This document shows positions 1-64,000 of a stretch of DNA of 64,000 nt, piece after piece. The translations under genes were made by a program, and so were the position numbers. The DNA lies in IMG/VR virus record IMGVR_UViG_3300035698_028676, positions 1,643 through 65,642 of that record. One strand, written 5' to 3'. The stretch is from a virus. Taxonomy: Duplodnaviria; Caudoviricetes. Under the pieces are notes generated by a model, which saw only the letters and a list, made by a program, of their open reading frames with translations, did no database searches and had not been told where the DNA came from. Within the stretch, counting starts at the first letter, position 1, and each line of letters opens with the position of its first letter.

Positions 1-2
1 TC

Positions 3-203
3 GCCACAACTTACGCACCATTTCAATTATATGATGATCATAGAGAAGAGTTTGACTTTGACTTTAGTCCATGTGAATTTAATGATAAATATAGAAAATG
101 GACAATGAAAATGTGGAGAGCATTTTGGATGTTATGGAAAACTCATGATGAGGAACAAAATGAAAAGGCAAATAAATTTGAAGGAGGTTTAAAAAATGAA
201 TAA
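3..203 (+). CDS. 3' end of a hypothetical protein (truncated by window start)
   Basis: Open frame ATTYAPFQLY...EGGLKNE* from window start; stop overlaps next ATG. Confidence 0.5.
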   Translation, partial: ATTYAPFQLYDDHREEFDFDFSPCEFNDKYRKWTMKMWRAFWMLWKTHDEEQNEKANKFEGGLKNE

Positions 204-543
204 TAAAAAAGGAAGTTTCGGATGGATTATATTTGCCGTTATGGCATTTTTAGTAATTGGATCTTTATCATACAATGTTATATATGCATTTTCAAGTGGA
301 CACGAAACTATAACAATAAAAGAGAAGTGGGTGAAGTATAGCGGAGATGATGCAAAGTATTTAATAAGTTCTGAAGATGGCCAGGTTTTTCAAATAACAG
401 ATAGTATTCTTAAATGGAGATTTGATAGTTCGAATTTATATGCATATTTAGAACAGGGTGAAACATATAATATTGATACTCAAGGATGGAGATTTGGATT
501 TTTATCTAGTTATAAAAATATAATTAGAACTACTACTGCTTAG
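196..543 (+). CDS. Membrane-anchored DUF1523-like viral protein with pilin-like KKG|S N-terminus
   Basis: MNNKKG-SF + TM helix; C-terminal RFDSSNLY...GWRFGFLSSYKNI resembles DUF1523-type proteins; SD GAAGGAGGT. Confidence 0.6.
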   Translation: MNNKKGSFGWIIFAVMAFLVIGSLSYNVIYAFSSGHETITIKEKWVKYSGDDAKYLISSEDGQVFQITDSILKWRFDSSNLYAYLEQGETYNIDTQGWRFGFLSSYKNIIRTTTA

Positions 544-553
544 TATGCCATGA

Positions 554-587
554 TACTACTCCGTAGTAACACCGGAAGGTTTATAAA
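554..587 (+). promoter_or_regulatory. Class A promoter copy 1 (palindromic box + BRE + TATA)
   Basis: TACTAC-TCC-GTAGTA-ACACCGGAAGG-TTTATAAA; ATG 24 nt downstream; extra box at 531-545. Confidence 0.85.
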
Positions 588-611
588 CTATTAGTACCCT
601 ATAGATAGAGT

Positions 612-1094
612 ATGACATCTTATGTAGACAAATTAAAGAATGTATCAGACATTAGAGAAAAGATAAGGGAATGTATTTATAGTTCATCTTATATAATTTG
701 GATAAGGTTTATAATTCCAATGATGGTTTTTATTTTAATCTTGTTAGGAGCTGTACAAACTGTTTATCCATATGAATCTACTTTTCAAGAAGATTTAAAT
801 GCTTCAATAGGAGCTATGGGAATGTCAGTATATAGTATATATAATATTGGAGCAGAAAATCCTAATTGGTTATATTATTCTATTATAGTATTCATTGTCT
901 TAGGTTATTTGGCATTGGAAGAAGTATATCACAATGTCAAAGAAGTTTGGAGTGGAGTTAGAAAAATGGATGCCCAAGAGATAATAGATACAATTAAAGT
1001 TGATAAAGATAGTAAAGGATATGACGATGTCATAGGCCTTTCAAAATTGAAAGGAGGTAAAAGATATAAAAATGATTCCATTAATAATAGGTAG
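612..1094 (+). CDS. Hypothetical membrane protein
   Basis: ORF with 2-3 hydrophobic segments directly after promoter. Confidence 0.7.
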   Translation: MTSYVDKLKNVSDIREKIRECIYSSSYIIWIRFIIPMMVFILILLGAVQTVYPYESTFQEDLNASIGAMGMSVYSIYNIGAENPNWLYYSIIVFIVLGYLALEEVYHNVKEVWSGVRKMDAQEIIDTIKVDKDSKGYDDVIGLSKLKGGKRYKNDSINNR

Positions 1095-1803
1095 TTTAGC
1101 AGCAGTTGTACTAATAGGAGGTATAAGAGTTGTTAATGAATGGGAAGAAGGAGTTACTTTTTTTCTAGGTAAATATCAAGTCACGAAGAAGCCAGGATTC
1201 AGATGGATTTTTCCAATAATACAAACCATGAAAAAAGTAGATAGAAGAATTAGAACTTTAGATGTAGAACCACAGGAATGTATAACTAAAGATAGTGTTA
1301 CAATTAATTTAGATGCAGTAATTTATTTTAAAGTAATAGATACTCGTAAGGCTATAGTAGATGTTAGAAATTTTGAGGCAGCATCATATAAATTTGGACA
1401 GACTGCGCTTAGAGGTATTGTAGGTAAGAAAGAGCTTAGTGATTTACTTGGGAAGAAGGAGGAGATAGGTGAAGAAGTAAAGCTGGCTATACAAGAACCA
1501 ACTAATACTTTTGGAGTAGAGATTACAAATGTTGAAATTAAAGATGTAGTTCTTCCGGATAATATGAAGAGAGCTATGGCTAAGGAGGCTGAGGCTTCGA
1601 GAGAAAAGAAAGCAAGGATTATAAAAGCTTCTGGTGAGTTTGAAGCCAGTAAGAAATTAAGAGAAGCAGCTGACCTTCTAAGTGACAAAGCGATGATTCT
1701 TAGACAACTACAAACATGGCAGGAGATTGGTTCTGAGCAGAACTCTACTATGATACTTGTACCTTCAGACTTAATTTCTAAAGTTCAGGGTTTGACTAAA
1801 TAA
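1072..1803 (+). CDS. SPFH/band 7 (stomatin-like) protein
   Basis: QECITKDSVTINLDAVIYF, QTALRGIVG, VEIKDVVLP, RAMAKEAEA motifs. Confidence 0.92.
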   Translation: MIPLIIGSLAAVVLIGGIRVVNEWEEGVTFFLGKYQVTKKPGFRWIFPIIQTMKKVDRRIRTLDVEPQECITKDSVTINLDAVIYFKVIDTRKAIVDVRNFEAASYKFGQTALRGIVGKKELSDLLGKKEEIGEEVKLAIQEPTNTFGVEITNVEIKDVVLPDNMKRAMAKEAEASREKKARIIKASGEFEASKKLREAADLLSDKAMILRQLQTWQEIGSEQNSTMILVPSDLISKVQGLTK

Positions 1804-1861
1804 ACCTTATATTTTTTATTTTTTATTTTTTTAATAGAGTAGATATGGCATACTTTTAAGT

Positions 1862-1895
1862 TACTACTTAAAAGTGATACCGAAAGGTTTATAAA
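1862..1895 (+). promoter_or_regulatory. Class A promoter copy 2
   Basis: TACTAC-TTA-AAAGTG-ATACCGAAAGG-TTTATAAA. Confidence 0.8.
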
Positions 1896-1931
1896 GTAGA
1901 ATGTATTATTAGATAGTACACCTATTTTAAA

Positions 1932-2054
1932 ATGGATGCACAATCTGAAGAACGTAATAAAAGAAAAGATAAAGCTAAACGTAATAAAGGGTTTCCATAT
2001 AGGAAACTTAGGGTGAGAGAAGAAGAGGGATCATATGAAAGAGGAAAAAAATAA
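1932..2054 (+). CDS. Small basic hypothetical protein (40 aa, not in ORF track)
   Basis: MDAQSEERNKRKDKAKRNKGFPYRKLRVREEEGSYERGKK*, first ORF after promoter. Confidence 0.5.
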   Translation: MDAQSEERNKRKDKAKRNKGFPYRKLRVREEEGSYERGKK

Positions 2055-2181
2055 TAAAGGAAGGACTCCTTGTACTGTGTGGAGTCGTGTCGTGGGATAT
2101 ATGAGAAGTACTGACACATGGAATGATGGTAAGGTTGCAGAATTTGAAGATCGTAAAATGTTCGTAGTAGAATCAAAATGA
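2035..2181 (+). CDS. Stand-alone class III ribonucleotide reductase (NrdD) C-terminal glycyl-radical peptide, 48 aa (not in ORF track)
   Basis: Translated by hand: MKEEKNNKGRTPCTVWSRVVGYMRSTDTWNDGKVAEFEDRKMFVVESK*; SRVVGY..WNxGKxxEFxDR is the NrdD C-terminal signature. Confidence 0.85.
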   Translation: MKEEKNNKGRTPCTVWSRVVGYMRSTDTWNDGKVAEFEDRKMFVVESK

Positions 2182-2876
2182 AGAAAGGATTAGATGAAAA
2201 GTATAATATTAACGAAAATATCTTTGATAAAGATTGTGAAGAAAAGTATTATTGGTTAGGATTTATTTATGGAGATGGATATATTAATAAAAATAGACTG
2301 CAATTAGCTTTGGGTATAGTAGATATTTTACATTTAGAAAAGCTATGTATTTTTCTTGGAAATAAAAAAAGACCAATAAGAATTTTTGAGGTAGATGGTA
2401 ATAATTATTGTGAAGTTAGAATAAGAAATAATACTCTTAGAGATTCATTTGAAAAATATGAGATTACAGTGAATAAGGAAGATAGAGAGAAAAATATTAT
2501 AGGAATGATCCCAGAAGAATATATAAGATTTTTTCTTAGAGGTTTATTTGATGCAGATGGATGCATAGGTTTTTTGAAAGAGAATAGATGGGGTTTTTGT
2601 GAATTGACTGGTAGAGAATATTTAATAAAGGATATATTGAATTATTTGGGAAGTATTAACATTATAGAGAATAATAAACTATATAAGAATGGAAGTATAT
2701 ATAGGATAAGATTTAATAAAGATGAATCTAAGAGATTTTTAAAATATATTTATTTTCCTAACTGTAATATTTATTTAAATAGAAAATATGAGAAGTTTTT
2801 ATTATATTTTAATAAAAGCTATAATCCTGAAGAGATAAATCAGTGGAATTTACAAAACAAGGAAAAATTAAAATGA
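2178..2876 (+). CDS. LAGLIDADG homing endonuclease (free-standing)
   Basis: YWLGFIYGDG and FLRGLFDADG motifs, C-terminal YLNRKY. Confidence 0.9.
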   Translation: MKKGLDEKYNINENIFDKDCEEKYYWLGFIYGDGYINKNRLQLALGIVDILHLEKLCIFLGNKKRPIRIFEVDGNNYCEVRIRNNTLRDSFEKYEITVNKEDREKNIIGMIPEEYIRFFLRGLFDADGCIGFLKENRWGFCELTGREYLIKDILNYLGSINIIENNKLYKNGSIYRIRFNKDESKRFLKYIYFPNCNIYLNRKYEKFLLYFNKSYNPEEINQWNLQNKEKLK

Positions 2877-3073
2877 AAAAAATACCAATAGTATTAGAGC
2901 AATATCAATGCATAGGTTGTGGTCGTAAGTGGTATATAAATACACAAGACAAAGCTGGGAATGAAATGACTTGCCCTTATGGGTGTGAATGCAAAGGTGA
3001 TATCACAAGAAAGTTTGATATGGTTATTAATAGTTATGAAGAATACGCGAAAGAGCCAAGCCTTACTGAGTGA
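2843..3073 (+). CDS. Small zinc-ribbon protein (probable start 2873)
   Basis: CIGC...CPYGC. Confidence 0.6.
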   Translation: MEFTKQGKIKMKKIPIVLEQYQCIGCGRKWYINTQDKAGNEMTCPYGCECKGDITRKFDMVINSYEEYAKEPSLTE

Positions 3074-3437
3074 TAAAAAAGAATTAAACAAATTATGCTT
3101 AAAAATAAGAAGTTGTAAGAAATATAAAGCTTGGAGACAAGCTGTATTACTTAGAGATAATGAAAAGTTAAAGAATCTTCAGGTTCATCATAAAGACCCG
3201 TTCAGAGATATTATATCAAGAAACAATATTAAAAGTATTGAGGATGCAGAGAAATGTAGGGAGCTCTGGAATATATCAAATGGTATAACTATTACAAAAG
3301 GAGAACATAGGATACTATCTTTAATTGAGAGATACAAGTACCATACTGATGGGTTCTTTACAGCAATGTATCAATTGCTTGAAGAACAAGAGGAAGAGAG
3401 GAAGCAATGTAAATTATCAAAACCGAAAGGTTTATAA
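3036..3437 (+). CDS. HNH-family endonuclease-like protein
   Basis: YKAWRQAVLLRD..LQVHHK...LWNISNGITI..EH; start moved from 2979 to second Met. Confidence 0.7.
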   Translation: MKNTRKSQALLSDKKELNKLCLKIRSCKKYKAWRQAVLLRDNEKLKNLQVHHKDPFRDIISRNNIKSIEDAEKCRELWNISNGITITKGEHRILSLIERYKYHTDGFFTAMYQLLEEQEEERKQCKLSKPKGL

Positions 3438-3438
3438 A
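3422..3438 (+). promoter_or_regulatory. Class A promoter copy 3 (BRE-TATA only, no palindromic box)
   Basis: ACCGAAAGG-TTTATAAA, ATG 21 nt downstream. Confidence 0.75.
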
Positions 3439-3459
3439 GGCTGAATAACATAATATAAG

Positions 3460-3669
3460 ATGATAGATACAATAATAATTAGCAATTGGATAGCGGATAA
3501 TACAATTAGTGTTTTAATGACGCTAGGGGTAATTCTTATTATAAAAGGATTAGCTCTTTACAAAGCAGCTAGAAAAGAATCAATGATTTGGTTCTGGGTT
3601 ATGTTAATATTTAATACTTTAGGGATATTACCTTTATTGTATTTAATATTCTCTAAGAGGGCAGATTGA
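3460..3669 (+). CDS. DUF5652-like small membrane protein
   Basis: KGLALYKAARK..IWF....NTLGILPLLY. Confidence 0.75.
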   Translation: MIDTIIISNWIADNTISVLMTLGVILIIKGLALYKAARKESMIWFWVMLIFNTLGILPLLYLIFSKRAD

Positions 3670-4310
3670 TGAATAGAAAAGAATTAAAGAAAGCCTATGA
3701 AGAAGGGCTAATGACACCTGAGGAATTCGGTAAAAGGCTTGTTGAGCTAGAATCTCAAGTTGCTAAGAAGAAGAAGCAGAGCAGAATATATACTGCTTTA
3801 TCTGATGATGAATTTATAAAGTTATTGAATGCAATTAAGAAGCCTATTCATTATATTTGTTTTATACTTGCGGCAGAGAGTGGACTTAGGGTATCAGAGA
3901 TAGTCAATTTGAAATTAGAAGATATAAATTTAAAAGAGCATAAAATATTTATAAGACAAGCAAAGGGACTTAAAGATAGAGTAGTTAATAGTCCAAAACA
4001 TTTAAAGGTTAAGCACCTAAAGTATTTTCCAATAATGATTAAAGAGAGAGCAATTTCTAAAGCATTCTTAAATGCATCTAAAAGAGCTGGTATTAATAAT
4101 ATTATATATACAGATGATGCTGGGAGATCTAGATATAAATATCATTTTCATTGTCTTCGTCATACCTATTGCCAATATTTATTAAAGAATAAAATTCCTG
4201 TTAATGATGTACAGAGGCTACTTGGTCATGCAAATTTAGCTACAACTTCTAGATATGCACAACGTTCCTCGGAAGATGCTATCGCTAGTATTCTTGAGCG
4301 TGGACTTTAA
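3666..4310 (+). CDS. Tyrosine recombinase/integrase (catalytic domain with short SHOCT-like N-terminus)
   Basis: SGLRVSE (R), AKGLKDR (K), HCLRH (HxxR), LLGHAN, TSRY (Y). Confidence 0.92.
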   Translation: MMNRKELKKAYEEGLMTPEEFGKRLVELESQVAKKKKQSRIYTALSDDEFIKLLNAIKKPIHYICFILAAESGLRVSEIVNLKLEDINLKEHKIFIRQAKGLKDRVVNSPKHLKVKHLKYFPIMIKERAISKAFLNASKRAGINNIIYTDDAGRSRYKYHFHCLRHTYCQYLLKNKIPVNDVQRLLGHANLATTSRYAQRSSEDAIASILERGL

Positions 4311-4360
4311 TTAAGTTACTACTTAAAAGTAATATAAGGTTTCCGAAGGAAACCTGGAAA

Positions 4361-4394
4361 TACTACTTTGTAGTAGTACCGAAAAGTTTATAAA
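4361..4394 (+). promoter_or_regulatory. Class A promoter copy 4
   Basis: TACTAC-TTT-GTAGTA-GTACCGAAAAG-TTTATAAA; second box at 4318-4332; hairpin GGTTTCC-GAA-GGAAACC at 4338-4354. Confidence 0.85.
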
Positions 4395-4421
4395 GGATGG
4401 GGGCTATAGAGAGTATATAAG

Positions 4422-4652
4422 ATGAGAACAACATATTTAATTTATTCATTCACGGGGCTTGTTGCATACTTAATACTGAAGAGTATGGCGAATGATATTA
4501 AGTGGATAGCATTAGGATTTGGAGTTGCTATGCTGTTGTTCGGAATGTTTAGTAAACAGAAAGTTATAATTAAGGAAGATAATATGAAAGTAAAAATTAA
4601 TGATCTAAATAAACCAAAGGAGGGCAATAAAAATGGCATTCGAAAAAGTTGA
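4422..4652 (+). CDS. Small membrane protein
   Basis: Two hydrophobic segments; first ORF after promoter. Confidence 0.65.
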   Translation: MRTTYLIYSFTGLVAYLILKSMANDIKWIALGFGVAMLLFGMFSKQKVIIKEDNMKVKINDLNKPKEGNKNGIRKS

Positions 4653-5055
4653 AGTTAATACTTGGAAACCAGTAGCGGACAATGAGTCTGTTGAAGGTAT
4701 TTTTGTAAGAGCTGAGAAAGATGTCGGTACAAATAACTCTATGCTTTATAGTATGGAAGTTGAAGGAAAGCCTATGGCTATTTGGGGCTCTGCAGTTCTA
4801 GATCCAAAGATGAACGCAGTTAAGTCTAGCGACCTAATCAAGATTATATATCTTGGAAAGGGCGAAGCAAAAGGCGGACACAATGCACCAAAGCTATACG
4901 ACGTTTATATCGACTATGAGCACCGGGACAAGATGATGGCTGAAGCAGAATCTGCAGTTACACCTGCAGTTGAAGCACCAGCAGTAGCTGAAGCAGTTAC
5001 ACCTGAAGCACCAGTATCTACACCAGCAGAAGTACCAGTTACACCTGTAGCTTAG
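4633..5055 (+). CDS. Putative OB-fold single-stranded DNA-binding protein
   Basis: WKP....VEG...IWGSAVLD...IKIIYLG pattern resembles viral OB-fold proteins; acidic Pro/Ala tail. Confidence 0.5.
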   Translation: MAFEKVEVNTWKPVADNESVEGIFVRAEKDVGTNNSMLYSMEVEGKPMAIWGSAVLDPKMNAVKSSDLIKIIYLGKGEAKGGHNAPKLYDVYIDYEHRDKMMAEAESAVTPAVEAPAVAEAVTPEAPVSTPAEVPVTPVA

Positions 5056-5140
5056 ATATAGCTAAAATATTATTATTTTATTTTTATTTTTTATAATTAT
5101 AGGCACGTAGCCTTACAAACAAAATACACCAAATAAGAAC

Positions 5141-5560
5141 ATGGAAGAACCAGAAAACAATATAGAGGAAAGAGAAGAAAGCATAGAAGAGATCCCGAGG
5201 GCTATGGATGAGGTAGAAGTTCCTACGGATACTATGAGTAAAATAGAAAACAAAATGGAGGAAATAAAAAATAAAATGGAAGTAAATACACACACACCTG
5301 ATATTAAAAAGAGCAAGACAAGATTTATATTACCAATATTTTTAATATTGATAATACTTGTAGCAGTTGGATATGTAGGCTATGGGAAACATCAAGAAAG
5401 AGTAGCCGAAAAAGAAGTAGAGTTGTTTAGAACATTCACATCATCATTAGCTTTAAGTATATTCAATGAAGCAATTACCTGCAAGCCTATCCCAATAAAT
5501 AATGGGAGTTTAGAGATTAATCTTATTGCAGCAGAATGCCTAACAGCACCTTTGTCTTAG
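5141..5560 (+). CDS. Hypothetical single-pass membrane protein
   Basis: Acidic N-terminus, central TM helix. Confidence 0.7.
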   Translation: MEEPENNIEEREESIEEIPRAMDEVEVPTDTMSKIENKMEEIKNKMEVNTHTPDIKKSKTRFILPIFLILIILVAVGYVGYGKHQERVAEKEVELFRTFTSSLALSIFNEAITCKPIPINNGSLEINLIAAECLTAPLS

Positions 5561-5576
5561 GAATAAAAAAGTTACC

Positions 5577-6671
5577 ATGGTACCAAAAGATATTTTTTTA
5601 AGAGCGCCACTAAGAACTATGGCTGCAGTATTTTCTTGCTTTAGGAGTGCTCCTAGAGCCTATTCCTACCCATTGAGATTAGCCATCGAGAACGGTGTTG
5701 GGTGTAATCTTAACTGTAAAATGTGCGCATTAAGACACATGGATAGACCAAGAGGATTTATAACTTTCGAAAATTTTAAAAAGGTGTATGACCAGGTTAA
5801 ACCGCCTTATTTAAATCTTACTGGATATACTGACAGTTTTTTAAACAAAGATTTATTTAAGATGATTAAGTATGGGAAAGATAATGGCTCTTTTGTTAAG
5901 TTAGATACAAATGCTATGCTTATGACAGCTGATGTAGCTGAAGACTTATTGCTATCTGGTGCTGACGAGATATCTATTTCCATTGATGGCTCAACTCAAA
6001 AGATTTATGGAGATATACGTGTAGGTGGAAACCTTGAAACAGTGAAGAAGAATGTATCTGGGCTTGTAAAACTTCGGAATAGAATAGACTCCAAACTTAG
6101 AATAGATATAGCTGTTGTTGTTCAGAGGGACAATGTTAAAGATTTAGTTAATACTATTAAAATGATTGATGACCTTGGAGTAGATGAAATAAATCCTACT
6201 CCTATTGTTGAGTATGATATAAAAGAGCTTGAAGATTATTTATTAAAAGATATGATAATAGAACTTGATTGTGCTCTTAGTGAAATCAGGAAATCTACTG
6301 CAATTATAGCTGACCTTAACATCCAACCTCTATATCAATATATTGAAGATTATGAAAAAGGAGAATTAAAATATACTACATCAAAACATGTATGTTATAC
6401 TCCTTGGCATAACTGCTATGTTACATGGGAAGGTGATGTAGTTCCTTGTTGTTATTTTTATGATAAACAAATATGTTTTGGAAATGTATTTAGAGAGTCA
6501 TTTAAAGATATATGGAATAATGATAAATACCAAGAATTTAGAAAAAGTAAAGCAATATCTAGAGACTTACCTATATGTCAGACATGTAGAAATGATGAAG
6601 TGTTTCTTGAGAGCAAGTTTAAAAAGATTAGAAAAATTCCTTTAATTAAATCGATGAGTCATAGGAAATAA
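5577..6671 (+). CDS. Radical SAM protein with SPASM/Twitch domain
   Basis: CNLNCKMC; SIDG; CYTPW...GDVVPCC...C..C. Confidence 0.92.
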   Translation: MVPKDIFLRAPLRTMAAVFSCFRSAPRAYSYPLRLAIENGVGCNLNCKMCALRHMDRPRGFITFENFKKVYDQVKPPYLNLTGYTDSFLNKDLFKMIKYGKDNGSFVKLDTNAMLMTADVAEDLLLSGADEISISIDGSTQKIYGDIRVGGNLETVKKNVSGLVKLRNRIDSKLRIDIAVVVQRDNVKDLVNTIKMIDDLGVDEINPTPIVEYDIKELEDYLLKDMIIELDCALSEIRKSTAIIADLNIQPLYQYIEDYEKGELKYTTSKHVCYTPWHNCYVTWEGDVVPCCYFYDKQICFGNVFRESFKDIWNNDKYQEFRKSKAISRDLPICQTCRNDEVFLESKFKKIRKIPLIKSMSHRK

Positions 6672-6673
6672 AA

Positions 6674-6871
6674 ATGGATAGAAAAAAAGTTTTTGATATT
6701 ATTAGAATTATATTTGCTGTAGTATTTGTAGCAATTTGGGGCATAGTAATGTTTGATGCCAGAGATGGTGAAATGTTTATTTTGATTGGAGCGACATTTG
6801 GATGGATGTTATTATTATTTTATATAATAGATATTATATTACCAAGTAGTGAAAAGGAGGAAAAGAAATAA
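6674..6871 (+). CDS. Small two-TM protein
   Basis: Two hydrophobic helices, operon spacing. Confidence 0.65.
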   Translation: MDRKKVFDIIRIIFAVVFVAIWGIVMFDARDGEMFILIGATFGWMLLLFYIIDIILPSSEKEEKK

Positions 6872-6873
6872 AA

Positions 6874-7317
6874 ATGGAAAATAAAAATAAGTTTCAAATA
6901 GTAAGCAAAGTATATCAAGATAATTTCAAAAAAGTTATATTTGTTGTATTCAATTCAGAAACTGGAGAATTAATAAAGAAGACGATGCAGAACAAAGTAG
7001 AAGATGTATATAAAGGTAATGATATGAAAATAATATCTCAGACTGCAAAAGGTATTCAATCTGAAATAAAAGGATTACTTTATGAACATGTAGAATCTAT
7101 AGAAAATAAACTTTGGAATCAAGCTATAGCTGAAGCAGCTAATTGCTGCAATGGATATAACGAGGTAGAAGAAGAAAAAGCAGAATGTAAAACTGAAGAG
7201 CCAAAGAATAAAGCTCAGAATAATCAAGAAGTAAAATTAGATTTAAAGAATTTACTTGATGAAGCAATGAAGCAATTCCCTAATTTAGGGAAAGTTGGAA
7301 ATATTAAAATAAATTAA
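6874..7317 (+). CDS. Hypothetical protein
   Basis: 147-aa ORF with SD AGGAGG. Confidence 0.7.
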   Translation: MENKNKFQIVSKVYQDNFKKVIFVVFNSETGELIKKTMQNKVEDVYKGNDMKIISQTAKGIQSEIKGLLYEHVESIENKLWNQAIAEAANCCNGYNEVEEEKAECKTEEPKNKAQNNQEVKLDLKNLLDEAMKQFPNLGKVGNIKIN

Positions 7318-7328
7318 TATGATAACAA

Positions 7329-7402
7329 GATCCCATAGTCTAGCCCGGTTAAAACATCTCCCTTACACGGAGAAATCCTAGGTTCAAATCCTGGTGGGAT
7401 CA
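7329..7402 (+). tRNA. tRNA-Val (anticodon TAC), no intron, CCA not encoded
   Basis: Acceptor GATCCCA/TGGGATC; anticodon arm TCTCC-CTTACAC-GGAGA; T arm CTAGG-TTCAAAT-CCTGG. Confidence 0.92.
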
Positions 7403-7409
7403 TAACAAA

Positions 7410-7523
7410 ATGAAAACTAAGCAATGTAAAAAGTGCGGGGAGATGCACTTTAATTATCTCGACGCTATGGAGTGTTGTGATGGAGAGGAAAAAATAAAAA
7501 ATGAAGAAAAAATTAACAATTAA
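7410..7523 (+). CDS. Small Cys-rich peptide (37 aa, not in ORF track)
   Basis: MKTKQCKKCGEMHFNYLDAMECCDGEEKIKNEEKINN*. Confidence 0.45.
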   Translation: MKTKQCKKCGEMHFNYLDAMECCDGEEKIKNEEKINN

Positions 7524-7710
7524 ACATCTGACAATTAAACATCTGACGATGAAGCATCTAACAATGAAGCAGAAGATACTTAAGGCACTTGAAGAGCCAA
7601 GACCAAATGTAATATCTGGATTAGCTTCTGGTCTCTTTGCACTATCAATGACTCAGGCTGCCTTGACTATTCAGACTAATACTTTAAAAGAAGTTGGTAT
7701 TTTAAAATGA
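7501..7710 (+). CDS. Small protein with LT(I/M)KH tandem repeats
   Basis: Four 15-nt repeats at 7513-7572; ATGA overlap with radical SAM gene. Confidence 0.6.
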   Translation: MKKKLTIKHLTIKHLTMKHLTMKQKILKALEEPRPNVISGLASGLFALSMTQAALTIQTNTLKEVGILK

Positions 7711-8906
7711 ATAACATAATAAGTAAGCTATCTAAGAATCAATTGTTCGCAAACAAGCTAGAGGCAATGTATAACTGGATACCATATCATTTCGGAAATG
7801 GAAAAGCATTCAGCCCATTATCTGTAACGTTACTAGTATCATATAGATGCAACTTGAGATGTAAAATGTGTTTCTATTATAACGAGGTAGAGAAAGATAA
7901 GACATGTAAGTTAATAGAACAACGTTCCACTGAGGAGCTTACGCTCCCTCAAATAAAAGATTTAATTGACCAGTGCTCGCTGATGAAAGTTAAGGTATTC
8001 ACCATTCATGGAGGAGAGCCATTACTCTATCCACATATATTTGAGATTTCTAAGTATGCTAAAAGCAATGGAATGATAGTAAACTTTGTAACTAATGGTA
8101 CTCTTATTAATGAAACTATAGCTAACAAGATAGTTGATGCTGGTATTAATCATATAACATTCTCCCTTGACGGTCCGAGACCTATTCATGACGAAGTAAG
8201 GAGTGTACCTGGAACATTCGATAGAATTATTGCAGGAATAAAGATACTAAAAGACATGGAGACTAGTGGAAAAACTGTTCCTGGGATGTCAATTTCAACT
8301 TATGTATCAGCCATTAATCAAAAGAAACTAGCCCAGACATTAAGGGTAATAAACAAGACTGGTATCAAGGATTGGGGAGTTGGATTGATAACACATAACA
8401 GCGACAACTTAACTAACGATACAAAAAAGATATTTAATATGTCGGCAGGAGATGGTCATGGGGGTTTAGGGAATCTTAAAGATGAAGTGAAGAATATTAA
8501 TCTAGACATCTTAAACAATCAGAGAGAGGCATGTAAAATGATTAATAAAGGTGATGATTATGGATTGGATATAATCTTTCCGTCTAAAGATGCTATTAAA
8601 AACTATTATGACCCAACATGGAATGAAGTTCCTAATTGTACATGCCGGTGGTCAAGGACTGTTATCTCCCCTTATGGTGAGGTTTTCCCATGCGTCAATT
8701 TATCAATGATTAACCATATTGTTGGTAACATAAAAGAAGAAAAATTAAAGAAGATATGGAATGGAGAAAAGTATATCGACTTCCGTAAGAAGCTTAAAGA
8801 GTATGGGACGTTTCCTATATGTAGTAAATGTTGTCATATAAATAATAAGAGGAGTATCGCTTTTCAAAGCGATTCAACCTTTTCTTCGAAAAGGAGTCTA
8901 GAATGA
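7707..8906 (+). CDS. Radical SAM protein with SPASM/Twitch domain
   Basis: CNLRCKMC, GGEPLL, TNGTL, SLDG, GEVFPC...CSKCC. Confidence 0.93.
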   Translation: MNNIISKLSKNQLFANKLEAMYNWIPYHFGNGKAFSPLSVTLLVSYRCNLRCKMCFYYNEVEKDKTCKLIEQRSTEELTLPQIKDLIDQCSLMKVKVFTIHGGEPLLYPHIFEISKYAKSNGMIVNFVTNGTLINETIANKIVDAGINHITFSLDGPRPIHDEVRSVPGTFDRIIAGIKILKDMETSGKTVPGMSISTYVSAINQKKLAQTLRVINKTGIKDWGVGLITHNSDNLTNDTKKIFNMSAGDGHGGLGNLKDEVKNINLDILNNQREACKMINKGDDYGLDIIFPSKDAIKNYYDPTWNEVPNCTCRWSRTVISPYGEVFPCVNLSMINHIVGNIKEEKLKKIWNGEKYIDFRKKLKEYGTFPICSKCCHINNKRSIAFQSDSTFSSKRSLE

Positions 8907-9919
8907 AGAAAAAATGTTTGCAATGTAATATAGAATTTGAGGTTAGGCCATCAAATGTAAAAAGAGGTCATGGAAAATATTGCTCTGTAAAATGCTTAGC
9001 TAAAGCTAAAACCACAAAAATAAAAAAGAAATGCCCACAATGTGAAGTTGAATTTGAGGTTTACCCTTCAGATATAAAAAGAGGTAGAGGCAAATATTGT
9101 TCTAGGTCTTGCTCATCTAAAGCAAGAATTGTAATTATAAAAAAGATATGCCCTAATTGTAGGATTGAATTTGAAAGCCGTTTAGCAAAAAATAAAAAAT
9201 ATTGTTCTAAGATATGTGCAGACAATTTCTCCAATCGTTTAATAAAGAATATAACTAAACCTCAAGTAAAGGTAAATAGGAGTTGTTTAAACTGTGGGAT
9301 TGAATTCAAAGTCCAGCCTTCAAAAATTAAAAGAGGTGGTGGCAAATATTGTTCTAGGTCTTGCTCATCTAAAGCTCAGACTATAAGAATCAAAAAGAAA
9401 TGTATTCAGTGTGGAACCGAATTTGAAATTTGGCCATCTCATATTATAAGAGGTGGTGGGAAGTATTGCTCCAAAGAGTGCTCAGATGGATCTAGGAAAA
9501 CAAAAATAAAAAAGAAATGTATCCAATGCGGGATTAAATTTGAAACACATTTGTCAAGAAATAATAAATACTGTTCTACTAGATGTTCACATTTAGGAAA
9601 CTCTGGAGAAAATTGTAGCCTTTGGGTAGATGGTAAATCTTTTGCGCCATATTCTTTAAACTGGAATAATACTTTTAGAAAATATATTAGAAGAAGAGAT
9701 TCTTATCTTTGTGCTTTATGTCATCGTCATCAGGATGAATTTAATCGTTCACATTGTGTGCATCATATAGATGGCAATAAAATGAACACTACAAACGAAA
9801 ACTGTATATCACTTTGTAGTCGACATCATATGATTGTTGAAAAGTCTGGTAAAGCTCAATCTTTTTGGGGTCCTAGATTCAAAAAAATATTAACTAAAAT
9901 TCATGGATATAAATATTAA
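8903..9919 (+). CDS. HNH endonuclease with six CxxC...YCSxxC zinc-finger repeats
   Basis: Repeated CxxCxxEF...KYCSxxC; IRRRD..C..C, VHHIDGNKMN...NCISLC..HH. Confidence 0.88.
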   Translation: MKKKCLQCNIEFEVRPSNVKRGHGKYCSVKCLAKAKTTKIKKKCPQCEVEFEVYPSDIKRGRGKYCSRSCSSKARIVIIKKICPNCRIEFESRLAKNKKYCSKICADNFSNRLIKNITKPQVKVNRSCLNCGIEFKVQPSKIKRGGGKYCSRSCSSKAQTIRIKKKCIQCGTEFEIWPSHIIRGGGKYCSKECSDGSRKTKIKKKCIQCGIKFETHLSRNNKYCSTRCSHLGNSGENCSLWVDGKSFAPYSLNWNNTFRKYIRRRDSYLCALCHRHQDEFNRSHCVHHIDGNKMNTTNENCISLCSRHHMIVEKSGKAQSFWGPRFKKILTKIHGYKY

Positions 9920-9920
9920 A

Positions 9921-10286
9921 ATGACTGAACAAATATCAATAGGTGATAAATGGAAAAGAAGAGTAGCTGTATTCAAATTTACTTTAGGTAGGGGATATAT
10001 ATTTCTTCAACTCCCAGCTTTAAGCTTAGTTGGAGCAGGAGTACTCGCACCTTATTTCCCAGGATTAGGACTATGGATATTAGCTATAGCAGCATTTGTA
10101 GCTTTTGTATTTGTAGGATGGTTAGATGTTAAGTTTAATATATTACAAGAAGAACAAAAGTATATGACTGAAAAGAACCCTATGTTAATGGAAGGATTGT
10201 TCGGAGAGAACAAAAAACTTCTTAAACAAATCAGTGCCCAGCAAATAATAGACGATTTAAACAATGAATTAATTAAGGATGAATAA
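9921..10286 (+). CDS. Two-TM membrane protein
   Basis: Hydrophobic hairpin; start set at MTEQ after upstream stop. Confidence 0.65.
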   Translation: MTEQISIGDKWKRRVAVFKFTLGRGYIFLQLPALSLVGAGVLAPYFPGLGLWILAIAAFVAFVFVGWLDVKFNILQEEQKYMTEKNPMLMEGLFGENKKLLKQISAQQIIDDLNNELIKDE

Positions 10287-10764
10287 TAAAAATAAAAAAT
10301 ATATACCAGAAAAAGAATTTATTAAGATATATGAAAGAGTTCCAAGGTTCTGTGTAGAGGTATTGGTTAAAACTAAGGATGGAATAATTATTACTAAAAG
10401 AGCTATAGAACCCATGAATGGGAGTTGGCATTTTGCAGGTGGGACAGTTCATCTTAAAGAATCAATAAAAGAGGCAGTTAGAAGAGTAGCTAAAGAAGAA
10501 TTGAATTTAGATGTTGAGATTATTAAGGGTGTTGGAGAGATGGAGTTCTTAAATAATTATAAAAAGAAAGGGAATAAACATATGGTATCAATAGCATATT
10601 TAGTTAAAGCAAAAGACATCAGTTCTATTAAATTAGATAGGCAGGCAAGTAGTTTCATGTTCTGTAAATACAAAAGCGATATACCAAAACATACAGTTAA
10701 GGAGCATACTGTTCTATTAAATAAAATACTAAAGGATAAGCCAGATGCATTGCCCATCATGTAA
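10279..10764 (+). CDS. Nudix hydrolase (GDP-mannose mannosyl hydrolase-like)
   Basis: WHFAGGTVHLKESIKEAVRRVAKEEL Nudix box; N-terminal EFIKIYERVPRFCVE. Confidence 0.85.
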   Translation: MNNKNKKYIPEKEFIKIYERVPRFCVEVLVKTKDGIIITKRAIEPMNGSWHFAGGTVHLKESIKEAVRRVAKEELNLDVEIIKGVGEMEFLNNYKKKGNKHMVSIAYLVKAKDISSIKLDRQASSFMFCKYKSDIPKHTVKEHTVLLNKILKDKPDALPIM

Positions 10765-10878
10765 TGGGGAGCTTACTAATATTTATATGAGAATTGGAGA
10801 TGTATATGAAGTTATTCAAAAAAGATATATCTGCCAGGCATGTCATAAAATAATTAAATTTGAGTATAAGGAATTACA

Positions 10879-11592
10879 ATGAATAAAATTAAAGTAAATA
10901 ACAAAGATATCCCAACTGGATACGGGTCTGATTATCATAAGAATAGACACCAACACTTATATACAAATTCAAAGTATTATAAAGTTAGGTCTGAAATTGC
11001 CAAACTAAGATATTTTAACAATATAGATGGTATAGAGAATAAAAAGATATTAGAATTTGGTGCAGGGCTTGGACAGAACCTATCAGCATTAGATACAAAG
11101 AAGAAGGTTGGATATGATATATCTGAATTTGCAGTTAAGTTTAGCCGAGAGAAGGGAGTATTATCTACAACAGACATCACTAGAATCCCTGATAACACCT
11201 TCGATATAGTATTCTCTGCTCATGTGCTAGAACATGTAGATAATCCATTGGAAACACTGCGTGTAATGCGTTCTAAGCTACGAAAAGATGGTAGGCTTAT
11301 ACTTATTACCCCACTAGATAGATGTAAAAAGATAAAAGATAAGAACAACGTCTTTCGTCCTGATGTAAATCAGCATTTGTGGACATGGACACCACAGCTT
11401 ATGACTAACCTTTTAGTTAAGGCAGGATTTAAACCGGTTAGTAGTAAAATAATTCATACATTTGCTTATAAGAAACTTTTATTATTTCGTAAGTTAGGGT
11501 TAAGAACTTATGACTGGGCTACTAGGTTTGCTGGAGTAATAGCTAGAGATAGAGAACTAAAATTTGAAGCGACTAAGGTAGAAAATGAATGA
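10879..11592 (+). CDS. Class I SAM-dependent methyltransferase
   Basis: ILEFGAGLG, FDIVFSAHVLEHV, LILITP. Confidence 0.9.
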   Translation: MNKIKVNNKDIPTGYGSDYHKNRHQHLYTNSKYYKVRSEIAKLRYFNNIDGIENKKILEFGAGLGQNLSALDTKKKVGYDISEFAVKFSREKGVLSTTDITRIPDNTFDIVFSAHVLEHVDNPLETLRVMRSKLRKDGRLILITPLDRCKKIKDKNNVFRPDVNQHLWTWTPQLMTNLLVKAGFKPVSSKIIHTFAYKKLLLFRKLGLRTYDWATRFAGVIARDRELKFEATKVENE

Positions 11593-11944
11593 GATAGAAT
11601 ACAAGAGGGGAATAGAAAGGCAAGTGTGTGAGGAAGTAGTATCAAAGGATAAAAGAAGATTCTTAAAACATCTTGGTAATGGGATAGTAATTGGATTCAT
11701 AATAATGTTTATTGGATTTATATTAATTATGGCCCTAACCTCATGCAACCAAGATAATTTTTATGGTATAATGATAGTTTTTGTAGGAGTTGTTCTTGTA
11801 ATGACGCATGGAATAATTTATGATTATAATGGTGGATATGAGGCAGGGGAATATGGAGTTACAGAAATAATTAAGAGAAGAGAATTTATAGATTTAATAA
11901 ATACAAAAACAGGTAAAATTAATAGGTTGTTTGTGGAAAAATGA
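11585..11944 (+). CDS. Two-TM membrane protein
   Basis: Two hydrophobic helices. Confidence 0.65.
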   Translation: MNEIEYKRGIERQVCEEVVSKDKRRFLKHLGNGIVIGFIIMFIGFILIMALTSCNQDNFYGIMIVFVGVVLVMTHGIIYDYNGGYEAGEYGVTEIIKRREFIDLINTKTGKINRLFVEK

Positions 11945-12120
11945 AACTAAGTAAAATATATTCATTGATATGGGTTATAGCAGGAATTGCATTATCAGTT
12001 GTAGATTGGAGATTTGGAATTATATGGGTAATCTCTATGGTACTAACTGACTTAAATAATTTTCAAAGAAAAAGAGAGGATAGGAACAAAAATAAAAAGA
12101 TACCTACATATATAAGATGA
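11941..12120 (+). CDS. Small membrane protein (59 aa, not in ORF track)
   Basis: MKLSKIYSLIWVIAGIALSVVDWRFGIIWVISMVL...; ATGA overlaps at both ends. Confidence 0.55.
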   Translation: MKLSKIYSLIWVIAGIALSVVDWRFGIIWVISMVLTDLNNFQRKREDRNKNKKIPTYIR

Positions 12121-12236
12121 CAGAAGAAGAATTATATACTAGTGAAGATATATTAAAAATGATAGATGAAGCCCCAGATATAGATCGAGTTGGAGAATAT
12201 TTAAGAGATAGACTTACTCAGGGGAAAGCATGGTAA
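12117..12236 (+). CDS. Small acidic protein (39 aa, not in ORF track)
   Basis: MTEEELYTSEDILKMIDEAPDIDRVGEYLRDRLTQGKAW*; fills operon gap. Confidence 0.5.
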   Translation: MTEEELYTSEDILKMIDEAPDIDRVGEYLRDRLTQGKAW

Positions 12237-13132
12237 ATAAACCAAAAGCATTCGTAGCTGCATGTTCAGCAGGATTAGGCAATAGAATTAAATGTATGGT
12301 ATCAATAATAGGAAGTTCTAAAGATTATAAACCACAGGTTTATTGGCCAATAAATAATGAATGTGGATGTAGCTTTGATGAGCTATTCGAGAAAGAAACT
12401 ATATTTAAAGAAATAGGCAGAAGTGAACTTTATGGAGTTGAGGTTGACGCTAAGTATGGTGATGCATATATAAATAAATCATGGAAGATTGATAACGATT
12501 CTGATATAGATTTTATGTATCATAAATTACCACAAGCTAAGATAGATGAAATTCTAGAATGTTTTGCAGATATATATCCGAAGGAAGATATCATAGATGC
12601 AGCATGGGCATTTCGTAACAAGTATATAGATAGCTTTAATAGGTGTGAGGTTATAGGAGTTCATATAAGGAAAGGAGATTTTAAAGGATTACAAGATGGT
12701 CGATATTATGTATCACAAGAGAGTGACTTCATAGAAAGGATGAAGAACTTATTAGAAGTGAACCCTAACTATAAGTTTTTATTATGTACTGAAGATGAAG
12801 AAACAGAAGAAAAGTTTCGATCAATATTTGGGAGTAATGCTATTATATATTTTCCTAAACGTTTTAGAGGTAGAACTTGTCCTAACGCTATAAAAGAAGC
12901 CTTTGTTGATATCTTATTACTATCTGAATGTCCTATAATAATAGGAACATTCCTAAGCACATTTACTGAGATAGCATGGTGGATAGGTGGGTGCAAAGCT
13001 AAGGTTGTTATCCCTGGAACTAGTGACAAAGAAGCTGTAGCTAAAGTCTTATCTAAGCTACCACAGAAAGGAGAATGGATTCACAAGAAAATACTAAGGA
13101 GAATAAGAATATGGATAAAAGAAGGAATATGA
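12230..13132 (+). CDS. Fucosyltransferase-like glycosyltransferase (GT11/GT23-type motifs)
   Basis: AGLGNRI, GVHIRKGD, DILLLSEC..IIGTFLSTF. Confidence 0.8.
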   Translation: MVNKPKAFVAACSAGLGNRIKCMVSIIGSSKDYKPQVYWPINNECGCSFDELFEKETIFKEIGRSELYGVEVDAKYGDAYINKSWKIDNDSDIDFMYHKLPQAKIDEILECFADIYPKEDIIDAAWAFRNKYIDSFNRCEVIGVHIRKGDFKGLQDGRYYVSQESDFIERMKNLLEVNPNYKFLLCTEDEETEEKFRSIFGSNAIIYFPKRFRGRTCPNAIKEAFVDILLLSECPIIIGTFLSTFTEIAWWIGGCKAKVVIPGTSDKEAVAKVLSKLPQKGEWIHKKILRRIRIWIKEGI

Positions 13133-13293
13133 GAAGAGAGAAATTAGGCATACTTGATATGGTATTTTTTACTATACTATTTATACCATTTCTATTAATT
13201 GACCTATTTCATATCGCTAATGAAACTACTGAATATGAGAGGATGGGACGAAATCGCCCATCCGTCGATACCGAAAGGAGAAGTGAACAATGA
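13129..13293 (+). CDS. Small membrane protein
   Basis: One TM helix; start set at MRREK (ATGA overlap). Confidence 0.5.
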   Translation: MRREKLGILDMVFFTILFIPFLLIDLFHIANETTEYERMGRNRPSVDTERRSEQ

Positions 13294-14486
13294 TAATAGC
13301 ACATGTATGTCCATACTACACTCCAGCTATCGGAGGAGTTAAGCAGGTTGTTGAGGAGTTAGCTAAGAGGCAAATATCTAAAGATAATTCCAACGCTAAC
13401 GCTCAATTCACAGAAGGCAATGAAGTTCATGTATTTACATCTGACTGGGATAAAAACAACCGAATAGAAGTTATGGATGAAGTAATTGATGGTGTCAATG
13501 TACACCGTTGCAAGCACTATCTAAAGGTAAGTTCATTCTCCACTATATGGCCAGGGGTTTATAGTAAACTTCTAGAGCTAAAACCAGATGTTATACACGC
13601 TCATGTCACTGGGCACCTTCATACATATTTAGCTAAGAAGGCAGCTAAGAAGTTAGAGGAACGTTGCGATAGCGGATGTAAGTTTATAATCACAACACAT
13701 TGTCCATGGGAATCTAAACGTAGCTTACCTGGAACTATAGCTAACTTTATAAGCTATAAGTTTTTTCCTGTGCTTAAATATGCGGATGCAGTTATAGCGA
13801 TTACTCCATGGGAGCATAAGTTCTTAAAAGCAGAAGGTGTTAAGCCTGAGAGAATACACACTATTCCCAATGGAATGGATAAATCATTCTTTAATAAGAT
13901 TGAGCCGAATATGTTTAAAGAGAAACATAATATACCAGAGCATCATAAAATAGTTCTATTCTTTGGTAGGTTAAACTATACAAAGAATCCACAGATGTTT
14001 ATCGAAATTGCTGATAAGGTATTAAAGGAAAGGAATAATGCAACTTTTGTAATGTGTGGTCCGGATGAAGGGGAGCTTGAAGATGTTACTAATAAGATAG
14101 ATAGCTTATATCCAAGAGTAAAAAATAATTTCAGATTACTACCTCCAAATAGGAATAGACAAGATATAATAGAAATGTATCAGGCATCAGATATATACCT
14201 TCTTCCTTCTCGTCGTGAAGGTTTGCCCCTTACAATTTTCGAAGCATATGCTAGTGGATTGCCTGTAATTGGAAGTTCGGTAAATGGTGTATCTTATGAA
14301 TTGAAGGATAAGGTTAATGGGTTTTTACTACCTCATAGTGATACCAATAGCTTTATAAAGCGAACTAACTTTATTCTAGATAACGAAAGACTTAGACATC
14401 AGTTTTCAATTAATAATGAAACTAAAGCTAAGGATTTTGATTGGGACTTAATAAATAAGAGGACAATGGAAGTATATAAAAAATGA
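13290..14486 (+). CDS. Glycosyltransferase family 4
   Basis: GGV, IPNG, FGRL..KN, PSRREGLPLTIFEAYASGLPV. Confidence 0.93.
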   Translation: MIIAHVCPYYTPAIGGVKQVVEELAKRQISKDNSNANAQFTEGNEVHVFTSDWDKNNRIEVMDEVIDGVNVHRCKHYLKVSSFSTIWPGVYSKLLELKPDVIHAHVTGHLHTYLAKKAAKKLEERCDSGCKFIITTHCPWESKRSLPGTIANFISYKFFPVLKYADAVIAITPWEHKFLKAEGVKPERIHTIPNGMDKSFFNKIEPNMFKEKHNIPEHHKIVLFFGRLNYTKNPQMFIEIADKVLKERNNATFVMCGPDEGELEDVTNKIDSLYPRVKNNFRLLPPNRNRQDIIEMYQASDIYLLPSRREGLPLTIFEAYASGLPVIGSSVNGVSYELKDKVNGFLLPHSDTNSFIKRTNFILDNERLRHQFSINNETKAKDFDWDLINKRTMEVYKK

Positions 14487-14567
14487 AAATTAGAGTATTG
14501 AGAAGGAAAATCATCAAAGATGATGCACCTTTAAATATTATTAATATTGAAAGGAGGTTTAAAAAAA

Positions 14568-15089
14568 ATGAATAAAAAATATATGTATAGTTTTGTAGCT
14601 TTATTGGCTATTGGATTAGTTAGTGCTGGATTAACTGGTTATTTCTCCAATACTGTTGAGGCAGACTTTACTGCAGAACATCCAATTTTAATTACTGGAT
14701 TCGATGATGATTTAACTGATTTCCAAGGGGGAGAAACTAGAACCATTCAAGCCCATCTCTCAAATGAAGCAGATGTAGAAATCCAAGGATTACTTCAAAT
14801 AGTAATTAGTGAAGCTCATGTAAGTATTAATGATTTTGAAGCGTTGACAGGGAATATCCACGAATATGTTAATGAAGCACTTACTTTCTCTAGCGGAGAT
14901 TTAGATTTAACAGTTGAAGAAGGATTTGTGGAATCTATTGACTCTTCTATCCCTGGTGAAGTAACTATTACTACAGGAGTAAGAACTTTTGAAGTAGGAG
15001 AAGATTGGGATGCTAGCATAACAATGACATTAGCAACAGATGCTACTGGAACTTATACTATTGAAGCGTCAATAATTCCATTAGTATAA
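14568..15089 (+). CDS. Secreted acidic protein
   Basis: Signal peptide MNKKYMYSFVALLAIGLVSA; SD GAAAGGAGGT places start at 14568. Confidence 0.75.
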   Translation: MNKKYMYSFVALLAIGLVSAGLTGYFSNTVEADFTAEHPILITGFDDDLTDFQGGETRTIQAHLSNEADVEIQGLLQIVISEAHVSINDFEALTGNIHEYVNEALTFSSGDLDLTVEEGFVESIDSSIPGEVTITTGVRTFEVGEDWDASITMTLATDATGTYTIEASIIPLV

Positions 15090-15162
15090 ACACAAACACA
15101 ATTTAATTTTTTTGCTTTTATTTTTGGCAAAAGGGAAGGACAATAGGAGAGAACAAAACAAA

Positions 15163-16170
15163 ATGAGAAAACATATAATAACAATAACACTAGGATTAAT
15201 CCTAATCAGTTTAGCTTCAGCAGGGATAGAACTTAATATAGATAATACAGATTGGAGTTCTTATTCTGGAGAGAGCAATTCATATAATATAGAAGTATGT
15301 AATGAATTAGGAGAAAGAGAAATATTTTTATCTTATGATATATCTGGAAATAGTTATGATATGAGTGGAATCAATTTTAGCTTTTCAGAGAATCCAATAA
15401 TATTTGAAGGATGTAAAGATATTAATTTTGTAATAACATCACAAGCGAATTATCAGCCAGATAATTATAGCATATCTATATATGCTATGACATCACAATC
15501 TGAAACTATAGGTTATACTACAGACAACAATTCGATAACATACAATGATTTAGATGTAGAACTAATTATAGAATCAGATACAAATGGGACAGTAGAGGTT
15601 ATAAAGACAAGTGCTAACCCTAAGAGCGGGTTTTCAATCCCAGCCTTAGGAATTTTTCTAGATATAAAGTCAGATGATATTCAAAATTCAACTACAATTA
15701 AAGTATTCTATACAGACCAAGAAGTTAGTGATGCTGGGATAGTAGAATCAACAATGAGATTATATTACTTCAACGAGACTAGTCAAGCATGGGAAAAATA
15801 TGATGGGCTAGAGGGTGGAGTAGATACTACTAATAACTATGTCTGGGCAAAGACAAATCACTTCTCTATATGGGGAGCCTTTGGAACTGCAGTTGTAGTA
15901 CCCAGTACTTCTAGTGGCGGATGGTCAAGAACAAAATATCTTTATGCAGATAATATCACAATAGTTAAAGAAGTCTTTGTAGATAGGAACATAACCGCAG
16001 AGCCTAAGGTGTGTAATACCTGTGATATAAAAGAAACTATAAAAGAAACAATTGATGAGAGTAGCCCATGGACAAAAGTTTATTGGGCCTTAGGTATAAT
16101 TGCTCTGTTGTTTGTAATCTTTAAGTTAATAAGCTGGTTCCGTTCTGATAGCGCTACTACCATAGAGTAG
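15163..16170 (+). CDS. Cell-surface glycoprotein (PGF-pre-PGF-like domain, C-terminal TM anchor)
   Basis: Signal peptide; LYYFNET..WE..GGVDT..NYVWAKTNHFS; many NxS/T sequons. Confidence 0.75.
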   Translation: MRKHIITITLGLILISLASAGIELNIDNTDWSSYSGESNSYNIEVCNELGEREIFLSYDISGNSYDMSGINFSFSENPIIFEGCKDINFVITSQANYQPDNYSISIYAMTSQSETIGYTTDNNSITYNDLDVELIIESDTNGTVEVIKTSANPKSGFSIPALGIFLDIKSDDIQNSTTIKVFYTDQEVSDAGIVESTMRLYYFNETSQAWEKYDGLEGGVDTTNNYVWAKTNHFSIWGAFGTAVVVPSTSSGGWSRTKYLYADNITIVKEVFVDRNITAEPKVCNTCDIKETIKETIDESSPWTKVYWALGIIALLFVIFKLISWFRSDSATTIE

Positions 16171-16188
16171 TATCGGAAAGTTTATAAA
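16155..16188 (+). promoter_or_regulatory. Class A promoter copy 5
   Basis: TACTAC-CAT-AGAGTA-GTATCGGAAAG-TTTATAAA; contains the TAG stop of the upstream gene. Confidence 0.85.
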
Positions 16189-16211
16189 GGATGACTCTAT
16201 AGATAGATAGT

Positions 16212-16616
16212 ATGGTTAATAAAAAGATAAAAAAGAAAGATGAAGCAGAATGTGAATATTGCCATATAACTGGTAATAGTCTTGACATATTAGAGCATGA
16301 GAAGAAGTGTGAGAAGCGGTATAGTGGTATTGGTGGGTGGTTAATACTTCCAATTATAGGATTGTTTTTTAATATTATAAGTTTATTAATTATAGAGTTA
16401 AATATTATAAGTATATTAATAATTATATTATGGGGTACAACCTTATATTTTATTTTTCAGAAAAGAAGAATAGCTAGAACACTAGGTATTTTTTCTTATG
16501 CTGTGCCTCTTTTGATATTTATATTTACTGAGGAATATACTTCTGTATTGGGTTCTTTTATATGGATGTTATACTTTATTGAATCCAAAAGAGTAAAAAA
16601 CACTTTCATAAATTAA
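16212..16616 (+). CDS. DUF2569-like membrane protein with N-terminal zinc finger
   Basis: CEYC..HEKKC; GIGGWLIL; YF..SKRVKNTF. Confidence 0.7.
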   Translation: MVNKKIKKKDEAECEYCHITGNSLDILEHEKKCEKRYSGIGGWLILPIIGLFFNIISLLIIELNIISILIIILWGTTLYFIFQKRRIARTLGIFSYAVPLLIFIFTEEYTSVLGSFIWMLYFIESKRVKNTFIN

Positions 16617-16617
16617 T

Positions 16618-18474
16618 ATGGAATCAACTAAAAAAGATAGGCTTATTGAATGGATAAAGAATCCATACTCAATAGCGTTCTTAATAATTTTGGCACTAGG
16701 AATAGCTATAAGATTAAAGTATCTATTCATTAATGGGACTGGCATCTGGTGGGATGAAATAGGATGGTTACAAGCTGGACAAATTCTAGCTGGAATGTCA
16801 CCTGCAGCTTTTGAAGCCGCTAAGGCTCCATTATTCCCACTACTTGAAAGTTTTATATTCAAGCTTGGCGGAGGGGAGAACTTCATTAGATTTTTCCTGG
16901 TATTTATTCCTTCTATAGGAGTAATGATAGGGGCATACATTTTAGGGAAAGAAATCTTTAATAAAAAGGTAGGATTAATTACTATGGCTATAGTAACAGT
17001 CTTCTCACATCACTTATTCTATGAGGCTAGAATAATGGCAGATATGCTAGCCAACTGCTTAGAGCTATTAACAATAGCCCTATTCATATGTTTCTATGTT
17101 AATAATAAAAAACCTCATCTATTATTTATACCTATTATATTGGGTGTTTTTGCATTCCTTACAAGATACTCAGCATGTATCTCATTGATAGTTATAGCTA
17201 TATACTTACTTCTAACTGAAAGGTTTAGCTTATTAAAAAATAAACATGCATGGATTGCTGCAGGGGCTGCCTCTGTGATATTAATAATATTCGGGCTGAT
17301 AAACTTATCAGTATTCGGAAATGTGTGGCCTGCGATGATACATTATATCACTAGTCCTATTTCGGGGACAGCTGCAATAGAAGCTGCACATGGAGCTCTT
17401 AATTTTAGTTTTTTATATGCAATATTCGATTGGCTTAACTATGGACCATATTTATTAGGCACAGGAACTGCATTAATTAAATCATTATTACCATTATTTA
17501 TTATAGGTCTATCTTGTTTCTTTACTATGTTCTTATGTATGGACAAAATACTTAAAAAAGATATCAATAAAAAAGATGTTGCTGCAGTTAATAAGCTTAA
17601 ACCTATTCTTGTATTATTTCTTTGGATAGCCATATCTGCTTACTTCTGGATATTTTTCTGGCATTATGCTACCCCAAGGTGGGCGATGGGTATAGCCCCT
17701 GCAATATTTGTAATAGCAGCCTATGGTTATCATTATCTATATAATATAATTCTAAATACTATAGATAAGATAAAGCCTAATAAAAAGAATATGGCTCAGG
17801 CAATATCAGTAATAGTTATAGGAGTAATGATTTTATCTAGTTTAATAATAGTTTATCAGAGAACAGATAGAATGATAGATAGTAAAGCTGGTACTTATGA
17901 TTATTTAAAACCAACATCACTATGGCTACAAGATAATGTACAGGAAGATGAACTAATAATGTTCCCCTCTTATGTATGGTATGAATATTACACACAACGA
18001 GATAATTTTATTACAGATTATGATATAAAGGTTGCAGCATTTGAGCCTAGGAATCTTACACATCTATTCCTAGAAGATGTTCCATATGGGCTAATACCAA
18101 CGTGTGAATATGATTATGAGATAGCAATGAGAGATAGTGGAATAGATTATTTTGTATGGACAATAGGACAGCAGGTATGGACACCAACAACAGAATATAT
18201 GGACAAGGCTATGAAGGAAGGTATCTTTACTGGTTATGCTAACTTCAATTCAGCTTCCAATGGACAACCTTCTGCTTGGATATTTAAGGTAAATAAAGAA
18301 GCTTTAAATAAAAAGATTGATAATCTAGAATATGAGAACCAACTACTAGTCATGGTTACAATGGAGCAGTGGGGCCCCTGGAACGTCTACAAGGAGAGTA
18401 ATAATATAACAGAGCAAGATATTTGCGGATATGTTTATGGAGAGAAAGGAGGTAAATTTTATGGTGAAGATTAA
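16618..18474 (+). CDS. GT-C fold membrane glycosyltransferase (ArnT/PMT_2-like)
   Basis: RL...GIWWDE loop motif, PLFP, >10 TM helices, PRW motif, extracellular C-terminal domain. Confidence 0.85.
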   Translation: MESTKKDRLIEWIKNPYSIAFLIILALGIAIRLKYLFINGTGIWWDEIGWLQAGQILAGMSPAAFEAAKAPLFPLLESFIFKLGGGENFIRFFLVFIPSIGVMIGAYILGKEIFNKKVGLITMAIVTVFSHHLFYEARIMADMLANCLELLTIALFICFYVNNKKPHLLFIPIILGVFAFLTRYSACISLIVIAIYLLLTERFSLLKNKHAWIAAGAASVILIIFGLINLSVFGNVWPAMIHYITSPISGTAAIEAAHGALNFSFLYAIFDWLNYGPYLLGTGTALIKSLLPLFIIGLSCFFTMFLCMDKILKKDINKKDVAAVNKLKPILVLFLWIAISAYFWIFFWHYATPRWAMGIAPAIFVIAAYGYHYLYNIILNTIDKIKPNKKNMAQAISVIVIGVMILSSLIIVYQRTDRMIDSKAGTYDYLKPTSLWLQDNVQEDELIMFPSYVWYEYYTQRDNFITDYDIKVAAFEPRNLTHLFLEDVPYGLIPTCEYDYEIAMRDSGIDYFVWTIGQQVWTPTTEYMDKAMKEGIFTGYANFNSASNGQPSAWIFKVNKEALNKKIDNLEYENQLLVMVTMEQWGPWNVYKESNNITEQDICGYVYGEKGGKFYGED

Positions 18475-18775
18475 AAGAAAGATTAAAGAACAGTTATATT
18501 GTAAAAGATGTGGAGCTATGATAAAACGTCATTTTCAAATAAGTATTTCTCCTAAGAAAGTTATAGATGTATGTAGTGAATGCTTTAGTTGGACAATGGA
18601 CAAAACAGAGGTAGAAGTAAAGGTAGATTATAAAGAAAGGAATAAAAAGCCTGTAAAGAAAAAGATAATAAAGAAGATAGTAAAGAAGAAAGTCGTAAAG
18701 AAGGTAGTAAAGAAGAAAGTAGTAAAGAAGAAAGTAGTAAAGAAAACTAAAAAGAAGACAATAAGGAAAAAATAA
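18461..18775 (+). CDS. Zinc-finger protein with Lys/Val-rich histone H1-like tail
   Basis: CKRC...CSEC; KKKVVKKVVKKKVVKKK repeats; SD GAAAGGAGGT. Confidence 0.7.
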   Translation: MVKIKRKIKEQLYCKRCGAMIKRHFQISISPKKVIDVCSECFSWTMDKTEVEVKVDYKERNKKPVKKKIIKKIVKKKVVKKVVKKKVVKKKVVKKTKKKTIRKK

Positions 18776-18777
18776 AT

Positions 18778-19404
18778 ATGACTAAAAGCGAACTATTCAA
18801 AGAAATATATCCATTAATAAAAGGAAAAGATGTTCTTGATATTGGTTGCATAGAACATACACTAAGTGCCAAAGATATCAATCCATTCTGGGTACATGAA
18901 TTTCTAAAGAAAAACTGCAATGTCTTAGGAATAGATATCTTAGAAGATAGTGTAAATACCCTTAGCAAAGAAGGCTATAATATTATTGTAGCTAACGCAG
19001 AAACATTTGAATTAGATAAGAAGTTTGATATTATATTCGCGGGAGAATTGATAGAACACCTTAGTAACCCAGGATTGTTTCTACAGCAATCTAAAAAACA
19101 TTTGAATGATAATGGGTTAATTATAATCACTACTCCTAATACATTCTATACTCCAAGATTAGTAAATTGTGTTATTAATTTTAATGATGATCCTATAGTT
19201 AATGGAGAGCACACTAACTGGTTCTCCCCGTCAACTATAAAAACATTATTTGAACGTGAAGGTCTTGATATAGTATCTATTAAAAGATTTGATGCTGCTA
19301 CTTTAGATAAAACATTCAAGAGTAGATTAAAATCAGGGATAAATAAAAGTAGAGATAAAAAAATAAAAGGAAGCTTATTGGTTATAGCTAAGATTAAAAA
19401 ATGA
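18778..19404 (+). CDS. Class I SAM-dependent methyltransferase
   Basis: VLDIGC, FDIIFAGELIEHL, IITTPN. Confidence 0.9.
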   Translation: MTKSELFKEIYPLIKGKDVLDIGCIEHTLSAKDINPFWVHEFLKKNCNVLGIDILEDSVNTLSKEGYNIIVANAETFELDKKFDIIFAGELIEHLSNPGLFLQQSKKHLNDNGLIIITTPNTFYTPRLVNCVINFNDDPIVNGEHTNWFSPSTIKTLFEREGLDIVSIKRFDAATLDKTFKSRLKSGINKSRDKKIKGSLLVIAKIKK

Positions 19405-19841
19405 TGCCTAGAGAACATTTAGTATGTGGAGTTGCATTGGCTGTTGTATTATGGATTTTAGGAATAGGATTCATCCCAATTTGTATAATTATACTTGCTT
19501 CTATATTAATAGATATAGACCATGCTATAAATTATATTAATATATTCAAAAGATGCAATATAATAGAAATGTTTTCATATTTTAGAAGAGATGTAAGCTT
19601 AAAAAATTCTACTATACCTCTGCCTGTATTTATTTTTCATAACTATGAAACGATATTTATAATAGCTCTCCTTTCTCAGTTTTATCCATTTATGTTATTC
19701 GTTCTAGCTGGAGTCGCATTCCATATGTTTATAGACTGGGGGGTAATGCCAACAGATAGATATCCTGCTGTAATAAAACTATCTTTAATTTTAGTATTAC
19801 TTGAGAATGGAAGAAGAAGAAGGGGCTATTCAAAATGGTAG
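19401..19841 (+). CDS. Membrane metal-dependent hydrolase (YdjM-like)
   Basis: EH, IDIDH, FH, HMFID motifs within TM helices. Confidence 0.7.
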   Translation: MMPREHLVCGVALAVVLWILGIGFIPICIIILASILIDIDHAINYINIFKRCNIIEMFSYFRRDVSLKNSTIPLPVFIFHNYETIFIIALLSQFYPFMLFVLAGVAFHMFIDWGVMPTDRYPAVIKLSLILVLLENGRRRRGYSKW

Positions 19842-20719
19842 CAACTACAAAGACAGCCAAACCTAGAGATGTTTATCTAATGAGTTATGCTAATGGTAAA
19901 TTTATTAACAACCAGAAAAGACTTAACAAATCTGGCAAAGCTTATGGTATAAAAAATATAATATCATATACTGATTCAGATTTAAAAAGAACAAAGTTCT
20001 ATAATAAATACAAAGGAATATTAGACCAGCCACGTGGTGCTGGATATTGGTTATGGAAACCTTTCTTTATATATAAAGCTATGAAAGAATTAAATGATGG
20101 TGATATATTAATATACTCTGATTCAGGTGCTGTATTTGTTGAGAAACCAATGCCATTGCTCACTCTAGCCCTTAAAGAAAAGATACTTCTTTTTACTAAT
20201 AACGAACCTAATATTAAATGGAATAAAAGAAGATGTTTATCTAAGATGAATTGTGACTCTAAAAAATATTTAGATGCACCACAGGTGTCTGCTGGGTTCC
20301 AGATATATGTTAATAATGAAGAAACTAGAAAGTTCGTTAAGGAGTGGTTATACTATTGTTGTATGCCTGGAGTTATAGATGACACCACAAGTAGTCCTGG
20401 AGAATATGAAGAGTATGCCGAATACAAGGAACATCGTCATGACCAATCTGTTTTAACTAATCTGGCTACTAAATATAATATTCCACTCTACCGAGACCCA
20501 TCTCAAGGTGGCAATTACATTAAGCCACTAAAATTTAGACAAAAAGGAGAATGGTTGCAGTACCCTTATAAATATAAAGATACACCTAACAATAAAAAAT
20601 CTAATTACCCTACTATTATTAATCACCTAAGAAATACCAATAAAATGAAATTATCACTAATTAAATTACAATCAAAATTACCAAGATGGTTAAAGATGAT
20701 ATTAAGAAGAAAAAAATGA
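19835..20719 (+). CDS. Putative glycosyltransferase (GYWLWKP/HRHDQS family)
   Basis: RGAGYWLWKP, YSDSG, EHRHDQSVL. Confidence 0.75.
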   Translation: MVATTKTAKPRDVYLMSYANGKFINNQKRLNKSGKAYGIKNIISYTDSDLKRTKFYNKYKGILDQPRGAGYWLWKPFFIYKAMKELNDGDILIYSDSGAVFVEKPMPLLTLALKEKILLFTNNEPNIKWNKRRCLSKMNCDSKKYLDAPQVSAGFQIYVNNEETRKFVKEWLYYCCMPGVIDDTTSSPGEYEEYAEYKEHRHDQSVLTNLATKYNIPLYRDPSQGGNYIKPLKFRQKGEWLQYPYKYKDTPNNKKSNYPTIINHLRNTNKMKLSLIKLQSKLPRWLKMILRRKK

Positions 20720-21981
20720 AAGAAAAAATTTTAGTTATAGGTGATGTTATGGTGGACTCATATATAGGAGGATCTGTTAATAGAATAAACCCAGAGGCCC
20801 CAACTCTTATATTAGAAGCTGAAGAAGAAACTTTATCTCTAGGAGGAGCAGCTAATGTAGCTAACAACTTAATTAGTCTTGGTGCAGAAGCGTATTTAAT
20901 TGGATATACTGGGAAAGATGAAGCTGGGAAAGATTTTAACAGAATGGCAAAAGACAGAGGAATCAATATAAAGCTATTTGAATCTAGCATAACAACTCTT
21001 AAGAAGAGATATGGATACCCACAGATGCTAAGAGTAGACTGGGAAGATAAAGTAAATGTTTCTGATAAAGAAATATCTGAGATAATCTTAAAAATTAAAG
21101 AAGTCGAACCTTCTATTATTATAATATCAGATTATGCTAAAGGTTGTATCTCACAAGAATTATTTGATAAAATTGTGGAGCTGAATAGAGCACTAAACTT
21201 TAAAATTATAGTTGACCCGAAACCAAGTAGCGGGATTAATTATAAAGGCTGCTTTCTAATGACACCAAACCTTAAAGAAGCTATAGAAATTTCTAAAAAT
21301 AATAGCTTAGAATACACTGGTGATTATCTAGTTAATAAATATGAATGTAATGTTATGATAACAATGGGAGATGATGGTATAAGTTTATTCACTAAAGGTA
21401 AATATACTAAGCTACCAACTGTAGCTAAAGAAGTTTATAATGTTAGTGGCGCTGGAGATGCTGTTATCGCATCAATGGCTTTTGCTATATCCAAGGGCTG
21501 GGAATTAGATAAAGCTATGAAGTTTGCTAACAGTATTGCTGGAGAGGTGGTCTCTACTAAGCGTACATCTATAAAGGGAAACAAAAAGATAGTACTTACA
21601 AATGGTTGCTTTGATATTTTACATGCTGGACATATAGAATACCTTGAAAAAGCTGGGGAGATGGGATATCTTATAGTTGGCTTAAATAGTGATACCTCAA
21701 TGGAAAGAATAAAACGAAAACCTCAGTTCAGCCAAGAGGATAGAAAAACAATACTAGAGAAGTTAAGATTTGTAGATGAAGTTATAATTTTTGATGAAGA
21801 TACTCCTATAAAATTAATTAATAAAATAAATCCAGATATATATGTTAAGAGTAAGGGTTATAAAGATATTGATGCTATAGATGAGTCTATCCGTGAATTG
21901 GTGAGAGATAGGTTGTGCATAATTCCCCCAAGTAATAATAAATCTTCCTCGGAGATAATAAACAAAATTAAAAATGGATAA
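20716..21981 (+). CDS. hldE: Bifunctional heptose-7-phosphate kinase / heptose-1-phosphate adenylyltransferase (HldE/RfaE-like)
   Basis: GDVMVD, RINPEAP, GGAANVA, SDYAKG, VDPK, GAGD; NGCFDILHAGH, GLNSD. Confidence 0.9.
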   Translation: MKEKILVIGDVMVDSYIGGSVNRINPEAPTLILEAEEETLSLGGAANVANNLISLGAEAYLIGYTGKDEAGKDFNRMAKDRGINIKLFESSITTLKKRYGYPQMLRVDWEDKVNVSDKEISEIILKIKEVEPSIIIISDYAKGCISQELFDKIVELNRALNFKIIVDPKPSSGINYKGCFLMTPNLKEAIEISKNNSLEYTGDYLVNKYECNVMITMGDDGISLFTKGKYTKLPTVAKEVYNVSGAGDAVIASMAFAISKGWELDKAMKFANSIAGEVVSTKRTSIKGNKKIVLTNGCFDILHAGHIEYLEKAGEMGYLIVGLNSDTSMERIKRKPQFSQEDRKTILEKLRFVDEVIIFDEDTPIKLINKINPDIYVKSKGYKDIDAIDESIRELVRDRLCIIPPSNNKSSSEIINKIKNG

Positions 21982-22654
21982 GACAAGAGAGCCAGTAGGG
22001 TTGATATCCGTTAAGGATATGCCAACACAATATATACTACCAGTAAGTGAAATAAACAAACTCCCTTCTGATAGAAATTATAAACTGTTAGATATAGGAG
22101 CTGGGATAAAAGATATAAGAAAATTCTTGCCAGGTAATATAACATACTTCTCAATAGATTGTACAGCTGATGTTAAACATAATATAGTTCTAGATTTAGA
22201 TAAGGGTAGTGATGGCAAAGGACATATCCCAATTAAAGACAAACTATTTGATATAGTCTTGTGCTTAGAGACACTAGAACATTTACAGAGCCCTCAGAGG
22301 ACCATGGATGAGATATTAAGAATAGCTAAAGATGATGCGTCAATATTCTTGTCAATGCCAAATGAATATAATTTTTGGTTAAGGTTTCAATATATTCTTG
22401 GGATAAAGGATAAAATGAAAGAACCATTTCAAATAGTAAATAACCATCTTCATATCCATTTACCTAGAGTTAAAGATATTAAAAAATTCTTTAGTAATTA
22501 TGTGAAGATAGAAAAGGTATACTATGGATGGAATTCATATAGAGCACCAAGAATATTTAACGGGATGCTCACTAAGTTATCTAAAATATGGCCAAGTATG
22601 TTTACCAGAATGGTTGTGGTTAAAGGTAACAAATATAATACCACTACTCTGTAG
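21974..22654 (+). CDS. Class I SAM-dependent methyltransferase
   Basis: LLDIGAG, FDIVLCLETLEHL, SMPN. Confidence 0.88.
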   Translation: MDKTREPVGLISVKDMPTQYILPVSEINKLPSDRNYKLLDIGAGIKDIRKFLPGNITYFSIDCTADVKHNIVLDLDKGSDGKGHIPIKDKLFDIVLCLETLEHLQSPQRTMDEILRIAKDDASIFLSMPNEYNFWLRFQYILGIKDKMKEPFQIVNNHLHIHLPRVKDIKKFFSNYVKIEKVYYGWNSYRAPRIFNGMLTKLSKIWPSMFTRMVVVKGNKYNTTTL

Positions 22655-22675
22655 TAGTATCGGAAGACTTATAAA
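22642..22675 (+). promoter_or_regulatory. Class A promoter copy 6
   Basis: CACTAC-TCT-GTAGTA-GTATCGGAAGA-CTTATAAA; contains upstream TAG; ATG 24 nt downstream. Confidence 0.8.
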
Positions 22676-22699
22676 GGGTAGTGTATATAGAGTATCATT

Positions 22700-23518
22700 A
22701 TGAGGTTTATAATTACAGGACATCTTGGACTTATCGGGTCATCTCTAAAAAAGCGACTAGAAGACGAAGGAAATAAGTGTGTATTGAAAATGGATTTGAG
22801 AGACGGTAAAGATATTACTTATGACCTAGAAGGGAAAAAGTGTAATGCTGATATCATGTTTCATTTAGCCGCAAGATGTAAAATAAATAAAAGTATTTCT
22901 AATCCAGAATGGTGTTTTGAAAACGTTGCAGCTATACATGAGGTAATGGAATTTTGTCGTAAGAATAATATTAAAAAAGTAGTAGCCTTTTCAAGTTCAA
23001 GAATTCTTAATAAAGAAGTAAACCCATACACAGCATCAAAGAAATACTTAGAAGAATTATGTAGGACATATTATTCATGTTATGGTATAGAATATATTAT
23101 AATTCGTCCGAGTACAGTTTATGGGCCATTCGATGATAAAACACATAGGCTAATAGATATCTGGATTAAGAATGCACTAAAGGATAATGACTTAGTTATC
23201 TATGGGAATGGTAAAAAAACATTGGACTTTACTTATATTAATGACTTTATAGATGGTGTTATGCTAACATTAAAAAATGGTATGAATAAAGAATATAACA
23301 TATCTGGTAATGAAGAATTTAATCTTAAGAAATTAGCTGAAATTATAATAAAAGAAACTAATAGTAAAAGTAAAGTTATACTAAAAACAGCAGAGGCAGA
23401 ACAACCGCAGAAAGTGCATGTTGATATATCTAAGATTAAGAAATTAGGGTATACTCCTAAAGTAAAACTTAATGATGGAATCAAAAAAACAATTGAGTTC
23501 TATAAAAAAATAAAATGA
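22700..23518 (+). CDS. NAD-dependent nucleotide-sugar epimerase/dehydratase
   Basis: ITGHLGLIG, HLAA, YTASK, TVYGP, DFTYIND. Confidence 0.9.
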   Translation: MRFIITGHLGLIGSSLKKRLEDEGNKCVLKMDLRDGKDITYDLEGKKCNADIMFHLAARCKINKSISNPEWCFENVAAIHEVMEFCRKNNIKKVVAFSSSRILNKEVNPYTASKKYLEELCRTYYSCYGIEYIIIRPSTVYGPFDDKTHRLIDIWIKNALKDNDLVIYGNGKKTLDFTYINDFIDGVMLTLKNGMNKEYNISGNEEFNLKKLAEIIIKETNSKSKVILKTAEAEQPQKVHVDISKIKKLGYTPKVKLNDGIKKTIEFYKKIK

Positions 23519-24303
23519 AAAAAGTATTATTCACAACAGTTAATGGAATATTAAAACCGTTCAAAGGAAGAGGATTAAGTAATACAAAGATAGGAAAATT
23601 TGTATATGAAAAAATGTTCATTCCTAATAAACCAGACTATGTTAATGTAGAAGGATTTAAGTTGTATCTACATAAGGGTGGAGATCTTTTATCTGACAGT
23701 CTTTTAATCTCTAAAGAATATGAGCCAGTAGAAACTAGAGTGATAAAGGAATTAGTTAATGAAGGTGATATAGTTGTAGATGCCGGAGCTAATATAGGAT
23801 ACTATACTGTATTAATGTCTAAAGAAGTCGGACCCAATGGTAAGGTATATGCTTTTGAGCCCGGTAAAGAATGTTTTGATATACTTGCGAAGAATGTTAA
23901 AGAAAATAATTGTAATAATGTTGTTCTTATTAATAAGGCGATATCAGATAAAGAGGGAGAAATTAAATTCTATGTTAATGAAAAAGATAAAGCCTCTAGT
24001 AGCATACTTGAAGAAACAAAGCATTTGGGTAAGGAAGTTATAGTTAAAGCTACAACTCTAGATAAAGAAGTAATAGAAGATGTAGATTTTATGAAGATGG
24101 ATATAGAAGGTGCTGAGCTTGGTGGATTGATTGGTGGTAAAGAGCTATTGCAAAACTGTGGCAAGATGGTGATAGAAGCTCCAGAAGACCGAAGAGATTT
24201 CAAAGATATAGAACAGGTGTTACTTGAAAATAAATATAGGATTGAAAGGTTAGACGAAGGGAATATATTCTGTATAAAAAGAAAGAAGGAGGATATTATT
24301 TAA
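23515..24303 (+). CDS. FkbM-family methyltransferase
   Basis: VDAGANIGYY, AFEP, KMDIEGAE. Confidence 0.92.
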   Translation: MKKVLFTTVNGILKPFKGRGLSNTKIGKFVYEKMFIPNKPDYVNVEGFKLYLHKGGDLLSDSLLISKEYEPVETRVIKELVNEGDIVVDAGANIGYYTVLMSKEVGPNGKVYAFEPGKECFDILAKNVKENNCNNVVLINKAISDKEGEIKFYVNEKDKASSSILEETKHLGKEVIVKATTLDKEVIEDVDFMKMDIEGAELGGLIGGKELLQNCGKMVIEAPEDRRDFKDIEQVLLENKYRIERLDEGNIFCIKRKKEDII

Positions 24304-24307
24304 TAAT

Positions 24308-24673
24308 ATGGAAATGACTATAGGGGAATTTGTAGATAAGTTAAGTATCCAGTTACATAAAGTACAAAAGATAGGTGAAGAATCTTATCCTGAATTCATT
24401 AAATTAACAGAAGAGCTTCTATTAAAAACTCCAATAGAAAATATTGAAGAAGTATTTAAGAGTTTAAGAGAACTTTATAAAATCAATGGGGAAATATGGT
24501 TGTTAGAATCGGGGTTACGACAAGGGAAAGAAGGCAAGATATCGCTTAAAGATGTTGGCAAAACAGCAATACAAATAAGAAATATAAATAATAAAAGAGT
24601 AGCTGAGCAGAATAGACTAATAGGGATAGTTGGTGGATTTAAGAATATAAAAAGAGACCATGCTTCGGCATAA
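24308..24673 (+). CDS. DUF6165-like protein
   Basis: GEFVDKLSI...LYKINGEIWLLE..LR...N..R. Confidence 0.65.
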   Translation: MEMTIGEFVDKLSIQLHKVQKIGEESYPEFIKLTEELLLKTPIENIEEVFKSLRELYKINGEIWLLESGLRQGKEGKISLKDVGKTAIQIRNINNKRVAEQNRLIGIVGGFKNIKRDHASA

Positions 24674-24680
24674 AAAATAT

Positions 24681-25562
24681 ATGGAAGAACAAACAGTATC
24701 ATTAATTATAACATCCTTTAAAGAGAAGACATTAGATAAAGCGATAGCAGCAGCTTTAAATCAGAATACTAAATACAACTATAATGTGATAGTTGTATCT
24801 CCTGATGATAAAGATTTACAATTTGCAGAATCAGTTGGAGCTATTCCATTTAAGGATCCAGGCCAAGGCAAAAGCTTTGCTCTTAACAAAGTATTCAAAG
24901 AAATAAAATCAGATATACTTATATTTACCGACGGTGATGTCTATATAAATAGTACAGCAGTAGAGGAAATAGTCAATGGATTTAATAATACGAAAATAGG
25001 ATGTTTAACTGGGCGACCTGTTCCATTAGAAAATAGAAAAAGTAAGTATGGATATTGGGCTAATGTATTATTTAATGCTGCCCATAAAATAAGAAGAGAT
25101 GCTTTTCTTAATAACAAGTTTATAGAATGTTCTGGTTATCTATTCGCATTCCGTGGCGGTCATATTAAAAAGATTCCACTTGATGTAGCAGAGGATACAT
25201 ACATACCATTTTTCTTTTCTGGGAAAGGCTACAGAATAGGATATGCAGAAAAAGCAAAAGTATATGTTAAGAATGTGGATAACTTTAAAGACTGGTTGCT
25301 CCAGAAGGTGAGGACTAGTAAGGCTCATGAAACTCTTGATAAATATGTGGATACTAAAAAGAATAAGAAAGTAAAATCTTTATCTGGAGAAGCCAAGGGT
25401 TTGTTTAAGGTTTTGAAAGAACCAGCTAATCCTAGAGAATTTTATTGGACACTTCAGCTGATTGCAGCTAGAGGTTATATGTGGGCCAAAGTTAAGACCG
25501 ATATAAAGATTAAAAATAAACATTACAGTGACGGATGGGAAAGCCCTAAGTCTACGAAATAA
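24681..25562 (+). CDS. Glycosyltransferase family 2
   Basis: GKSFALN, FTDGD, AED, QKVR. Confidence 0.88.
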   Translation: MEEQTVSLIITSFKEKTLDKAIAAALNQNTKYNYNVIVVSPDDKDLQFAESVGAIPFKDPGQGKSFALNKVFKEIKSDILIFTDGDVYINSTAVEEIVNGFNNTKIGCLTGRPVPLENRKSKYGYWANVLFNAAHKIRRDAFLNNKFIECSGYLFAFRGGHIKKIPLDVAEDTYIPFFFSGKGYRIGYAEKAKVYVKNVDNFKDWLLQKVRTSKAHETLDKYVDTKKNKKVKSLSGEAKGLFKVLKEPANPREFYWTLQLIAARGYMWAKVKTDIKIKNKHYSDGWESPKSTK

Positions 25563-25581
25563 ATAGAAGGAGGAATAAAAT

Positions 25582-25941
25582 ATGAAAAAAGTAAATAAAG
25601 TATGGGGAGAAGAAAAGTGGATAGTAAATAGAGATTATTGCGGCAAAGTTCTTATCTTAAATAAAGGTTTTAAATGTAGTATGCATAAACATAAAATTAA
25701 AGATGAAACATTCTATATGAATAAAGGTAAAATACTATTAGAATATGGTGATGATAAATCTATAATGTATCCAGGAGATGTCCAACTAATTGAACCTGGA
25801 GTATATCATAGCTTCACTGGTCTAGAAGATTCAGAGATTATAGAATTCTCAACACATCATAGAGACGATGATTCTTACAGGAAAGATTCATCGGGTAAAG
25901 TTGATCTATCTTCTATAAAACTACCAGAGGAGAAAAAATGA
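25582..25941 (+). CDS. Cupin-fold sugar isomerase-like protein
   Basis: KVWGEEKWIVN.YCGK, SMHKH..KDETF, YHSF, EFST. Confidence 0.8.
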   Translation: MKKVNKVWGEEKWIVNRDYCGKVLILNKGFKCSMHKHKIKDETFYMNKGKILLEYGDDKSIMYPGDVQLIEPGVYHSFTGLEDSEIIEFSTHHRDDDSYRKDSSGKVDLSSIKLPEEKK

Positions 25942-26846
25942 AATACTTAGTAACTGGAGGAGCTGGATTTATAGGGAGTAATATAGCTAAGCATCTTTAT
26001 GAGGCTGGGCATGATGTAACTATAATAGATGATTTTAGTTCTGGATATATGTATAATCTAAATGGATTTAAGGGAGAAATAATTAAATGGGATATATCTA
26101 AACCATACGCCTTTAACAAAAAATATGATGCTATATTCCATCAAGCAGCAATAACCGACCCAAGGTATCCAGATGATAAAGAGGTTTTAAATAAGAACAT
26201 AGCTGGATTTAAACTTATGCTTCAAAAGGCTAAAAAGGATAAATCAAAATTGGTATATGCTTCTAGCGCAAATCTATATGGGAATGGGGATACCCCACAA
26301 CAAGAAGACCAACTAAAAGAACTTATGAACGCCTATGGTACATCAAAGTTTATAATGGATGAGATAGCAAGCTATCACTTTAATAGTATGCATATAGTAG
26401 GTTTAAGATACTTTAATGTATTCGGTCCAGGTGAAGGTGGTAAGGGTGTTCCAGCTTCTATGATATATCATCTAATAAATAATATGAGAGAGGGTAAATC
26501 TCCTAGAATATTTAAAATGGGAGAACAAATACGTGACCATATATATGTTAAAGATTGTGTAACTGCAAATATAAATGCATTAGATTCAAAATCTGGAGTT
26601 TATAATGTTGGTACAGGTAGAGGAACAGACTTTAATGAACTAGTGTGTATTATAAATAAAGAATTAGGAAAAGATATGCCTATAGAATATTTTGATATGC
26701 CATATGATAAATCCACTTACCAAGCAAACACACAAGCTGATACTAAAAAGGCAGAGGAAGTTTTAGGCTTTAAAGCTAAGTTTACATTAGAAGAGGGTAT
26801 TAAAGAATACGCAAAAGTTCTAAAAAATGAAGTTGCTACTAAGTAG
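25938..26846 (+). CDS. hldD: ADP-L-glycero-D-manno-heptose 6-epimerase-like (HldD/RfaD)
   Basis: TGGAGFIGSN, FHQAA, YASSA..YG, YGTSK, LRYFNVFGP.E..KG..ASM, YQ..TQAD. Confidence 0.82.
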   Translation: MKYLVTGGAGFIGSNIAKHLYEAGHDVTIIDDFSSGYMYNLNGFKGEIIKWDISKPYAFNKKYDAIFHQAAITDPRYPDDKEVLNKNIAGFKLMLQKAKKDKSKLVYASSANLYGNGDTPQQEDQLKELMNAYGTSKFIMDEIASYHFNSMHIVGLRYFNVFGPGEGGKGVPASMIYHLINNMREGKSPRIFKMGEQIRDHIYVKDCVTANINALDSKSGVYNVGTGRGTDFNELVCIINKELGKDMPIEYFDMPYDKSTYQANTQADTKKAEEVLGFKAKFTLEEGIKEYAKVLKNEVATK

Positions 26847-26867
26847 TAGTATCGGAAGGTTTATATA
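26834..26867 (+). promoter_or_regulatory. Class A promoter copy 7 (upstream of the aglB unit)
   Basis: TGCTAC-TAA-GTAGTA-GTATCGGAAGG-TTTATATA; contains upstream TAG. Confidence 0.82.
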
Positions 26868-26925
26868 CTCATACCCTATAGAGAGAGTATGGTAAACTTT
26901 ATATTATTAGAATGGAGGTGTTTAA

Positions 26926-27258
26926 ATGACTGTTGAAATAATTGATGCTGGGATGTTAGTACTATATCCTTTAATGCTCTTCGCGGGTGTATCTTTATTT
27001 GTATTGACACTGGGAACCATATTCGGACCATCTACAAGTAAAATATACAGACAAGATTTGTCTAACATGTATGTTGCCGGAAAGATCAAGCAAATAGCTA
27101 AAAAAGATGGAATTAATCTTAATGAAGAATTCTTAGACTTCTCTAAAGTAATGAAGAACAAAAAGATTAACCTTGAAGCTTTAGATAATACTGTTGAACG
27201 AGAACTGCAAGAAAAGCTATCAGAGGATAATAAATCCAAACTAGCTACTAAGGAATAA
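26926..27258 (+). CDS. Membrane-anchored hypothetical protein
   Basis: SD GGAGGTG; N-terminal TM. Confidence 0.7.
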   Translation: MTVEIIDAGMLVLYPLMLFAGVSLFVLTLGTIFGPSTSKIYRQDLSNMYVAGKIKQIAKKDGINLNEEFLDFSKVMKNKKINLEALDNTVERELQEKLSEDNKSKLATKE

Positions 27259-27305
27259 ACCTTAACGAATTTTTATTTTTTTATTTTTAAATTAAAACAA
27301 ACAAT

Positions 27306-30026
27306 ATGGAAAACGATAGTATAATTGACTCCAGGAATGCAAAGGCTTCAGCTATATTTAGTAATCCAAAGATTATCTTTCCAATAATTCTAATCCTTCT
27401 AATCATACTAGGTGTTTATATAAGAGCACTTCCTATGACTGACCATAATGGATTACCTGGTCTATGGGATCATTCAAAGAATGCCTGGACATTAGGCCCA
27501 GATTTGGACCCTTGGTCTTTTGTAAAGAACGCTAAAATAATAGCTCAGGGAAGCGGAATACCCGCTATAGATACTCTTAGGAATGTACCACTAGGGGTAG
27601 ATAACTCCAGGGAGACAATACTTCTACCATATATGATATATGGAACTTATCAATTAGTAAACCTATTTGGTACATTTAATATGGAATTTGCTGGGGCCTT
27701 ATTCCCTGTAATAATGTTTGGATTAACAATAATAGCATTCTTCTTATTTACTAGAGAGATATTCTTACATAGTGGAAAAACTAAGGCCAACATTATAGCA
27801 TCTATATCAACATTTTTCTTTACAATAACTCCCGCGCTATTACATAGAACTGTAGCTGGAATACCAGAAAAAGAATCTGCTGGATTTCTATTCATGTTTT
27901 TAGCATTTTATCTGTTCTTAAAATCTATAAAGGCAGGGAATATAAAGAGTGCTATATTATATGGATTCTTAGCTGGAGCTGCAACAACTATTATGAGATT
28001 TATATGGGGAGGAGCTGTATATATTTTTGGTGCAATATTTATGGCAGTTTTATTATCATTCTTATTTAATAAAGTAAATAGTAAATACTATGCAGCATAT
28101 AGTTCGTGGCTAATTACTACATGTTTAACTATGGTGATGTTCTCTAGTTGGTTTACTCTTGGTGGGTTGTTAGTATTATCATACACAAGTGTCTGTATCC
28201 TTCTTTGGTTTTTTCTGACTCTTCATATAATATTATGGAATACTAGACTATCGAATATAGGATTTATGAATACATTAAAGCAGAAATTACCAAAGAATAT
28301 CATTTCAATAATAATCTCTTTAATACTATTGATACCAATATCTCTGATTATATTTGGTCCAGATTTTATTTATGGTAAACTTAAAATAATATATGAACTT
28401 CTGTTTAATCCTATTACTGGAAGATGGAATACTACTGTAGCAGAGAATAGACCTCCATTCCTTGGAGAGTGGATGGGGAACTTTGGACCATTCATAGGAA
28501 ACTTACCAGTAATGTTTACATTGTTCATAACTGGGTCTGTTGTATTGTTTAAAGAGGCGTTAACTAATTTGAAGAAAAAGGATTCTGTTAGATTAACTAT
28601 TATATATTTGATATTATTAATGGGTATTACTTTCTCAAGAATAGCATCGACTAGTATATTCAATGGACAAAACTTTATAAGTAAACTATTCTTTATAGGC
28701 TCTATCTTATTTTTTATTATATCATTATTATATTATTCTATTAAATATATCAAAGAAGGTAATAATGGATTTAAAAAGATAAAGTTTGAATATATATTGG
28801 CAATATCATTATTTGTTCTTTGTTTATTGACAGTCCGTGGAGCCATAAGGTTGACAATGGTTCTAGCGTCGGTAGTACCAATCTTTGTTGGATACTTTGT
28901 TGTTAAACTAAGTTATTCTGTAAAAGATAATTTAACGTCTACTGATAATACAAGAAACAATAATACAGTTTTTGATAAAAGTTATATAAGTATATTCTTT
29001 CTAATAATAGTAATACTATCTAGCTTCTCAGTTGGATATACATTCTATAAAACATCTACATCTATAGCATATAGCATGGTGCCAAATTACTATAATATTC
29101 AATGGCAAAATGCTATGGGCTGGGTAAGAGATAACACAGAGGTTGATTCAGTCTTTGCTCACTGGTGGGATTACGGATACTGGGTACAGGCAATAGGAGA
29201 AAGGGCCACAGTAACAGATGGTGGTAATGTAATAACTTATTGGAATTATCTAATGGGTAGGCATGTGCTTACTGGAGATAATCAGGAAGACGCATTAGAA
29301 TTTTTATATAACCATAACGCAGATTATCTTTTAATTGATAGTTCAGATATAGGAAAATATGGTGCATATAGTAGCATAGGAAGTGATGGTAATTATGATA
29401 GATTCTCTACTGTATCTACGCTTCTAATGGACCCTCAACAGACACATGAAAATGGCAACTCAACTACATATTTTTATAATGGTGGCATGAATTTAGATGA
29501 AGATATAAATTATGAAATAAATGGAATATCATATTTCTTCCCACAATCGCAATCTGCTATTTATGGGATTATTATAACTGAAGGAAATAATACAATTGAA
29601 GGAGTTGATATATTAATAATAAACAAAGGAGTATTGACTCCTATACCATTAAGATACATCCAAAATGGAGATATGTATTATGATACTGGCAGTGGATTAA
29701 ACGGAACTGTAAAAACAATTACAAGAGTCGATGCTGCTGGAGTAGTACATCAGAATGGAGCATTACTATATATTTCTCCAAGAGTAACAAAAACTTTATT
29801 TTCTCATCTATACCTTTTAGATGACCCTACAAAAAAATTCCCTAATTTTGAACTCTCACATGCCGAACCAAACATAATGACTCAGGATAATAATATATTT
29901 TTTTATGATCCTATCGGCACTGTTGGGCCAATAAAAATATGGTCAATAAACTATTCTGGTGATGAAGAACTCAAAGAAGAATATATAGATATCGATTCTA
30001 CAAAATATCTAGATTGGAAGCTTTAA
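27306..30026 (+). CDS. aglB: Oligosaccharyltransferase AglB (STT3 family)
   Basis: DLDPW, PEKE, TVAEN (TIxE-like), HWWDYGYW, DIGK (DK motif), many TM helices. Confidence 0.95.
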   Translation: MENDSIIDSRNAKASAIFSNPKIIFPIILILLIILGVYIRALPMTDHNGLPGLWDHSKNAWTLGPDLDPWSFVKNAKIIAQGSGIPAIDTLRNVPLGVDNSRETILLPYMIYGTYQLVNLFGTFNMEFAGALFPVIMFGLTIIAFFLFTREIFLHSGKTKANIIASISTFFFTITPALLHRTVAGIPEKESAGFLFMFLAFYLFLKSIKAGNIKSAILYGFLAGAATTIMRFIWGGAVYIFGAIFMAVLLSFLFNKVNSKYYAAYSSWLITTCLTMVMFSSWFTLGGLLVLSYTSVCILLWFFLTLHIILWNTRLSNIGFMNTLKQKLPKNIISIIISLILLIPISLIIFGPDFIYGKLKIIYELLFNPITGRWNTTVAENRPPFLGEWMGNFGPFIGNLPVMFTLFITGSVVLFKEALTNLKKKDSVRLTIIYLILLMGITFSRIASTSIFNGQNFISKLFFIGSILFFIISLLYYSIKYIKEGNNGFKKIKFEYILAISLFVLCLLTVRGAIRLTMVLASVVPIFVGYFVVKLSYSVKDNLTSTDNTRNNNTVFDKSYISIFFLIIVILSSFSVGYTFYKTSTSIAYSMVPNYYNIQWQNAMGWVRDNTEVDSVFAHWWDYGYWVQAIGERATVTDGGNVITYWNYLMGRHVLTGDNQEDALEFLYNHNADYLLIDSSDIGKYGAYSSIGSDGNYDRFSTVSTLLMDPQQTHENGNSTTYFYNGGMNLDEDINYEINGISYFFPQSQSAIYGIIITEGNNTIEGVDILIINKGVLTPIPLRYIQNGDMYYDTGSGLNGTVKTITRVDAAGVVHQNGALLYISPRVTKTLFSHLYLLDDPTKKFPNFELSHAEPNIMTQDNNIFFYDPIGTVGPIKIWSINYSGDEELKEEYIDIDSTKYLDWKL

Positions 30027-30043
30027 ATACTACTTAAAATTAT

Positions 30044-30745
30044 ATGAAAAATAAATGTCAAATCTGTGGTAATGAATGTCGTAATAAGTTCTGCTCAGTT
30101 AACTGCTATCGTAAAAAGCCAACAACTATGAAAAAAAAGAAATGCAAAAATTGTGATACGTATTTTTATGTTAATCCTTTAGATAGTAATCATTATTTTT
30201 GTTCAAAACTATGTTGGGAAATATATAGGGAGATCAATAAAAAAATAGATTGGGGTGATCCTGAAGAAGTAAAAAAATATATGAGAAAAGTGCATTTAAA
30301 AAAGAATAAAGAAAGGTATGAAAAAAGCAAAAAAAATAAATGCGAGATATGCTGTAGGCCATCTGTTAATAAATACTGTTCGCATAGATGTCTAGTTATA
30401 GGTATAACTGGGAAAAACAATTCTAATTATATTGGTGGAGATATAAAAATGTATGATAATAAATTTACTCTGCAGTTTAGGAAACTAATTAGGAATAGAG
30501 ATAAAAAATGCATGGAATGTGGTAGATTAATAAACTTTGGTAACAGAGAGTTAGATGTTCATCATATAGATAATTCACATAATAATTCTTGCATAAAAAA
30601 TTGCATAAGTCTGTGTTCATCTTGTCATGCAACGGTTACTTTCGGTAAAGATAAATATACTTATTATATGCCAAAATTTAGAAGATTACTTAATATGATT
30701 TATGGATATAAATATGATAACTATAATGCTATCACATCAGAGTAG
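30044..30745 (+). CDS. HNH endonuclease with zinc-finger repeats
   Basis: CxxC..FCSxxC repeats; IRNRD..C..C, VHHID...NCISLC..CH. Confidence 0.85.
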   Translation: MKNKCQICGNECRNKFCSVNCYRKKPTTMKKKKCKNCDTYFYVNPLDSNHYFCSKLCWEIYREINKKIDWGDPEEVKKYMRKVHLKKNKERYEKSKKNKCEICCRPSVNKYCSHRCLVIGITGKNNSNYIGGDIKMYDNKFTLQFRKLIRNRDKKCMECGRLINFGNRELDVHHIDNSHNNSCIKNCISLCSSCHATVTFGKDKYTYYMPKFRRLLNMIYGYKYDNYNAITSE

Positions 30746-30761
30746 TTCAATATGATTAAGT

Positions 30762-30795
30762 TACTACTTAATAGTGATACCGAAAGATTTATAAA
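30762..30795 (+). promoter_or_regulatory. Class A promoter copy 8
   Basis: TACTAC-TTA-ATAGTG-ATACCGAAAGA-TTTATAAA; extra TACTAC at 30825. Confidence 0.82.
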
Positions 30796-30860
30796 GGGAA
30801 GTATCTATATAGAGAGAGTATAATTACTACTTTTAAATAGTAAAAGTATTTTAAAACAAG

Positions 30861-31049
30861 ATGGTAACAGAAAAAGAAAAAGCTGAGGGAAAAAGTAAGC
30901 CAGAAGTATTTGAAAAGTCTTGCCCATATTGTGATAAGCCTTTTTACTCATTAAGTGAAAAGCAATTACTTTTTAATTATACAAGCCACATAGGTTCTTG
31001 TAAATTTAAAAATGATAAAAAGAAAAATCTAGAGGCAAAGAAAGAATGA
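30861..31049 (+). CDS. Small zinc-finger protein
   Basis: CPYC...HIGSC. Confidence 0.7.
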   Translation: MVTEKEKAEGKSKPEVFEKSCPYCDKPFYSLSEKQLLFNYTSHIGSCKFKNDKKKNLEAKKE

Positions 31050-31285
31050 AATTTTCAGATTATTTTAGTATAACAGGAATAGTATATGTGTTTTTTATGT
31101 TCTTCTTTATATGGTTTATAAGAATATCTAATATTACAAGTTTGATAGTTGAACCTATTACGCAATGGCATGTAGTATTTAATATTGGGGTTTGGTTTGT
31201 ATTAGTTATGTTTTGTATGAATGGATTTCTTGATTCAGCCTCAAGAAGTGAAGCCCGTAGATTAAGAAGAGGGGCAAATAAATAA
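31046..31285 (+). CDS. Two-TM membrane protein
   Basis: Hydrophobic hairpin, basic tail. Confidence 0.65.
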   Translation: MKFSDYFSITGIVYVFFMFFFIWFIRISNITSLIVEPITQWHVVFNIGVWFVLVMFCMNGFLDSASRSEARRLRRGANK

Positions 31286-31286
31286 A

Positions 31287-31601
31287 ATGGGTTTTGGATG
31301 CTTTGCTGGGTTTGAAGGATTTGATTGTAGTATCCTTTGGATTATTTTAATAATGATATTTTTCTCCGCGGCAATATTTAGAAAAAATGTAGCAGAAGGG
31401 ATTTTAGATATGGATTTCTCACTTATAGGAGGATCTGCTATTGGAGCTATCGCATTTGTAGTTATGATATTTATAACACACTCTATGAAATGGAGTGGAG
31501 TCGCTGGAGTTGTAGGAATGATAATAGGTGGGTTTATTGGTTCACAATTTTTACCAGATGGAGAAAGTAGTTCTGGAGGTGGAGATGGTGGTTGGTTCTA
31601 A
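31287..31601 (+). CDS. Three-TM Gly-rich membrane protein
   Basis: Three hydrophobic helices. Confidence 0.7.
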   Translation: MGFGCFAGFEGFDCSILWIILIMIFFSAAIFRKNVAEGILDMDFSLIGGSAIGAIAFVVMIFITHSMKWSGVAGVVGMIIGGFIGSQFLPDGESSSGGGDGGWF

Positions 31602-31995
31602 TAACCAAAGCGATGAAGTCGCGGCTGTTGGTTCTAATGATACAGTTATTATAAAAAATAAAGAGATAAAGAAAACAAAGGGGAATTATTGTTTTCCTGA
31701 CTTTTTAGGTAAAGCTATGGCTGGTGTAGGACAGAGAGTTCAATTCGAGTCTTCATTATTAAGTATGGCATCAATTTTAGTAGGAATAATGATCATGGGT
31801 TTTGTTACAGTGCTTGGTACTGATTTATCATTGTTTATAAAAATAATGACTGGGCTTAATTGTGCAGCAGCATTTGTATTCTTATCATCTAGTATGATAA
31901 CCACATTCCAACAATATCAAGCATATCTAAGTATAATGGGTATTCTAGAATCTGAAGAAGAAATAAATAATGAAAGTATTAAGATTAATATTTGA
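31585..31995 (+). CDS. Two-TM membrane protein
   Basis: SD GGAGGTG places start at 31585. Confidence 0.65.
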   Translation: MVVGSNNQSDEVAAVGSNDTVIIKNKEIKKTKGNYCFPDFLGKAMAGVGQRVQFESSLLSMASILVGIMIMGFVTVLGTDLSLFIKIMTGLNCAAAFVFLSSSMITTFQQYQAYLSIMGILESEEEINNESIKINI

Positions 31996-32022
31996 AAAAT
32001 TAATGAAAGGAGGAATAAAAAA

Positions 32023-32361
32023 ATGGAAAATGAAATAAGCAACATCGAAGAAGATTTTAATATAGATGAGCTATTAGGGGAAGATGAAGATAGTCCAACC
32101 GAAGAATCTAAGAAAGAAGTTGTTAAATCCAAACAAAAGAAAGCCGTTGTAAAAGCTGCAGTTAAAGAAGAAGTTGCACCAGCTGTTCCAGTAGAGGTAG
32201 CAAATGCAGAAAGAGATCTTCTAGATATGGAATGGCAAATGATTTCACAGCAAGCGTATGAAGGATATCAAAACATAAAAACAGGAGAAGTTATAGATAA
32301 CAAAGAAGCTATTAGAAGATGTTTGTGTTATGCTCAAGAGGCAGCTAGAAATTCAAGATGA
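32023..32361 (+). CDS. Acidic hypothetical protein
   Basis: SD TGAAAGGAGG. Confidence 0.7.
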   Translation: MENEISNIEEDFNIDELLGEDEDSPTEESKKEVVKSKQKKAVVKAAVKEEVAPAVPVEVANAERDLLDMEWQMISQQAYEGYQNIKTGEVIDNKEAIRRCLCYAQEAARNSR

Positions 32362-32591
32362 AAATGGAAGAAAAAGATATATCAATTAAAGAAGAGCCAG
32401 AAGATTATAAACAAGAAGATACAAAAAATAAGTTCATGACTTACTTTTTACTATTTTTCCCAACTATAATTATAATGGCAATTCCAGATAAAATAAATAA
32501 TATAGTTATGTTAAGTATGTCTATTAAAGGACTGCTAGCATTCTTTCAATTTATTACAATAAAAACATTTGTAGATAAACACTACGAATAG
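32358..32591 (+). CDS. Small membrane protein
   Basis: Two hydrophobic segments. Confidence 0.6.
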   Translation: MKMEEKDISIKEEPEDYKQEDTKNKFMTYFLLFFPTIIIMAIPDKINNIVMLSMSIKGLLAFFQFITIKTFVDKHYE

Positions 32592-32616
32592 TTTTGAAGG
32601 ATATATAGATTAATTT

Positions 32617-32646
32617 ATAATGTGGCCCACTATCGGGCCATATTAT
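32617..32646 (+). terminator. Hairpin followed by T-tract (terminator-like)
   Basis: ATAATGTGGCCC-ACTATC-GGGCCATATTAT then TTTATTTT. Confidence 0.45.
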
Positions 32647-32663
32647 TTTATTTTAAAAAAACA

Positions 32664-33065
32664 ATGGCAAAAAGAATTAAATTAGCATTTATGGTAAACA
32701 GAGAAACCTTTCGTATAGAGATAGAAGATAAAAATATTTGGTATACGGATAGAAGGTGGGATAGAGCTATTAGGCTTATTCCTAGGGATAAAGATTTCTT
32801 AAGAAAGATAATGTTTAGTAGAGGGAAGATACCACCTTTGATAAAGGACTTGTTTACACTTACAAAGAAAGAGCAAGAAGAATATGATAACGCTGAAGAT
32901 GCAAGAGAACTTGCAGATATCTGTATAAGAGATTGTAAAAGATATGGTTCGAAATTACTGAGAGAAGATGTTGAGGAGATAGAGGAAGAGGAAGATACAT
33001 ATAATCCTAAATGGACTAAAGTAGAAATAGATGAAGATGAGGTAAAAGACAATGAGTTTCGATAG
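32664..33065 (+). CDS. Hypothetical protein
   Basis: Start set at MAKRI, downstream of the hairpin. Confidence 0.7.
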   Translation: MAKRIKLAFMVNRETFRIEIEDKNIWYTDRRWDRAIRLIPRDKDFLRKIMFSRGKIPPLIKDLFTLTKKEQEEYDNAEDARELADICIRDCKRYGSKLLREDVEEIEEEEDTYNPKWTKVEIDEDEVKDNEFR

Positions 33066-33255
33066 TATATTAAATGCTATAATTCCATGGGTTGTATTTG
33101 TCATCGGTATTTATATATTATATCGACCGCTGAAAGAACCTCTAGACCCAATGTTTAGAGGAATAGGAAATATGCTTAGGAATATAAAGAATATGATAAC
33201 TGGAGAAAATGATGATGATTCATTTGAAAGAATTACAACATTAGAATATGAATAA
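33052..33255 (+). CDS. Small membrane protein
   Basis: N-terminal TM. Confidence 0.6.
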   Translation: MSFDSILNAIIPWVVFVIGIYILYRPLKEPLDPMFRGIGNMLRNIKNMITGENDDDSFERITTLEYE

Positions 33256-33257
33256 AA

Positions 33258-33584
33258 ATGGAAAATAAAATAAAAGATAATAAAGAAAAGAAAATAGTCC
33301 TATGGGAAGGTTTTCGTAAAGAACTTCCGTGGATATTATTTTGGGCACTATTGATTATAATGTCTTATGGATATTATCAAGATAAAAAAATATGTGAAGA
33401 AGTTTTAGCTGATCCATGTTCGGCTTGTTACTCACTAAATAAAACAATGATGGATTCTGACTACTTAAAAGAATATACTATAAGTGATGATATACCTAAA
33501 TATAAAGATGTTTATATAAACGAATCTGCTATCCCGATTGAAGATAAAAATCCCAACAGCAGAACTATTTCTATATACGAATAA
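33258..33584 (+). CDS. Single-pass membrane protein with CxxC
   Basis: TM then C......PCSAC. Confidence 0.65.
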   Translation: MENKIKDNKEKKIVLWEGFRKELPWILFWALLIIMSYGYYQDKKICEEVLADPCSACYSLNKTMMDSDYLKEYTISDDIPKYKDVYINESAIPIEDKNPNSRTISIYE

Positions 33585-34012
33585 TGGCTGACAAATATAT
33601 CCCACTAATTTATGCATATATTTATATGAAGATAAAAAAACAAATGAAAGCTGGTAGGATATCTGCATCTACACTAAGAACAATTATAAAAAAAATAATC
33701 TTATGCGATAAAGATAGAGGCTCAAAAGGAATACCTAGAAGATACCGTTATGATATAATAAAAGATCTTGTTGAATTGGGGCTTATAGAAAAGGTTGGAG
33801 CGATACGTAAAAATAATATATATATTGATAGTAATGATAATGTTTCAGAGGTCGCGGAAAGATTAAATGATTGGAATATTAGTGATAAGCTAAGGGAAGA
33901 TGATAGTGTAAATGAGAAATTAGGTATTGCACTTGAGATATTAGATAAAGATAAAACTTATAGAGTAGTTAAAAGCCAATGTGATAAACAAGTGAACCAG
34001 GCTTTCTGGTAA
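33584..34012 (+). CDS. Putative winged-helix DNA-binding protein
   Basis: YDIIKDLVELGLIEKV recognition-helix/wing pattern. Confidence 0.45.
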   Translation: MADKYIPLIYAYIYMKIKKQMKAGRISASTLRTIIKKIILCDKDRGSKGIPRRYRYDIIKDLVELGLIEKVGAIRKNNIYIDSNDNVSEVAERLNDWNISDKLREDDSVNEKLGIALEILDKDKTYRVVKSQCDKQVNQAFW

Positions 34013-34060
34013 TATCCCTAAGTGAATACTTAGGAATATTTTACGTTTGCAAAGCAAACG
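34011..34060. terminator. Tandem hairpins at the convergence of the two arms
   Basis: AATATCCCTAAGT-GAAT-ACTTAGGAATATT and CGTTTGC-AAA-GCAAACG. Confidence 0.55.
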
Positions 34061-34201
34061 AGTAATACTTTTACCTAAAAATATTTAACGTTATCTGCGA
34101 TGAACGAGTAATATATCTAGATTGGTAATGGTTCTCAAAGTATGTTAGCCATACATTTTTATCCCGAATATTCTTGTTCTTTATAAAATATAACATTGTT
34201 A

Positions 34202-34339
34202 TTATGTACTTAATGTTGGTGTGACCATACCTAAAGTTAATCCAACTACTGCTAACGCTCCACATACAACTATAGCCTTTCCGGCAGTCTTAACTACGTT
34301 CTTACCAGTATCTTTACTCCATGCTTCTTTACTCGCCAT
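34202..34339 (-). CDS. Small hydrophobic protein (45 aa, not in ORF track)
   Basis: MASKEAWSKDTGKNVVKTAGKAIVVCGALAVVGLTLGMVTPTLST*. Confidence 0.55.
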   Translation of the reverse strand: MASKEAWSKDTGKNVVKTAGKAIVVCGALAVVGLTLGMVTPTLST

Positions 34340-34353
34340 TATAAATTAAATAA

Positions 34354-34551
34354 TTATAATTTAGCTACGGAATTAGCTGTAGCTCCTATTAATGGAACTC
34401 CTACTAGAATGTCCATTGAACTCTTGAGAAAATCTCCTGGTTTGCTCTTCCCTTTTAAAGAATCATCTGCTAGTTTAGCTGAATTCCCAACTAAGGCTAA
34501 AGACATCATCCCTGGGATAACTCCTGCTACTGATTTTGTTAAATCTGTCAT
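34354..34551 (-). CDS. Small two-helix hydrophobic protein (possible virion protein)
   Basis: VIPGMMSLAL and ILVGVPLIG helices; SD GAAAGGAGG. Confidence 0.65.
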   Translation of the reverse strand: MTDLTKSVAGVIPGMMSLALVGNSAKLADDSLKGKSKPGDFLKSSMDILVGVPLIGATANSVAKL

Positions 34552-34752
34552 TTACTTTAAAAACCTCCTTTCATCTGAGGAAAGGTGGACTGATTTTATC
34601 AGACTCCCTTTTCCTACTTTATCATCAACTATCTTAATCTCTCTTTTAGTATCAAATTTAAACTTCATATTATTCAAGTCTTCTTTATTCTCCTTATCGA
34701 ATGGAGCAATAGCTTCAACTACTAAGGTTTCGTTTATTATTTTTTTCTTCAT
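34552..34752 (-). CDS. Hypothetical protein
   Basis: 66-aa ORF abutting next gene. Confidence 0.55.
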   Translation of the reverse strand: MKKKIINETLVVEAIAPFDKENKEDLNNMKFKFDTKREIKIVDDKVGKGSLIKSVHLSSDERRFLK

Positions 34753-34797
34753 TGTATTTTTATTTGCAAATAAATGGAGATATGTAACACCTAGGCG

Positions 34798-34823
34798 TGG
34801 GCAGTTAAATTAATAACTGCCCA
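34798..34823 (-). terminator. Intergenic hairpin downstream of capsid-like gene
   Basis: TGGGCAGTTA-N6-TAACTGCCCA perfect 10-bp stem. Confidence 0.5.
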
Positions 34824-34855
34824 TTAAGATGATTCATTCTACTTACTACAAGTAT

Positions 34856-35386
34856 TTAAACACTCCAAATACCTTCTCTTTTACCTACTGCGTAAAATAA
34901 TCCAATTCCAATTCCCATCAATGCTATCGCAAAGAATCCAGGAACCAAATTTATAATAGACCTATTCCATCCTTCAGTAAGGTAGTCTTCCTCACAGTAT
35001 TGATAAGTCGCAGTTGTAGTATTATATCCAGTGTCATTAACATTATCACTGTTATTAAATACTATCCCTCCCGTAGAGGCATTAAAAGTATAGTCAACAG
35101 CAGTCCATGTTACTGAGCCATTGTGTAAAATAAGTCCAGCGATAGGACATCCAGTAACTCTCCAAGTTGTTGGCACATTAGCTACATAGAATGTAGATCC
35201 TGGTATAATTTCCCCTTTACCATCTGCAGTTAGATTCCTAGCTGATTCATAACTTATATTCTCTCCAGAGATATTAACAGTATTAGTTAATGCGTTACCA
35301 GAAGTAGCGATTACTCCTAATAGAGAAATACCAATAATTAATGCGACAAAAGCGCTAACAAGTAAGCTTACATTTTCGTTTTCCAT
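34856..35386 (-). CDS. Two-hydrophobic-helix glycoprotein, candidate spindle-virus-type capsid protein
   Basis: N helix FVALIIGISLLGVIA, sequon-rich middle, C helix IINLVPGFFAIAL; SD GAAAGGGGGT. Confidence 0.6.
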   Translation of the reverse strand: MENENVSLLVSAFVALIIGISLLGVIATSGNALTNTVNISGENISYESARNLTADGKGEIIPGSTFYVANVPTTWRVTGCPIAGLILHNGSVTWTAVDYTFNASTGGIVFNNSDNVNDTGYNTTTATYQYCEEDYLTEGWNRSIINLVPGFFAIALMGIGIGLFYAVGKREGIWSV

Positions 35387-35460
35387 TTATTCATTACCCC
35401 CTTTCATTAAAGTTTTAAACGTTAAAGCATAAATCAAAGATTTATTCAATGTTATAATTT

Positions 35461-35718
35461 TCATTCCTTTTCACCATCCGCAAAATCTCTTAAACTCCCA
35501 ACCGTAGCAAATTCTCTTTCCATTCTAATCTTCCATTTACTACTAGGATCATGTTGCTTCTTCCTATTCATAGGTTTACAATCGTACTTATTCTTAACTC
35601 CATCATTGTCCCAATCACCCATTGGTTTCAGTCTAGGGTTAGCCCACTTAGCTTCAGCCCAATTCATCTTCCTTCTATCTTTTGGTTTCTTTATATCAAA
35701 TATCTTTATCATTTCCAT
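35461..35718 (-). CDS. Basic protein with GDxDxDGVKNxxDCKP motif (paralog 4)
   Basis: MNWAEAKWANPRLKPMGDWDNDGVKNKYDCKPMN. Confidence 0.75.
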   Translation of the reverse strand: MEMIKIFDIKKPKDRRKMNWAEAKWANPRLKPMGDWDNDGVKNKYDCKPMNRKKQHDPSSKWKIRMEREFATVGSLRDFADGEKE

Positions 35719-35719
35719 A

Positions 35720-36019
35720 TTATTCTTCGTAGTCATACTCGTATGACCCAACATTTTTAGCTCCTTGTTTTTTTAATAGTTTCTTTGCAGACTTTAGTTC
35801 TTCTTTCCCATGGACAAGATACTCTCCTGCTTGGCTATAAACCATATGATATTTTCCTTTTCCTTGCATCTTTCTATTCATTGGCTTACAATCGAATTGA
35901 TTCTTAACTCCATCATTATCCCAATCACCCATCGGTTTTAATTTAGGAAATTTATGTTTAGCTTGTGCCCAGTTCATATTCTTTCTATCCATTGGTTTCT
36001 TTATTTTTATAAATTCCAT
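35720..36019 (-). CDS. Basic protein with GDxDxDGVKNxxDCKP motif (paralog 3)
   Basis: MNWAQAKHKFPKLKPMGDWDNDGVKNQFDCKPMN. Confidence 0.8.
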   Translation of the reverse strand: MEFIKIKKPMDRKNMNWAQAKHKFPKLKPMGDWDNDGVKNQFDCKPMNRKMQGKGKYHMVYSQAGEYLVHGKEELKSAKKLLKKQGAKNVGSYEYDYEE

Positions 36020-36020
36020 A

Positions 36021-36464
36021 TTATACGTTCGCTCCTTCTACATTTCTTAAATGCTCTATTGCTTCTTTCTTAGTAAATCCCCAGTCTTCTTTCATCATTC
36101 TTATTCTTTCTTTAGTTTCTGTATCAACATCCTGCCTTTTTCTATTCAAAGGTTTACAATCAAACATATTCTTAACTCCATCTCTATCTTTATCACCCAT
36201 AGGTTTAAGCTTAGGATACTTCCATTTAGTTTGAGACCAATTCATATCCTTATCTTTCATAGGAGATTTAATTTTAAATGAAGGAATAGTCTTACTAAGT
36301 TTCCCTGCTTTAGAAATAGGTTTTAATAATGGGTTGCTATATCTTGCTTCTTCCCATTTATTATTTAGTCTCTTGGGTTTTCCAACTTTCAAGTTACCAA
36401 AGATAGGCGAAGCTGATTGCTTTCCCTTCTTCACTGTAGTCTTTATATCAAACATTGATTTCAT
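36021..36464 (-). CDS. Basic protein with GDxDxDGVKNxxDCKP motif (paralog 2)
   Basis: MNWSQTKWKYPKLKPMGDKDRDGVKNMFDCKPLN. Confidence 0.8.
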   Translation of the reverse strand: MKSMFDIKTTVKKGKQSASPIFGNLKVGKPKRLNNKWEEARYSNPLLKPISKAGKLSKTIPSFKIKSPMKDKDMNWSQTKWKYPKLKPMGDKDRDGVKNMFDCKPLNRKRQDVDTETKERIRMMKEDWGFTKKEAIEHLRNVEGANV

Positions 36465-36625
36465 TTCTTTTTATAAGTAAGTTTTGCAGATTTCATTGCT
36501 TCACTTAACTTAACTGATTTATTTTTTACTTTCATGTCGGCATAAACCTTTTTCAGGTGCACCTGCCATGGGTTAACTGTCTTAACCTTTATCTTCTCTG
36601 TTTTTATTTTAATTTTTTGTTTCAT
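36461..36625 (-). CDS. Small basic HMG-box-like DNA-binding protein
   Basis: NPWQVHLKKV...LSEAMKSAKLTYKK; SD GGAGGT sets start at MKQK. Confidence 0.6.
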   Translation of the reverse strand: MKQKIKIKTEKIKVKTVNPWQVHLKKVYADMKVKNKSVKLSEAMKSAKLTYKKK

Positions 36626-36654
36626 TTTTGTATTACCTCCGTTTAATTTAATTG

Positions 36655-37686
36655 TTATTGCGTCCACGACTCCGGTTGAGGTACTGGGACTAATGCCTTT
36701 CTACCAGTCATTAAGTCTTCCTGTAATCTATAGCCTGGAGGAATCCCTGATTTACTAGTTTGTTGTTGCGGCCTTTGCCCATATTTTTTTATACCTTGAA
36801 GTTGAACCTGTTGTATTTGCTGCGGCTGAACTTGCTGGACAACCTGAGCTGGTACCTGTTGAATTTGCTCTTCAATTATTTGAGTCTCTTGTATCGTTTC
36901 TATCGGTAATTGTTCTTCCATTTGCTTAGCCTCTTTTATTGCTCTTAGTCTAGCCATCTTAGCATTTATTTCTTCTTGAGCTGCAGCTACTTCTTCTGGA
37001 GATAATCCTCTTTTTGCTAAAGCAAATCTCTGAGAAACTTCTGCTTTAGTCTCTACGGCCTGAGCTTGACTTTTTAATTGCTTTCTTAGTCTATGATAAT
37101 CAACGGCAGATATAGGTCGACCTGTTCTTGGGTCTTTATATTTATATGATTGTTTTGGCCTTCCTGCACCAGCTTGTTTTTGCCCACTAGATGCTTTCCC
37201 TGCTTTTGCCTTAGTTCTTCCAACACCAGAAAATTTTCTAACTGTTCTAACTATCGCTCCTTGCTGTCTAGCCTTAGCTTGAGATATTTGTTTTTGAGTT
37301 GTAGGAGTTATTCTTCGTACAGCCTTCTCAGCTCCACTTGCAACCTTTTCTGATTTAGTCTTTACAGCCGCAACTACCTTATCTACACCCTTTGCAACAC
37401 CACCAATAAAACTACTAAATGCTCCATCCTTAGATGGGTCAAGTGGTTTACAATCCCTAGAATTAATTAACCCATCAAAATCAGCGTCTGCAGTTGGGCT
37501 CATATTTGGGAACTTTTTCTTTAGTTGTTTCCAATTCATCTGTCTTGTTTTGTTGACGGAATATATAGGACTAACTTTATTATTAGATATTCTATTATTT
37601 ATTGAAAAGACTAATGGGTTTTTTACAGGTACAACTCTCTTGACATTCTTGTTCTTATTCTTATAACTAAGTTTACGTTTAACCAT
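36655..37686 (-). CDS. Basic, Gln-rich protein with DxDxDGxxNxxDCKP motif (paralog 1)
   Basis: MNWKQLKKKFPNMSPTADADFDGLINSRDCKPLD; AGRPK; Q-rich tail; first gene after class B promoter. Confidence 0.8.
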   Translation of the reverse strand: MVKRKLSYKNKNKNVKRVVPVKNPLVFSINNRISNNKVSPIYSVNKTRQMNWKQLKKKFPNMSPTADADFDGLINSRDCKPLDPSKDGAFSSFIGGVAKGVDKVVAAVKTKSEKVASGAEKAVRRITPTTQKQISQAKARQQGAIVRTVRKFSGVGRTKAKAGKASSGQKQAGAGRPKQSYKYKDPRTGRPISAVDYHRLRKQLKSQAQAVETKAEVSQRFALAKRGLSPEEVAAAQEEINAKMARLRAIKEAKQMEEQLPIETIQETQIIEEQIQQVPAQVVQQVQPQQIQQVQLQGIKKYGQRPQQQTSKSGIPPGYRLQEDLMTGRKALVPVPQPESWTQ

Positions 37687-37690
37687 CTTT

Positions 37691-37746
37691 ATATTACTAG
37701 TAATTCTTTATATTTAAATGTTGCGTTAATCGGGTTAACTCGATTA
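37691..37746 (-). promoter_or_regulatory. Class B promoter copy 1 with upstream 20-bp palindrome
   Basis: 40-bp core ATTAACGCAACATTTAAATATAAAGAATTACTAGTAATAT (minus strand) plus TAATCGGGTTAACTCGATTA at 37727-37746. Confidence 0.85.
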
Positions 37747-37749
37747 GCT

Positions 37750-40700
37750 TTAATAGTCATATACAAATATCTCCTCTGGTTCACTGCTTCTTCCCATGAA
37801 TAATTTAAAAATCATAGTTAAGATTAATAACAATAATATACCAGGTAATATCTTAATTATAGCTCCTTGTAATATATCATCTGCATATTTAAAATATACA
37901 TAAGCTACTTCAATAGTAGTTCTATCTCTAGCATCATTAATAAGAACAAATGTTCCAGTGTCTTCGTCTACAGAGTAATCAAACAAATCTATTAATGTAA
38001 TATCTATATCATCATCACCCCATGCTGCTTCCTCTATTGTACCATTGTTACTATTCCCAGATATATCATACGCTACATCTCCAGTCCCAGCATTTAGATT
38101 AAATACTCCTGTTAAATTTGATAAGTACCATATCGAAATATTTATACCCCAATGCTCCTCTGCAGCTGTATAGTTGTCGTTTCCATCATATGTTACATTA
38201 AAATAATAACTACCAAGCTCAAAGTCTGTTATATTAAATAATGGTGGTGAACCAGAATTGATTAATGAGTTGTCTAGATACATTTTTATATCTCCAAGCC
38301 CAATATTTAAACTTCCATTTAGATATTCATTCTTCGCAGTAAGATTATTACCTAAATAATTTGCTCTTAAGTTTCCTACATAAGCATATACTTCTGCAGT
38401 CGCTTTACTTATGATTAACGTAAATGAATCTATGCTCGCATTGGCAGTATAATTCTCCCCACCAGTAGAGTTATAAATATAATAATAAGTCCCAGCACCT
38501 AGCATTGTGTTATCTGGATTAGATACTGTAACATTATCTCTATATAATATATATGTTACATCACTATCATTATTATTTGTTTCATTGGCTGTTATGTTTG
38601 CTAATGAAGTATAGTTTATTGGTGAAGTCCCAGTTATAGAACCAGCCAAAGTTGCCTTATTAATAACAATTGTAAAGTTAGCATAAGCAGATGTATAGTT
38701 TGCATTCCCAGGAGTAGAATAGTTACCTGTAATAGATCCTGCTGCATAGATTCCATTCGATATATCAAGGGTGCATACAAGCTCTGCGGGGCATCCTGAG
38801 CCAATAAAATCAGTATCTGTGCCATATACTATAGGAGTTGTCGCATTAAGCGTTAAAATTGGTATGTTCTTGCTTATTGTATATGTCCCTGTCTCAGAAT
38901 TATTGAAGTTCCCAACTGAATCATTAGCAAACCATCTATAATTATAGACCCCAACTGAAAGATTTAAGAAGCTTACATTGAATATATCCGCTGACATATT
39001 TGTTGCAGTGTAATTTATCTCGTTAAATTCAAATAGAACGGTATCTAAGTTGCTGCTATCTGTTATTGTAGAGTTAAACCCATAGATTACAGTTTGAGAA
39101 TAATTTGTTGGGTCACTTGGATACTCAGTTAATATTGTAATATTAGGAGGTAATGAATCTATTGAGAATGTAACAGTTGTCGTATTAATATTATTATCAC
39201 TATCATTAACCCACATCTGCCAAACAGATATACCTTCTCCTGGACTAAGCCCAACTACATTATTACCGCAAACTATAGTTGTGTTAACTAGGCCACCATT
39301 TAATGAATACCAACAAGTATTAAGATTCGTATCTGTAGCTGTATAGTTAAGTTCAGTAACAGTTGATTTATAAATGGCATTATTAATTGGGTAGTCTATA
39401 GTTATGCCTGGATTTACATTGTCACTAACAGTTAATGTCTGAGCATCCATACTGGAATTGTAAGTCCAATTTTGTCCAGCTGTATTATTTAATACATAGT
39501 AATAGACACCATAAGATGGGGTCCATGTTTCACCTGTACCGATAGAGACATTATCTTTAGATATAATATATACCACATCATCATCTCCTACTTGAGATTC
39601 ATCTAATCCAATTGTTATTTCTTGAGTCTCATTAATAGCCCAACCTAAAGTTGAGGTTAAGTTCCCCTCTGGCATTGCCTTATTTATTATATAAGATGTT
39701 GTGTTTGTGCTTCCTGTATAATTAGCAGTCTCAGTATAGGAACAATTGAAAGTACTTGTACCTGCAGCTATAACTATTGGGCTTCCTGATGATATAACTG
39801 CCCCATTAAAATCTAATACTGCCGGGCCATCTCCTGAGAGTACACTACATGTTGGAGTTATAGCTGTTCCATATGTCTGTGGTGATGCTATATCAAATGT
39901 TAAAGATGTTTGCGATGCCGCTTTATTTACCGTGTAACTTCCTGTAGCGCTATTATTTACATTCCCTGCAGTATCATTAGCAAACCATACATAGTTATAG
40001 GTCCCAGCTGATAGATTAGTTAAGCTAACATAGAAATTATCACTGATATTGCTAGCACTATAATTTATACCATTAAATGTTAATATAATATTATCTAAAG
40101 GACTATCTGCATCTGAAACTGTAGCATTAAAACTATAAATTGTACTGCTAGAGAATGTTGCGGGGTCAGCTGGGTATTCAGTTAGAGCTGTAACTGCAGG
40201 TGGCATTGTATCTACAAAGAAAGTCGTAGTTGTTGTGTTAATGTTGTTATCGCTATCGTTAGCCCATACCCGCCAGGTTGTCCAACCCTCTCCTGAATTT
40301 AATCCAACTACGTTATCACCACAAGTTACAGTAGTATTTGCCAATCCTCCATTTAATGAATACCAACAGGTGTTAAGATTTGTATCTGTAGCTGTATAGT
40401 TTAACTCAGTTACCGCTGCATCATAGCTTGAACCATTAACTGGGTAATCAATAGTTATTCCTGGATTTATATTATCACTAACGGTTAAAGTTTTAGTATC
40501 CATACTAATATTCTCAGTCCAATTCACACCACCAGTAGTATTTAAAACATAATAATAAGTTCCGTAAGATGGAGTCCAAGTTTCACCTGTAGCTTTTGAG
40601 ACATTGTCTCTTGAAACTATATAAACTACATCTGCATCTCCACCTTGAGATTCAGTTAATCCAATTGTTACCTCTTGAGTTTCATTTATAGTCCAACCTA

Positions 40701-42912
40701 ATGTTGAGGTTAAACTACCTTCCGGTATTGCTTTGTTAATCGTGTAGCTTCCAGATTCAGTATTATTTATACCACCAATACTATTGTTAGCGAACCAACT
40801 ATAATTATACACTCCAACTGATAGATTAGCTATATTGGCATAGAAGTTACTGCTAATATTACTAGCTGTATAATTAGTCCCATTAAAAGTTAATACTACA
40901 TCATCTATACTACCTATGTCTGTAACAGTAGTATTAAACTGATAGATTGTTGATTGTGAGAATGTTGCTGGGTCAGCTGGGTATTCTGTTAATGATGCAA
41001 CATCTGGTGAGTATACAACGCTTGAAGATGTTAAATTAACTTTAGTTGTATTTACAGTTCCATCTCCAGCCCAAACTTGTGCTATTAATATATCTCCTCC
41101 GCTGAAATTTCCACTATCTAATGTTCCTATTAATGAGGTAGTACCATTGGTTACAACCTGAGACTGCTCTGCACCTGCAGCTGTACCGTTAACATAGAAC
41201 TGGACATAACCAGTTAATGTATCTGCGATATCTGTATCTTCAATTGTTAGGTTCACTAGATAATCTGTATTGGTATGAACTATATCTGGCTTTGTTGCGT
41301 TTGCTGTTATGTTTGGGGGGTTGTTTGCTTCAAACGGATAAGCAAAACCATCTCCATCTGCCCAGAGATTTTCCACTTCTGTTGAGTTTAATACTCTTGA
41401 CCATATTCCTATTTCATCAAGTTTACCCTCTAATAAATCTGAAGTATGCCATCCAGAACTTACGGCAAATTGTAAATTAGCTGAAGATGAACTTATTGTT
41501 GTAGAACCGGAACCCGTTGCCACACCATTTATATAAAAAACAATAGAACCACTATCCGCAGTTACGACTAAATGATTCCACGAATTTTCTATTAAAACAC
41601 TGGTAGAATTAGAAAGAACATTAGCTCCTCCTGTACCAAAAAATCGCACCGTTCCATTATCATCATTTACCAACGTAAGTTCATATCCAACTGCAGCGAC
41701 TGGAGGTCTATTGGATAAAATTCTATCGTATTTAGTTTTAAATGTAGGATTTATCCACAAAGAAAAAGTGAAATCTGAAGAAGTGATAAAGTTAAAATCA
41801 CTTGCCTCGTTAGTATCTAGATAATCCCCATAGTCTTCGCCATTAAAATCATAAGCCTTACCAATTTTTCCGGCTACATTAATAGTTGCACCATAATTAG
41901 TACCATCGTTAGAACCATGAGCATCATTAACAGTTGTTCCAGAAGCCTCATCTAACTTATAATAAGAAATTAAATCAGTAACCAAATAACTAGCCCATTC
42001 ATAAATATTAAAACCTTCGATAGTCGGAATAAATTCTACATACTCACCAGAAATAGTATCAGTGAACAATCCAATAATAATATTCTTATGTGGCAACTCC
42101 TTCACTTTGCTAAATTCAATCCATTCTTTACCTATATAACTATGGCATTCCTCTGCATTTGCATTTTTCAAAGTTTTCTTATCTGCTTTTGCAGCATCAT
42201 AACAATCTGTAACTTCAGTCTCAACTAAATATTTCCAAGTATAATCTTTATCTTTTATTTTATAATTATCTTTAAGATCATAGTAATCTATTTTCTCAGG
42301 GAACTTAACTTTATTATCCCAATCTACTAATAACCATTCAGCAACCATAACACTCTCTCCAGACTGAACCTCATTGTTGTATGGTGTTAATAATTCCATA
42401 TCTAATAATATCTTATCATCAGAAAAAGTCAACTTCTTGCTATCTGTGACATATGTCTTAGTAATTCCATCATATGTATTTGTATTATCATTTTTTCTAA
42501 TAGAATCAATATATCCTTTGTCTTTAATTTTACTCAATGTATCTCTCATATCAAATTCATAGATATCAGAATTATCCCCAATATGAAGTTTAAATCTATC
42601 CTCATTAGAATAATCATAAATTATAATTCTATCATCTCCAATTGTGTATCTGTCATCTGACATTCCATCTATCCATACATTATCTTCGTTTGTGGAATAT
42701 TCAATTATTAAATTATTGTTATTAATATAAGAGTTTATGTTAGAATCAATATTGATATCATCTTCCATCTGAATACAACTTACTTCTTCTGTGTTAAAAT
42801 TACTGTATAGAAAAAATACAGATGCTATTACGATAATAGCTCCTATACTTAAAGTTAATAATTTGCTCTTATTCGTACTCGATCGTACGTGCTCATTTCG
42901 TTCACCTTCCAT
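37750..42912 (-). CDS. 1720-aa surface/virion glycoprotein (LamG domain, Ig-like repeats, N- and C-terminal TM)
   Basis: LamG: LISYYKLDE..G...FSLWIN..WNHLVVT..GKLDEIGIW; repeated Ig-like units; dense NxS/T. Confidence 0.85.
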   Translation of the reverse strand: MEGERNEHVRSSTNKSKLLTLSIGAIIVIASVFFLYSNFNTEEVSCIQMEDDINIDSNINSYINNNNLIIEYSTNEDNVWIDGMSDDRYTIGDDRIIIYDYSNEDRFKLHIGDNSDIYEFDMRDTLSKIKDKGYIDSIRKNDNTNTYDGITKTYVTDSKKLTFSDDKILLDMELLTPYNNEVQSGESVMVAEWLLVDWDNKVKFPEKIDYYDLKDNYKIKDKDYTWKYLVETEVTDCYDAAKADKKTLKNANAEECHSYIGKEWIEFSKVKELPHKNIIIGLFTDTISGEYVEFIPTIEGFNIYEWASYLVTDLISYYKLDEASGTTVNDAHGSNDGTNYGATINVAGKIGKAYDFNGEDYGDYLDTNEASDFNFITSSDFTFSLWINPTFKTKYDRILSNRPPVAAVGYELTLVNDDNGTVRFFGTGGANVLSNSTSVLIENSWNHLVVTADSGSIVFYINGVATGSGSTTISSSSANLQFAVSSGWHTSDLLEGKLDEIGIWSRVLNSTEVENLWADGDGFAYPFEANNPPNITANATKPDIVHTNTDYLVNLTIEDTDIADTLTGYVQFYVNGTAAGAEQSQVVTNGTTSLIGTLDSGNFSGGDILIAQVWAGDGTVNTTKVNLTSSSVVYSPDVASLTEYPADPATFSQSTIYQFNTTVTDIGSIDDVVLTFNGTNYTASNISSNFYANIANLSVGVYNYSWFANNSIGGINNTESGSYTINKAIPEGSLTSTLGWTINETQEVTIGLTESQGGDADVVYIVSRDNVSKATGETWTPSYGTYYYVLNTTGGVNWTENISMDTKTLTVSDNINPGITIDYPVNGSSYDAAVTELNYTATDTNLNTCWYSLNGGLANTTVTCGDNVVGLNSGEGWTTWRVWANDSDNNINTTTTTFFVDTMPPAVTALTEYPADPATFSSSTIYSFNATVSDADSPLDNIILTFNGINYSASNISDNFYVSLTNLSAGTYNYVWFANDTAGNVNNSATGSYTVNKAASQTSLTFDIASPQTYGTAITPTCSVLSGDGPAVLDFNGAVISSGSPIVIAAGTSTFNCSYTETANYTGSTNTTSYIINKAMPEGNLTSTLGWAINETQEITIGLDESQVGDDDVVYIISKDNVSIGTGETWTPSYGVYYYVLNNTAGQNWTYNSSMDAQTLTVSDNVNPGITIDYPINNAIYKSTVTELNYTATDTNLNTCWYSLNGGLVNTTIVCGNNVVGLSPGEGISVWQMWVNDSDNNINTTTVTFSIDSLPPNITILTEYPSDPTNYSQTVIYGFNSTITDSSNLDTVLFEFNEINYTATNMSADIFNVSFLNLSVGVYNYRWFANDSVGNFNNSETGTYTISKNIPILTLNATTPIVYGTDTDFIGSGCPAELVCTLDISNGIYAAGSITGNYSTPGNANYTSAYANFTIVINKATLAGSITGTSPINYTSLANITANETNNNDSDVTYILYRDNVTVSNPDNTMLGAGTYYYIYNSTGGENYTANASIDSFTLIISKATAEVYAYVGNLRANYLGNNLTAKNEYLNGSLNIGLGDIKMYLDNSLINSGSPPLFNITDFELGSYYFNVTYDGNDNYTAAEEHWGINISIWYLSNLTGVFNLNAGTGDVAYDISGNSNNGTIEEAAWGDDDIDITLIDLFDYSVDEDTGTFVLINDARDRTTIEVAYVYFKYADDILQGAIIKILPGILLLLILTMIFKLFMGRSSEPEEIFVYDY
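39145..40740 (-). repeat. Internal ~180-aa duplication in the 1720-aa protein
   Basis: INKA(I/M)PEG.LTSTLGW.INETQE...CWYSLNGG...NDSDNNINTTT occurs twice (approx. 40200-40740 and 39145-39690). Confidence 0.85.
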
Positions 42913-43438
42913 TTAATAGTAACTCTGATAACTGAGACTGATTCATTGTATCATTATAAAATTTAATTGTATCTATACTTCCCTCAAAAAATCCTGATTC
43001 ATTAATACCAAAATACCATCCAGTAGCATTCTTCTTAAATGGATTTATAGTTAAGTTGCCTACAGTGTTATTCCCTTCATAAATTAAATCAGATGAGTTA
43101 GTTATCATTATCCAATCACTACCTGAGGTGTTTGCCCAAAATACAACCGATACATAATCATAATCTGGGATAAATAGATAATCATCTATACCATCAAAGT
43201 CTAACCATGTACTATTTTTAGTTGTAACTACTGTTGATTTTATTCCATCACCTATTGGAGATAAAACTGTATTAGAACTAGTTGTTACTAAAAATGAATT
43301 TGTATCAGAATACTCATTCTCTGCCCTTGAGTTATCATACACATCTGGGATAATTCTAAATAATAATATAAATAATATTAACGCTATCATTGATACTATT
43401 ATATAAAGAACTGCGTTGCCTTTTTTGTTTATTCTCAT
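42902..43438 (-). CDS. Pilin/capsid-like N-terminal helix plus incomplete LamG domain
   Basis: MRINKKG|N class III-like signal; WLDFDGIDDY...FEGSIDTIKFYN..SQLSELL. Confidence 0.75.
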   Translation of the reverse strand: MRINKKGNAVLYIIVSMIALILFILLFRIIPDVYDNSRAENEYSDTNSFLVTTSSNTVLSPIGDGIKSTVVTTKNSTWLDFDGIDDYLFIPDYDYVSVVFWANTSGSDWIMITNSSDLIYEGNNTVGNLTINPFKKNATGWYFGINESGFFEGSIDTIKFYNDTMNQSQLSELLLNGR

Positions 43439-43477
43439 TCATTCACCTCAGGGTTTTTATAAATTGAATCTTCCATG

Positions 43478-43747
43478 CTATGACACCGAGGTTATGAAAT
43501 TTATTAGTCCTCTGAAAAAATAGAATAATGCAAACATACCTATAGTCAGTGTCGCTAATCCTCCAACATAGCCAATACTAAATGTCATAAGAAAGATAAA
43601 TACAATCATATAGTTCAGAAATGGCGACATCTTAGAAAGCATTCCTATTAAGAATAAGATTGCCGCTATACCTATTCCAGAAACAAGTATCCCACCGAAT
43701 ACATTCTCCACAAAGAGATAAAATAAATCAAATGCTGCTGCTACCAT
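43478..43747 (-). CDS. Small polytopic membrane protein
   Basis: Three hydrophobic helices. Confidence 0.7.
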   Translation of the reverse strand: MVAAAFDLFYLFVENVFGGILVSGIGIAAILFLIGMLSKMSPFLNYMIVFIFLMTFSIGYVGGLATLTIGMFALFYFFRGLINFITSVS

Positions 43748-44169
43748 TAATCTGCATTCCTCCAGAATTTTAGCACAACATAAAGATATGATACCACCAG
43801 TGGAGCCGCAAGTATCAGCGCGATATATGAATTAGATTGTCCTAAAACTTCCCATTGACTATACCTAGTATATAATTCAGCAAAAGATATACCGAAACTA
43901 AAGAAAACTCCAGTTATACCGGCAAATATTAAGAAGTCAGATTTAGTCCAAAATGAACCTACAACTATCCCCACAACAGAGCTTAAGGCTAATGCATCTG
44001 TAATCAAATCCATTAGAGATAAACTCCCCCAATCTTGTGGATTTGTAATCATTGTCCAAAGACTAGACCCAGGTGGACTAGCTCCTACAAATATAACTAT
44101 AGACAAATTAATAGCAACTATAAATAGTAACATTGGTAATAATTTTCCCATTTTATGTTTCCCTCGCAA
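43747..44169 (-). CDS. Polytopic membrane protein
   Basis: Four hydrophobic helices. Confidence 0.7.
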   Translation of the reverse strand: MRGKHKMGKLLPMLLFIVAINLSIVIFVGASPPGSSLWTMITNPQDWGSLSLMDLITDALALSSVVGIVVGSFWTKSDFLIFAGITGVFFSFGISFAELYTRYSQWEVLGQSNSYIALILAAPLVVSYLYVVLKFWRNAD

Positions 44170-47100
44170 ATTTATTTAGTATATAACCAGCCGCGAATAA
44201 AGAAGTTATTAACGCAACAACATATTGATCCATCCAGGCATTTGTTCCTGTATAACTAATTCTTAAAAATCCACCATATGATGCAAAGATTATTATGAAA
44301 GTCATAAACCCTATTGCTCCGCCTGCTGTAGAAAAGTCCCATCCTGTACTATAACTTATATATCCCATAACTATAGAAAGCATAAGAAAGAAGAAAACAA
44401 TTCTAGAAAACTCTTGTCTATTGCTATCATTACCGAATTCATTCAACTCTCTCGCATATTTGAAGAATGAAACTAATGTTCCTCTGTTTGGGATATTTGT
44501 AGTCATAACACTCCAATATGCATCTGCATCAAGAATTATATATCCTTCTCCCATATCTACATAGTAAATAGCCCTTATACTTCTATTAGTACCAACAGGA
44601 ATAGATAAAGATAAATTACCACCTTTAGAATCACACCCGATAGTAGAACCTAATGATACTGTATTATTATTGACTAGTTCCATCTTACACGAAACAATAT
44701 TACTTAAATTTGCAGTAATGTTAAATAAGAATGTTTGTGTAGTATTAGGTAAAATAATCTTACCAAGGTCTGGATAGACTGTCCAGAATAATCCTTCAGT
44801 GCTCGAGTTATAAGTTGCAGCTGAAGCTCCAGAGCCCATTACAACGGTATATGTAGAAGATGATGGTCTAACTGTAACAGTGACAGTTGAATAACCAGAC
44901 TTAGTAAATGTTAATTCATGGTCATAATCCGGATTTAACCATCCAGTAAAACCTCCAGCTGAATCTGTAACACCTTGTTCAACCAATGTCCATACACCTG
45001 CAAATTCTCTTTTAACGACTACCTCTACTCCTTCTATCCCATTTCCAACCGTATCCTGTACTTGATATACAGAATAAGTACCATCTGCCGATGCCAACAT
45101 ATAAAGAGTTGGTGTTGAAGTTGTATTAGTTAAGTCTCCAGATGTTGACCACCTTCTTTGTGGATACCCTGTATCTGAATATTGTAACTCTAACGAACTT
45201 GTTATAGTTTTATCTGACGGTAAAAAACAAAAACCATAGGATTCATTAGCATCAGTAGTTGAATATAATAGTGTCTTATTGATAGTAGCATCACCTGAAG
45301 ATAAATAGTAAGTCCACGTTGATGTATCAATTGAAGCATTAGTTGCTATAGTTGTTTCTTCATCTTCAAATGTAAAGTTTATATAAGGAGCAGTTAATGT
45401 TGTGTTACATAGGCCTAAGGCTATTCTTCCTGTAGACTGATTTATTTGAGGAGTGTCTATGTCTTCAGCCCCATAAGATATTGTCCAAAAAAATGTATTA
45501 TTAATTGCAGTAGCTGTAGATATAGCCGGAACAATTATGTCCCTACTGAATACCATCTCAGAATTATTTCCAGTTTTAGTTGTATCATAATATATACCAC
45601 CGGTAGGATATGTCCCACCGTAATATAGGCTGGCAGTTATAGATTGACTTCCATTTGCAGTTAAATTTATTCTGAATCCTTCTCGTGCAGTTTCATATGT
45701 TGTTAAGTTATATTTTTCTGAATTACCAAATATTTTATATGTCCAGCTACGAGTAAAGTTGGCTTCATTTGCTGCGCTGTCATTCGCATAAAATGTTACG
45801 TTTTTTTGATCAGTTAAAATAAATGATGCATTTAAGTCAGCACACGTTACTGTTGTATTTGTGTTGTTATAATTATACCAGCAACTTTCCAAACTGGTAT
45901 CTGAAGATGTCCAGTTCAATGATATATTTTGTCCTGTATATGCATAATCAAAAGACGTTGTAGGATAAGTTATATTTATTATAGGAGTATTTGTATCTAA
46001 ATATACTGTTCTATTCTCTGTCGCAAATCCACAATCCTCATCAGAATCACAAGCTTGGCAATTCCAATTAGTTGTTCCACTAATTGTTTGTGTAAATGAA
46101 TTTGTATAATTCATTTGTAAAGTATTATAGTTTAATTCATATGTTTTGAATGTAGATGCAAATCCAGTAAATGAGCCACTATGACTATATGAAACTACTG
46201 TTTTTATCATTAATCCTTCAACATATTTATCTAAGACTACACTTCTGTTTACAAGAAGAGATGGGACAGCAGTATTATTTGTTGCTTCAACAGCCCATTC
46301 TGTTCCATTATAAGATTCTAATGTTATAACAATTGAACTTGTATCCATACTTCCAAGTCCCCAAGCAAATTGAGATTTATAATTTACAGTTCCAACTTTT
46401 CTGATACCAAATATTTGTCCTAATTCATTATCATGATTGTCAGTAGTACCTGAACTCCAAATTAATTTAGCAGCATAAGTATCATAATCTTCATCAAAAG
46501 CATTAGAAGTATTTACATTGCTATCTGGATTATATAATGTTTTTGATATACTTTGTGTATCTCTAATCCCCCATGTTCCAGTGCTATCATCGAATAAACT
46601 TATATTGGTTAATTCTGCGCCTCCAGTAATATTTGCTGAACAATTAAAAGTACTCTCAAGAGTATGTAATGTATAATTATCAGAAGGATTAATCAAAATA
46701 ACTTCTCCATCATCACCCAAAGAGATATTTCCCCACGTCGCCCATTCATTCAGAGTTTCACCATTAGTTTTAATAACCCAATCAACAGTTCTAGATGGTT
46801 TCTTTTCTGCATTTAATTTAACCTTGTAGTTACCAGCAGGCATCTCTGTTCCTAGGGAATAAGTTTCTCCGTCTGCTTCGTTACCTTGTAACGTGGAATC
46901 ATCAATAGATGATACATAAAATTGATAACTTCTAACGTCCTGCTTAATCTGAGACCCATCATCTTTAATGGTATAGAAATCTACATCATCAATTAGAACT
47001 GAATCTTCGGATAAATAAATTTGCATAGTAGAAGAACAATCTATCCCACAAACATCATCGTGTTGTGTTATTGCCCCACGGAATAATGTCTTACCCCAAC

Positions 47101-47311
47101 CAAACATATTCTTAATCTCAATAGGCTTGTAAGTTTCCCAAATAGGATTGTATTCTATGTTCTTATTACCTATAGAAAAAGATTCTCCGCTATTTATATT
47201 TTTAGAATTCTGAGAGTTATCTATATTCATAGCTGAAGCTATCGGTACAGCTGCAGCTATAATAAACAACATTAATACAATTAAGAAAGATAAAGACTTT
47301 ATATTTGCCAT
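44153..47311 (-). CDS. 1052-aa secreted glycoprotein with C-terminal TM anchor
   Basis: Signal peptide, C..DCS...EWATWG module, Ig-like domains, carboxypeptidase-regulatory-like domain, three C-terminal TMs. Confidence 0.85.
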   Translation of the reverse strand: MANIKSLSFLIVLMLFIIAAAVPIASAMNIDNSQNSKNINSGESFSIGNKNIEYNPIWETYKPIEIKNMFGWGKTLFRGAITQHDDVCGIDCSSTMQIYLSEDSVLIDDVDFYTIKDDGSQIKQDVRSYQFYVSSIDDSTLQGNEADGETYSLGTEMPAGNYKVKLNAEKKPSRTVDWVIKTNGETLNEWATWGNISLGDDGEVILINPSDNYTLHTLESTFNCSANITGGAELTNISLFDDSTGTWGIRDTQSISKTLYNPDSNVNTSNAFDEDYDTYAAKLIWSSGTTDNHDNELGQIFGIRKVGTVNYKSQFAWGLGSMDTSSIVITLESYNGTEWAVEATNNTAVPSLLVNRSVVLDKYVEGLMIKTVVSYSHSGSFTGFASTFKTYELNYNTLQMNYTNSFTQTISGTTNWNCQACDSDEDCGFATENRTVYLDTNTPIINITYPTTSFDYAYTGQNISLNWTSSDTSLESCWYNYNNTNTTVTCADLNASFILTDQKNVTFYANDSAANEANFTRSWTYKIFGNSEKYNLTTYETAREGFRINLTANGSQSITASLYYGGTYPTGGIYYDTTKTGNNSEMVFSRDIIVPAISTATAINNTFFWTISYGAEDIDTPQINQSTGRIALGLCNTTLTAPYINFTFEDEETTIATNASIDTSTWTYYLSSGDATINKTLLYSTTDANESYGFCFLPSDKTITSSLELQYSDTGYPQRRWSTSGDLTNTTSTPTLYMLASADGTYSVYQVQDTVGNGIEGVEVVVKREFAGVWTLVEQGVTDSAGGFTGWLNPDYDHELTFTKSGYSTVTVTVRPSSSTYTVVMGSGASAATYNSSTEGLFWTVYPDLGKIILPNTTQTFLFNITANLSNIVSCKMELVNNNTVSLGSTIGCDSKGGNLSLSIPVGTNRSIRAIYYVDMGEGYIILDADAYWSVMTTNIPNRGTLVSFFKYARELNEFGNDSNRQEFSRIVFFFLMLSIVMGYISYSTGWDFSTAGGAIGFMTFIIIFASYGGFLRISYTGTNAWMDQYVVALITSLFAAGYILNKFARET

Positions 47312-47323
47312 CTTTATCTAAAG

Positions 47324-47695
47324 TTAATACTGTCCTGGGTATCCGTATTGAGGCTCAGGTCTATCTACCAATCCGCCTTGCAATAATTTTGTAATCAAAC
47401 CAATCATTATACCTAGTATCAAAAAAGGCAGAAAAAGGTCAAGAATTGTACATGACAATGCATTCTCTGACAAGTTTGGATTATATGATCTATTTGAAGA
47501 TGTACAGTTACCGCCACTTGCTCCAGTTGCGTCTGGATCAACATATCCGGCACAATTCATCGAATCACATTGTCTTGTGTCATCCATTACGCTCTGAATA
47601 GCAGGTAATGTTGCAATAAATATTAAAACTGCCATTATCAGTATCATAATACCTATCATCATCATCTGTCCACGTTTATTTTTATAATTTAACAT
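47324..47695 (-). CDS. Class III-signal two-helix protein (pilin-like/capsid-like)
   Basis: KNKRG|QMMMIG, Cys-containing loop, C helix ILDLFLPFLILG; SD GAAAGGAGG sets start at 47695. Confidence 0.7.
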   Translation of the reverse strand: MLNYKNKRGQMMMIGIMILIMAVLIFIATLPAIQSVMDDTRQCDSMNCAGYVDPDATGASGGNCTSSNRSYNPNLSENALSCTILDLFLPFLILGIMIGLITKLLQGGLVDRPEPQYGYPGQY

Positions 47696-47927
47696 TTGTT
47701 TTATTCCTCCTTTCAATATTTTTTAATATGTTATCCTTTTTAATAATATCTGTTATCCTAAATTTTAATCCAACTACATTCTTATCATTAAATATATCTT
47801 GCATCATTTCTGGAGATAAGCTTTTCTTTAGAACAGGTAAATTAAATTGTTTATTAGTTTTATTCTGAAATATCTTTACCTCTACGGTATCATCATATAA
47901 TTTTTTTCTACTAGTATTTTTCTTCAT
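47682..47927 (-). CDS. Small basic protein, first gene after class B promoter copy 2
   Basis: DKNVVGLKFRITDI motif shared with 55860-56030. Confidence 0.7.
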   Translation of the reverse strand: MKKNTSRKKLYDDTVEVKIFQNKTNKQFNLPVLKKSLSPEMMQDIFNDKNVVGLKFRITDIIKKDNILKNIERRNKTNVKL

Positions 47928-47934
47928 ATTCCTG

Positions 47935-47974
47935 ATATTACTAGTAATTCTTTATATTTAAATGTTGCGTTAAT
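47935..47974 (-). promoter_or_regulatory. Class B promoter copy 2
   Basis: Identical 40-bp core; only half of the upstream palindrome (TAATTGTG) remains. Confidence 0.85.
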
Positions 47975-48042
47975 TGTGTAAGTAGAAGATAACTACAAAG
48001 ATATAAAATTGATACTTTTATATCGATACAACGGAATGAAAA

Positions 48043-48076
48043 TACTACTTTGTAGTAATACCAAAAGATTTATAAA
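48043..48076 (+). promoter_or_regulatory. Class A promoter copy 9 (drives lone + strand HNH gene)
   Basis: TACTAC-TTT-GTAGTA-ATACCAAAAGA-TTTATAAA. Confidence 0.82.
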
Positions 48077-48125
48077 GGATGATGTTTATATTATAAGAGG
48101 GAAAGGAACGCGACAATAAAAAAAG

Positions 48126-49133
48126 ATGAATCTATTAGGTAAAGAAATAAATTGGAATAATCCTGCCGAGGTCAAGGAATATGAAAGAAAACGTAGGGAG
48201 GTTAATGTAGAACAAATAAAAGCTACAAAAAAAGCATACTACAAAAAAAATAAAGATAGATTGGTTATTAAAAATAAAGATAATTATGAAAAAAATAAAG
48301 GTAAGATAGCAATTCAAAGCAAAAAGTATAGAAAAGAGAATAAAGAGAAAATAAAAATTCAGAGGAGAAAATATAGAGAAAAGAATAAAGAGAAAATAAA
48401 AATTGACAAAAAAGAATATTACAAAAAGAATAAAGATAAGATAGCTATTAAGGAGAAAGAACATTATAAAAATAATAAAGATGAGATTAATGCTTCTAGT
48501 ATAAAGTATTATAAAGAGAACAAAAATCATATAAGAATTAAAAGTAAGGAATATTACAAAAAGAATAAAGATAAGGTATTAATTCAGTGCAAAAAATATC
48601 GAAAAAATAATAAAGAAATAGTAGCTATTAAGGAGAAAGAGTATTATGAAAAAAATAAAGATAAGGTATTAATTCAGTGCAAAAAATATCAAAAAAAGAA
48701 TAAAGATAAGATAGCAATTCAAAGTAAAAAATATTATAAAAACAGTAAAAAAAATATATGTATAGTATGTGGGGAACCGCACGCCTTAGATAAATTTTGC
48801 TCAAAAAAATGCATGGGAATTTATTGGACTGGAAAAGGACATCCGTTATGGAAAGGCGGACCAGCTCCTTATCCTACAGCATGGACAAGGAAATTTAAGA
48901 AATCAATTAGAGATAGAGATAATAATAAGTGTATGAGATGTGATAAGCCAAGAGAAGTCTTAGGACAGGCTTTATGTGTTCATCATATTGATGCCATTAA
49001 AGAAAATACATATCCAGAGAACTGCATCTCTCTTTGTCGTGCCTGCCATGGATTAACTGTAGGTAGAGAACACCTTTTTACTGAAGGTTTTAGAAAGATG
49101 CTATCTAAAAGATTTGGATATAAATATACCTAA
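48126..49133 (+). CDS. HNH endonuclease with Lys/Tyr-rich helical repeats
   Basis: ~15-aa KxYYxKNKDKI repeats; CxxC..FCSxxC; IRDRD..C..C, VHHID...NCISLC..CH. Confidence 0.85.
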   Translation: MNLLGKEINWNNPAEVKEYERKRREVNVEQIKATKKAYYKKNKDRLVIKNKDNYEKNKGKIAIQSKKYRKENKEKIKIQRRKYREKNKEKIKIDKKEYYKKNKDKIAIKEKEHYKNNKDEINASSIKYYKENKNHIRIKSKEYYKKNKDKVLIQCKKYRKNNKEIVAIKEKEYYEKNKDKVLIQCKKYQKKNKDKIAIQSKKYYKNSKKNICIVCGEPHALDKFCSKKCMGIYWTGKGHPLWKGGPAPYPTAWTRKFKKSIRDRDNNKCMRCDKPREVLGQALCVHHIDAIKENTYPENCISLCRACHGLTVGREHLFTEGFRKMLSKRFGYKYT

Positions 49134-49331
49134 TTACAACCCCTTTAATCTTATTTCCATAGGCAAAAGCCCTTTTGAATAATAACAGCTAAACTCATCT
49201 ATATGCTGTTCAGCAATCTTGCCAGCCATCTTCTTTTGTAACTTCTTAGGAAACAAAGCCGCGTGTTCCATTTCTATCTTTTTACCTATAGATAACTCCT
49301 TAGCTCTATCGCATTTTATTTTTTTCTTCAT
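49134..49331 (-). CDS. DUF5661-like viral protein
   Basis: GKKIEMEH...KIAEQHIDEF..YY..L..ME. Confidence 0.7.
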   Translation of the reverse strand: MKKKIKCDRAKELSIGKKIEMEHAALFPKKLQKKMAGKIAEQHIDEFSCYYSKGLLPMEIRLKGL

Positions 49332-49358
49332 TTTATTTTTATTAATGTAATAAATGCT

Positions 49359-49391
49359 TATAGACTGCCACAATTACTGTAGCAGCCTATA
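49359..49391 (-). other. 14-bp intergenic RNA hairpin
   Basis: Minus strand TATAGGCTGCTACA-GTAAT-TGTGGCAGTCTATA, fully paired with two G-U pairs. Confidence 0.55.
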
Positions 49392-49407
49392 GCTTTATTG
49401 TTGGTTT

Positions 49408-49623
49408 CTAAATTCCCCAGTAACCAGCTGGCCCTCCATGCATTCTATCTTTCATGCCTCTGCCATCCTTATAAGTGCATTTACTTTTTCTCTCGATTCT
49501 AACCATCATTTCTTTATCATCATTATCACCGATAGCATAGTATCCCTTTGGATATCCTAACTTGCAGCATCCATTAGCCACATCTTTTCTATTTCTATGC
49601 ATTCTTTTCATATCATATTCCAT
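49408..49623 (-). CDS. Small basic hypothetical protein
   Basis: SD GAAAGGAGGT. Confidence 0.65.
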   Translation of the reverse strand: MEYDMKRMHRNRKDVANGCCKLGYPKGYYAIGDNDDKEMMVRIERKSKCTYKDGRGMKDRMHGGPAGYWGI

Positions 49624-49631
49624 TTTTTATT

Positions 49632-49874
49632 TTACCTCCTTTCTCCAAAGTGCATTATCTTTGATAATTTTCCATTGGATTTACTTTTTATAGTCCAATG
49701 GTGGTCGGATTTTGTCCGGCCCGACTTTGTCGTGACGGCTCTGCCGACTCCATTGGATTTAATCTCCTCAGTTTTAACCTTTAAGCTTACCTTTTTAATC
49801 CCTCTCCAATCTGTCCATTCTTTCGTAGCAAAACATAACGCCCTCTGTTTGCTTTTATATTTTGAACAAGGCAT
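49632..49874 (-). CDS. Small basic protein
   Basis: SD GGAGGG sets start at MPCSKYKSKQRALCFAT. Confidence 0.6.
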   Translation of the reverse strand: MPCSKYKSKQRALCFATKEWTDWRGIKKVSLKVKTEEIKSNGVGRAVTTKSGRTKSDHHWTIKSKSNGKLSKIMHFGERR

Positions 49875-49973
49875 TTTAAATATCCCTCCTAAAAAATCCA
49901 AAGCACGAGCCCGTAGGCCCGCACTTTTTCCTCTGGACAAGTGGCTGAGGACCACTAAGAATAGAGTGTAATA

Positions 49974-52900
49974 TCATATCCATTTTACCCTACCAACTTT
50001 TTTTGTTTGTGACTTTCTTTTCTTAATACCTTTAGCTGTGATAGCAGCGAACTCTCCCTTTGTAGATATTCTAGCTTTTCTTTTCTGGATGAATGTTGAT
50101 GGCTTTTTGACTTCTTTACCTTTTACTATTCTGCCCCTGTATTCTTTCTTAAGTTCAGCTCTAGATATTGGGGCCAGATTTAGTGTACCTTCAATTCCTT
50201 TCCCCTTCTTTAATCTAAATGAAACTGATGCATCGGATTTTGTTTCTTTTCTACCTAAAGCTAAAGCTTCCCCTTCTGATAATGCGAATGGAGTTACATC
50301 TTCCCACTTCCCTCCTCTTTTAACTTCAACTTCATAACCTCGTTTAACTTTGGTCTTTGATTTAGTTTTGGGGATTCTAACTTTTACTTTCCCTAAATCA
50401 GGTATAATTATAACTGGAGGTACTGGTTTTGGTGGAGATGGCGACGGGCTTGGCGATGGTGAAGGCGAAGGACTAGGGCTAGGACTAGGACTTGGGCTTG
50501 GACTTGGACTAGGTGATGGACTAGGAGAAGGACTAGGACTAGGAGAAGGACTAGTAGTTATGCTAGGACTAGGTGAAGGACTAGGTGAAGGACTAGGTGA
50601 AGGTGAAGGACTAGGGCTTGGACTAGTAGTTATACTAGGACTAGGCGAAGGGCTAGGAGAAGGTCTAGGTCTAGGGGAAGGAGAAGGTGATGGCTTAAAC
50701 TTAATTACAGGAGAAGGACTAGATACTGAAGATATTTTAATTAGTGAAGAAGGACTAGCCGCAGTTGAAGGCCTAGTGCTAGGAGAGCTTAAAGTAGATG
50801 TAGTAATTTTCGCCTCTGAAGGAATAGTTATTGGACTAACAACACGTCCAGTAAATGAAGTTTTTACAGGAGTCTTCAATGAGCTAGTAACATCAATTTT
50901 TATTCCAGATAAATATGCAGCCCTACTAGTATCAAGTTCTCCAAACAATGTCCCTACATCTTCCGCAGCCCAATCTAATTTTCTATATTTTTCAAATAAT
51001 TTATCTGCCCTTACCCCTTCAGCCTTAGTCCCAACTGTAGGATTAAAAACTTTGCTTTCTGCTAAACTTTTACCTATGGCGTAAGTATCAACAACATCTT
51101 TAGAACGATGCATAGGTGGCTCTATTATCTTCTTTCCAGTTAAAGGATCTTCCCACCAAGTGGCAGAAGCTCCAGCCTTTCTTATTAACTGTTCATATTC
51201 TGTTTGAGAAGCAACTCCTTCAACCTTTGTAGTAGGTCTATATTCCTCAAATCCATATCTGAAACCTTTAGATAATTCTACTAAAGAAGTAGGATCATCA
51301 TGATATTTTAATTCTATGCTCTTCTCTCCTTTAACATAAACTCCCATACCTTGTGCATCATCTATTACTTCAGCAGTACTAGAACCTTTCCTTCTTAATT
51401 CCTCTGCAGCCTTTTCTCCCCATTTCCCAGCAGCAGTCTTAGAATTAAATTCTATTTCAATATCTCCAGGGGTTCTTTTAAACTCTAATTTTCTTTGAGC
51501 AATATCTGAGAAAGAACCATAAACTCTTTCATATGCTCCTTTATCTTTTTTCAAAAGTTTAAGTACAACCTTAATTTCATCTTTATCTAATGATTTAGTC
51601 TCTGTAGGAAACTTTTCTAAAAAACTACTTTTCTGCTCTCTTAGTAAATTTAATACATCTTTAGTTATTTCTATCTTTTTTATACCTTGAGTACTGACCC
51701 CTAAAGCCTTTAGCACAGGTTTTTGAGTTAATACTTCTGCTTCTAATGCAGTCCCTGGATAACTAGCAATATTTTTCTTAGACCATTCTGGGAATGCCAT
51801 TCTTTTTACACCTGGTAATTTTTCTACTCCTGGAGTTCCAATTGCAACCCCTCTTTTAGTCCATCCTATTAAAGGTTTTACTACCCCCTCTTCTGGCTCA
51901 AGATAAAACCCCCTATAAAGAGATTCAGGTTCGGTAAATCTCGCAGCCTCAATCATTTCTACATCTTTTACCGCTTTAATAGTTTTTGGGAGTAAAGGAG
52001 ACTCTGTACGAATAATTGCCTTTTTATCTGTAAGAATTTGTTGATAATCCCTGACCCTTATGCCATCTACTTCTTTTATAACATCTAATCTTTGTCCTCT
52101 GTATCCTATATCAACAACATCTGTTTTAGTGGCTGTATCGACAATTTTAACCTGTCTACCAGTATTATCTATTTTTAAAACATTAGGATCTTTACCCTCG
52201 GCCTTATAGTTCTTTCTAGCTATTCTTAAAGCTTTCTTCGCAAACTCCCCAACTTTTTCTTTTACTAAAAAATAAACATCGGCATCACCAGGATTTCTAA
52301 AACTTCCTTTTGGAAGTTGCATTTTGACTGCCGCAGTACCTCCTAAATATCCTCCTTCCTTAGTAGCTGCCTTCGCCACATCTAATTGTAATTTATTTAA
52401 TGTATCTAATGCCCTTGGCACTTTAACCTCAACATTACCATACTTCAAAAACTTTCCTGCTCCAGAGGCACCAACCCCCATAAGAACAAAATCTTTTGCG
52501 GCAGCTCCAGTCATTTTTCCCGCTTGAAAATAATCTTCTGCATCTCTTACATTTTTATATGTCTCTGCTCCATAAGTAACACCAAATCCTACTCCTGCTC
52601 CTAAAGTTCCAACATCTGCAGCAACACCTGCAACTTGAGCACCTTTTGTTCCAGCAACGAGCCCACCTACTGTTCTAAATCCAAGACCTGCAGCCTTTAC
52701 TCCAACCCCTAACCCATAACCTGCACCAATAAGAGCGACTTGTTTTAATGGTTTTTCTATAACATCCTCTGCAATCCCTATACCAACTCCAGTTATAAAA
52801 CCACCACCTTTAGCGACTACCTCAGGAACTCCTTTGTCAAGAAACGACGCTGTTGTCTCTTCAGATTTTATGGCTGCTTCCTCAAATGTAGTTGGTAAAT

Positions 52901-55460
52901 CTAGGCCTGTTTGTGTTTCCACTACAGTCATACCAGTTCCAAATCCCTTTGCAAATGGATCTGTTATCCCTCCCCTAAGCCCTTCGCTTATATCACCAAA
53001 AAAGCCTGGTATCTCTTTTGCTGTTTTAACTATCTTATCAGCTGCAACTGCAGGTCCAAGATAAGCTGCTTCAGTATAAGGTTTAGCTGCATCTTGAATC
53101 CTTTCATTTGCTAAAAGTGGGGCTAATGCCGTATCTATTACAATAGGAGCTACTGTTTCTTTTATTACTGGAGCTACGACTTCAGTTATCTTATCAGCTG
53201 CAACTGTAGTCCCAAGATAAGCTGCTTCGACATAAGGTTTAACTGCATCTTTAATTATACTTCCAGTTAACATAGAGCCCAAAGCTGTTTCTTTTATCAA
53301 TGGGGTTACGACTTCAGCTATCTTATCGGCTGCAATTGAAGGTCCAAAAAAAGCTGCTTCAGTATAAGGTTTAGCTGCATCTTTAATTACACTTCCAGTT
53401 AACATAGAACCTAAAGCTGTCTCTTCTATTACTGGAGCTACTACTTTACTTATCTTATCAGCTGCAACTGAAGGTCCAAGATATGCTGCTTCAACATAGG
53501 GTTTAGCTGCATCTTTAATTACTCTCCCAGTTAACATAGAACCTAAAGCTGTCTCTTTTATAGCTGAAGCTGTTACTTCAGTTATCTTATCAGCTGCAAG
53601 TGAAGGCCCAATGAAAGCTGTTTCAGTATAAGGTTTAGCTGAATCTTTAATTATTTTTGCAACTGAAAGTGAACTAATAGCCGTTCCTTTTATAGCTGGG
53701 ACTATTGTTTCCTTAATAACTACTCCAGCTTCTTTAATTAATGGAACCGCTTTCTCTTCAACCCTTTTTCCTAACGATAATATAGATGTTGCTTTTTTTT
53801 CTACTGCACCTGCTACTGTTGTTCCAATATAATCTAAAGCATCTGCTCTAGCTTCTCCAACACCTGCTGTAAATTCTTTGACTGATGGGATTACCTTTTC
53901 TTTAATAACTACTCCAGTTCCTTTGATTACTGGAGCTACTTTTTCCTTAACATCTTTTCCTAAAGATAAAACAGATGTTGCTTTTTCTTCAACTGCATCT
54001 ACTACTGTAGTCCCAATGTAGCTCAATGTATCTGATCTAACTTTTCCAAACTCTTTGATTACTGGAATTACCTTTTCTTTAATAACCGGAGCTACAACTT
54101 CAGTTATTTTATCAGCCACAATTGAAGGTCCAAGATATGCTGTTCTAGTATAAGGATTAGCTGCTTCCCTGACTGCACTTGCAGTAGAAATAGATCCTAT
54201 AGCGGTATCTCTTATAACTGGAGCTACTATTTTCGCAACTCTTCCACCCAAAGATATACTTTCTGCCGTATCCGCAACTTTTGTTCCAATATAGTCTAGG
54301 GTATCTGCCCTTGCTTCTCTTATTGCTGGAATTATCTTTTCCTTATTAACCCATGTCTCTGCGGCTACAACTGACAAAGCACCAGTAGCTGCACCTAATC
54401 CTGCACCTAATGTTTCACCACTACCTTTTAAAACATCTTTAATAACCTTTGCCCCTATTTCATTATACGCCTGTGGATTATAAAGTTTCCTATTTGTAAA
54501 TGGAGTATAGACATCTCTTCCAGTTCCTGGAGTTGGTCTTCCTCCTTCGAACATCTCTCCATAAGTTTCTCTTGGTGTATTTCCGGTAAGCCTCTCCCAT
54601 TGAGCAGCAGGAAAATTTGTTATCTTTTGTATTATAGTTTTTTTAGGAGCAGCTTCAACTGACCATTGTGGGGCAGAAGGTAAAGGTGTTTTTTTAAATA
54701 ATTCTGGATGAGATAATGCAAAGGCCGCCTGTCTATCTTGTGACATCTCTATTCCCTGTCTACCTACTGCTACAGGAATCTGAGTAGCCGTAGCAAGATC
54801 TGGAGAAGCTAAAGATTGCAATTCACCAGTAAGAACATCTTTATATGCAACCTGTGGCGCATCAAATTGTTGTCCATATCTTTCTTGTAAGCCCTCTAGA
54901 GACATGCTCGCCTGATCTGGCCCACCTGAAACACCAACAAGTTGTCCTTTATCATAAATAAGATTAAACCCAGCCTCATTTAAATTTGATTTAAATTCGG
55001 ACAAATCGCCCCGAGCCAACTTCTGTTCTGTTCTCATTTGAGAATCTCTTGGCGACCAATCTGTTGTTGTTCCATATGGTGTAGAATATTCGTAGCCTAA
55101 TACTTGCGTTACGTAGCCCTTCCCTAACTTTCCCATAATCGCCCTTGGAGCTATCCCTTTCTCTTTGGCATATTGCATTATCCCGGCAGGAGTTTTTTTA
55201 AATTCTTCAATTCTTTGTCCATAAGAAGCAACTTGTTCTTCATCTTGCGCTGCTTGTTGTGATTGTCCTGCTAACCTTTCTCTTTCAGACCTAACTGCCT
55301 GTTTCTTGGGAACTCCAGCTATTCCCTTTATAGCCCTAAGTGCCCTTTGTGTTCTTGTCTCAGGCAAAGCCGCCTGTCTAGATGCTATACCAGATTGAGC
55401 TCTAGCTATACCTTCTCTACTAGCTGCTACTTGAGCTTGTGCTTCCTGAATACTAACCAT
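49974..55460 (-). CDS. 1828-aa multidomain protein: amphipathic repeats, hydrophobic helices, two nucleotidyltransferase-like domains, (SP)n linker, basic tail
   Basis: GPSxAADKI repeats; YLGGTAA...RNPGDAD and VYGSFS...RTPGDIE motifs; long Ser-Pro run. Confidence 0.8.
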   Translation of the reverse strand: MVSIQEAQAQVAASREGIARAQSGIASRQAALPETRTQRALRAIKGIAGVPKKQAVRSERERLAGQSQQAAQDEEQVASYGQRIEEFKKTPAGIMQYAKEKGIAPRAIMGKLGKGYVTQVLGYEYSTPYGTTTDWSPRDSQMRTEQKLARGDLSEFKSNLNEAGFNLIYDKGQLVGVSGGPDQASMSLEGLQERYGQQFDAPQVAYKDVLTGELQSLASPDLATATQIPVAVGRQGIEMSQDRQAAFALSHPELFKKTPLPSAPQWSVEAAPKKTIIQKITNFPAAQWERLTGNTPRETYGEMFEGGRPTPGTGRDVYTPFTNRKLYNPQAYNEIGAKVIKDVLKGSGETLGAGLGAATGALSVVAAETWVNKEKIIPAIREARADTLDYIGTKVADTAESISLGGRVAKIVAPVIRDTAIGSISTASAVREAANPYTRTAYLGPSIVADKITEVVAPVIKEKVIPVIKEFGKVRSDTLSYIGTTVVDAVEEKATSVLSLGKDVKEKVAPVIKGTGVVIKEKVIPSVKEFTAGVGEARADALDYIGTTVAGAVEKKATSILSLGKRVEEKAVPLIKEAGVVIKETIVPAIKGTAISSLSVAKIIKDSAKPYTETAFIGPSLAADKITEVTASAIKETALGSMLTGRVIKDAAKPYVEAAYLGPSVAADKISKVVAPVIEETALGSMLTGSVIKDAAKPYTEAAFFGPSIAADKIAEVVTPLIKETALGSMLTGSIIKDAVKPYVEAAYLGTTVAADKITEVVAPVIKETVAPIVIDTALAPLLANERIQDAAKPYTEAAYLGPAVAADKIVKTAKEIPGFFGDISEGLRGGITDPFAKGFGTGMTVVETQTGLDLPTTFEEAAIKSEETTASFLDKGVPEVVAKGGGFITGVGIGIAEDVIEKPLKQVALIGAGYGLGVGVKAAGLGFRTVGGLVAGTKGAQVAGVAADVGTLGAGVGFGVTYGAETYKNVRDAEDYFQAGKMTGAAAKDFVLMGVGASGAGKFLKYGNVEVKVPRALDTLNKLQLDVAKAATKEGGYLGGTAAVKMQLPKGSFRNPGDADVYFLVKEKVGEFAKKALRIARKNYKAEGKDPNVLKIDNTGRQVKIVDTATKTDVVDIGYRGQRLDVIKEVDGIRVRDYQQILTDKKAIIRTESPLLPKTIKAVKDVEMIEAARFTEPESLYRGFYLEPEEGVVKPLIGWTKRGVAIGTPGVEKLPGVKRMAFPEWSKKNIASYPGTALEAEVLTQKPVLKALGVSTQGIKKIEITKDVLNLLREQKSSFLEKFPTETKSLDKDEIKVVLKLLKKDKGAYERVYGSFSDIAQRKLEFKRTPGDIEIEFNSKTAAGKWGEKAAEELRRKGSSTAEVIDDAQGMGVYVKGEKSIELKYHDDPTSLVELSKGFRYGFEEYRPTTKVEGVASQTEYEQLIRKAGASATWWEDPLTGKKIIEPPMHRSKDVVDTYAIGKSLAESKVFNPTVGTKAEGVRADKLFEKYRKLDWAAEDVGTLFGELDTSRAAYLSGIKIDVTSSLKTPVKTSFTGRVVSPITIPSEAKITTSTLSSPSTRPSTAASPSSLIKISSVSSPSPVIKFKPSPSPSPRPRPSPSPSPSPSITTSPSPSPSPSPSPSPSPSPSPSITTSPSPSPSPSPSPSPSPSPSPSPSPSPSPSPSPSPSPSPSPPKPVPPVIIIPDLGKVKVRIPKTKSKTKVKRGYEVEVKRGGKWEDVTPFALSEGEALALGRKETKSDASVSFRLKKGKGIEGTLNLAPISRAELKKEYRGRIVKGKEVKKPSTFIQKRKARISTKGEFAAITAKGIKKRKSQTKKVGRVKWI
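50430..50700 (-). repeat. Ser-Pro dipeptide repeat tract
   Basis: PSPSPS... with varied codons, interrupted twice by ITT. Confidence 0.9.
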
Positions 55461-55479
55461 ACTAATTTGATAAAGTTAT

Positions 55480-55860
55480 CTAGTAACTTATTATCCCCCT
55501 TCTTACTTTTCTACGCATTTGTACATTTGGCGTTAGATTAATTTTAGGTGCAACTGGTGCTACTTTTACTGATACTGTACTAAATGTAATTCCATCTTTA
55601 ACTATTGGCTCTTGTGGAATACTATTATATGTATTCAAATCATCAAGATATTTATTGATAGTTGTAAGATTCTTTTTTGCCATAACTCCACCTTTCCTTA
55701 CATCTTTCATATAGCTTCTATCTTCTTGTCTAGCAACTCTATTCTGCATTCCCCCATGTAATTGTGCTTTAGAGTATTTAAGTGGATGGTCTAATTGTGC
55801 AAAATAATTTCTCCTTTCAATTATTTGTAATTTCAAGTTTTCTGCTTGTGTTTTATCCAT
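55480..55860 (-). CDS. Basic hypothetical protein
   Basis: SD GGAGGT; TAATG coupling. Confidence 0.7.
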   Translation of the reverse strand: MDKTQAENLKLQIIERRNYFAQLDHPLKYSKAQLHGGMQNRVARQEDRSYMKDVRKGGVMAKKNLTTINKYLDDLNTYNSIPQEPIVKDGITFSTVSVKVAPVAPKINLTPNVQMRRKVRRGIISY

Positions 55861-56030
55861 TATATTTTACCTCCATTGTATTTGTTTTTAAATATAATAT
55901 CTTTCCCTATGTCGTCTATACTAAAAGTATCTTTTCCTGGAGTGTCCCTAGGAGCAACATCTGTTATTTTAAATTTTATACTAACTACGTTTTTATCATA
56001 TAAATTATTCCTATTGATATATTTCTTCAT
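55860..56030 (-). CDS. 56-aa protein paralogous to 47682-47927 (not in ORF track)
   Basis: MKKYINRNNLYDKNVVSIKFKITDVAPRDTPGKDTFSIDDIGKDIIFKNKYNGGKI*. Confidence 0.7.
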   Translation of the reverse strand: MKKYINRNNLYDKNVVSIKFKITDVAPRDTPGKDTFSIDDIGKDIIFKNKYNGGKI

Positions 56031-56037
56031 ATTACTA

Positions 56038-56077
56038 ATATTACTAGTAATTCTTTATATTTAAATGTTGCGTTAAT
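56038..56077 (-). promoter_or_regulatory. Class B promoter copy 3
   Basis: Identical 40-bp core. Confidence 0.85.
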
Positions 56078-56219
56078 TGTGCTAGCACAATTATCCACTG
56101 CTGAAAAGCAGCTGTTAATCGAGTTAACTCGATTAGCCATTACGTAAACGTAACTGTTAATCGTGTAAACATAATTAGTAATTATAAATAAACAACTATT
56201 AATCATTAGTCTCCCGACC
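56074..56219. repeat. Array of 20-bp palindromic units with exact 42-bp period
   Basis: Units start at 56074, 56116, 56158 and (degenerate) 56200. Confidence 0.75.
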
Positions 56220-56242
56220 AGTCATAAAAAATAAAAAAATAT

Positions 56243-56267
56243 AAAAGGTGGGTTAATCCCACCCCTT
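56243..56267 (-). terminator. Terminator-like hairpin after S-layer gene
   Basis: GGTGGG-ATTAA-CCCACC followed by T-tracts on minus strand. Confidence 0.6.
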
Positions 56268-56294
56268 ATATAATAAGAAATCGTTTCTGTTTAT

Positions 56295-58475
56295 CTAAAT
56301 AATAACCTTCTCGCCATCAGCGATATTGATATTATTACTTAATAGATATTGGATACCTCTTGTAGTATCTTCTGCGTTATAACCTGCAACTACTGTTGCA
56401 AATTGACCCTCACCCATATCGAATGTCTGAATCAATACTTTCCCGGCTACAACTCCTGTAATCGCTGTGAATTCTGCTCCACATGCTTTACCGCCTAGTA
56501 AGCTAGCTGATACTGTATTAATACAACTTCCTCCGACAACAATGATATTCTTACCTGAAGCTGCTGCTAAATTAGCATCAGTTATCTTCGCGATACCTAA
56601 CTCTGCAGCTGTTGGTTTAACAACGGTTGCGTTGGACGCAACTGTATCTTCCTCACTACCTAGTACTGAAACCTGGGCGTATAATTGTTCACTAGGAACT
56701 TTGAATACAACCTTATCGTCATCAGCATTATTCTGTGGGCTCTCTACAATAGTACCATAATAATCCATTACATCATTATCATATTTTCCAATAGATTTAC
56801 CATCAACTTTCACATCACTAGATGCTGCATCCTCTTCTATAGTCCCAAGATATGTATTATTGCCTCCTAGAGAAATTTCAATATTACTATTTTTATAACT
56901 CCCTGTTATAGATAATGTATCTCCACCTGCGGAAATTCCAATTACCATTTCAGTTTCATCTGCAATTAAATCTGCAATATCAATGTAAGAGTTTTTTACA
57001 GTCACCAATGCGGCTTCTGCTGCTGTTACATCTGCTTCTGCTGTCACTACTGCTGCTTGTGTAATAGAATTATTCGTCACAAGTACTGTGGCCTCCGCAT
57101 TTGTTAATGCAAGTTCTGCTGCTGTTACATTTGCTTCTGCTGTTGTTACTGCTGATATATCAATATTCGCGTATCGTACCGGCTTTCCAGTAGAATAATC
57201 TTCCGCTAAATCCATATAATAAACTTGTAAAAGTCCGTTACCAGAATTCTGCAGATATAATGTATCTGTCTCTATATCATCTTTTAGTAAAAAAGAATCT
57301 TCGTTATTACCCTTAATAACCATAACATCTACATCACTAATTCTTGCTCCATTTCCGCTAGAACTTCCATTCTCATACATATCAATATTATCGAAGTAAA
57401 CTTCGTAATCATGATAATCTACATCAGTTAAGCTATCAAAACTCACTGTTGCAAAATCGTTTGGGAAAATGTATTCTCCTCCTTCATAAACAACATCATC
57501 TTCTTCGTCAACTTGTCTTAAGTCATACCTAACACCAATCCATCCATCTTCACTTCCAGGATTAGATATACTCCAAACCCACTCTGGGTCATCGTTATCT
57601 TGTCCTATAAATGCATCTCCATCGGAATATTCCTCAGAAATATCTCCTCCAGCATAGATTTCAACTTTGCTAGTTCTAGTATCAGAATCTGTATAGTAAA
57701 CGTCGTCTACTTTAACCTCTACTCCATTAATAGTCTTTTTCTTACCTTCTTTGATAAGAACTCCATTAATAAATGCACTGTCATCATAAATACTATCTAT
57801 TGTTAATGAAACTCCATTAACTGTAGTAGTAGCCCCTTCTGCAAGAAAAATCTTTTCTGCGTTAGTTACTGTAATAGAATTACTATCTATATCTTCAATA
57901 AGATATTCATCTCCAAGAATTGATACCTCTAAAGACTCTGCATCTGTATCACCTAGTTCTCTAACATTTTTAACAAAGACATCTTCCTCAAATATAAGCT
58001 TATATTCTAGGCCTTTATCATTTGTCAAAACTACATCTTCAAAATCGTTATTGTCTAAAGTAGTCTGAATTTTAAGATCACCGATTGCAAGCTCTTCATG
58101 AACATTATAGCTATCTGTGTTGTCTCCATCGTTCCACTCTATTTTACCATCAAATAAAGAAGGAATTTTGTTATCAGTTAACGTAGATTTAATCTTCCCA
58201 CTCAAACCTAATCCAAGCTCTGCTTCATCCTCAGTGACTCCTGCAGAAAAAATCCTTTCAAGTTCTTCTGGGATAATAATTGTATCTGCCAAACTATTTA
58301 CTAAACTATCCGCTGCTGTAGAATCTGTCGCTGCTGCGCTAACACCATAGACAACTGCTACATTAGCTTCATTGTTATTAGTAAATGGAATTGGATATAC
58401 TCCTGCTGAAACTAACATCATACTTATTAAAAATAGACTAAGAAATCCTGTCGTCTTTTTAAATGTTTTTTTCAT
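56295..58475 (-). CDS. Archaeal S-layer protein
   Basis: Signal peptide, YPIPF..VAVVYG..A..D..AA N-domain, very acidic, C-terminal NIIVVGGSCIN...VVAGYNAEDT. Confidence 0.85.
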   Translation of the reverse strand: MKKTFKKTTGFLSLFLISMMLVSAGVYPIPFTNNNEANVAVVYGVSAAATDSTAADSLVNSLADTIIIPEELERIFSAGVTEDEAELGLGLSGKIKSTLTDNKIPSLFDGKIEWNDGDNTDSYNVHEELAIGDLKIQTTLDNNDFEDVVLTNDKGLEYKLIFEEDVFVKNVRELGDTDAESLEVSILGDEYLIEDIDSNSITVTNAEKIFLAEGATTTVNGVSLTIDSIYDDSAFINGVLIKEGKKKTINGVEVKVDDVYYTDSDTRTSKVEIYAGGDISEEYSDGDAFIGQDNDDPEWVWSISNPGSEDGWIGVRYDLRQVDEEDDVVYEGGEYIFPNDFATVSFDSLTDVDYHDYEVYFDNIDMYENGSSSGNGARISDVDVMVIKGNNEDSFLLKDDIETDTLYLQNSGNGLLQVYYMDLAEDYSTGKPVRYANIDISAVTTAEANVTAAELALTNAEATVLVTNNSITQAAVVTAEADVTAAEAALVTVKNSYIDIADLIADETEMVIGISAGGDTLSITGSYKNSNIEISLGGNNTYLGTIEEDAASSDVKVDGKSIGKYDNDVMDYYGTIVESPQNNADDDKVVFKVPSEQLYAQVSVLGSEEDTVASNATVVKPTAAELGIAKITDANLAAASGKNIIVVGGSCINTVSASLLGGKACGAEFTAITGVVAGKVLIQTFDMGEGQFATVVAGYNAEDTTRGIQYLLSNNINIADGEKVII

Positions 58476-58589
58476 TTTATTTTAAACCCCCTTTCATTAT
58501 TATAATTTTTAAATTTAATACCATTATATATATTTTACATACTATACCCTACAGAGTATTTTATGCGTGATTATATCAGACAACTTTCC

Positions 58590-58623
58590 TTTATAAATCT
58601 TTCGGTACTACTACATAGTACTA
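58590..58623 (-). promoter_or_regulatory. Class A promoter copy 10 (drives S-layer gene)
   Basis: Minus strand TAGTAC-TAT-GTAGTA-GTACCGAAAGA-TTTATAAA. Confidence 0.85.
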
Positions 58624-58712
58624 ACATCAGTGTTAGTTCCACGTTTCTTCGAAACGCAGTAGTAGTTATACGCTTCTCTGAAACGTTATAATAAAATAAC
58701 TAAAGTAAAAAG

Positions 58713-58741
58713 ATGGTATAGGGGTTTATCCCCTATACCAT
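58713..58741 (-). terminator. Perfect 12-bp hairpin, terminator-like
   Basis: ATGGTATAGGGG-TTTAT-CCCCTATACCAT, T-rich downstream on minus strand. Confidence 0.65.
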
Positions 58742-58762
58742 AAAATCAAAAATACTTTAGCG

Positions 58763-58966
58763 TTATTGCCAAAATCCTCCCACGTCATTTCTTTCCTTCT
58801 TATACCTAGCATAAGCTTTGCCTATGTCCGCTCCGTGGAGCTCTAAGTCAGAAAAAAAAATCGCAAGATTAGTAGGATTCTTAAAATCCACGGTGTTCTT
58901 ATATCTAACACTACCTGGACCATTCATCCCTTTCTCTTTCAACTTAACAGAAAGTACTACTCCCAT
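58763..58966 (-). CDS. Hypothetical protein
   Basis: Operon spacing. Confidence 0.65.
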   Translation of the reverse strand: MGVVLSVKLKEKGMNGPGSVRYKNTVDFKNPTNLAIFFSDLELHGADIGKAYARYKKERNDVGGFWQ

Positions 58967-58967
58967 C

Positions 58968-59537
58968 TTATTTCATAAAAAGAACTATCACAACAACTAC
59001 TACTGCAATAACTCCTGCAATTACCATACCATTCTTATTGGTATCAGCAGAATCTTTGTTCTTTTGAACAGCACCAAGAACTGCCTTTATTAAAGGTACA
59101 TCTCCATCTGTATCATCTCCTCTTGCTCTAACTTGCTCGTAATCATCATTAGACACTGGGTGTCTATCTATCTCACGAAGTATATAACAAGAATCTTTAC
59201 CAAGCCTCCATATCTTATCTGGATTAAGCTTATGTACCTTATTTGCTACAACAACCAAGTTCCCACTAATTATCTTAGAAAGAATAAACTTCACCTCGTA
59301 GTTCACAGTCAAATACTGCACAACTACATATCCAGGTTTCTTTTTCTTCTTCTTCATTAGCTTCTTAAGAATCTTGGGTGTCTTATTACCTTTAGCAGTC
59401 TTCTTATCTTTGCTTTTAAGGATAATTATCTCCTTCTTTAATCTCTGTACTTTATTTAAGGAATCAGATAAACCCGCCTTAGCGGGCATACCTATATCCC
59501 TTCTACCTTGTATATTTTCCATATTATTGTTTACCAT
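58968..59537 (-). CDS. Basic protein with C-terminal TM anchor
   Basis: Lys run; C-terminal hydrophobic helix. Confidence 0.75.
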   Translation of the reverse strand: MVNNNMENIQGRRDIGMPAKAGLSDSLNKVQRLKKEIIILKSKDKKTAKGNKTPKILKKLMKKKKKKPGYVVVQYLTVNYEVKFILSKIISGNLVVVANKVHKLNPDKIWRLGKDSCYILREIDRHPVSNDDYEQVRARGDDTDGDVPLIKAVLGAVQKNKDSADTNKNGMVIAGVIAVVVVVIVLFMK

Positions 59538-60010
59538 CAGAAAATCTTTCTTTTCTTCTGGGATGGCTGTTTGAGTGCGTCTGGCAACTCTCTATTCTCA
59601 TCCTTTGCCTTAACTCTTCTAGACGTAACAACAATCTGCGGTAAGAATCCACCTTTACTTAATGAAGTGCTAGTAATTATCTCAGCTTGAGCTATAAAAA
59701 ACTTAGCAAATCCGTGATGTCCTAAAGTAGTAGCTAGTAATGCAATCTTCTGACAGTCTCTAACTGACAAGTTTAACATACCTAACTCGCTCTTACTTAA
59801 GTTCGCGATCTTACTGGAGTCAGACTTATTAACCATCTTCCAAAAGAGAGAGAATAAATCATCTTTCTTTTCATATGCTGGTGTTAAGTCCTCTCCCCAA
59901 TCTCGTTGTTTCTCCATAGAATCCATAGCCATATCATCTTCCATATCATCCATTTGATCTTCAGACATGATATCTTCTCCGCTATACTCATCTATATTTT
60001 CCTCAGCCAC
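59537..60010 (-). CDS. Hypothetical protein, acidic N-terminus
   Basis: SD GAAAGGGGGT, GTG start; ANLSKSELG and SLSKGGFL motifs. Confidence 0.75.
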   Translation of the reverse strand: MAEENIDEYSGEDIMSEDQMDDMEDDMAMDSMEKQRDWGEDLTPAYEKKDDLFSLFWKMVNKSDSSKIANLSKSELGMLNLSVRDCQKIALLATTLGHHGFAKFFIAQAEIITSTSLSKGGFLPQIVVTSRRVKAKDENRELPDALKQPSQKKRKIF

Positions 60011-60119
60011 TTTTCCAAATACCCCCTTTCATTAAATGTTGAATGTCAATATTTATAATAACGGAGTGGACGGCTCTGCCGACATAAGGATTTTCCTTAT
60101 TCATTTGTTTGATTTTCAT

Positions 60120-60368
60120 TTATTCATCCCAACTATCCAAATTTATTAGAGGAGATAAGATCGCTAAAATCCCAACTCCTATTTGTATAACTGCTAAACC
60201 TTGTGTAACAAAATTATTAATTCCTTCTAATCCGCTCACCATAATGTAAACTGACATTAAAAGTAAACCACATCCTGCAAGAAAAATTAATATATCGTTT
60301 TCATTGGCTGCTCCAAAAACAAAAAGAGCCCACATAAAGATTAATATCAATGATATTGTTCCTATCAT
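60120..60368 (-). CDS. Three-TM protein, paralogous to C-terminus of 60368-61021
   Basis: ILIFLAGCGLLLMSVY vs ILIFISGCFPLLMGIY. Confidence 0.7.
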   Translation of the reverse strand: MIGTISLILIFMWALFVFGAANENDILIFLAGCGLLLMSVYIMVSGLEGINNFVTQGLAVIQIGVGILAILSPLINLDSWDE

Positions 60369-61021
60369 TAAAAACCACCTCCTTTTCCACCGAAAAGGTT
60401 GACGGCAGAGCCGACTCCTTCATATTCATATCCTTCATACTCATTCTCTTCCATAAATCTAATACTAGGAATTATTGTTAAAATAAGGGCAAGTCCAATT
60501 AGTATCCATGCTAATGGATAGACCCACCAATTAGTAACTCCATAAACAGTAATCCCTTCTTTAAACATATAGATACCCATTAATAATGGGAAGCACCCTG
60601 ATATAAATATTAAAATATTACTTCCTTTATATACACCAGTTACAAATAGAATAAAAAATATCACACCCATTATAAGCCATAAATTAAATCCAGGCTCATC
60701 TTCTTCTGTCCCCATATTAAGATTAATTGTTGCTGAGTAATTGTTACATGTAACTGTAATACTATATGTTGCGATTGCAGTTTGGTTAAAGGTGAAGTTA
60801 TTTGTACCATCGCCTAATGGGGTCAATCCAACACTATAATTCATATCAGAATCATTTATATTTAAAACTGATGCATTGCATCCTACACTCGCATTAAAAA
60901 CTGGAGTTATAACTTCACATGGCGAGTTCCAATATTCCATATTATCCTGACACTCATAAGCACCAACGGTAGCAAGAGACATTGCTAAGATAAATAGCAT
61001 TAAAAAATTATTAATTTGCAT
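60368..61021 (-). CDS. Secreted-domain glycoprotein with three C-terminal TMs
   Basis: Signal peptide, many sequons, TM helices. Confidence 0.75.
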   Translation of the reverse strand: MQINNFLMLFILAMSLATVGAYECQDNMEYWNSPCEVITPVFNASVGCNASVLNINDSDMNYSVGLTPLGDGTNNFTFNQTAIATYSITVTCNNYSATINLNMGTEEDEPGFNLWLIMGVIFFILFVTGVYKGSNILIFISGCFPLLMGIYMFKEGITVYGVTNWWVYPLAWILIGLALILTIIPSIRFMEENEYEGYEYEGVGSAVNLFGGKGGGF

Positions 61022-61403
61022 TTATAACTCCTCCAGAATTTACCCATATAATTGAATCATTTCCGGGGTCTCCCAAATCAGAAGTATTAATTATTGCCGC
61101 AACAGTAAAGTTACCAGAATTAATAAAACTTAATTTCCCAGTTCCTAAATAACAGTCATCATTTATAATACAATAATCTGACATATCAGCTTCCCATGCA
61201 TTATTTAATCCTACACAGGTGCAAGTATCACAAGCCTCACTTTCTCCAAGGGTAAAATTAATAGAATCATAAGTTGGTGCAGTATAGCCAGAGCAAAGTG
61301 TAAAGTTTATTGAGTCATAAGTTGGCGCGGTATAAGAACTACTAAAACTTAACATACTAATTAACCCAATTACTATAATTAATAATAGGTTCTGTTTCAA
61401 CAT
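61011..61403 (-). CDS. Small secreted Cys-rich protein with duplicated YTAPTYDSINFTL
   Basis: Signal peptide; tandem repeat with 16-aa period. Confidence 0.75.
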   Translation of the reverse strand: MLKQNLLLIIVIGLISMLSFSSSYTAPTYDSINFTLCSGYTAPTYDSINFTLGESEACDTCTCVGLNNAWEADMSDYCIINDDCYLGTGKLSFINSGNFTVAAIINTSDLGDPGNDSIIWVNSGGVINAN

Positions 61404-63040
61404 GTTCCACTTATCCCCTTTTTTAATTGTCCGATTATTGTATCGTTATCATTATATGCTCCTGCCATATATGTGTTTGTTGAGTTTGGTACACCAACGC
61501 TCCATAACCCATTTGAATCTGTAATGTTTTGGTAATATTCTGATATATTATATTGGTTCCATACTGTTACGTTTGCTGCTACTATCGCGTTGTCTGCTTC
61601 GTCTAATACGTATCCTGAGAATTGGCAGTTTACTATTGGTACATAAGTCAAATATCTAATAATAACAACACCAGAACCACCATTTCCTCCATCATACTTA
61701 ACTCCATTAGCACTAGCACCTCCTCCTCCGCCTCCAAGTCCATTAGTTCCATCAGTTCCATCACCATTATTACCACCAGCACCTCCTCCTCCAGAACCAC
61801 CAGCTCCACCAAGTTTACTTCTATAATCATCAGCTCCAGCTCCGCCACCACCAGCATAAGTAACAGCAGTACCAGTTATTGAGTTTGAAACTCCATCACC
61901 ACCATCTCCACCATTACCAGATGCTCCATCACCACCTACTTCACTAGCACCTCCTCCTCCACCACCACCAAAATTATCCCCATTACCGCCACCAGCATAA
62001 CCTTGACCAGCAGTTCCAGCACCACCAGCACCATTATAATAACCACCTCCACCGCTTCCACCAGTAGTTCCACCGCCTGGAGCTAAATAAACACCACCAC
62101 CAACAGCAGTTTTAGTATCAAATACAGAATCATCTCCCTCTTGAACATTAGTTGCGTCAGTAGATCCACTACCACCATCACCAACAGTAATACTATAATT
62201 TTGTTCAGTTACTGTGAATACTGCATCATATAATAGCCCACCAGCTCCACCACCTCCACCTACTGAATAACCACCACCGCCACCTCCAGCGACAACTAAA
62301 ACACTAACATTTTGAGAATCTCCTGTCCAACTAAATGTTCCACTAGATGTAAAAGTGGCAACAGTATAATCTCCGTCATAAGTAATAGTACCACCAGTAC
62401 CATTCCACCAAGCCCATTCTGAAAGTGTTTCTCCATTAGATAAAATTTGGAAATCAATATTATCAGAATACCCTTTTTCTCCAGTTAATTTCCATTCATA
62501 ATTTCCAGCCTTTAATTCTTCATAATTATATTCTTCCCAAACTTGTCTTATTCTTGTTTCAGCTTTATATTTAATAACTTCACTATAACATTCTTTTACA
62601 CCTTTATTTTCAATACAAACTTCTTCATATTCACCTGGAACTTCTTCTTTATAACTTTCATCAACCTTAATCCAATATTGAGAATTTGGTATATTAATCT
62701 TTTTACCAGAGCTATCTACAAATTCTATACCATCAAATAGTTTCCCATTCTTAACAAGAACAACCCTACCTTCTGCTGAACATTCAGTTGTACATTGTTC
62801 TGTGTTTTTTACCAAAGAATACTCAATTATTTTTTCATTATTATCATCCTTTATCCCTATAATACCATATTTATTATTAAAATTTTCTTTTAGAAAATCT
62901 GGAGTATCTTTAGTTATTACCTTTTTGTGTGTCTTGTCGTCAGCACTAACAGTTTGTCCAACACTAACAAAAAAGCCAATAGCTAATAGTACAACTCCTA
63001 TTACTAACAATGTCGACAGAAATATTTTTTTAGCTTCCAC
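61397..63040 (-). CDS. Secreted protein with glycine-rich fibre/adhesin domain
   Basis: C...CS..EWAWW module; LVVAGGGGGG...GGSGVVIIRY; C-terminal SGYV.D...ANVTV..TDSNG. Confidence 0.82.
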   Translation of the reverse strand: MEAKKIFLSTLLVIGVVLLAIGFFVSVGQTVSADDKTHKKVITKDTPDFLKENFNNKYGIIGIKDDNNEKIIEYSLVKNTEQCTTECSAEGRVVLVKNGKLFDGIEFVDSSGKKINIPNSQYWIKVDESYKEEVPGEYEEVCIENKGVKECYSEVIKYKAETRIRQVWEEYNYEELKAGNYEWKLTGEKGYSDNIDFQILSNGETLSEWAWWNGTGGTITYDGDYTVATFTSSGTFSWTGDSQNVSVLVVAGGGGGGYSVGGGGGAGGLLYDAVFTVTEQNYSITVGDGGSGSTDATNVQEGDDSVFDTKTAVGGGVYLAPGGGTTGGSGGGGYYNGAGGAGTAGQGYAGGGNGDNFGGGGGGGASEVGGDGASGNGGDGGDGVSNSITGTAVTYAGGGGAGADDYRSKLGGAGGSGGGGAGGNNGDGTDGTNGLGGGGGGASANGVKYDGGNGGSGVVIIRYLTYVPIVNCQFSGYVLDEADNAIVAANVTVWNQYNISEYYQNITDSNGLWSVGVPNSTNTYMAGAYNDNDTIIGQLKKGISGTC

Positions 63041-64000
63041 TGCAAATTTTCCCCCCGCTTGCGAATACTATGCAATCTGCAACAGTTACGTTATTAAAGT
63101 CCACATCGCTAGTTGTATTTAATGTTTGGTCAAATGGGTTGCTTACGACAGAGATGTCTGCGTATAGGGTATCGGATAAAGTTTGATTCCATGATTGATT
63201 GAATATAGTCTTAGCATAAATTTCATTCCATGATAAATTTCCTGCTGTAATATTCAGATTAGCATACATAGTGTCAGTTAAGATTTGGTTAAAGCTTGAG
63301 TTGCCTGAAGTGGAATTTATATCTGCATATAAAGTATTTCCGTAAGCTTGAGTCCAAGAAGTGTTAGTATCATTTAAGTTAGCATACATTGCATCAGTTA
63401 AGATTTGGTTGAAGGATGCGTTCCCTGCTGTTATGTTTAAGTTGGCATACATTGTATCTGTTAGGGCTTGGTTGAAGCTTGAGTTATCTGCTGTGGTGTT
63501 TATATCTGCGTATAGAGTATTTCCATAAGCTTGGGTCCAAGAAGTATTTGTATCGTTTAAGTTAGCATACATAGTATCTGTTAAGATTTGGTTGAAACTT
63601 AGATTTCCTGAAGTAGTGTTTAAATTAGCATACATAGTGTCAGTTAAGATTTGGTTGAAACTTGCATTGTCATCTGTATTATTTAGATTAGCGTACATAG
63701 TATCAGTTAAGATTTGGTTGAAGGATTCATTATCGCCTACTAAAGAAGTGTTTGAATTATATAATGTATCTGTCCAAGTTTGGTTGAATGATTGGTTGAA
63801 AACTGTTCTAGCATATAATTCTGTCCAAGAAGTATTGGTGTCATTTAAGTTAGCATACATTGTATCAGTTAATATTTGGTTGAAGCTTAGGTTTCCTGAA
63901 GTAATATTTAAATTAGCGTACATAGTATCTGTTAAGATTTGGTTGAAGCTTGCGTTATCATCTGTATTATTCAAATTAGCATACATAGTGTCAGTTAAGA
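63030..64000 (-). CDS. C-terminal part of a repetitive fibre-like glycoprotein (continues beyond window)
   Basis: ~21-aa NxSFNQILTDTMYANLN repeats; ends FDQTLNTTSDVDFNNVT...GGKIC. Confidence 0.8.
   Translation of the reverse strand, partial: LTDTMYANLNNTDDNASFNQILTDTMYANLNITSGNLSFNQILTDTMYANLNDTNTSWTELYARTVFNQSFNQTWTDTLYNSNTSLVGDNESFNQILTDTMYANLNNTDDNASFNQILTDTMYANLNTTSGNLSFNQILTDTMYANLNDTNTSWTQAYGNTLYADINTTADNSSFNQALTDTMYANLNITAGNASFNQILTDAMYANLNDTNTSWTQAYGNTLYADINSTSGNSSFNQILTDTMYANLNITAGNLSWNEIYAKTIFNQSWNQTLSDTLYADISVVSNPFDQTLNTTSDVDFNNVTVADCIVFASGGKICSGS

Follow-up and report, generated by a model that had tools for sequence, protein, structure and literature searches.

The window analysed here is a stretch of 64,000 nt from a 65.6-kb IMG/VR contig (IMGVR_UViG_3300035698_028676, Caudoviricetes in its record). 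It holds a glycosylation cluster on the plus strand (5577-30026), ending in a full-length AglB/STT3 oligosaccharyltransferase, and a minus-strand block (34856-63986) containing an S-layer-family gene and six sequon-enriched proteins (Table 1). The contig has no terminal repeats, both of its ends are open and CheckV puts its completeness at 35%; given this, the element may be integrated in a chromosome.

Table 1. Features of the window, with the evidence for each
Feature	Position	Strand	Evidence
Class A promoter: inverted repeat ACTACT..GTAGTA, then CCGRAAG, then TTTATAAA	564-587	+	Motif count; repeat families D11/D17, I1/I3/I4
Class A promoter, further copies	1872-1895, 4371-4394, 14336-14359, 16165-16188, 22652-22675, 30772-30795, 48053-48076	+	Motif match
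Tyrosine recombinase/integrase, 214 aa	3666-4310	+	Pfam Phage_integrase E=3e-25; PHROG integrase families
Two radical SAM/SPASM enzymes (5577-6671, 7707-8906), small ORFs and tRNA between	5577-8906	+	Pfam Radical_SAM and SPASM
tRNA-Val (TAC), internal to the element	7329-7402	+	ARAGORN; class A promoters on either side
NUDIX	10279-10764	+	Pfam
SAM methyltransferase	10879-11592	+	Pfam
NodZ-like candidate fucosyltransferase, weak	12230-13132	+	Pfam NodZ E=1.1e-3, 18.2 bits against a cut-off of 28.3
GT4 glycosyltransferase	13290-14486	+	Pfam
GT-C fold glycosyltransferase (PMT_2), 618 aa, at least 9 hydrophobic segments	16618-18474	+	Pfam PMT_2 E=3.3e-10; hydropathy
Nucleotide-sugar and glycan-tailoring block	18778-26846	+	Pfam
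SAM methyltransferase	start 18778	+	Pfam
PfkB kinase and cytidylyltransferase	start 20686	+	Pfam
SAM methyltransferase	start 21974	+	Pfam
NAD epimerase/dehydratase	start 22700	+	Pfam
FkbM methyltransferase	start 23515	+	Pfam
GT2	start 24660	+	Pfam
Cupin	start 25582	+	Pfam
NAD epimerase/dehydratase	start 25938	+	Pfam
Class A promoter, aglB unit	26844-26867	+	Motif match
AglB/STT3 oligosaccharyltransferase, 906 aa	27306-30026	+	Pfam STT3 N-terminal E=3.6e-6; STT3/PglB core E=1.6e-4
Putative long form of fusellovirus VP1-type (spindle-virus) capsid protein	34856-35386	-	phrog_5402 'virion structural protein' E=4e-5; alignment; hhalign
Four consecutive ORFs for basic proteins (68-aa ORF between third and fourth), common motif type D-x-D-x-D-G-V-K-N-x-F-D-C-K-P	35461-37686	-	Translations; repeat D10; homologues in G406, G408
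Membrane-anchored protein, 1720 aa, LamG/ConA-like lectin domain, 78 sequons	37750-42912	-	Pfam Laminin_G_3 E=3.1e-22; homologue in G409
Conserved structural sub-block: 178-aa glycoprotein (9 sequons), 89-aa and 140-aa multi-TM, 1052-aa glycoprotein (40 sequons), 130-aa	42902-47716	-	Hydropathy, sequons; synteny in L084, L088, L093, G406, G408, G409
P0121, 1828-aa repeat-rich protein, no sequons, PS-rich linker, basic tail	49974-55460	-	Sequence repeats, relatives
S-layer-family protein (P0122), 726 aa, N-terminal hydrophobic segment consistent with signal peptide	56295-58475	-	Homologues, profile
Class A promoter, S-layer gene	58590-58613	-	Motif match
Lineage core gene: 189-aa basic protein, C-terminal TM anchor	58968-59537	-	Homologues in relatives
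Lineage core gene: 157-aa acidic/helical protein	59537-60010	-	81-90% identical in close relatives
82-aa 3-TM, 217-aa glycoprotein (7 sequons), 130-aa Cys-rich secreted, 547-aa Gly_rich_2, 318-aa sequon-repeat protein (30 sequons)	60120-63986	-	Pfam, hydropathy, sequons

The original prediction described an intact-looking STT3/AglB, with WWDYG and DK motifs, accompanied by GT-C, GT2, GT4 and fucosyltransferase-like enzymes and by enzymes of nucleotide-sugar metabolism. Pfam matches bear out each of these except the fucosyltransferase, for which the NodZ match falls under the cut-off; that ORF has a 32% homologue in a related virus record (G406, 86.6 kb). The AglB is full length, with 14 hydrophobic segments by hydropathy, and has every catalytic motif in place: D66-L-D68-P-W, E188-K-E190 (aligned to the D-N-E of yeast STT3), T377-V-A-E380, W620-W-D-Y-G and D681-I-G-K684. 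D66, D68, E188, E190, T377, E380 and WWDYG are invariant in all 117 aligned family members, with no sign of degeneration, and by these motifs the enzyme is predicted to be catalytically intact. For the nucleotide-sugar and glycan-tailoring block, the nearest relatives adjoin AglB in Pacearchaeota/Woesearchaeota MAGs (GT2 with 58% identity and the epimerase with 54%, for example). The cluster contains no recognised flippase and no clear initiating transferase, so the pathway may not be self-sufficient.

The viral hallmark found on the contig is the putative capsid protein at 34856-35386, which matches a profile of short major capsid proteins by hhalign (93.5%, E = 2.3e-7). It has two hydrophobic helices and a loop about 100 aa longer than that of the short forms, carrying 10 sequons. 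Short capsid-like genes occur as tandem copies in close relatives; the contig has none of them, solely the derived long form. These short genes match a Sulfolobales fusellovirus virion structural protein (hhalign 97.4%, E = 1.4e-11, 65 of 66 columns) and PHROG 5402 over its full length (E = 1.5e-6), with a tblastn match of 38% over 81 aa, and an N-x-T sequon in the exposed loop is kept in 11 of 11 short capsid proteins. The capsid similarity lies mostly in the hydrophobic helices. Among the other products of the block, the 1720-aa LamG protein is a candidate adhesin or end-fibre, conservation of P0121 in relatives is confined to its ends, and the 318-aa sequon-repeat protein lies about 14 nt from the contig end.

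P0122 has no Pfam match of its own at E<=0.01. Its identification as an S-layer protein is upheld by its homologues, 12 of 23 of which carry PF05124, and by its profile, which matches 342 of 401 Nanoarchaeota-phylum genomes. The gene sits within the structural block, and the genes on either side of it stand next to each other in a complete relative (G409). It has a ribosome-binding-like motif in common with the capsid-like gene.

Secreted proteins of the window were said to be sequon-dense. In six proteins (176, 1720, 178, 1052, 217 and 318 aa) the number of N-x-S/T sequons is higher than in any of 500 residue shuffles; the 1720-aa protein has 78 against 37.0 expected (z = 8.0), and the capsid long form 10 against 2.9. 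Sequons number 2.35 per 100 aa in proteins with an N-terminal hydrophobic segment, compared with 0.90 in the rest. The S-layer-like protein is not enriched, with 5 sequons against 7.6 expected.

A 24-nt promoter motif, TAGTRRYAYCRRAAGRYTTATAWA, occurs at 10 sites with at most two mismatches, against 0.01 expected, and 0 of 100 shuffles reach 10. As had been claimed, this class A promoter precedes glycosylation units, the aglB unit and the S-layer gene, and it is common to the glycosylation kit, the mobile genes and the capsid/structural module. It is lineage-specific: its density is 15 per 100 kb on the contig, while MAG loci totalling 1.3 Mb have 0.08 per 100 kb.

Gene content, synteny and promoter usage support the assignment of the glycosylation and S-layer genes to the element and not to an ordinary chromosome. 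Neither the 57 window ORFs compared one by one with Pfam nor 90 ORFs compared with PHROGs yielded an informational housekeeping gene, the sole translation-related feature being the tRNA-Val. The 86.6-kb G406 and the flanks viewed for L084, L087 and L088 likewise gave none, whereas a control set of 103 ORFs in 105 kb around the S-layer gene of three Nanoarchaeota MAGs yielded Rpb1/Rpb2, ribosomal S7/S12/S19e, EF, PCNA and MCM. The organisation is also viral in style: beside the fusellovirus-type capsid homologue, the structural half is collinear with G409, a complete 46,400-bp IMG/VR genome with a verified 127-nt direct terminal repeat. Nine window ORFs have homologues there (32622, 34856, 37750, 43747, 44153, 47324, 49974, 58968 and 59537), eight of which form one block with an almost unchanged gene order. 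Of five IMG/VR records with the capsid gene that were searched, four carry terminal repeats and are rated 100% complete by CheckV. Among 401 Nanoarchaeota-phylum genomes, one matches the capsid profile and one has the 157-aa core gene, both on the same 24-kb contig. The spread of one lineage-specific promoter across the whole contig agrees with these data, which cover the sequence up to the contig ends.

AglB and the S-layer gene are absent from G409 and the nearest complete relatives (the smaller complete relatives compared span 26.7-46.4 kb), and are therefore accessory. Judging from equal sizes of the matched contigs, the two appear to co-occur on contigs of 77,686, 117,826 and 84,219 bp, and the 117.8-kb contig has three capsid genes and core genes too. 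Presence of both genes on the virus depends on contig continuity in short-read metagenome assemblies. In the AglB tree, the window sequence and 18 metagenome sequences form a clade (support 100, stem 0.38) that includes 0 of 76 MAG sequences and is nested among Pacearchaeota/Woesearchaeota AglBs. In the S-layer tree, a 33-row clade (support 96) takes in every one of the 7 copies whose contigs carry virus core genes and leaves out the six MAG copies. The window copies thus lie in clades apart from the MAG copies and nested among Pacearchaeota/Woesearchaeota versions, which suggests old captures from host-like archaea.

Several features recall spindle-shaped viruses with a VP1-type capsid (Fuselloviridae, such as Sulfolobales Mexican fusellovirus 1 (SMF1), and the spindle-shaped viruses lately described from Nanohaloarchaeota): the two-helix hydrophobic capsid family, tandem capsid copies followed by a very large end-fibre-like protein (in the contig's lineage), a tyrosine integrase on the contig, terminal repeats in complete relatives and a sequon in the capsid loop. 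Fusellovirus capsid proteins have been reported to be glycosylated. Unlike these viruses, the contig has no detected AAA+ ATPase, and it exceeds 65 kb at 35% CheckV completeness while the SMF1 genome is 14.8 kb. The long sequon-rich capsid form, AglB, the glycosylation cluster of about 25 kb and the S-layer homologue also set the contig apart, and none was found in the portions of texts on spindle-shaped viruses that were searched. Cellular agl clusters of Pacearchaeota/Woesearchaeota MAGs have an AglB of the same family (full-length identity 45-52%, same motifs) and similar GT2, GT4, epimerase and HldE-like neighbours. The contig's AglB differs in sharing its contig with virus structural genes and no housekeeping genes, in its separate long-stem clade and in a promoter class nearly absent from MAG loci.

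Virus-encoded surface-glycan genes include those of seroconverting phages and the glycosylation machinery of chloroviruses. For CPR/DPANN viruses, the main texts of PMC11310336 and PMC12647753 describe glycosyltransferases and nucleotide-sugar genes and, in one of them, LamG/concanavalin proteins, with proposed roles in surface modification and attachment. The contig likewise combines glycan-building genes with a lectin-like adhesin candidate, and adds an oligosaccharyltransferase step and an S-layer homologue. In those main texts 'oligosaccharyl' does not occur and 'S-layer' is used solely for a host protein; 'STT3' is absent from that of PMC11310336. In the deposited genome of Nitrosopumilaceae spindle-shaped virus NBC1 (BK067786.1), ORF25 is an STT3/AglB homologue of 597 aa that has WWDYG and whose transmembrane region matches (33% over 142 aa, E = 3e-16); it is shorter than the window's AglB and annotated only as 'ORF25'. 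A search of the collection of virus genomes that includes NBC1 found no S-layer homologue, and the abstract-level text of PMC10866085, on NBC1-type viruses, contains neither oligosaccharyl, STT3 nor AglB.

The explanation we prefer, with a probability of about 65%, is that the window covers between a third and a half of the genome of a large virus of archaea, or of an element derived from one. It would be a spindle-type virus of DPANN archaea with its own N-glycosylation kit and S-layer homologue, captured long ago. The hosts are most likely Pacearchaeota/Woesearchaeota-like DPANN archaea in salt lakes. The particle would be built from fusellovirus-type hydrophobic capsid proteins. Relative to the smaller complete relatives, the lineage would have gained the N-glycosylation cluster with AglB and a full-length S-layer-family gene inserted in the structural module, both taken from host-like archaea and since inherited within the virus lineage. 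Expressed during infection from the virus's own promoter class, the kit would assemble a virus-specified lipid-linked glycan, which the viral AglB would move onto sequon-dense virion proteins (the capsid long form, the LamG adhesin and the 1052-, 178-, 217- and 318-aa proteins). To glycosylate its virion, the virus would thereby need neither the glycan nor the OST of a reduced-genome host. The S-layer homologue, made with the structural genes, may coat or accompany the particle or replace the host lattice. Synthesis of a separate glycan by the element, the choice of acceptor proteins, the DPANN identity of the host and the functions in virion glycosylation and host re-coating are inferred.

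A possibility to which we give limited credence is that the kit and the S-layer homologue act mainly on the surface of the infected cell and not on the virion, blocking superinfection, easing budding through the lattice or altering attachment of the DPANN cell to its partner, by analogy with seroconverting phages. The S-layer homologue retains its full cellular architecture under the kit's promoter, belongs to a long-lived separate clade and, with its few sequons, is no obvious AglB substrate; surface-modification genes aiding adhesion have also been proposed for partial CPR/DPANN viruses (PMC11310336, main text). Against this, sequon-dense proteins, a capsid-protein form among them, lie in the structural module, and the S-layer gene stands between virion-module genes and has its ribosome-binding-like motif in common with the capsid-like gene. 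The observations fit either role, and both may hold.

The window could instead be a variable island in the genome of an unbinned DPANN cell lineage, whether or not a provirus is integrated there, and contain the cell's only aglB and S-layer copies. Both families are near-universal cellular genes in the phylum (of 600 stretches matched in species genomes, 590 code for an AglB relative, beside the S-layer count above), AglB in MAGs has similar glycosylation genes at its sides, the contig carries an integrase and a tRNA, and both of its ends are open. Virus-prediction pipelines may also take DPANN DNA for viral. We nevertheless consider this improbable: informational genes are missing from the contig and the viewed parts of its relatives and plentiful in the MAG control, the three MAGs whose cellular S-layer genes come nearest have nothing else in common with the window, no species-representative genome has an AglB of its clade (best 52% identity), one promoter class extends over kit, mobile genes and capsid module, and the structural block is collinear with a terminal-repeat virus genome.

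Equally little weight falls on an extrachromosomal element other than a virus (plasmid, mini-chromosome or satellite), equipped with structural genes of spindle viruses and forming no infectious particles itself: no packaging or AAA+ ATPase, replication gene or further hallmark besides the capsid homologue was found on the contig, the related G406 carries MCM, resolvase, ParB-N and DNA methylases, and plasmid-derived satellites with spindle-virus capsid and ATPase genes are described from haloarchaea and nanohaloarchaea, yet in the parts of that source consulted (bioRxiv 10.1101/2025.02.15.638363) these measure 2.7-9.0 kb against more than 65 kb here. The full set of large structural glycoproteins is moreover collinear with complete virus genomes, and since the contig is incomplete its missing genes mean little.

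AglB is normally a cellular enzyme, and characterised archaeal viruses are generally thought to use the host OST. To our knowledge, viruses are normally thought to leave AglB and S-layer genes to the host; if the reading as a large spindle-type virus is true, the oligosaccharyltransferase step and an S-layer homologue would here be virus-borne.

Taken alone, the relatives of the window's AglB would fit an ordinary chromosomal agl locus: hundreds of full-length homologues, 45-52% identical, occur in metagenome-assembled genomes (MAGs) of Pacearchaeota, Woesearchaeota and Nanoarchaeota, on contigs of up to 764 kb, and the MAG copies are flanked by sugar genes like those of the window. We compared gene content with a control of 103 ORFs (105 kb) around the S-layer gene in the three MAGs with the closest cellular copies. 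The control encodes RNA polymerase Rpb1 and Rpb2, ribosomal proteins S7, S12 and S19e, an EF-Tu-type GTPase, PCNA, MCM, SepF, prefoldin and others, whereas no informational housekeeping gene was found in 57 ORFs of the window searched against Pfam or in 90 searched against PHROGs. The S-layer gene is all that the three control loci have in common with the window.

Synteny with the block at 43.7-61 kb is seen in four metagenome contigs (117,826, 64,935, 84,219 and 17,715 bp), across which the 157-aa core protein is 81-90% identical; this protein is found in just 1 of 401 Nanoarchaeota genomes, and the viewed flanks of the syntenic relatives hold no housekeeping genes. For the relatives of 117,826, 84,219, 77,686 and 76,503 bp, the analysis covered 16-23 kb apiece. 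Among the related IMG/VR virus records, the more distant G406 (86,566 bp) has 13 window ORFs in common, and G409 (46,400 bp), for which we verified a 127-nt direct terminal repeat, has homologues of nine, eight of them in one block with the order nearly kept. The G409 block comprises capsid genes and genes for the 157-aa protein, the 189-aa core protein, a protein like P0121 (the window's 1828-aa repeat-rich protein), a 130-aa protein, a LamG giant, 1052-aa and 140-aa proteins, and the long capsid form. No AglB or S-layer homologue was detected in G409 or in the other four capsid-bearing IMG/VR records searched, and no ORF of the glycosylation cluster matched in G409 or in a further record, G408. 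Viral contigs scanned with a single AglB or S-layer sequence gave almost no matches, and alignments were needed as queries. PHROG and Pfam searches of all ORFs revealed no terminase, portal, tail or double-jelly-roll capsid protein; where searches were pooled, the best 25 families were listed, and weak matches may have been masked.

The gene complement of G406 (L168-L172) includes an MCM with an OB domain, three HNH genes, two MT-A70 methylases and one C5 DNA methylase, ParB-N, a resolvase, DUF5131, NifU, LemA and a DisA-type cyclase domain, as well as GDP-mannose dehydratase, DegT and GT2 genes of its own; AglB is absent.

Spindle-shaped viruses have been described for the DPANN phylum Nanohaloarchaeota, with a hydrophobic capsid protein and an AAA+ ATPase named as their signature (bioRxiv 10.1101/2025.02.15.638363). 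G406 has two small ORFs with full-length matches to PHROG 5402 ('virion structural protein'); both also match a protein of Sulfolobales Mexican fusellovirus 1 (SMF1), its VP1-like virion protein. Such short capsid genes form tandem triplets in the 117.8-kb and 64.9-kb relatives, and their profile aligns with the SMF1 protein at an hhalign probability of 97.4% (E=1.4e-11, 65 of 66 columns). Of this small hydrophobic two-helix protein the window carries the long form only, a 176-aa ORF that matches phrog_5402 at E=4e-5 and the short-form profile at 93.5% by hhalign; the likeness lies in the hydrophobic helices, and three methods agree on it. The long form has the same two helices, including L-V-P-G-F-F, separated by a loop about 100 aa longer than in the short forms and holding 10 sequons. 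Judging from synteny, short capsid genes should lie just past the right end of the window. The capsid family is present on ten IMG/VR contigs; of the five searched, four end in direct terminal repeats, with completeness put at 100%. In the 401 Nanoarchaeota genomes the capsid profile was found once, on the same contig as a homologue of the 157-aa protein.

No ORF with a Walker A motif, as the ATPase of the signature would have, is present on the contig, which CheckV rates 35% complete. The relatives hold P-loop proteins of 257-288 aa that are weakly similar to the SMF1 DnaA-like ATPase (25% over 73 aa, pairwise E=0.004; E=0.074), and phmmer with that ATPase gave no match in the window or its relatives. 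A match to phrog_289 was discarded as an ATPase candidate: it is a SLOG/DprA-like small protein at the left contig end. For the core proteins, we obtained AlphaFold2 models from 8-row alignments, with a mean pLDDT of 55.0 (189-aa) and 56.4 (157-aa), too low for fold searches; the ESM Atlas had no usable match for the 157-aa protein. Neither of these two, nor the long capsid form, nor the S-layer protein P0122 had a tblastn match in deposited phage and archaeal-virus genomes. Gene content, a conserved non-cellular core, a capsid hallmark and complete relatives with terminal repeats all bear out the original prediction of a region without housekeeping genes and with a viral style of organisation; they argue against an ordinary chromosomal locus and support the view that the AglB/S-layer kit belongs to the virus element.

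A 24.3-kb contig (G286:C3; L164-L165) binned in a Nanoarchaeota MAG of about 0.5 Mb carries two capsid-like genes with a gene for a 288-aa P-loop protein beside them; the 157-aa and 1052-aa proteins also have weak homologues there. The contig may be a provirus or a co-binned virus contig, which makes it a possible host link. Together with the nearest cellular relatives of the captured genes and the low GC, this contig points to a Pacearchaeota/Woesearchaeota-like DPANN host.

The window spans bases 1643-65642 of its contig, which IMG/VR classes as linear. No direct or inverted terminal repeats of 10-200 nt were found on the 65,642-bp contig, and both ends are open; GC is 29-38%, and the genes form two convergent blocks, on the plus strand up to about 34 kb and on the minus strand from 34.9 kb. 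ARAGORN detected a single tRNA-Val. We rejected a provirus bounded by this tRNA in view of the class A promoters and virus-related genes on either side of it, and repeats of at least 28 nt included no copy of it as an attachment site. Continuity rests on short-read metagenome assemblies, and Logan contigs on 44001-64000 are pieces of 0.6-4 kb at a depth of about 2-9, with no informative bridging or extension of the contig end. We rejected an assembly chimera, since other assemblies also have contigs with both AglB and the S-layer gene: to judge from the identical sizes of the matched contigs, they are together on contigs of 77,686, 117,826 and 84,219 bp, and the 117.8-kb contig also has the capsid genes and the core. 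Sequence words of 54001-64000 are present at 37-93% in seven salt-lake metagenome runs; no RNA run is listed as containing them.

Oligosaccharyltransferases (OSTs) are recognized by acidic residues in the first two external loops, a TIXE/SVSE motif in external loop 5, and a DK motif with the consensus D-x-x-K-x-x-x-M/I. A simple hydropathy scan counts 14 hydrophobic segments in the window's 906-aa AglB, whose multi-span N-terminal membrane domain precedes a soluble C-terminal one. Pfam places the STT3 N-terminal domain at residues 88-313 and the STT3/PglB core at 617-661, and the alignment to yeast STT3 spans WWDYG and the second acidic loop. The first acidic motif is D66-L-D68-P-W; the second, E188-K-E190, stands opposite D-N-E of yeast STT3 and is thus E-x-E, not D-x-D/E. 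All four acidic residues are invariant in 117 of 117 aligned family members, as are T and E of T377-V-A-E380, which is of the TIXE/SVSE type as a sequence motif, and W620-W-D-Y-G, which aligns with the yeast WWDYG. D681-I-G-K684 is kept in 19 of 19 clade members, with Y rather than M/I at the final consensus position. In its acidic, TVAE and WWDYG residues the enzyme looks as intact as it had been said to be, and it would be predicted to transfer a lipid-linked glycan to the Asn of N-x-S/T. Heterologous complementation in aglB-deficient archaea is reported (PMC5131992).

In the plus-strand cluster that ends with it, Pfam identifies two radical SAM/SPASM enzymes, a NUDIX protein, three SAM methyltransferases and an FkbM methyltransferase, GT4, GT-C (PMT_2) and GT2 transferases, a PfkB kinase plus cytidylyltransferase, a cupin and two NAD epimerase/dehydratases. 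The GT-C, GT2, GT4 and nucleotide-sugar enzymes of the original prediction were therefore recovered; its fucosyltransferase-like call comes down to a weak NodZ-like protein under the Pfam cut-off. No flippase or obvious initiating enzyme was recognized, and therefore some steps of glycan synthesis may still be the host's. The radical SAM/SPASM pair adjoins tiny ORFs, one of them with a repeated K-H-L-T motif, and could be sulfatase-maturase-like or peptide-modifying rather than acting on sugars.

P0122, 726 aa long, has an N-terminal hydrophobic segment and no Pfam match of its own at E of 0.01 or less. PF05124 was found, however, in 12 of its 23 homologues, and a 13-sequence profile matches 342 of 401 genomes of the phylum Nanoarchaeota, a tally that includes the unpublished genomes G327, G249, G365, G401, G248 and G338. 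P0122 therefore belongs to an ordinary cellular S-layer family of that phylum, and the S-layer identity first read from the sequence stands through its homologues and profile. Its MAG orthologues score S_layer_C. In G409 the 189-aa gene and the P0121-like gene are adjacent to each other; in the window the S-layer gene lies precisely at the junction of the two. The protein may be a particle component or a replacement of the host lattice.

P0121 itself has 0 sequons, 1.3% Asn and a higher GC (38%). Its gene contains tandem repeats of 132 nt, and the protein has a hydrophobic stretch rich in glycine, a long linker of P-S repeats and a basic tail. We found no whole-length relatives among 8000 scored candidates or in viral contigs; conservation in relatives is confined to the ends of the protein. 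P0121 is a possible internal or tape-measure-like protein of the virion.

Positions of features on the contig and of the NBC1 homologue (window coordinates, except L001, the 65,642-bp contig in its own numbering, and L002, BK067786.1)
Feature	Coordinates	Strand
SLOG/DprA-like small protein	L001:945-1313	
Small HNH	L001:1318-1551	
Membrane protein and Band 7/SPFH pair	612-1803	
Free-standing LAGLIDADG endonuclease	2178-2876	+
Glycosylation cluster	5577-30026	+
Radical SAM/SPASM enzymes	5577-6671; 7707-8906	+
Tiny ORF with repeated K-H-L-T	7501-7710	
Zinc-ribbon/HNH endonucleases, three paralogues	8903-9919; 30044-30745; 48126-49133	+
aglB	27306-30026	+
Long capsid form	34856-35386	-
AATGAAAGGGGGT sites	35396-35408; 58486-58498; 60021-60033	-
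Four consecutive ORFs for basic proteins	35461-37686	-
106-nt upstream element	37638-37743; 47882-47987; 55985-56090	
Nine 45-nt tandem repeats (in third zinc-ribbon/HNH paralogue)	48222-48794	
P0121	49974-55460	-
P0122 (S-layer family)	56295-58475	-
189-aa core gene	58968-59537	
157-aa core gene	59537-60010	
NBC1 ORF25	L002:6771-8561	

Ten copies of the 24-nt class A promoter are present against 0.01 expected, including one before the aglB unit and one 115 nt before the S-layer gene, just where it had been reported. Its density per 100 kb is 15 on the contig and 7 in close relatives, three of which have it upstream of the S-layer gene; it is 0 in G406, G408 and G409, and 0.08 across 1.3 Mb of MAG loci. 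Given this distribution, the kit, the left-end mobile genes and the S-layer gene have a lineage-specific control signal in common. The kit genes are present, intact, conserved, co-regulated by a sequence signal and virus-linked. A ribosome-binding-like motif, AATGAAAGGGGGT, is identical at three sites (0.10 expected) that stand just upstream of the long capsid gene, the S-layer gene and the 157-aa gene. Separately, a 106-nt element, probably a second promoter class, occurs in three copies, of which two precede a 343-aa and an 81-aa gene and the third the region that lies upstream of the P0121 unit.

Several other genes deserve mention. Three zinc-ribbon/HNH paralogues, one of them with nine tandem repeats, the LAGLIDADG endonuclease and the small HNH make up a dense load of homing-type nucleases. 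The membrane protein and Band 7/SPFH pair lies downstream of a class A promoter. The four basic proteins have no signal peptides, and their common motif, D-x-D-x-D-G-V-K-N-x-F-D-C-K-P, is calcium-binding-like; the third ORF is separated from the fourth by one of 68 aa, and homologues occur in G406 and G408.

The original prediction had proposed trees of AglB and the S-layer protein against chromosomal copies, and we computed both with FastTree and midpoint rooting. Among 117 AglB sequences, the window's copy and 18 metagenome sequences form a clade (support 100, stem 0.38) that contains 0 of 76 MAG sequences and is nested among Pacearchaeota/Woesearchaeota enzymes. In the tree of 82 S-layer proteins, a single clade of 33 (support 96) takes in each of the seven copies whose contigs carry virus core genes, the other 26 being mostly from short contigs whose context is not established; this clade excludes six of six MAG copies, and its sister group contains the three closest MAGs. 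The window's copies thus fall in separate clades without MAG members. Both topologies would fit genes captured from host-like cells long ago and inherited within the virus lineage since then.

Sequons are enriched in six window proteins, for each of which 0 of 500 shuffles reached the observed count. The sequon density of the original prediction is borne out for those six; the S-layer-like protein was not enriched in the same test. An N-x-T sequon between the helices is kept in 11 of 11 short capsid proteins of relatives, and glycosylation of the capsid may thus be a general feature of the group.

The only deposited virus genome that matches the window's AglB is that of Nitrosopumilaceae spindle-shaped virus NBC1 (BK067786.1), whose ORF25 is a 597-aa STT3/AglB homologue with WWDYG, annotated simply as 'ORF25'. 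The available part of the paper on NBC1-type viruses (PMC10866085) shows no occurrence of STT3, AglB or oligosaccharyl, and 'oligosaccharyl' and 'S-layer' are absent from the available text on the Nanohaloarchaeota viruses (bioRxiv 10.1101/2025.02.15.638363). In viruses of CPR bacteria and DPANN archaea, glycosyltransferases and nucleotide-sugar genes (PMC11310336, PMC12647753) and LamG/concanavalin proteins (PMC11310336) have been described; the available parts of these two papers do not mention an OST, whereas the window encodes AglB. Literature on archaeal viruses and AglB yielded host-side studies only, and the main texts covered gave no instance of an AglB encoded by a virus; such genes may be listed in the supplementary tables to PMC11310336, PMC12647753 and the Danakil preprint.

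In the mechanism that we propose, the virus would produce nucleotide sugars and would assemble and tailor a lipid-linked glycan, which its AglB would move onto the sequons of virion proteins. The glycoproteins of archaeal viruses are thought to be products of the host AglB pathway. If capsid glycosylation is general, small relatives would rely on the host OST and the window lineage would supply its own. The original interpretation, an element that makes its own N-glycan, has gained on the side of element ownership from gene content, core, capsid and complete relatives; the own-glycan function is what we infer from the enzymes. The broader reading, to which we assign a little less than even odds (about 0.45), is that large (possibly >100 kb) DPANN spindle-type viruses took over the entire terminal branch of host envelope biogenesis, with their own OST, glycan pathway and S-layer protein, and that the particle or the infected cell is enclosed in a virus-specified, host-independent glycoprotein coat, perhaps mimicking or replacing the host's.

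If true, this would be the first viral N-oligosaccharyltransferase system, and the STT3 homologue of NBC1 would suggest that the trait recurs among archaeal viruses. An OST, a glycan pathway and an S-layer homologue on a virus would show that viruses can encode the final step of N-glycosylation, in which the protein is modified, and would offer natural AglB variants alongside obvious sequon-rich substrates. Housekeeping-gene density relative to true MAG loci, combined with a capsid hallmark identified via relatives, is a usable means of separating DPANN viruses from mis-called chromosome fragments. The finding bears on the control that surface glycans exert over recognition by viruses and over DPANN-host attachment, and it would be a concrete system for how viruses of genome-reduced DPANN archaea handle hosts of limited biosynthetic capacity.

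Follow-up and report, generated by a model that had tools for sequence, protein, structure and literature searches.

With a little more confidence than doubt, we read two genes that overlap in the genome of an uncultivated archaeal virus as separately translated and coupled, the two-gene version of a family whose single-chain members would be doubly anchored, and as the source of a two-part glycoprotein adhesin. The window, by which we mean the whole 64,000-nucleotide stretch of DNA analysed here, is part of an IMG/VR virus record, and the coordinates given for a 178-aa and a 1720-aa ORF in an earlier note on this DNA proved right, both lying on the minus strand (genes 1 and 2; Table 1). Relatives of both genes are conserved, with a mean column identity of 66% for the small protein and 58% for the giant, and relatives of the small and of the giant protein are found on contigs with matching lengths, 76,503 and 37,006. 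The virus encodes an STT3/AglB-like protein together with glycosyltransferases, and carries what is, as judged from these genes, its own N-glycosylation pathway. Both ORFs are rich in N-glycosylation sequons: the gene 1 product has 9 and the giant 78 (NxS/T), that is, 5.1 and 4.5 per 100 aa, as against 0.8 in 44 plus-strand ORFs. The only leads to a host point to DPANN archaea.

Table 1. Features of the two-gene locus and of the related 176-aa gene (coordinates are those of the window).
Feature	Coordinates	Strand	Description or basis
Gene 1	42902..43438	-	178-aa ORF; N-terminal signal-anchor helix, ~35-aa linker, compact LamG_3-type domain ending ...LLLNGR
Gene 1 hydrophobic helix, ~aa 9-29	43352..43414	-	Sequence reading; conserved in alignments A1 and A4
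Gene 1 compact LamG-like domain, ~aa 47-178	42905..43300	-	Local LamG HMM, hhalign
Stop/start overlap, ATGGAAGGTGA	42902..42912	-	11 nt; gene 1 ...N G R stop, gene 2 M E G
Gene 2	37750..42912	-	1720-aa ORF
Gene 2 N-terminal hydrophobic segment, aa 18-36	42805..42861	-	Read from sequence
Gene 2 internal LamG_3 domain with N-terminal hairpin, aa 312-520	41353..41979	-	Pfam PF13385, hairpin HMM
Gene 2 Ig-like super-modules	38874..41009	-	Direct repeat families D1-D3; period 1053 nt (351 aa), 2-3 copies
Gene 2 orphan LamG-type N-terminal hairpin, aa 1599-1631, NLTGVFNLNAGTGDVAYDISGNSNNGTIEEAAW	38020..38118	-	Hairpin HMM, iE 4.9e-5
Gene 2 membrane-proximal beta mini-domain, aa 1632-1687, ...IDITLIDLFDYSVDEDTGTFVLINDA...VAYVYFKY...	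37852..38019	-	Single-chain HMM; comparison with 176-aa family
Gene 2 C-terminal TM helix, aa 1688-1706, PG 1690-1691 at its start	37753..37851	-	Alignment of giants
176-aa double-anchored protein	34856..35386	-	C-terminal half DYTF..STGGIVFNN...ATYQY...NLVPGFF-TM related to the C-terminal module of gene 2

The N-terminal helix and the LamG-like motifs FDGIDDY and GSIDTIKFYND are present in the 178-aa protein as previously described, but the claim that went with them, of most of a LamG fold that then stops, does not hold, for the domain ends exactly where LamG_3 domains end. It closes at the C-terminus on the canonical motif GSIDTIKFYNDTMNQSQLSELL, and at its front it carries an N-terminal segment of its own, SFLVTT...STVVTTKNSTWLDFDG, so that no strands appear to be missing, and the LamG lectin domain of gene 1 appears by these comparisons to be complete and compact. 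In local HMM and hhalign runs, whose E-values refer to very small databases or single comparisons, the 178-aa protein matches a LamG HMM built from 8 LamG_3 domains at E 8e-5 (32-sequence database), every member of the gene 1 family matches it at a full-sequence E of 1e-10 to 4e-3 (same database size), the family alignment A1 matches the LamG alignment with a probability of 94.7, and an alignment of larger relatives (A3) does so with a probability of 99.7 (E 1e-26), collinear from the linker and pre-FDG segment to the end. The segment preceding the FDG motif of gene 1 is collinear with the canonical LamG N-terminal hairpin, and the profile-level homology to LamG_3 thus spans the whole domain and both of its termini; the matches of the family run over positions 38-196 of the LamG HMM, with some 35 positions deleted. 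A Pfam search with the 178-aa protein gave no match at E<=0.1, so that the PF13385 gathering score is not reached, PHROGs and NCBIfam searches gave no matches, and a PDB sequence-profile search with A1 returned chance-level matches only (E >= 0.14). ESM Atlas features place gene 1 near LamG_3 clusters (score 0.89), which is a lead only.

The closer gene 1 family comprises 24 proteins of 149-201 aa with 52-100% identity, and these belong to a large family of stand-alone proteins of about 175 aa. Among 172 proteins inspected in an exhaustive profile search, 77 stand alone at <=210 aa, and 62 of those 77 end in GR; in 23 of 26 mid-type relatives the LamG hairpin forms a C-terminal extension of LamG. 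When viral contigs were scanned with the 178-aa protein and A1, the yield was generic LamG tail-fibre loci only, or nothing, while of the 80 loci kept from a scan with A3 a single one, L007, proved to be a true relative. On genome contigs, alignment A5 gave two weak C-terminal matches, on contigs titled Pacearchaeota and Mycoplasmatota, with the family present in neither.

Gene 2 encodes a giant that is probably a surface protein and adhesin. Its N-terminal hydrophobic segment is predicted to be a signal peptide or anchor, and the giants related to it, three proteins of 1602-1694 aa, carry typical signal peptides ending ...NVSA. The internal domain is a bona fide LamG_3 (PF13385, E 3e-22 over aa 362-513). 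Inverted repeats that would mark an invertible cassette were sought, and only short, weak, AT-rich pairs were found. The last 161 aa are 66-72% identical in the three relatives, and the protein ends in a conserved module of about 105 aa, hereafter the C-module, in which an orphan hairpin of the LamG N-terminal type is followed by a small beta domain and a TM helix. Behind the helix lies a conserved acidic and aromatic tail ending Y-x-Y, and P1690, G1691, R1708, E1713, Y1718 and Y1720 are invariant in the four giants. NCBIfam models of PGF-CTERM-type archaeosortase signals had no match at E<=1 in the 176-aa protein, the 1720-aa protein or the last 133 aa of the latter.

LamG strands had also been suspected at the far end of the giant, and an N-terminal-type hairpin is indeed found there by an independent hairpin HMM, derived from 19 unrelated protein termini, which in a search of 311 window ORF segments matches only aa 312-337 and aa 1607-1625 of the 1720-aa ORF. 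This hairpin aligns with the terminal hairpin of mid-type gene 1 proteins (hhalign probability 95.8, E 7e-9). A whole-domain LamG HMM gives 0-2 bits with the last 135 aa of the giant, the detection being that of the short hairpin-specific HMM only. The mini-domain was also considered as a LamG remnant, for which the match of the C-module to canonical LamG is too weak (hhalign probability 25.6), and the C-module has no profile similarity to the small gene 1 family (probability 0.01).

What the C-module does resemble, as the earlier note had proposed for the giant's tail, is the 176-aa protein encoded nearby, at an hhalign probability of 93.4 with the TM helix and of 80.5 (E 1e-5) for the mini-domain against the ectodomain of the 176-aa family; when the giant was compared with the 178-aa and 176-aa proteins by plain BLASTP, nothing significant came up. 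The 176-aa family comprises 40 proteins. Among 24 of its members, 15 match phrog_5402, annotated as a virion structural protein (best E 2.6e-8), and 14 match phrog_11172, in both cases over the N-terminal hydrophobic residues 2-38 only, and the 176-aa protein is a candidate virion structural protein; it has no Pfam match, and tblastn against deposited phage records gave none. The two halves, if joined, would not form a paralog of this protein, as had been supposed, for the 176-aa protein has no LamG domain and the joined pair would resemble the single-chain LamG family. The small family and the 176-aa family are unrelated (hhalign probability 7.9), and the relationship is that of the C-module alone.

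The uninterrupted homologs predicted by the earlier note do exist. Eight of the 172 inspected proteins (P0046, P0061, P0073, P0133, P0137, P0141, P0155 and P0177; 364-859 aa) are single chains with the N-anchor and LamG at one end and the C-module at the other. Their N-termini match the small-family profile, and an HMM of their last 140 aa alone matches aa 1599-1702 of the giant with 62.8 bits (E 6e-19) and no other window ORF below E 0.01 (314 sequences); P0177, left out of the first C-module HMM, scores 72.5 bits against it. The two ORFs of the window therefore match the two ends of one architecture, with an adhesin body between them. In P0137 (364 aa) and P0177 (381 aa), the hairpin follows directly after the N-anchored LamG. 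The single-chain forms are scattered across the family tree, which has eight changes, at least four of them forced by the starred branches, and P0046, P0061 and P0177 each lie inside a well-supported clade of two-gene forms, so that fusion or fission must have occurred repeatedly. A tblastn search of deposited phages with P0177 gave LamG-level matches only, with a coverage of >=80% in 0 of 70 records, and in the literature, as far as excerpts go, no account of the present family or of a split LamG adhesin was found.

At the junction, the stop of gene 1 and the start of gene 2 overlap by 11 nt in different frames, as previously reported, and the CG-rich sequence reported with it is the CpG-rich GAGCACGTACGATCGAGTACG just downstream of the overlap, which is absent from the relatives L004 and L005. 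The 11-nt geometry recurs in L004, L005 and the distant L007, whose overlap reads ATGGAATTTAA; in L006 the overlap is 4 nt, ATGA, and the stop codon varies among loci between TGA and TAA. Gene context is at hand for five loci (the window and L004 to L007), of which four are rather closely related. In every one the small gene directly adjoins the giant one through a stop/start overlap, and this persists down to about 36% identity. We consider the overlap a likely site of translational coupling between the two genes. The same overlap in different frames, together with the existence of single-chain homologs, might instead suggest that programmed ribosomal frameshifting joins the ORFs into one polypeptide, as the earlier note proposed as an option, but we think this very improbable. 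Gene 2 has its own ATG and its own hydrophobic signal or anchor, and a frameshift fusion would place this second helix in mid-chain, so that the giant, with its many sequons, came to lie on the wrong membrane side; the single-chain relatives, for their part, have no internal hydrophobic segment. With four loci overlapping by 11 nt and L006 by 4 nt, the shift of frame required would differ between loci. The stop codon varies, neither a slippery site nor the CpG-rich stretch is conserved, and the RNA of the junction folds less well than shuffled sequence does (MFE -10.4 kcal/mol, z +1.19, with 185 of 200 shuffles folding at least as well). An assembly or sequencing error, or the recent disruption of one gene, has nothing in its favor except the overlap itself and is scarcely credible, given that the two-gene layout recurs on independent contigs from different sources and that both genes are so strongly conserved.

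A stop/start overlap is, at the same time, common between unrelated adjacent genes, and this counts for a further explanation, unlikely in our judgment though far from negligible, wherein the two genes are independent neighbours that encode paralog-derived, functionally separate surface lectins or adhesins and form no complex, the single chains being products of ordinary domain shuffling. The LamG domain of gene 1 appears complete alone, gene 2 of L007 is a complete SP-to-TM protein, and the mid-type gene 1 proteins have a hairpin of their own, so that the pair could be neighbouring paralogs, one minus its C-anchor, without any partnership. Against independence stand the adjacency and overlap kept in every one of the five loci, and a tree on which the same end-modules came to share a chain on no fewer than four separate occasions. 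A partnership of a more intimate kind was the main idea of the earlier note, namely that the C-terminal hairpin of the giant docks, by beta-strand augmentation or complementation in trans, on the LamG of the 178-aa protein and closes a two-piece, doubly anchored loop. The order of domains in P0137, P0177 and the mid-type proteins means that the hairpin adjoins the N-anchored LamG whenever both share one chain, and the hairpin of the giant is homologous to the mid-type extension, all of which speaks for docking. Nonetheless, the small LamG appears to be missing no strand, and strand complementation is thus unnecessary for completing it; moreover, the profiles of the C-module and of the small family are not alike, and we regard this model as quite improbable. 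To the narrower proposal that the orphan hairpin binds the N-anchored 178-aa LamG in trans, as it maybe does in cis in the single chains, we would allow a small chance. If it did so, the result would be a non-covalently closed, doubly anchored adhesin whose small base stays constant while its giant cassette is exchangeable, and the repeated fusion or fission would be the evolutionary trace of the interface.

Regardless of such contacts, the general working of two separately translated, coupled genes can be sketched. Both genes would belong to a surface-glycoprotein module of the virus. Gene 1 would supply a small protein, anchored in the membrane, whose LamG lectin domain is compact and apparently complete, and gene 2 a giant secreted adhesin composed of an N-domain, the LamG_3 domain and the Ig-like repeats, which the conserved C-module would hold in the membrane or the virion. 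Both products may be N-glycosylated by the virus-encoded AglB pathway, and the stop/start overlap could set a fixed ratio between them. Brought together at the membrane, they would form the base and the fibre of a host-attachment complex, in which the large middle part of the giant would be the exchangeable, host-specific portion.

In archaeal viruses, LamG adhesins are already suspected of attaching the particle to its host, and very little has been established about their mounting. The family described here offers an architecture that is concrete enough to test. A lectin base anchored at its N-terminus and a C-terminal anchor module, the latter shared with a small candidate virion protein, are encoded either as a single chain or by two coupled genes, and between them lies a variable and putatively host-binding body. 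If the pieces associate, an enveloped or lemon-shaped archaeal virus could swap receptor-binding cassettes while leaving the anchoring parts untouched, and the natural fused and split versions would be ready-made experimental controls. If they do not, the family would be a case of ordinary domain shuffling among viral surface proteins.

Among known systems, large LamG proteins for which host adhesion has been proposed occur in the lemon-shaped Thermococcales viruses PAV1 (PAV1-676 and PAV1-678) and TPV1 (PMC3603647). By their description they resemble the present proteins in being large archaeal-virus proteins with one or two LamG jelly-roll domains; the description, as excerpted, names no two-gene split, no N-anchored small LamG partner and no C-module (PMC3603647). 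ORF42 (1656 aa) of the Nitrosopumilaceae spindle-shaped virus BK067787.1 is likewise a giant LamG ORF, with C-terminal hydrophobic segments, and P0177 matches it by tblastn over the LamG part (E 4e-9); since it lacks the C-module, the terminal hairpin and the N-anchor of the family (9 bits or less), it counts as an analog rather than a member. With the PF13385 domains of phage tail fibres and cell-surface proteins, the locus shares the motifs FDG-DDY and G-IDEVRIYN and the hairpin W-F-E-G-G-D-SGNGN-GT. The internal domain of the giant is a clear PF13385 member, whereas the 178-aa domain is about 35 positions shorter and falls below Pfam detection, and what comes after the second, orphan hairpin of the giant is a mini-domain of non-LamG type and then a TM helix. 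In the donor-strand complementation of chaperone-usher pili, a strand of one chain completes another, and the acceptor demonstrably lacks that strand. This is how the docking proposed in the earlier note would work, but the LamG of gene 1, unlike such an acceptor, appears complete by sequence comparison. Akin to the two-gene reading that we favor is the Rosetta stone principle, by which proteins encoded separately in one genome but as a fusion in another are expected to act in concert. Like such pairs, the two ORFs match the N- and C-terminal parts of single-chain homologs; unlike plain Rosetta stone pairs, the variable body here travels with the C-terminal piece, and fusion or fission has recurred.

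On balance, and by a modest measure, we favour reading gene 1 and gene 2 as a translationally coupled, two-part, N-glycosylated adhesin, composed of an N-anchored lectin base and of a giant fibre that is exchangeable and attached through its C-module (the hairpin, mini-domain and transmembrane (TM) helix in the last ~105 aa of the giant). The small lectin would be held by its N-terminus and the fibre by a module it has in common with a small virion protein, and the pair would be the two-gene counterpart of single-chain, double-anchored proteins in related viruses.

Features of the window, of the related locus L007 and of single-chain homologs
Feature	Length	Position	Strand
Gene 1	178 aa	42902-43438	minus
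Gene 2 (giant)	1720 aa	37750-42912	minus
Giant tail past TM helix		37753-37794	minus
Giant gene, tandem super-modules		38874-41009	minus
Four adjoining basic-motif genes	97, 99, 147, 343 aa	35461-37686	minus
Sequon-free ORF	1828 aa	49974-55460	minus
Sequon-richest ORF	318 aa	63030-63986	minus
Candidate N-glycosylation toolkit		12230-30026, especially 27306-30026	plus
STT3/AglB-like protein	906 aa	within 12230-30026	plus
GT4 and GT2 glycosyltransferases, PMT_2-like protein		within 12230-30026	plus
Sugar epimerases/dehydratases, kinase-cytidylyltransferase, several methyltransferases		within 12230-30026	plus
LAGLIDADG-type endonuclease gene		2178-2876	plus
HNH-type endonuclease gene		48126-49133	plus
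L007 gene 2 (adhesin)	484 aa	10860-12314	
L007 small protein	98 aa	18018-18311	
Single-chain homologs, shorter	P0137 364 aa; P0177 381; P0073 517; P0046 578		
Single-chain homologs, longer	P0155 621 aa; P0061 641; P0133 700; P0141 859		

Judged by its sequence relatives, gene 1 is a small, conserved and complete protein. A word-indexed search gave a family of 24 proteins (149-201 aa, 52-100% identical; column identity averages 66% over an alignment of 22 rows), and an exhaustive profile search returned 863 matches at E<=1e-3. A set of 172 proteins was classified: the 24 from the word-indexed search and 148 more from the top-150 list. These are 77 stand-alone proteins of <=210 aa (62 have a C-terminal GR; four are fragments, 77-148 aa long), 26 mid-type proteins of 211-320 aa, eight single chains that have a TM helix at the C-terminus, and 61 generic LamG_3 proteins lacking the N-terminal match. 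A Pfam search recognised no domain in the 178-aa protein and a PDB sequence-profile search for the family found nothing; a custom HMM that represents eight bona fide LamG_3 domains detects all family members over its positions 38-196, with a ~35-position deletion. Against canonical LamG, hhalign gives probability 94.7 for the family and 99.7 (E 1e-26) for an alignment of longer relatives (A3), starting in the conserved linker ..SILADN..TLSPIGEGITS..N.SWLEFDG. Because this side is collinear with the canonical N-terminal hairpin, and the canonical LamG_3 C-terminus is the end of the 178-aa protein (...IDTIKFYNDTMNQSQLSELLLNGR), the domain appears compact and untruncated, and the earlier note's view that it lacks strands finds no support. 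As a lead only on the host, LamG_3 clusters from archaea neighbour the protein in ESM Atlas feature space (score 0.89), Microcaldota being their commonest label.

The C-terminus of the giant is a distinct conserved module: its last 161 aa are 66-72% identical to those of three other giants (1602-1694 aa) with divergent N-terminal parts. A whole-domain LamG HMM scores 0-2 bits there. When an HMM with 19 C-terminal hairpins of mid-type gene 1 proteins as its only input was run on 311 window ORF segments and 12 other proteins, its two matches both lay within the giant ORF, at aa 312-337, the start of a true LamG_3 (iE 4.5e-4), and at aa 1607-1625, in the C-module (iE 4.9e-5); hhalign also aligns the C-module hairpin with A3 (probability 95.8, E 7e-9). 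The pattern that follows, W-DD-IDITL---DYSV---G-F-L-N...Y-Y-TM, is a relative of the C-terminal half of the 176-aa family (40 members, 151-205 aa), a resemblance the earlier note had recognised and hhalign bears out with the TM helix (probability 93.4, E 3e-7) and without it (80.5, E 1e-5). That family matches phrog_5402, "virion structural protein", in 15 of 24 aligned members, through the N-terminal helix only; it shows no relationship to the small family (hhalign probability 7.9). Past the TM helix the tail is acidic and aromatic, ending Y-x-Y in all four giants, with E1713, Y1718 and Y1720 invariant, and could be where internal virion proteins make contact. The giant gene also holds two to three tandem super-modules, which recur every 1053 nt and share 64-83% DNA identity; adhesin stalks that can expand are typically built in this way.

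An uninterrupted relative, which the earlier note had led us to seek, exists in eight single-chain homologs, each with anchor, linker and LamG at its start, the hairpin, mini-domain and TM module at its end, and no hydrophobic segment found internally. For a non-circular comparison, an HMM from their last 140 aa alone was run against 314 sequences: it matched the window giant at aa 1599-1702 (62.8 bits, E 6e-19) and the three other giants, and no other window ORF below E 0.01. In P0137 and P0177 the hairpin directly follows the N-anchored LamG. Mid-type proteins end a residue or a few past the hairpin SGNGNxG in 23 of 26 cases, and P0177 aligns with two of them (37-41% identity) up to 2-3 residues from their ends; this precise end point, where P0177 continues, recurs in many clusters among P0062-P0178. 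In a maximum-likelihood tree quickly computed from 84 N-terminal regions (two rows dropped where the trimming rule failed; five single-chain rows trimmed too long, their surplus columns taken out by a 40% fill filter), the eight single-chain forms are separate from one another and need 8 changes, of which starred branches force at least 4, and P0046, P0061 and P0177 lie within two-gene clades (support 95-98%). Being unrooted, the tree fits fusion and fission alike.

The two-gene layout is itself old, with a conserved junction. The ORF coordinates and 11-nt overlap (ATGGAAGGTGA; gene 1 ending ...N-G-R-stop, gene 2 starting M-E-G) stand as first described, and a CpG-rich stretch does follow the overlap in the window but is missing from the related loci L004 and L005, where gene 1 is 63-67% identical, neighbour genes are kept and the overlap is the same (aATGGAAGGTAA). 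In L006 the overlap is ATGA. L007, on a virus record of 26 kb that is complete and has terminal repeats, shows the window's 11-nt geometry (ATGGAATTTAA) between a mid-type gene 1 (301 aa) and a gene 2 (484 aa from the ATG at 10860) encoding a signal peptide, LamG and C-module. The L007 98-aa protein, with two hydrophobic helices, is probably a capsid or membrane protein; because NFTAGVD.VS.KIPT followed by a TM helix is common to it, the L007 adhesin C-terminus and P0073, the adhesin anchor of this branch appears to be a copy of a small protein's end.

From conserved adjacency, conserved junction and repeated fusion we infer that the two products would associate physically; that they are mutually independent neighbouring adhesins we consider rather unlikely, and that the two-ORF arrangement is an artefact we scarcely credit at all. 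Because the hairpin always adjoins the N-anchored LamG where one chain carries both, strand-wise docking of the giant's hairpin on the small LamG in trans keeps a small probability, but the small LamG would not need the hairpin to complete its fold. Frameshift fusion into one polypeptide, also raised in the earlier note, is very improbable: gene 2 begins with an ATG of its own and a signal or anchor sequence; in a fusion a second helix would sit mid-chain and leave on the cytoplasmic side a giant that has 78 sequons for N-glycosylation, a density of 4.5 per 100 aa, compared with 0.8 for the 44 plus-strand ORFs; the required shift differs among overlaps (11 nt versus 4 nt in L006) and stop codons vary; and junction RNA structure is no greater than in shuffled sequence (z +1.19).

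The window lies in a linear 65.6-kb IMG/VR virus record (CheckV completeness 35%). The plus strand over 1-34 kb of the window has genes for an integrase and radical-SAM enzymes, together with a full sugar/N-glycosylation set of which the STT3/AglB-like protein is part; the toolkit looks like a whole N-glycosylation set. Surface proteins of this virus carry 4-9 sequons per 100 aa, against 0.8 in plus-strand ORFs. The minus strand, over 34-64 kb, has genes for membrane and surface proteins to which database searches gave no names. Its 318-aa ORF has the window maximum (30 sequons, 9.3 per 100 aa) and weak, sub-threshold Annexin and LolA matches. Unlike its glycoprotein neighbours, the 1828-aa ORF has no NxS/T sequon in its 1833-aa stop-to-stop segment; without Pfam or PHROG match, it probably encodes a giant internal or cytoplasmic protein. 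Four adjoining genes repeat a basic motif, MNW..K.K.P.LKPMGD.D.DGVKN.FDCKP.NRK.Q, the 343-aa product having a long Q/K-rich tail; these products may be DNA-binding internal virion proteins, as may a similar basic protein of 641 aa that L007 encodes upstream of its pair. The HNH gene lies inside the structural module on the opposite strand, which suggests a mobile insertion.

In the literature searched, we found no account of the double-anchored LamG family or its split form. A deposited Nitrosopumilaceae spindle-shaped virus has, as here, a giant LamG ORF, but one without the end modules of this family. LamG proteins of PAV1 and TPV1 are proposed as adhesins (PMC3603647), and groundwater DPANN viruses are reported to carry ConA/LamG proteins (PMC11310336).

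Follow-up and report, generated by a model that had tools for sequence, protein, structure and literature searches.

Does the giant protein encoded in this window (the whole stretch of 64,000 nucleotides that was analysed) carry nucleotidyltransferase (NTase) domains, and what might such domains do in a virus-like element? The first-pass annotation had described an 1828-residue protein with two NTase-like domains and had read it as a polyvalent effector or ejection protein delivered by the virion. The reading frame at 49974–55460 on the minus strand is open throughout, and the gene is genuine and conserved. Its product, P0001, contains no N-x-S/T sequon and no cysteine, and 1.3% of its residues are asparagine. 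As annotated, it has no signal peptide, because no hydrophobic window occurs before residue 586, and the protein is non-secreted in character. Apart from the putative N-terminal coiled coil, of which only an Ala/Gln/Arg/Glu-rich composition was seen, all of the sequence features listed in the annotation are present. The domain boundaries and the conserved architecture were established as follows.

49974–55460, minus strand: giant open reading frame P0001, 1828 residues, no internal stop
54471–55460, minus strand: N-terminal region (residues 1–330), Ala/Gln/Arg/Glu-rich, with a start that is not hydrophobic
52881–54470, minus strand: repeat region (residues 331–860), with 44-residue amphipathic repeats and repeats of about 63 residues
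52413–52880, minus strand: Gly/Ala-rich, weakly hydrophobic stretch (residues 861–1016), from composition and Kyte-Doolittle hydropathy
51936–52412, minus strand: D1, NTase-like module (residues 1017–1175), with G1040-G1041, R1055, D1059-x-D1061, D1117 and K1146
50826–51926, minus strand: D2 (residues 1179–1545), an N-terminal extension and an NTase-like core with G1315-S1316, R1329, D1333-I-E1335, E1383, K1428 and K1454-D1455-x-x-D1458
50406–50825, minus strand: Ser/Pro/Thr-rich linker (residues 1546–1685), with (SP)n runs within residues 1591–1676
49977–50405, minus strand: basic C-terminal domain (residues 1686–1828), kept in 14 of 94 homologues

Both motif stretches of the annotated NTase-like domains are present. 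The motif GGTAAVKMQLPKGSFRNPGDADV begins at residue 1040 in D1 and the motif GSFSDIAQRKLEFKRTPGDIEI at residue 1315 in D2, and both places agree with the nucleotide positions of the first-pass annotation. The cores of the two modules are homologous to each other, with an hhalign value of 96.7% and an E-value of 3.3e-10 over 106 columns and with the motifs in register; with small alignments the same comparison gave only 41.7% and an E-value of 2.7e-4. D2 was also recovered by jackhmmer seeded with D1. Judged from these alignments, D1 and D2 are paralogous modules.

A search with residues 980–1570 yielded 94 metagenomic representatives at E≤1e-3, 48 at E≤1e-10 and 17 at E≤1e-30, all of them without a name and none matching Pfam, at 25–40% identity. 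One homologue comes from a 0.1–0.22 µm ocean fraction. D2 is found in nearly all of these relatives, and D1 is optional. D1, D2 and the basic tail are the only conserved modules of P0001, and across the family conservation centres on the enzymatic-looking core and not on the helical part. Of the 78 homologues with 600 residues or more, a Ser/Pro/Thr-rich window occurs in 66, a basic tail in 61 and the two together in 51.

The putative catalytic positions are the best conserved. In the motif I–II region of D2, conservation is 74/75 for G1315, 70/75 for S1316, 63/75 for R1329 and 76/76 for D1333, and position 1335 is acidic in all 76 members, being Glu in P0001 and in 24 of the 76. Further along, E1383 is acidic in 53 of 66, K1428 is kept in 56 of 66, K1454 in 62 of 63, D1455 in 57 of 63 and D1458 in 60 of 63. 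D1 shows the same pattern in G1041 (22/22), R1055 (22/23), D1059 (23/23), D1061 (22/23), D1117 (acidic in 23/25) and K1146 (26/26). D1117 and E1383, each with hydrophobic flanks, correspond to the third carboxylate (h[DE]h) that the Pol-beta superfamily has on a later strand, and were aligned to each other by hhalign. A conserved lysine occurs at the distance expected for motif III, in the context DKKAIIR in D1 and EQLIRKA in D2, as against KLxAaxxR. Motif IV, +DxxD, is present in D2 (K1454-D1455-x-x-D1458) and degenerate in D1, in which the second Asp is absent and the second position is Leu in 15 of 27 sequences.

These most conserved residues are the motif set published for DUF1814/AbiEii. 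According to Dy et al. (2014), motifs I–IV of DUF1814 are needed for GTP binding and toxicity, as judged by mutation, and the Arg four residues ahead of the first Asp is specific to DUF1814; in the same work, a D-to-E change in the second carboxylate of AbiEii abolished toxicity, which, given the Glu of P0001 in D2, counts against the NTase reading, although 24 of the 76 members share this Glu. A regular expression for motifs I–II matched 10 of 10 real AbiEii proteins and 57 of 95 family proteins, 14 of these twice. It matched twice in P0001 and in none of 310 background ORFs (45,806 residues), and in shuffled sequence it gave 8 sites in 4.9 million residues, or 1.6 per million. P0001 thus resembles AbiEii/MenT proteins (DUF1814, PF08843) in the long spacer between motifs I and II, in the Arg four residues before D-h-D, and in the later Lys and the K-D-x-x-D of D2, which follow in the same order at similar distances. 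It differs from them in that its motif III lysine lacks the KLxAaxxR surroundings, in that it has no match to the PF08843 HMM and in that profile-profile comparison remains at chance. Furthermore, AbiEii stands alone as a protein of some 270 residues, whereas the module of P0001 is duplicated within 1828 residues and accompanied by a spacer and a basic tail.

Searches for a named family gave no link. Pfam had no match to P0001 (E≤1) or to 34 family members (E≤0.1), PHROGs, PADLOC and NCBIfam had none to the giant protein, and the HMMs of PF08843, PF19244, PF01909 and PF18765 had none anywhere in the record at E≤10. In hhalign comparisons with ten genuine plasmid AbiEii proteins, D1 gave 0.2% and an E-value of 0.32, with 16 of 60 column shuffles scoring equally high, and D2 gave 0.7% and an E-value of 0.086 in the wrong register, a score reached by 1 of 60 column shuffles. 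A phmmer search of the PDB with P0001 returned 14 matches, all within residues 1590–1744 and of low complexity or at chance level, and PDB sequence-profile searches (profiles A1, A4 and A5) returned nothing useful. A word-index protein search gave one match with residues 980–1570, and the D1 profile found only P0037, with no bridge to a named family. Against 50,697 phage records, tblastn gave no match with whole P0001 and, with D1, five chance-level matches (E-values of 6–10). On sequence comparison, the link between the P0001 family and AbiEii stops at the motif level. The annotated tandem of NTase-like domains holds in the mutual homology of the two modules and in the invariance of the Pol-beta/DUF1814 catalytic positions, and does not extend to an HMM or profile link with any of the four Pfam families above. 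The family is best described as a new protein family, probably of NTases.

In the ESM Atlas, clusters of viral proteins of about 157 residues made up 28 of the 30 named matches for D2 and 27 of the 30 for D1, with scores of 0.92–0.94. Between 11 and 22% of the members of these clusters carry PF19244, a poly(A) polymerase catalytic domain; the matches share 131–143 of 256 features, which is a range fitting chance or distant relatives. The small viral proteins are of the size of D1 and lie closest to both modules in the language model, but the PF19244 HMM itself is without a match in the record, and the neighbours are taken as a lead only towards poly(A)-polymerase-like proteins.

The N-terminal 1000 residues or so are lineage-specific and consist of amphipathic repeats and Gly/Ala-rich helices. 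Similarity to residues 1–330 was sought in the 94 homologues and found in none, and a word-index protein search with residues 1–1000 gave no relatives. The amphipathic repeats reported in the first-pass annotation are evident at both the DNA and the protein level. Tandem Repeats Finder (TRF) detected a 132-nucleotide unit at 53153–53653, repeated 3.8 times with 84% matches, and the corresponding 44-residue repeats, punctuated by proline, follow the pattern PY..A..GP..AADKI in six copies; the six copies of PY[TV][ER].A..G start at residues 436, 610, 654, 698, 742 and 794. A second repeat of about 63 residues, D[AT]L.YIGT, occurs three times, at residues 386, 477 and 540. The Gly/Ala richness of the following stretch was also correctly noted, reaching 48% in the 60-residue window at residues 906–965; the term membrane-type in that annotation is an interpretation. 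The Kyte-Doolittle maxima in a 19-residue window are 1.48, at residues 908–926 and 943–961, and do not reach the value of about 1.6 commonly required for a transmembrane segment, which favours glycine-zipper-like helices over classical transmembrane ones.

At the other end, the annotated Ser-Pro tract consists of four (SP)n runs (residues 1591–1596, 1601–1608, 1613–1632 and 1637–1676), and Ser, Pro and Thr account for 98% of the 60 residues from residue 1611. The tail was rightly called basic, with 27 Lys/Arg versus 5 Asp/Glu in the final 80 residues.

The giant gene appears to form one transcription unit with the gene just upstream, from which it is separated by a 19-nucleotide gap, and terminator-like hairpins lie on both sides.

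56239–56271, minus strand: terminator-like hairpin of 14 pairs and a T run, after a 726-residue gene; upstream edge of the unit
55480–55860, minus strand: gene of 126 residues upstream of the giant ORF
49900–49927, minus strand: terminator-like hairpin of 12 pairs and a T run, 47 nucleotides past the stop of the giant ORF

A downstream GTG-initiated ORF of 107 residues was rejected as a real gene, with the second hairpin lying inside it. The 126-residue protein has no match in PHROGs, Pfam or NCBIfam and no relative in homologous loci, and no AbiEi-type antitoxin gene was found upstream in the same three databases, in which respect the locus differs from AbiEii/MenT systems. A classical AbiE toxin–antitoxin pair was accordingly rejected, because there is no antitoxin. 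The product of the 726-residue gene has no tblastn match in 50,697 phage records. In homologous loci L002–L010, the neighbouring genes belong to no PHROG or Pfam family, except for a beta-helix protein in L008.

The neighbours of the giant ORF encode sequon-rich proteins with signal peptides or transmembrane segments, in which N-x-S/T sites are roughly two- to threefold more numerous than expected. These membrane glycoprotein genes lie on the same strand as the giant ORF and adjoin a glycosylation gene set; the plus strand carries an integrase, a tRNA-Val, an STT3/AglB-like oligosaccharyltransferase, PMT_2, glycosyltransferases and sugar epimerases. Homing endonuclease genes of the element comprise two of the HNH and one of the LAGLIDADG type, and one of its proteins matches phrog_2295 at 6.6e-57. 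The record is classed as viral in IMG/VR and is 35% complete. Its host may possibly have been an archaeon.

The explanation that we favour, at about even confidence, is that an uncultivated virus-like element has a conserved gene bearing a predicted Pol-beta-type NTase-like module of the DUF1814/AbiEii motif type twice, as paralogues. D1 would be the minimal form and D2 the form with an N-terminal extension, both placed ahead of the Ser/Pro spacer and the basic C-terminal domain. In D2, Mg2+ and NTP would be held by the G-S turn and the carboxylates D1333, E1335 and E1383, and the nucleotide may be bound by R1329, K1428 and K1454-D-x-x-D1458, like their AbiEii counterparts. NMP would then be added to the 3'-OH of an RNA, perhaps tRNA-like by analogy with MenT, and the tail, basic and carried on a flexible spacer, could recruit this RNA. 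The amphipathic and hydrophobic N-terminal part might anchor the enzyme on the cytoplasmic or internal side of a membrane or particle. A more far-reaching version, in which glycosylating and possibly archaeal viruses would possess giant membrane- or particle-tethered RNA NTases that arose by duplication of a toxin module of the AbiEii/MenT type, otherwise a weapon of hosts against phages, and its fusion to a nucleic-acid-binding tail and a membrane-active N-terminus, and that shut down host translation, is speculative and rather improbable.

A less likely possibility, though one to be taken seriously, is that the motifs form no NTase site, and that D1 and D2 adopt a different fold with a structural or binding role in a large protein of the scaffold, matrix or tape-measure-like kind. 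All of the HMM, profile-profile and PDB sequence searches being negative is consistent with this, and great length together with Gly/Ala-rich hydrophobic stretches is typical of tape-measure proteins. However, structural modules rarely keep, at 25–40% identity, an Asp in 76/76 sequences, an acidic residue two positions later in 76/76, G-S in 74/75 and 70/75 and K-D-x-x-D in 57–62 of 63, chance produces the composite motif only 1.6 times per million residues, and tail chaperone or tail tube genes were not found nearby. P0001 is like phage tape-measure and ejection proteins in its length, helical repeats and Gly/Ala-rich hydrophobic stretch, and unlike tape-measure proteins in having an enzymatic-looking core as its conserved part. 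A tape-measure protein was rejected, because no tail genes lie nearby; neither Pfam nor PHROG gave a tape-measure match. Delivery by the virion, which the first-pass annotation had proposed, is unlikely. P0001 would in that case be packaged, ejected through the host envelope by means of its N-terminal part, and would nucleotidylate host RNA or protein at entry. Its gene does lie among membrane and surface protein genes of the same strand, the protein is very long with an amphipathic and hydrophobic N-terminal part, and the lack of sequons and of a signal peptide is as expected of an internal component. Direct support was not found, in that the window, part of a 35%-complete record, yielded no recognisable gene for a capsid, portal, terminase or tail protein, and Pfam and PHROG revealed no effector domain in P0001, whether MuF, portal-linked or of another kind. 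Phage polyvalent virion proteins with enzymatic effectors are known (PMC5512222); Pol-beta NTases are among the domains listed for polyvalent proteins by Iyer et al. (2017; PMC5512222), where the examples with an NTase are ArdC-N fusions from conjugative elements of firmicutes and polyvalent proteins are reported to be rare in archaea. P0001 resembles the proteins described there as a very large mobile-element protein with catalytic modules of a conflict-type family. As the term is used in that paper, polyvalent could not be upheld, however: beyond the two paralogous modules, Pfam and PHROG gave no second kind of effector domain, neither MuF nor ArdC. The possibly archaeal setting is a further difference from the published examples.

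Two further readings, both quite doubtful, concern the nature of the element and the use of the enzyme. Rather than a virus, the element could be a mobile island from an archaeon or an ultra-small episymbiont, with genes for surface glycoproteins and their glycosylation, and the giant protein could be a cellular effector or an RNA-modifying enzyme tethered to a membrane. The integrase, tRNA-Val and glycosylation genes of the plus strand (STT3/AglB-like oligosaccharyltransferase, PMT_2, glycosyltransferases and epimerases), the sequon-rich signal-peptide and transmembrane neighbours and the homologue from the 0.1–0.22 µm ocean fraction are in keeping with such an island. So is the outcome of IMG/VR scans, one of them with P0001 alone as query, which found no relatives. 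The viral classification of the record, the two HNH and one LAGLIDADG genes and the phrog_2295 match argue against it, as does the failure of two narrow patterns to find relatives in 185,579 species genomes, the first DNA pattern fitting only 6 of 95 family proteins. Alternatively, and with equally little expectation on our part, the NTase might serve the element itself instead of acting as a toxin, by repairing the 3' ends of tRNAs that host defences have cleaved or by tailing the element's own RNA or DNA ends. Template-independent RNA polymerases similarly combine a catalytic module with a spacer and a basic tail that binds nucleic acid, the lead from the ESM Atlas is towards viral proteins of the poly(A)-polymerase-like type and not towards toxins, and an antitoxin-like partner was not recognised; against this, the motif II Arg and +DxxD belong to the set described for the toxin family.

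The favoured explanation, that of a duplicated DUF1814-type NTase-like module, would extend the range of this chemistry. To our knowledge, DUF1814-type chemistry has so far come from small toxins of toxin–antitoxin and abortive-infection systems that block tRNAs, and if the modules are active NTases, this would be its first occurrence within a giant protein of a virus-like element. D2, with about 370 residues, would in that case be a defined domain that can be expressed and assayed. The family comprises at least 94 sequence clusters that have neither a name nor a Pfam model. Its setting in this element is also unusual, as oligosaccharyltransferase and sugar-modification genes stand beside heavily sequon-loaded surface proteins, which suggests that envelope or spike proteins of the element are glycosylated by its own enzymes.

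The giant gene (49974–55460, minus strand) is translated without a stop into 1828 residues (P0001) and is compositionally distinct, with a GC content of 0.38 versus 0.29–0.36 elsewhere. Apart from a putative N-terminal coiled coil, all features that the first-pass annotation had read from this protein were reproduced. The amphipathic GPSxAADKI repeats correspond to a 132-nt tandem unit (3.8 copies, 53153–53653) around which six 44-aa PY..A..GP..AADKI repeats are built; a longer repeat, D[AT]L.YIGT, occurs three times. The two motif segments begin at aa 1040 and aa 1315, the long Ser-Pro tract comprises four (SP)n runs (aa 1591–1676), and the tail is basic, K/R making up 27 of its final 80 residues. 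A signal peptide is absent, as had been stated, because the first hydrophobic window does not occur before aa 586. The claimed Gly/Ala-rich hydrophobic helices hold in composition (G+A up to 48%, aa 906–965), but their hydropathy maxima reach only 1.48, below classical transmembrane helices.

Searches with the whole of P0001 returned no Pfam family (E≤1), no PHROG (E≤0.1) and no phage-record match, and its PDB matches all fall within the SP tract. A full HMMER scan with aa 980–1570 recovered 94 representatives at E≤1e-3 (48 at ≤1e-10 and 17 at ≤1e-30), 78 of which are at least 600 aa long. The ten representatives checked are all metagenomic; four are named just "hypothetical protein" or by a sample tag, and six are nameless. 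No relatives were found in IMG/VR or the species genome set. The giant proteins are a new, unnamed family that combines a known-looking catalytic signature with a new architecture. Their two nucleotidyltransferase-like modules are, in P0001 numbering:

aa 1017–1175: D1, found in 21 of the 94 homologues
aa 1179–1569: D2, the core of which is found in 66 of the 94 homologues

Both modules were matched in seven proteins, and they can occur separately. In the homologue P0010 (1287 aa), D1 is inserted within D2 (query order aa 191–455, then 34–197, then 462–591), which marks D1 out as a mobile module. The N-terminal 1016 residues of P0001 are similar to none of the 94 homologues, and a word-index search with the N-terminal region was also matchless. 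The layout C-terminal of D2 is conserved among the long homologues: a 60-aa window in which S+P+T reach 50% or more is present in 66 of the 78, a basic last 80 residues in 61, and both in 51. This S/P/T-rich window lies downstream of D2 in 56 of the 62 homologues with a located D2 end. The P0001 tail (aa 1686–1828) matches 5/94 homologues by phmmer and 14/94 by jackhmmer, and is a conserved domain in its own right.

D1 and D2 are paralogous. Alignments of 21 D1 and 57 D2-core sequences matched by hhalign with 96.7% probability (E 3.3e-10, 106 columns), with the G[GS] turn, the Arg, the D-x-[DE] and a later h-D-h all in register, and jackhmmer seeded with D1 also reached the D2 core of these proteins. 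With two much smaller alignments (A4 and A5), the match reached only 41.7% (E 2.7e-4, motif I–II region).

The motif residues are the most strongly constrained sites of the family. In D2, the motif I–II columns are G1315 (74/75), S1316 (70/75), R1329 (63/75), D1333 (76/76) and position 1335 (acidic in 76/76; D 52, E 24), followed by E1383 (acidic in 53/66), K1428 (56/66), R1452 (61/63), K1454 (62/63), D1455 (57/63) and D1458 (60/63). The corresponding D1 columns are G1041 (22/22), R1055 (22/23), D1059 (23/23), D1061 (22/23), D1117 (acidic in 23/25) and K1146 (26/26). According to the available text of Dy et al. 2014 (PMC3985639), the DUF1814/AbiEii family is defined by four motifs: hG[G/S]-x15-DhD for motifs I–II, with a longer spacer than in other Pol-beta enzymes and an Arg within motif II; a Lys amid hydrophobic residues (III); and a +DxxD pentad (IV). 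The same text reports that mutation of each motif abolishes AbiEii toxicity and that GTP binding requires motifs I, II and IV. D2 displays motifs I, II and IV and a candidate motif III, arranged as in AbiEii, whereas D1 shares motifs I–II, a third acidic position and the Lys, with a degenerate motif IV. The Lys lies at the expected distance in both modules, but its surroundings (D-K-K-A-I-I-R in D1, E-Q-L-I-R-K-A in D2) differ from the KLxAaxxR of AbiEii. The pattern G[GS]-x11-14-R-x3-D-h-[DE]-h matches 10/10 genuine AbiEii proteins (from plasmids) and 57 of 95 family proteins; it occurs twice in 14 of the latter, P0001 among them. It is absent from the remaining 310 ORFs in the window and loci (45,806 residues), and shuffled sequence gave 8 sites in 4.9 million residues, so chance falls far short of explaining the motifs.

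The proposed Pol-beta/AbiEii-type domains are supported by this signature, but not by the HMM and profile-profile searches. Pfam found TPR in two of 34 family members and nothing else, PADLOC and NCBIfam found nothing on the domains, PDB profile searches gave no relevant match, and PF08843, PF19244, PF01909 and PF18765 had no match in the whole record at E≤10, with controls giving a response. Against ten annotated AbiEii proteins, hhalign gave D1 a probability of 0.2% (E 0.32) with motifs I–II in register, 16 of 60 column shuffles scoring equally high, and D2 a probability of 0.7% in a wrong register, equalled by one of 60 shuffles. A weak independent lead to PF19244-type viral proteins came from ESM Atlas, where 28 of 30 named D2 hits and 27 of 30 D1 hits are clusters of ~157-aa viral proteins, with PF19244 (poly(A) polymerase catalytic domain) on 11–22% of members; the scores are 0.92–0.94, and the number of shared features (131–143 of 256) lies in a range fitting distant relatives or chance. 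The family is tied to known nucleotidyltransferases at the motif level and nothing beyond. A non-nucleotidyltransferase fold for D1 and D2, compatible with the silent profile searches and set against the ordered motifs, is considered rather unlikely.

The leading reading, in which we place about even confidence, sees the core modules as Pol-beta-type nucleotidyltransferases with the DUF1814 set of motifs. D2 at least would be enzymatically active, the basic tail, carried by the Ser/Pro spacer, would bind nucleic acid, and the amphipathic and Gly/Ala-rich N-terminal part would act as a tether that keeps the enzyme on the cytoplasmic or internal side. The first-pass annotation, whose observation is confirmed and whose interpretation is supported in part, had proposed a virion-delivered effector or ejection protein. 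No capsid, portal, terminase or tail genes were recognised within the window, and we regard this version as improbable. In the available part of PMC5512222, Pol-beta nucleotidyltransferases among polyvalent proteins are confined to conjugative-element proteins of Firmicutes, and polyvalent proteins are few in archaea; nucleotidyltransferase modules here would therefore be in a new setting. Full-text searches on DUF1814 and virions, and on archaeal viruses with nucleotidyltransferases, N-glycosylation and AglB, listed no description of a comparable protein.

The giant gene and a 126-aa gene form a unit between two hairpins, the downstream one lying inside a short ORF:

56271–56239, minus strand: terminator-like hairpin, upstream edge of the unit
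49927–49900, minus strand: terminator-like hairpin, downstream edge of the unit
49632–49955, minus strand: 107-aa GTG ORF with the downstream hairpin inside

An AbiEi-type antitoxin is not in evidence, because the 126-aa protein has no family match and no counterpart beside the homologues. The 107-aa ORF, containing this hairpin, is probably not a gene, and a 244-aa ORF (50350–51084, plus strand), whose GLGEGL repeats mirror the (SP)n tract in antisense, is an artefact.

The other minus-strand neighbours are signal-peptide or transmembrane proteins rich in N-x-S/T sequons, and three neighbours recur weakly among nine metagenomic loci carrying homologues:

63030–63986, 44153–47311, 37750–42912, 42902–43438 and 34856–35386, minus strand: membrane or secreted proteins, sequons two- to three-fold over expectation
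56295–58475, minus strand: signal-peptide protein, 726 aa
47324–47716, minus strand: small transmembrane protein, matching loci L005 (4078–4344; E 1.7e-6) and L010 (1519–1776)
61397–63040, minus strand: Gly_rich_2 protein, 547 aa (PF21722, 3.6e-23), matching L005
44153–47311, minus strand: secreted protein of ~1100–1200 aa, matching locus L008 (E 4e-4)

Observed versus expected sequons number 30 versus 13.3 in the 318-aa protein, 40 versus 19 in the 1052-aa protein and 78 versus 37 in the 1720-aa protein. The giant protein, although flanked by such proteins, is itself sequon-free (Asn 1.3%, no Cys). The 726-aa protein has no Pfam, PHROG or NCBIfam match; its C-terminus (..IIVVGGSCIN...VVAGYNAEDT..) is reminiscent of the ends of S-layer proteins in archaea. 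The small protein has a K-R-G-Q plus hydrophobic N-terminus, and its counterparts lie directly downstream of giant-gene homologues at two loci; we tentatively read it as a pilin-like protein or one with a class III signal peptide. The Gly_rich_2 protein (phrog_2295, 6.6e-57) is the module's sole strong tie to known phage protein families. A near-identical ~38-nt stretch (TAACGCAACATTTAAATATAAAGAATTACTAGTAATAT) lies upstream of two different minus-strand genes, at 47927 and 37686; a recurring promoter or leader is one possible explanation.

The single source record (65,642 bp; window, bases 1643–65642) is classed as viral and linear in the collection, with a CheckV completeness estimate of 35%. 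The plus strand also carries two radical-SAM genes, an integrase, homing endonucleases and a tRNA-Val:

within 12230–30026, plus strand: STT3/AglB-like oligosaccharyltransferase (Pfam STT3, 27.2 bits, above cut-off) and PMT_2
within 12230–30026, plus strand: glycosyltransferases, sugar epimerases/dehydratases and a heptose kinase/adenylyltransferase-like gene
27306–30026, 16618–18474, 13290–14486, 22700–23518, 25938–26846 and 20686–21981, plus strand: example genes of the glycosylation region
3666–4310, plus strand: short tyrosine-integrase gene
7329–7402, plus strand: tRNA-Val (TAC) gene
48126–49133, plus strand: HNH endonuclease gene, opposite to and interrupting the minus-strand module
8903–9919: second HNH gene
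2178–2876: LAGLIDADG gene

The glycosylation genes look like a self-encoded protein-glycosylation kit, and the tyrosine-integrase and tRNA-Val genes are a hint that the element may integrate. An archaeal host is tentatively suggested, only by the STT3-type enzyme, the sequon load and the A/T-rich boxes before strong Shine-Dalgarno sites. The N-terminal 200 aa of the HNH gene product at 48126–49133 are a Lys-rich repeat (KKYYKKNKDK-like).
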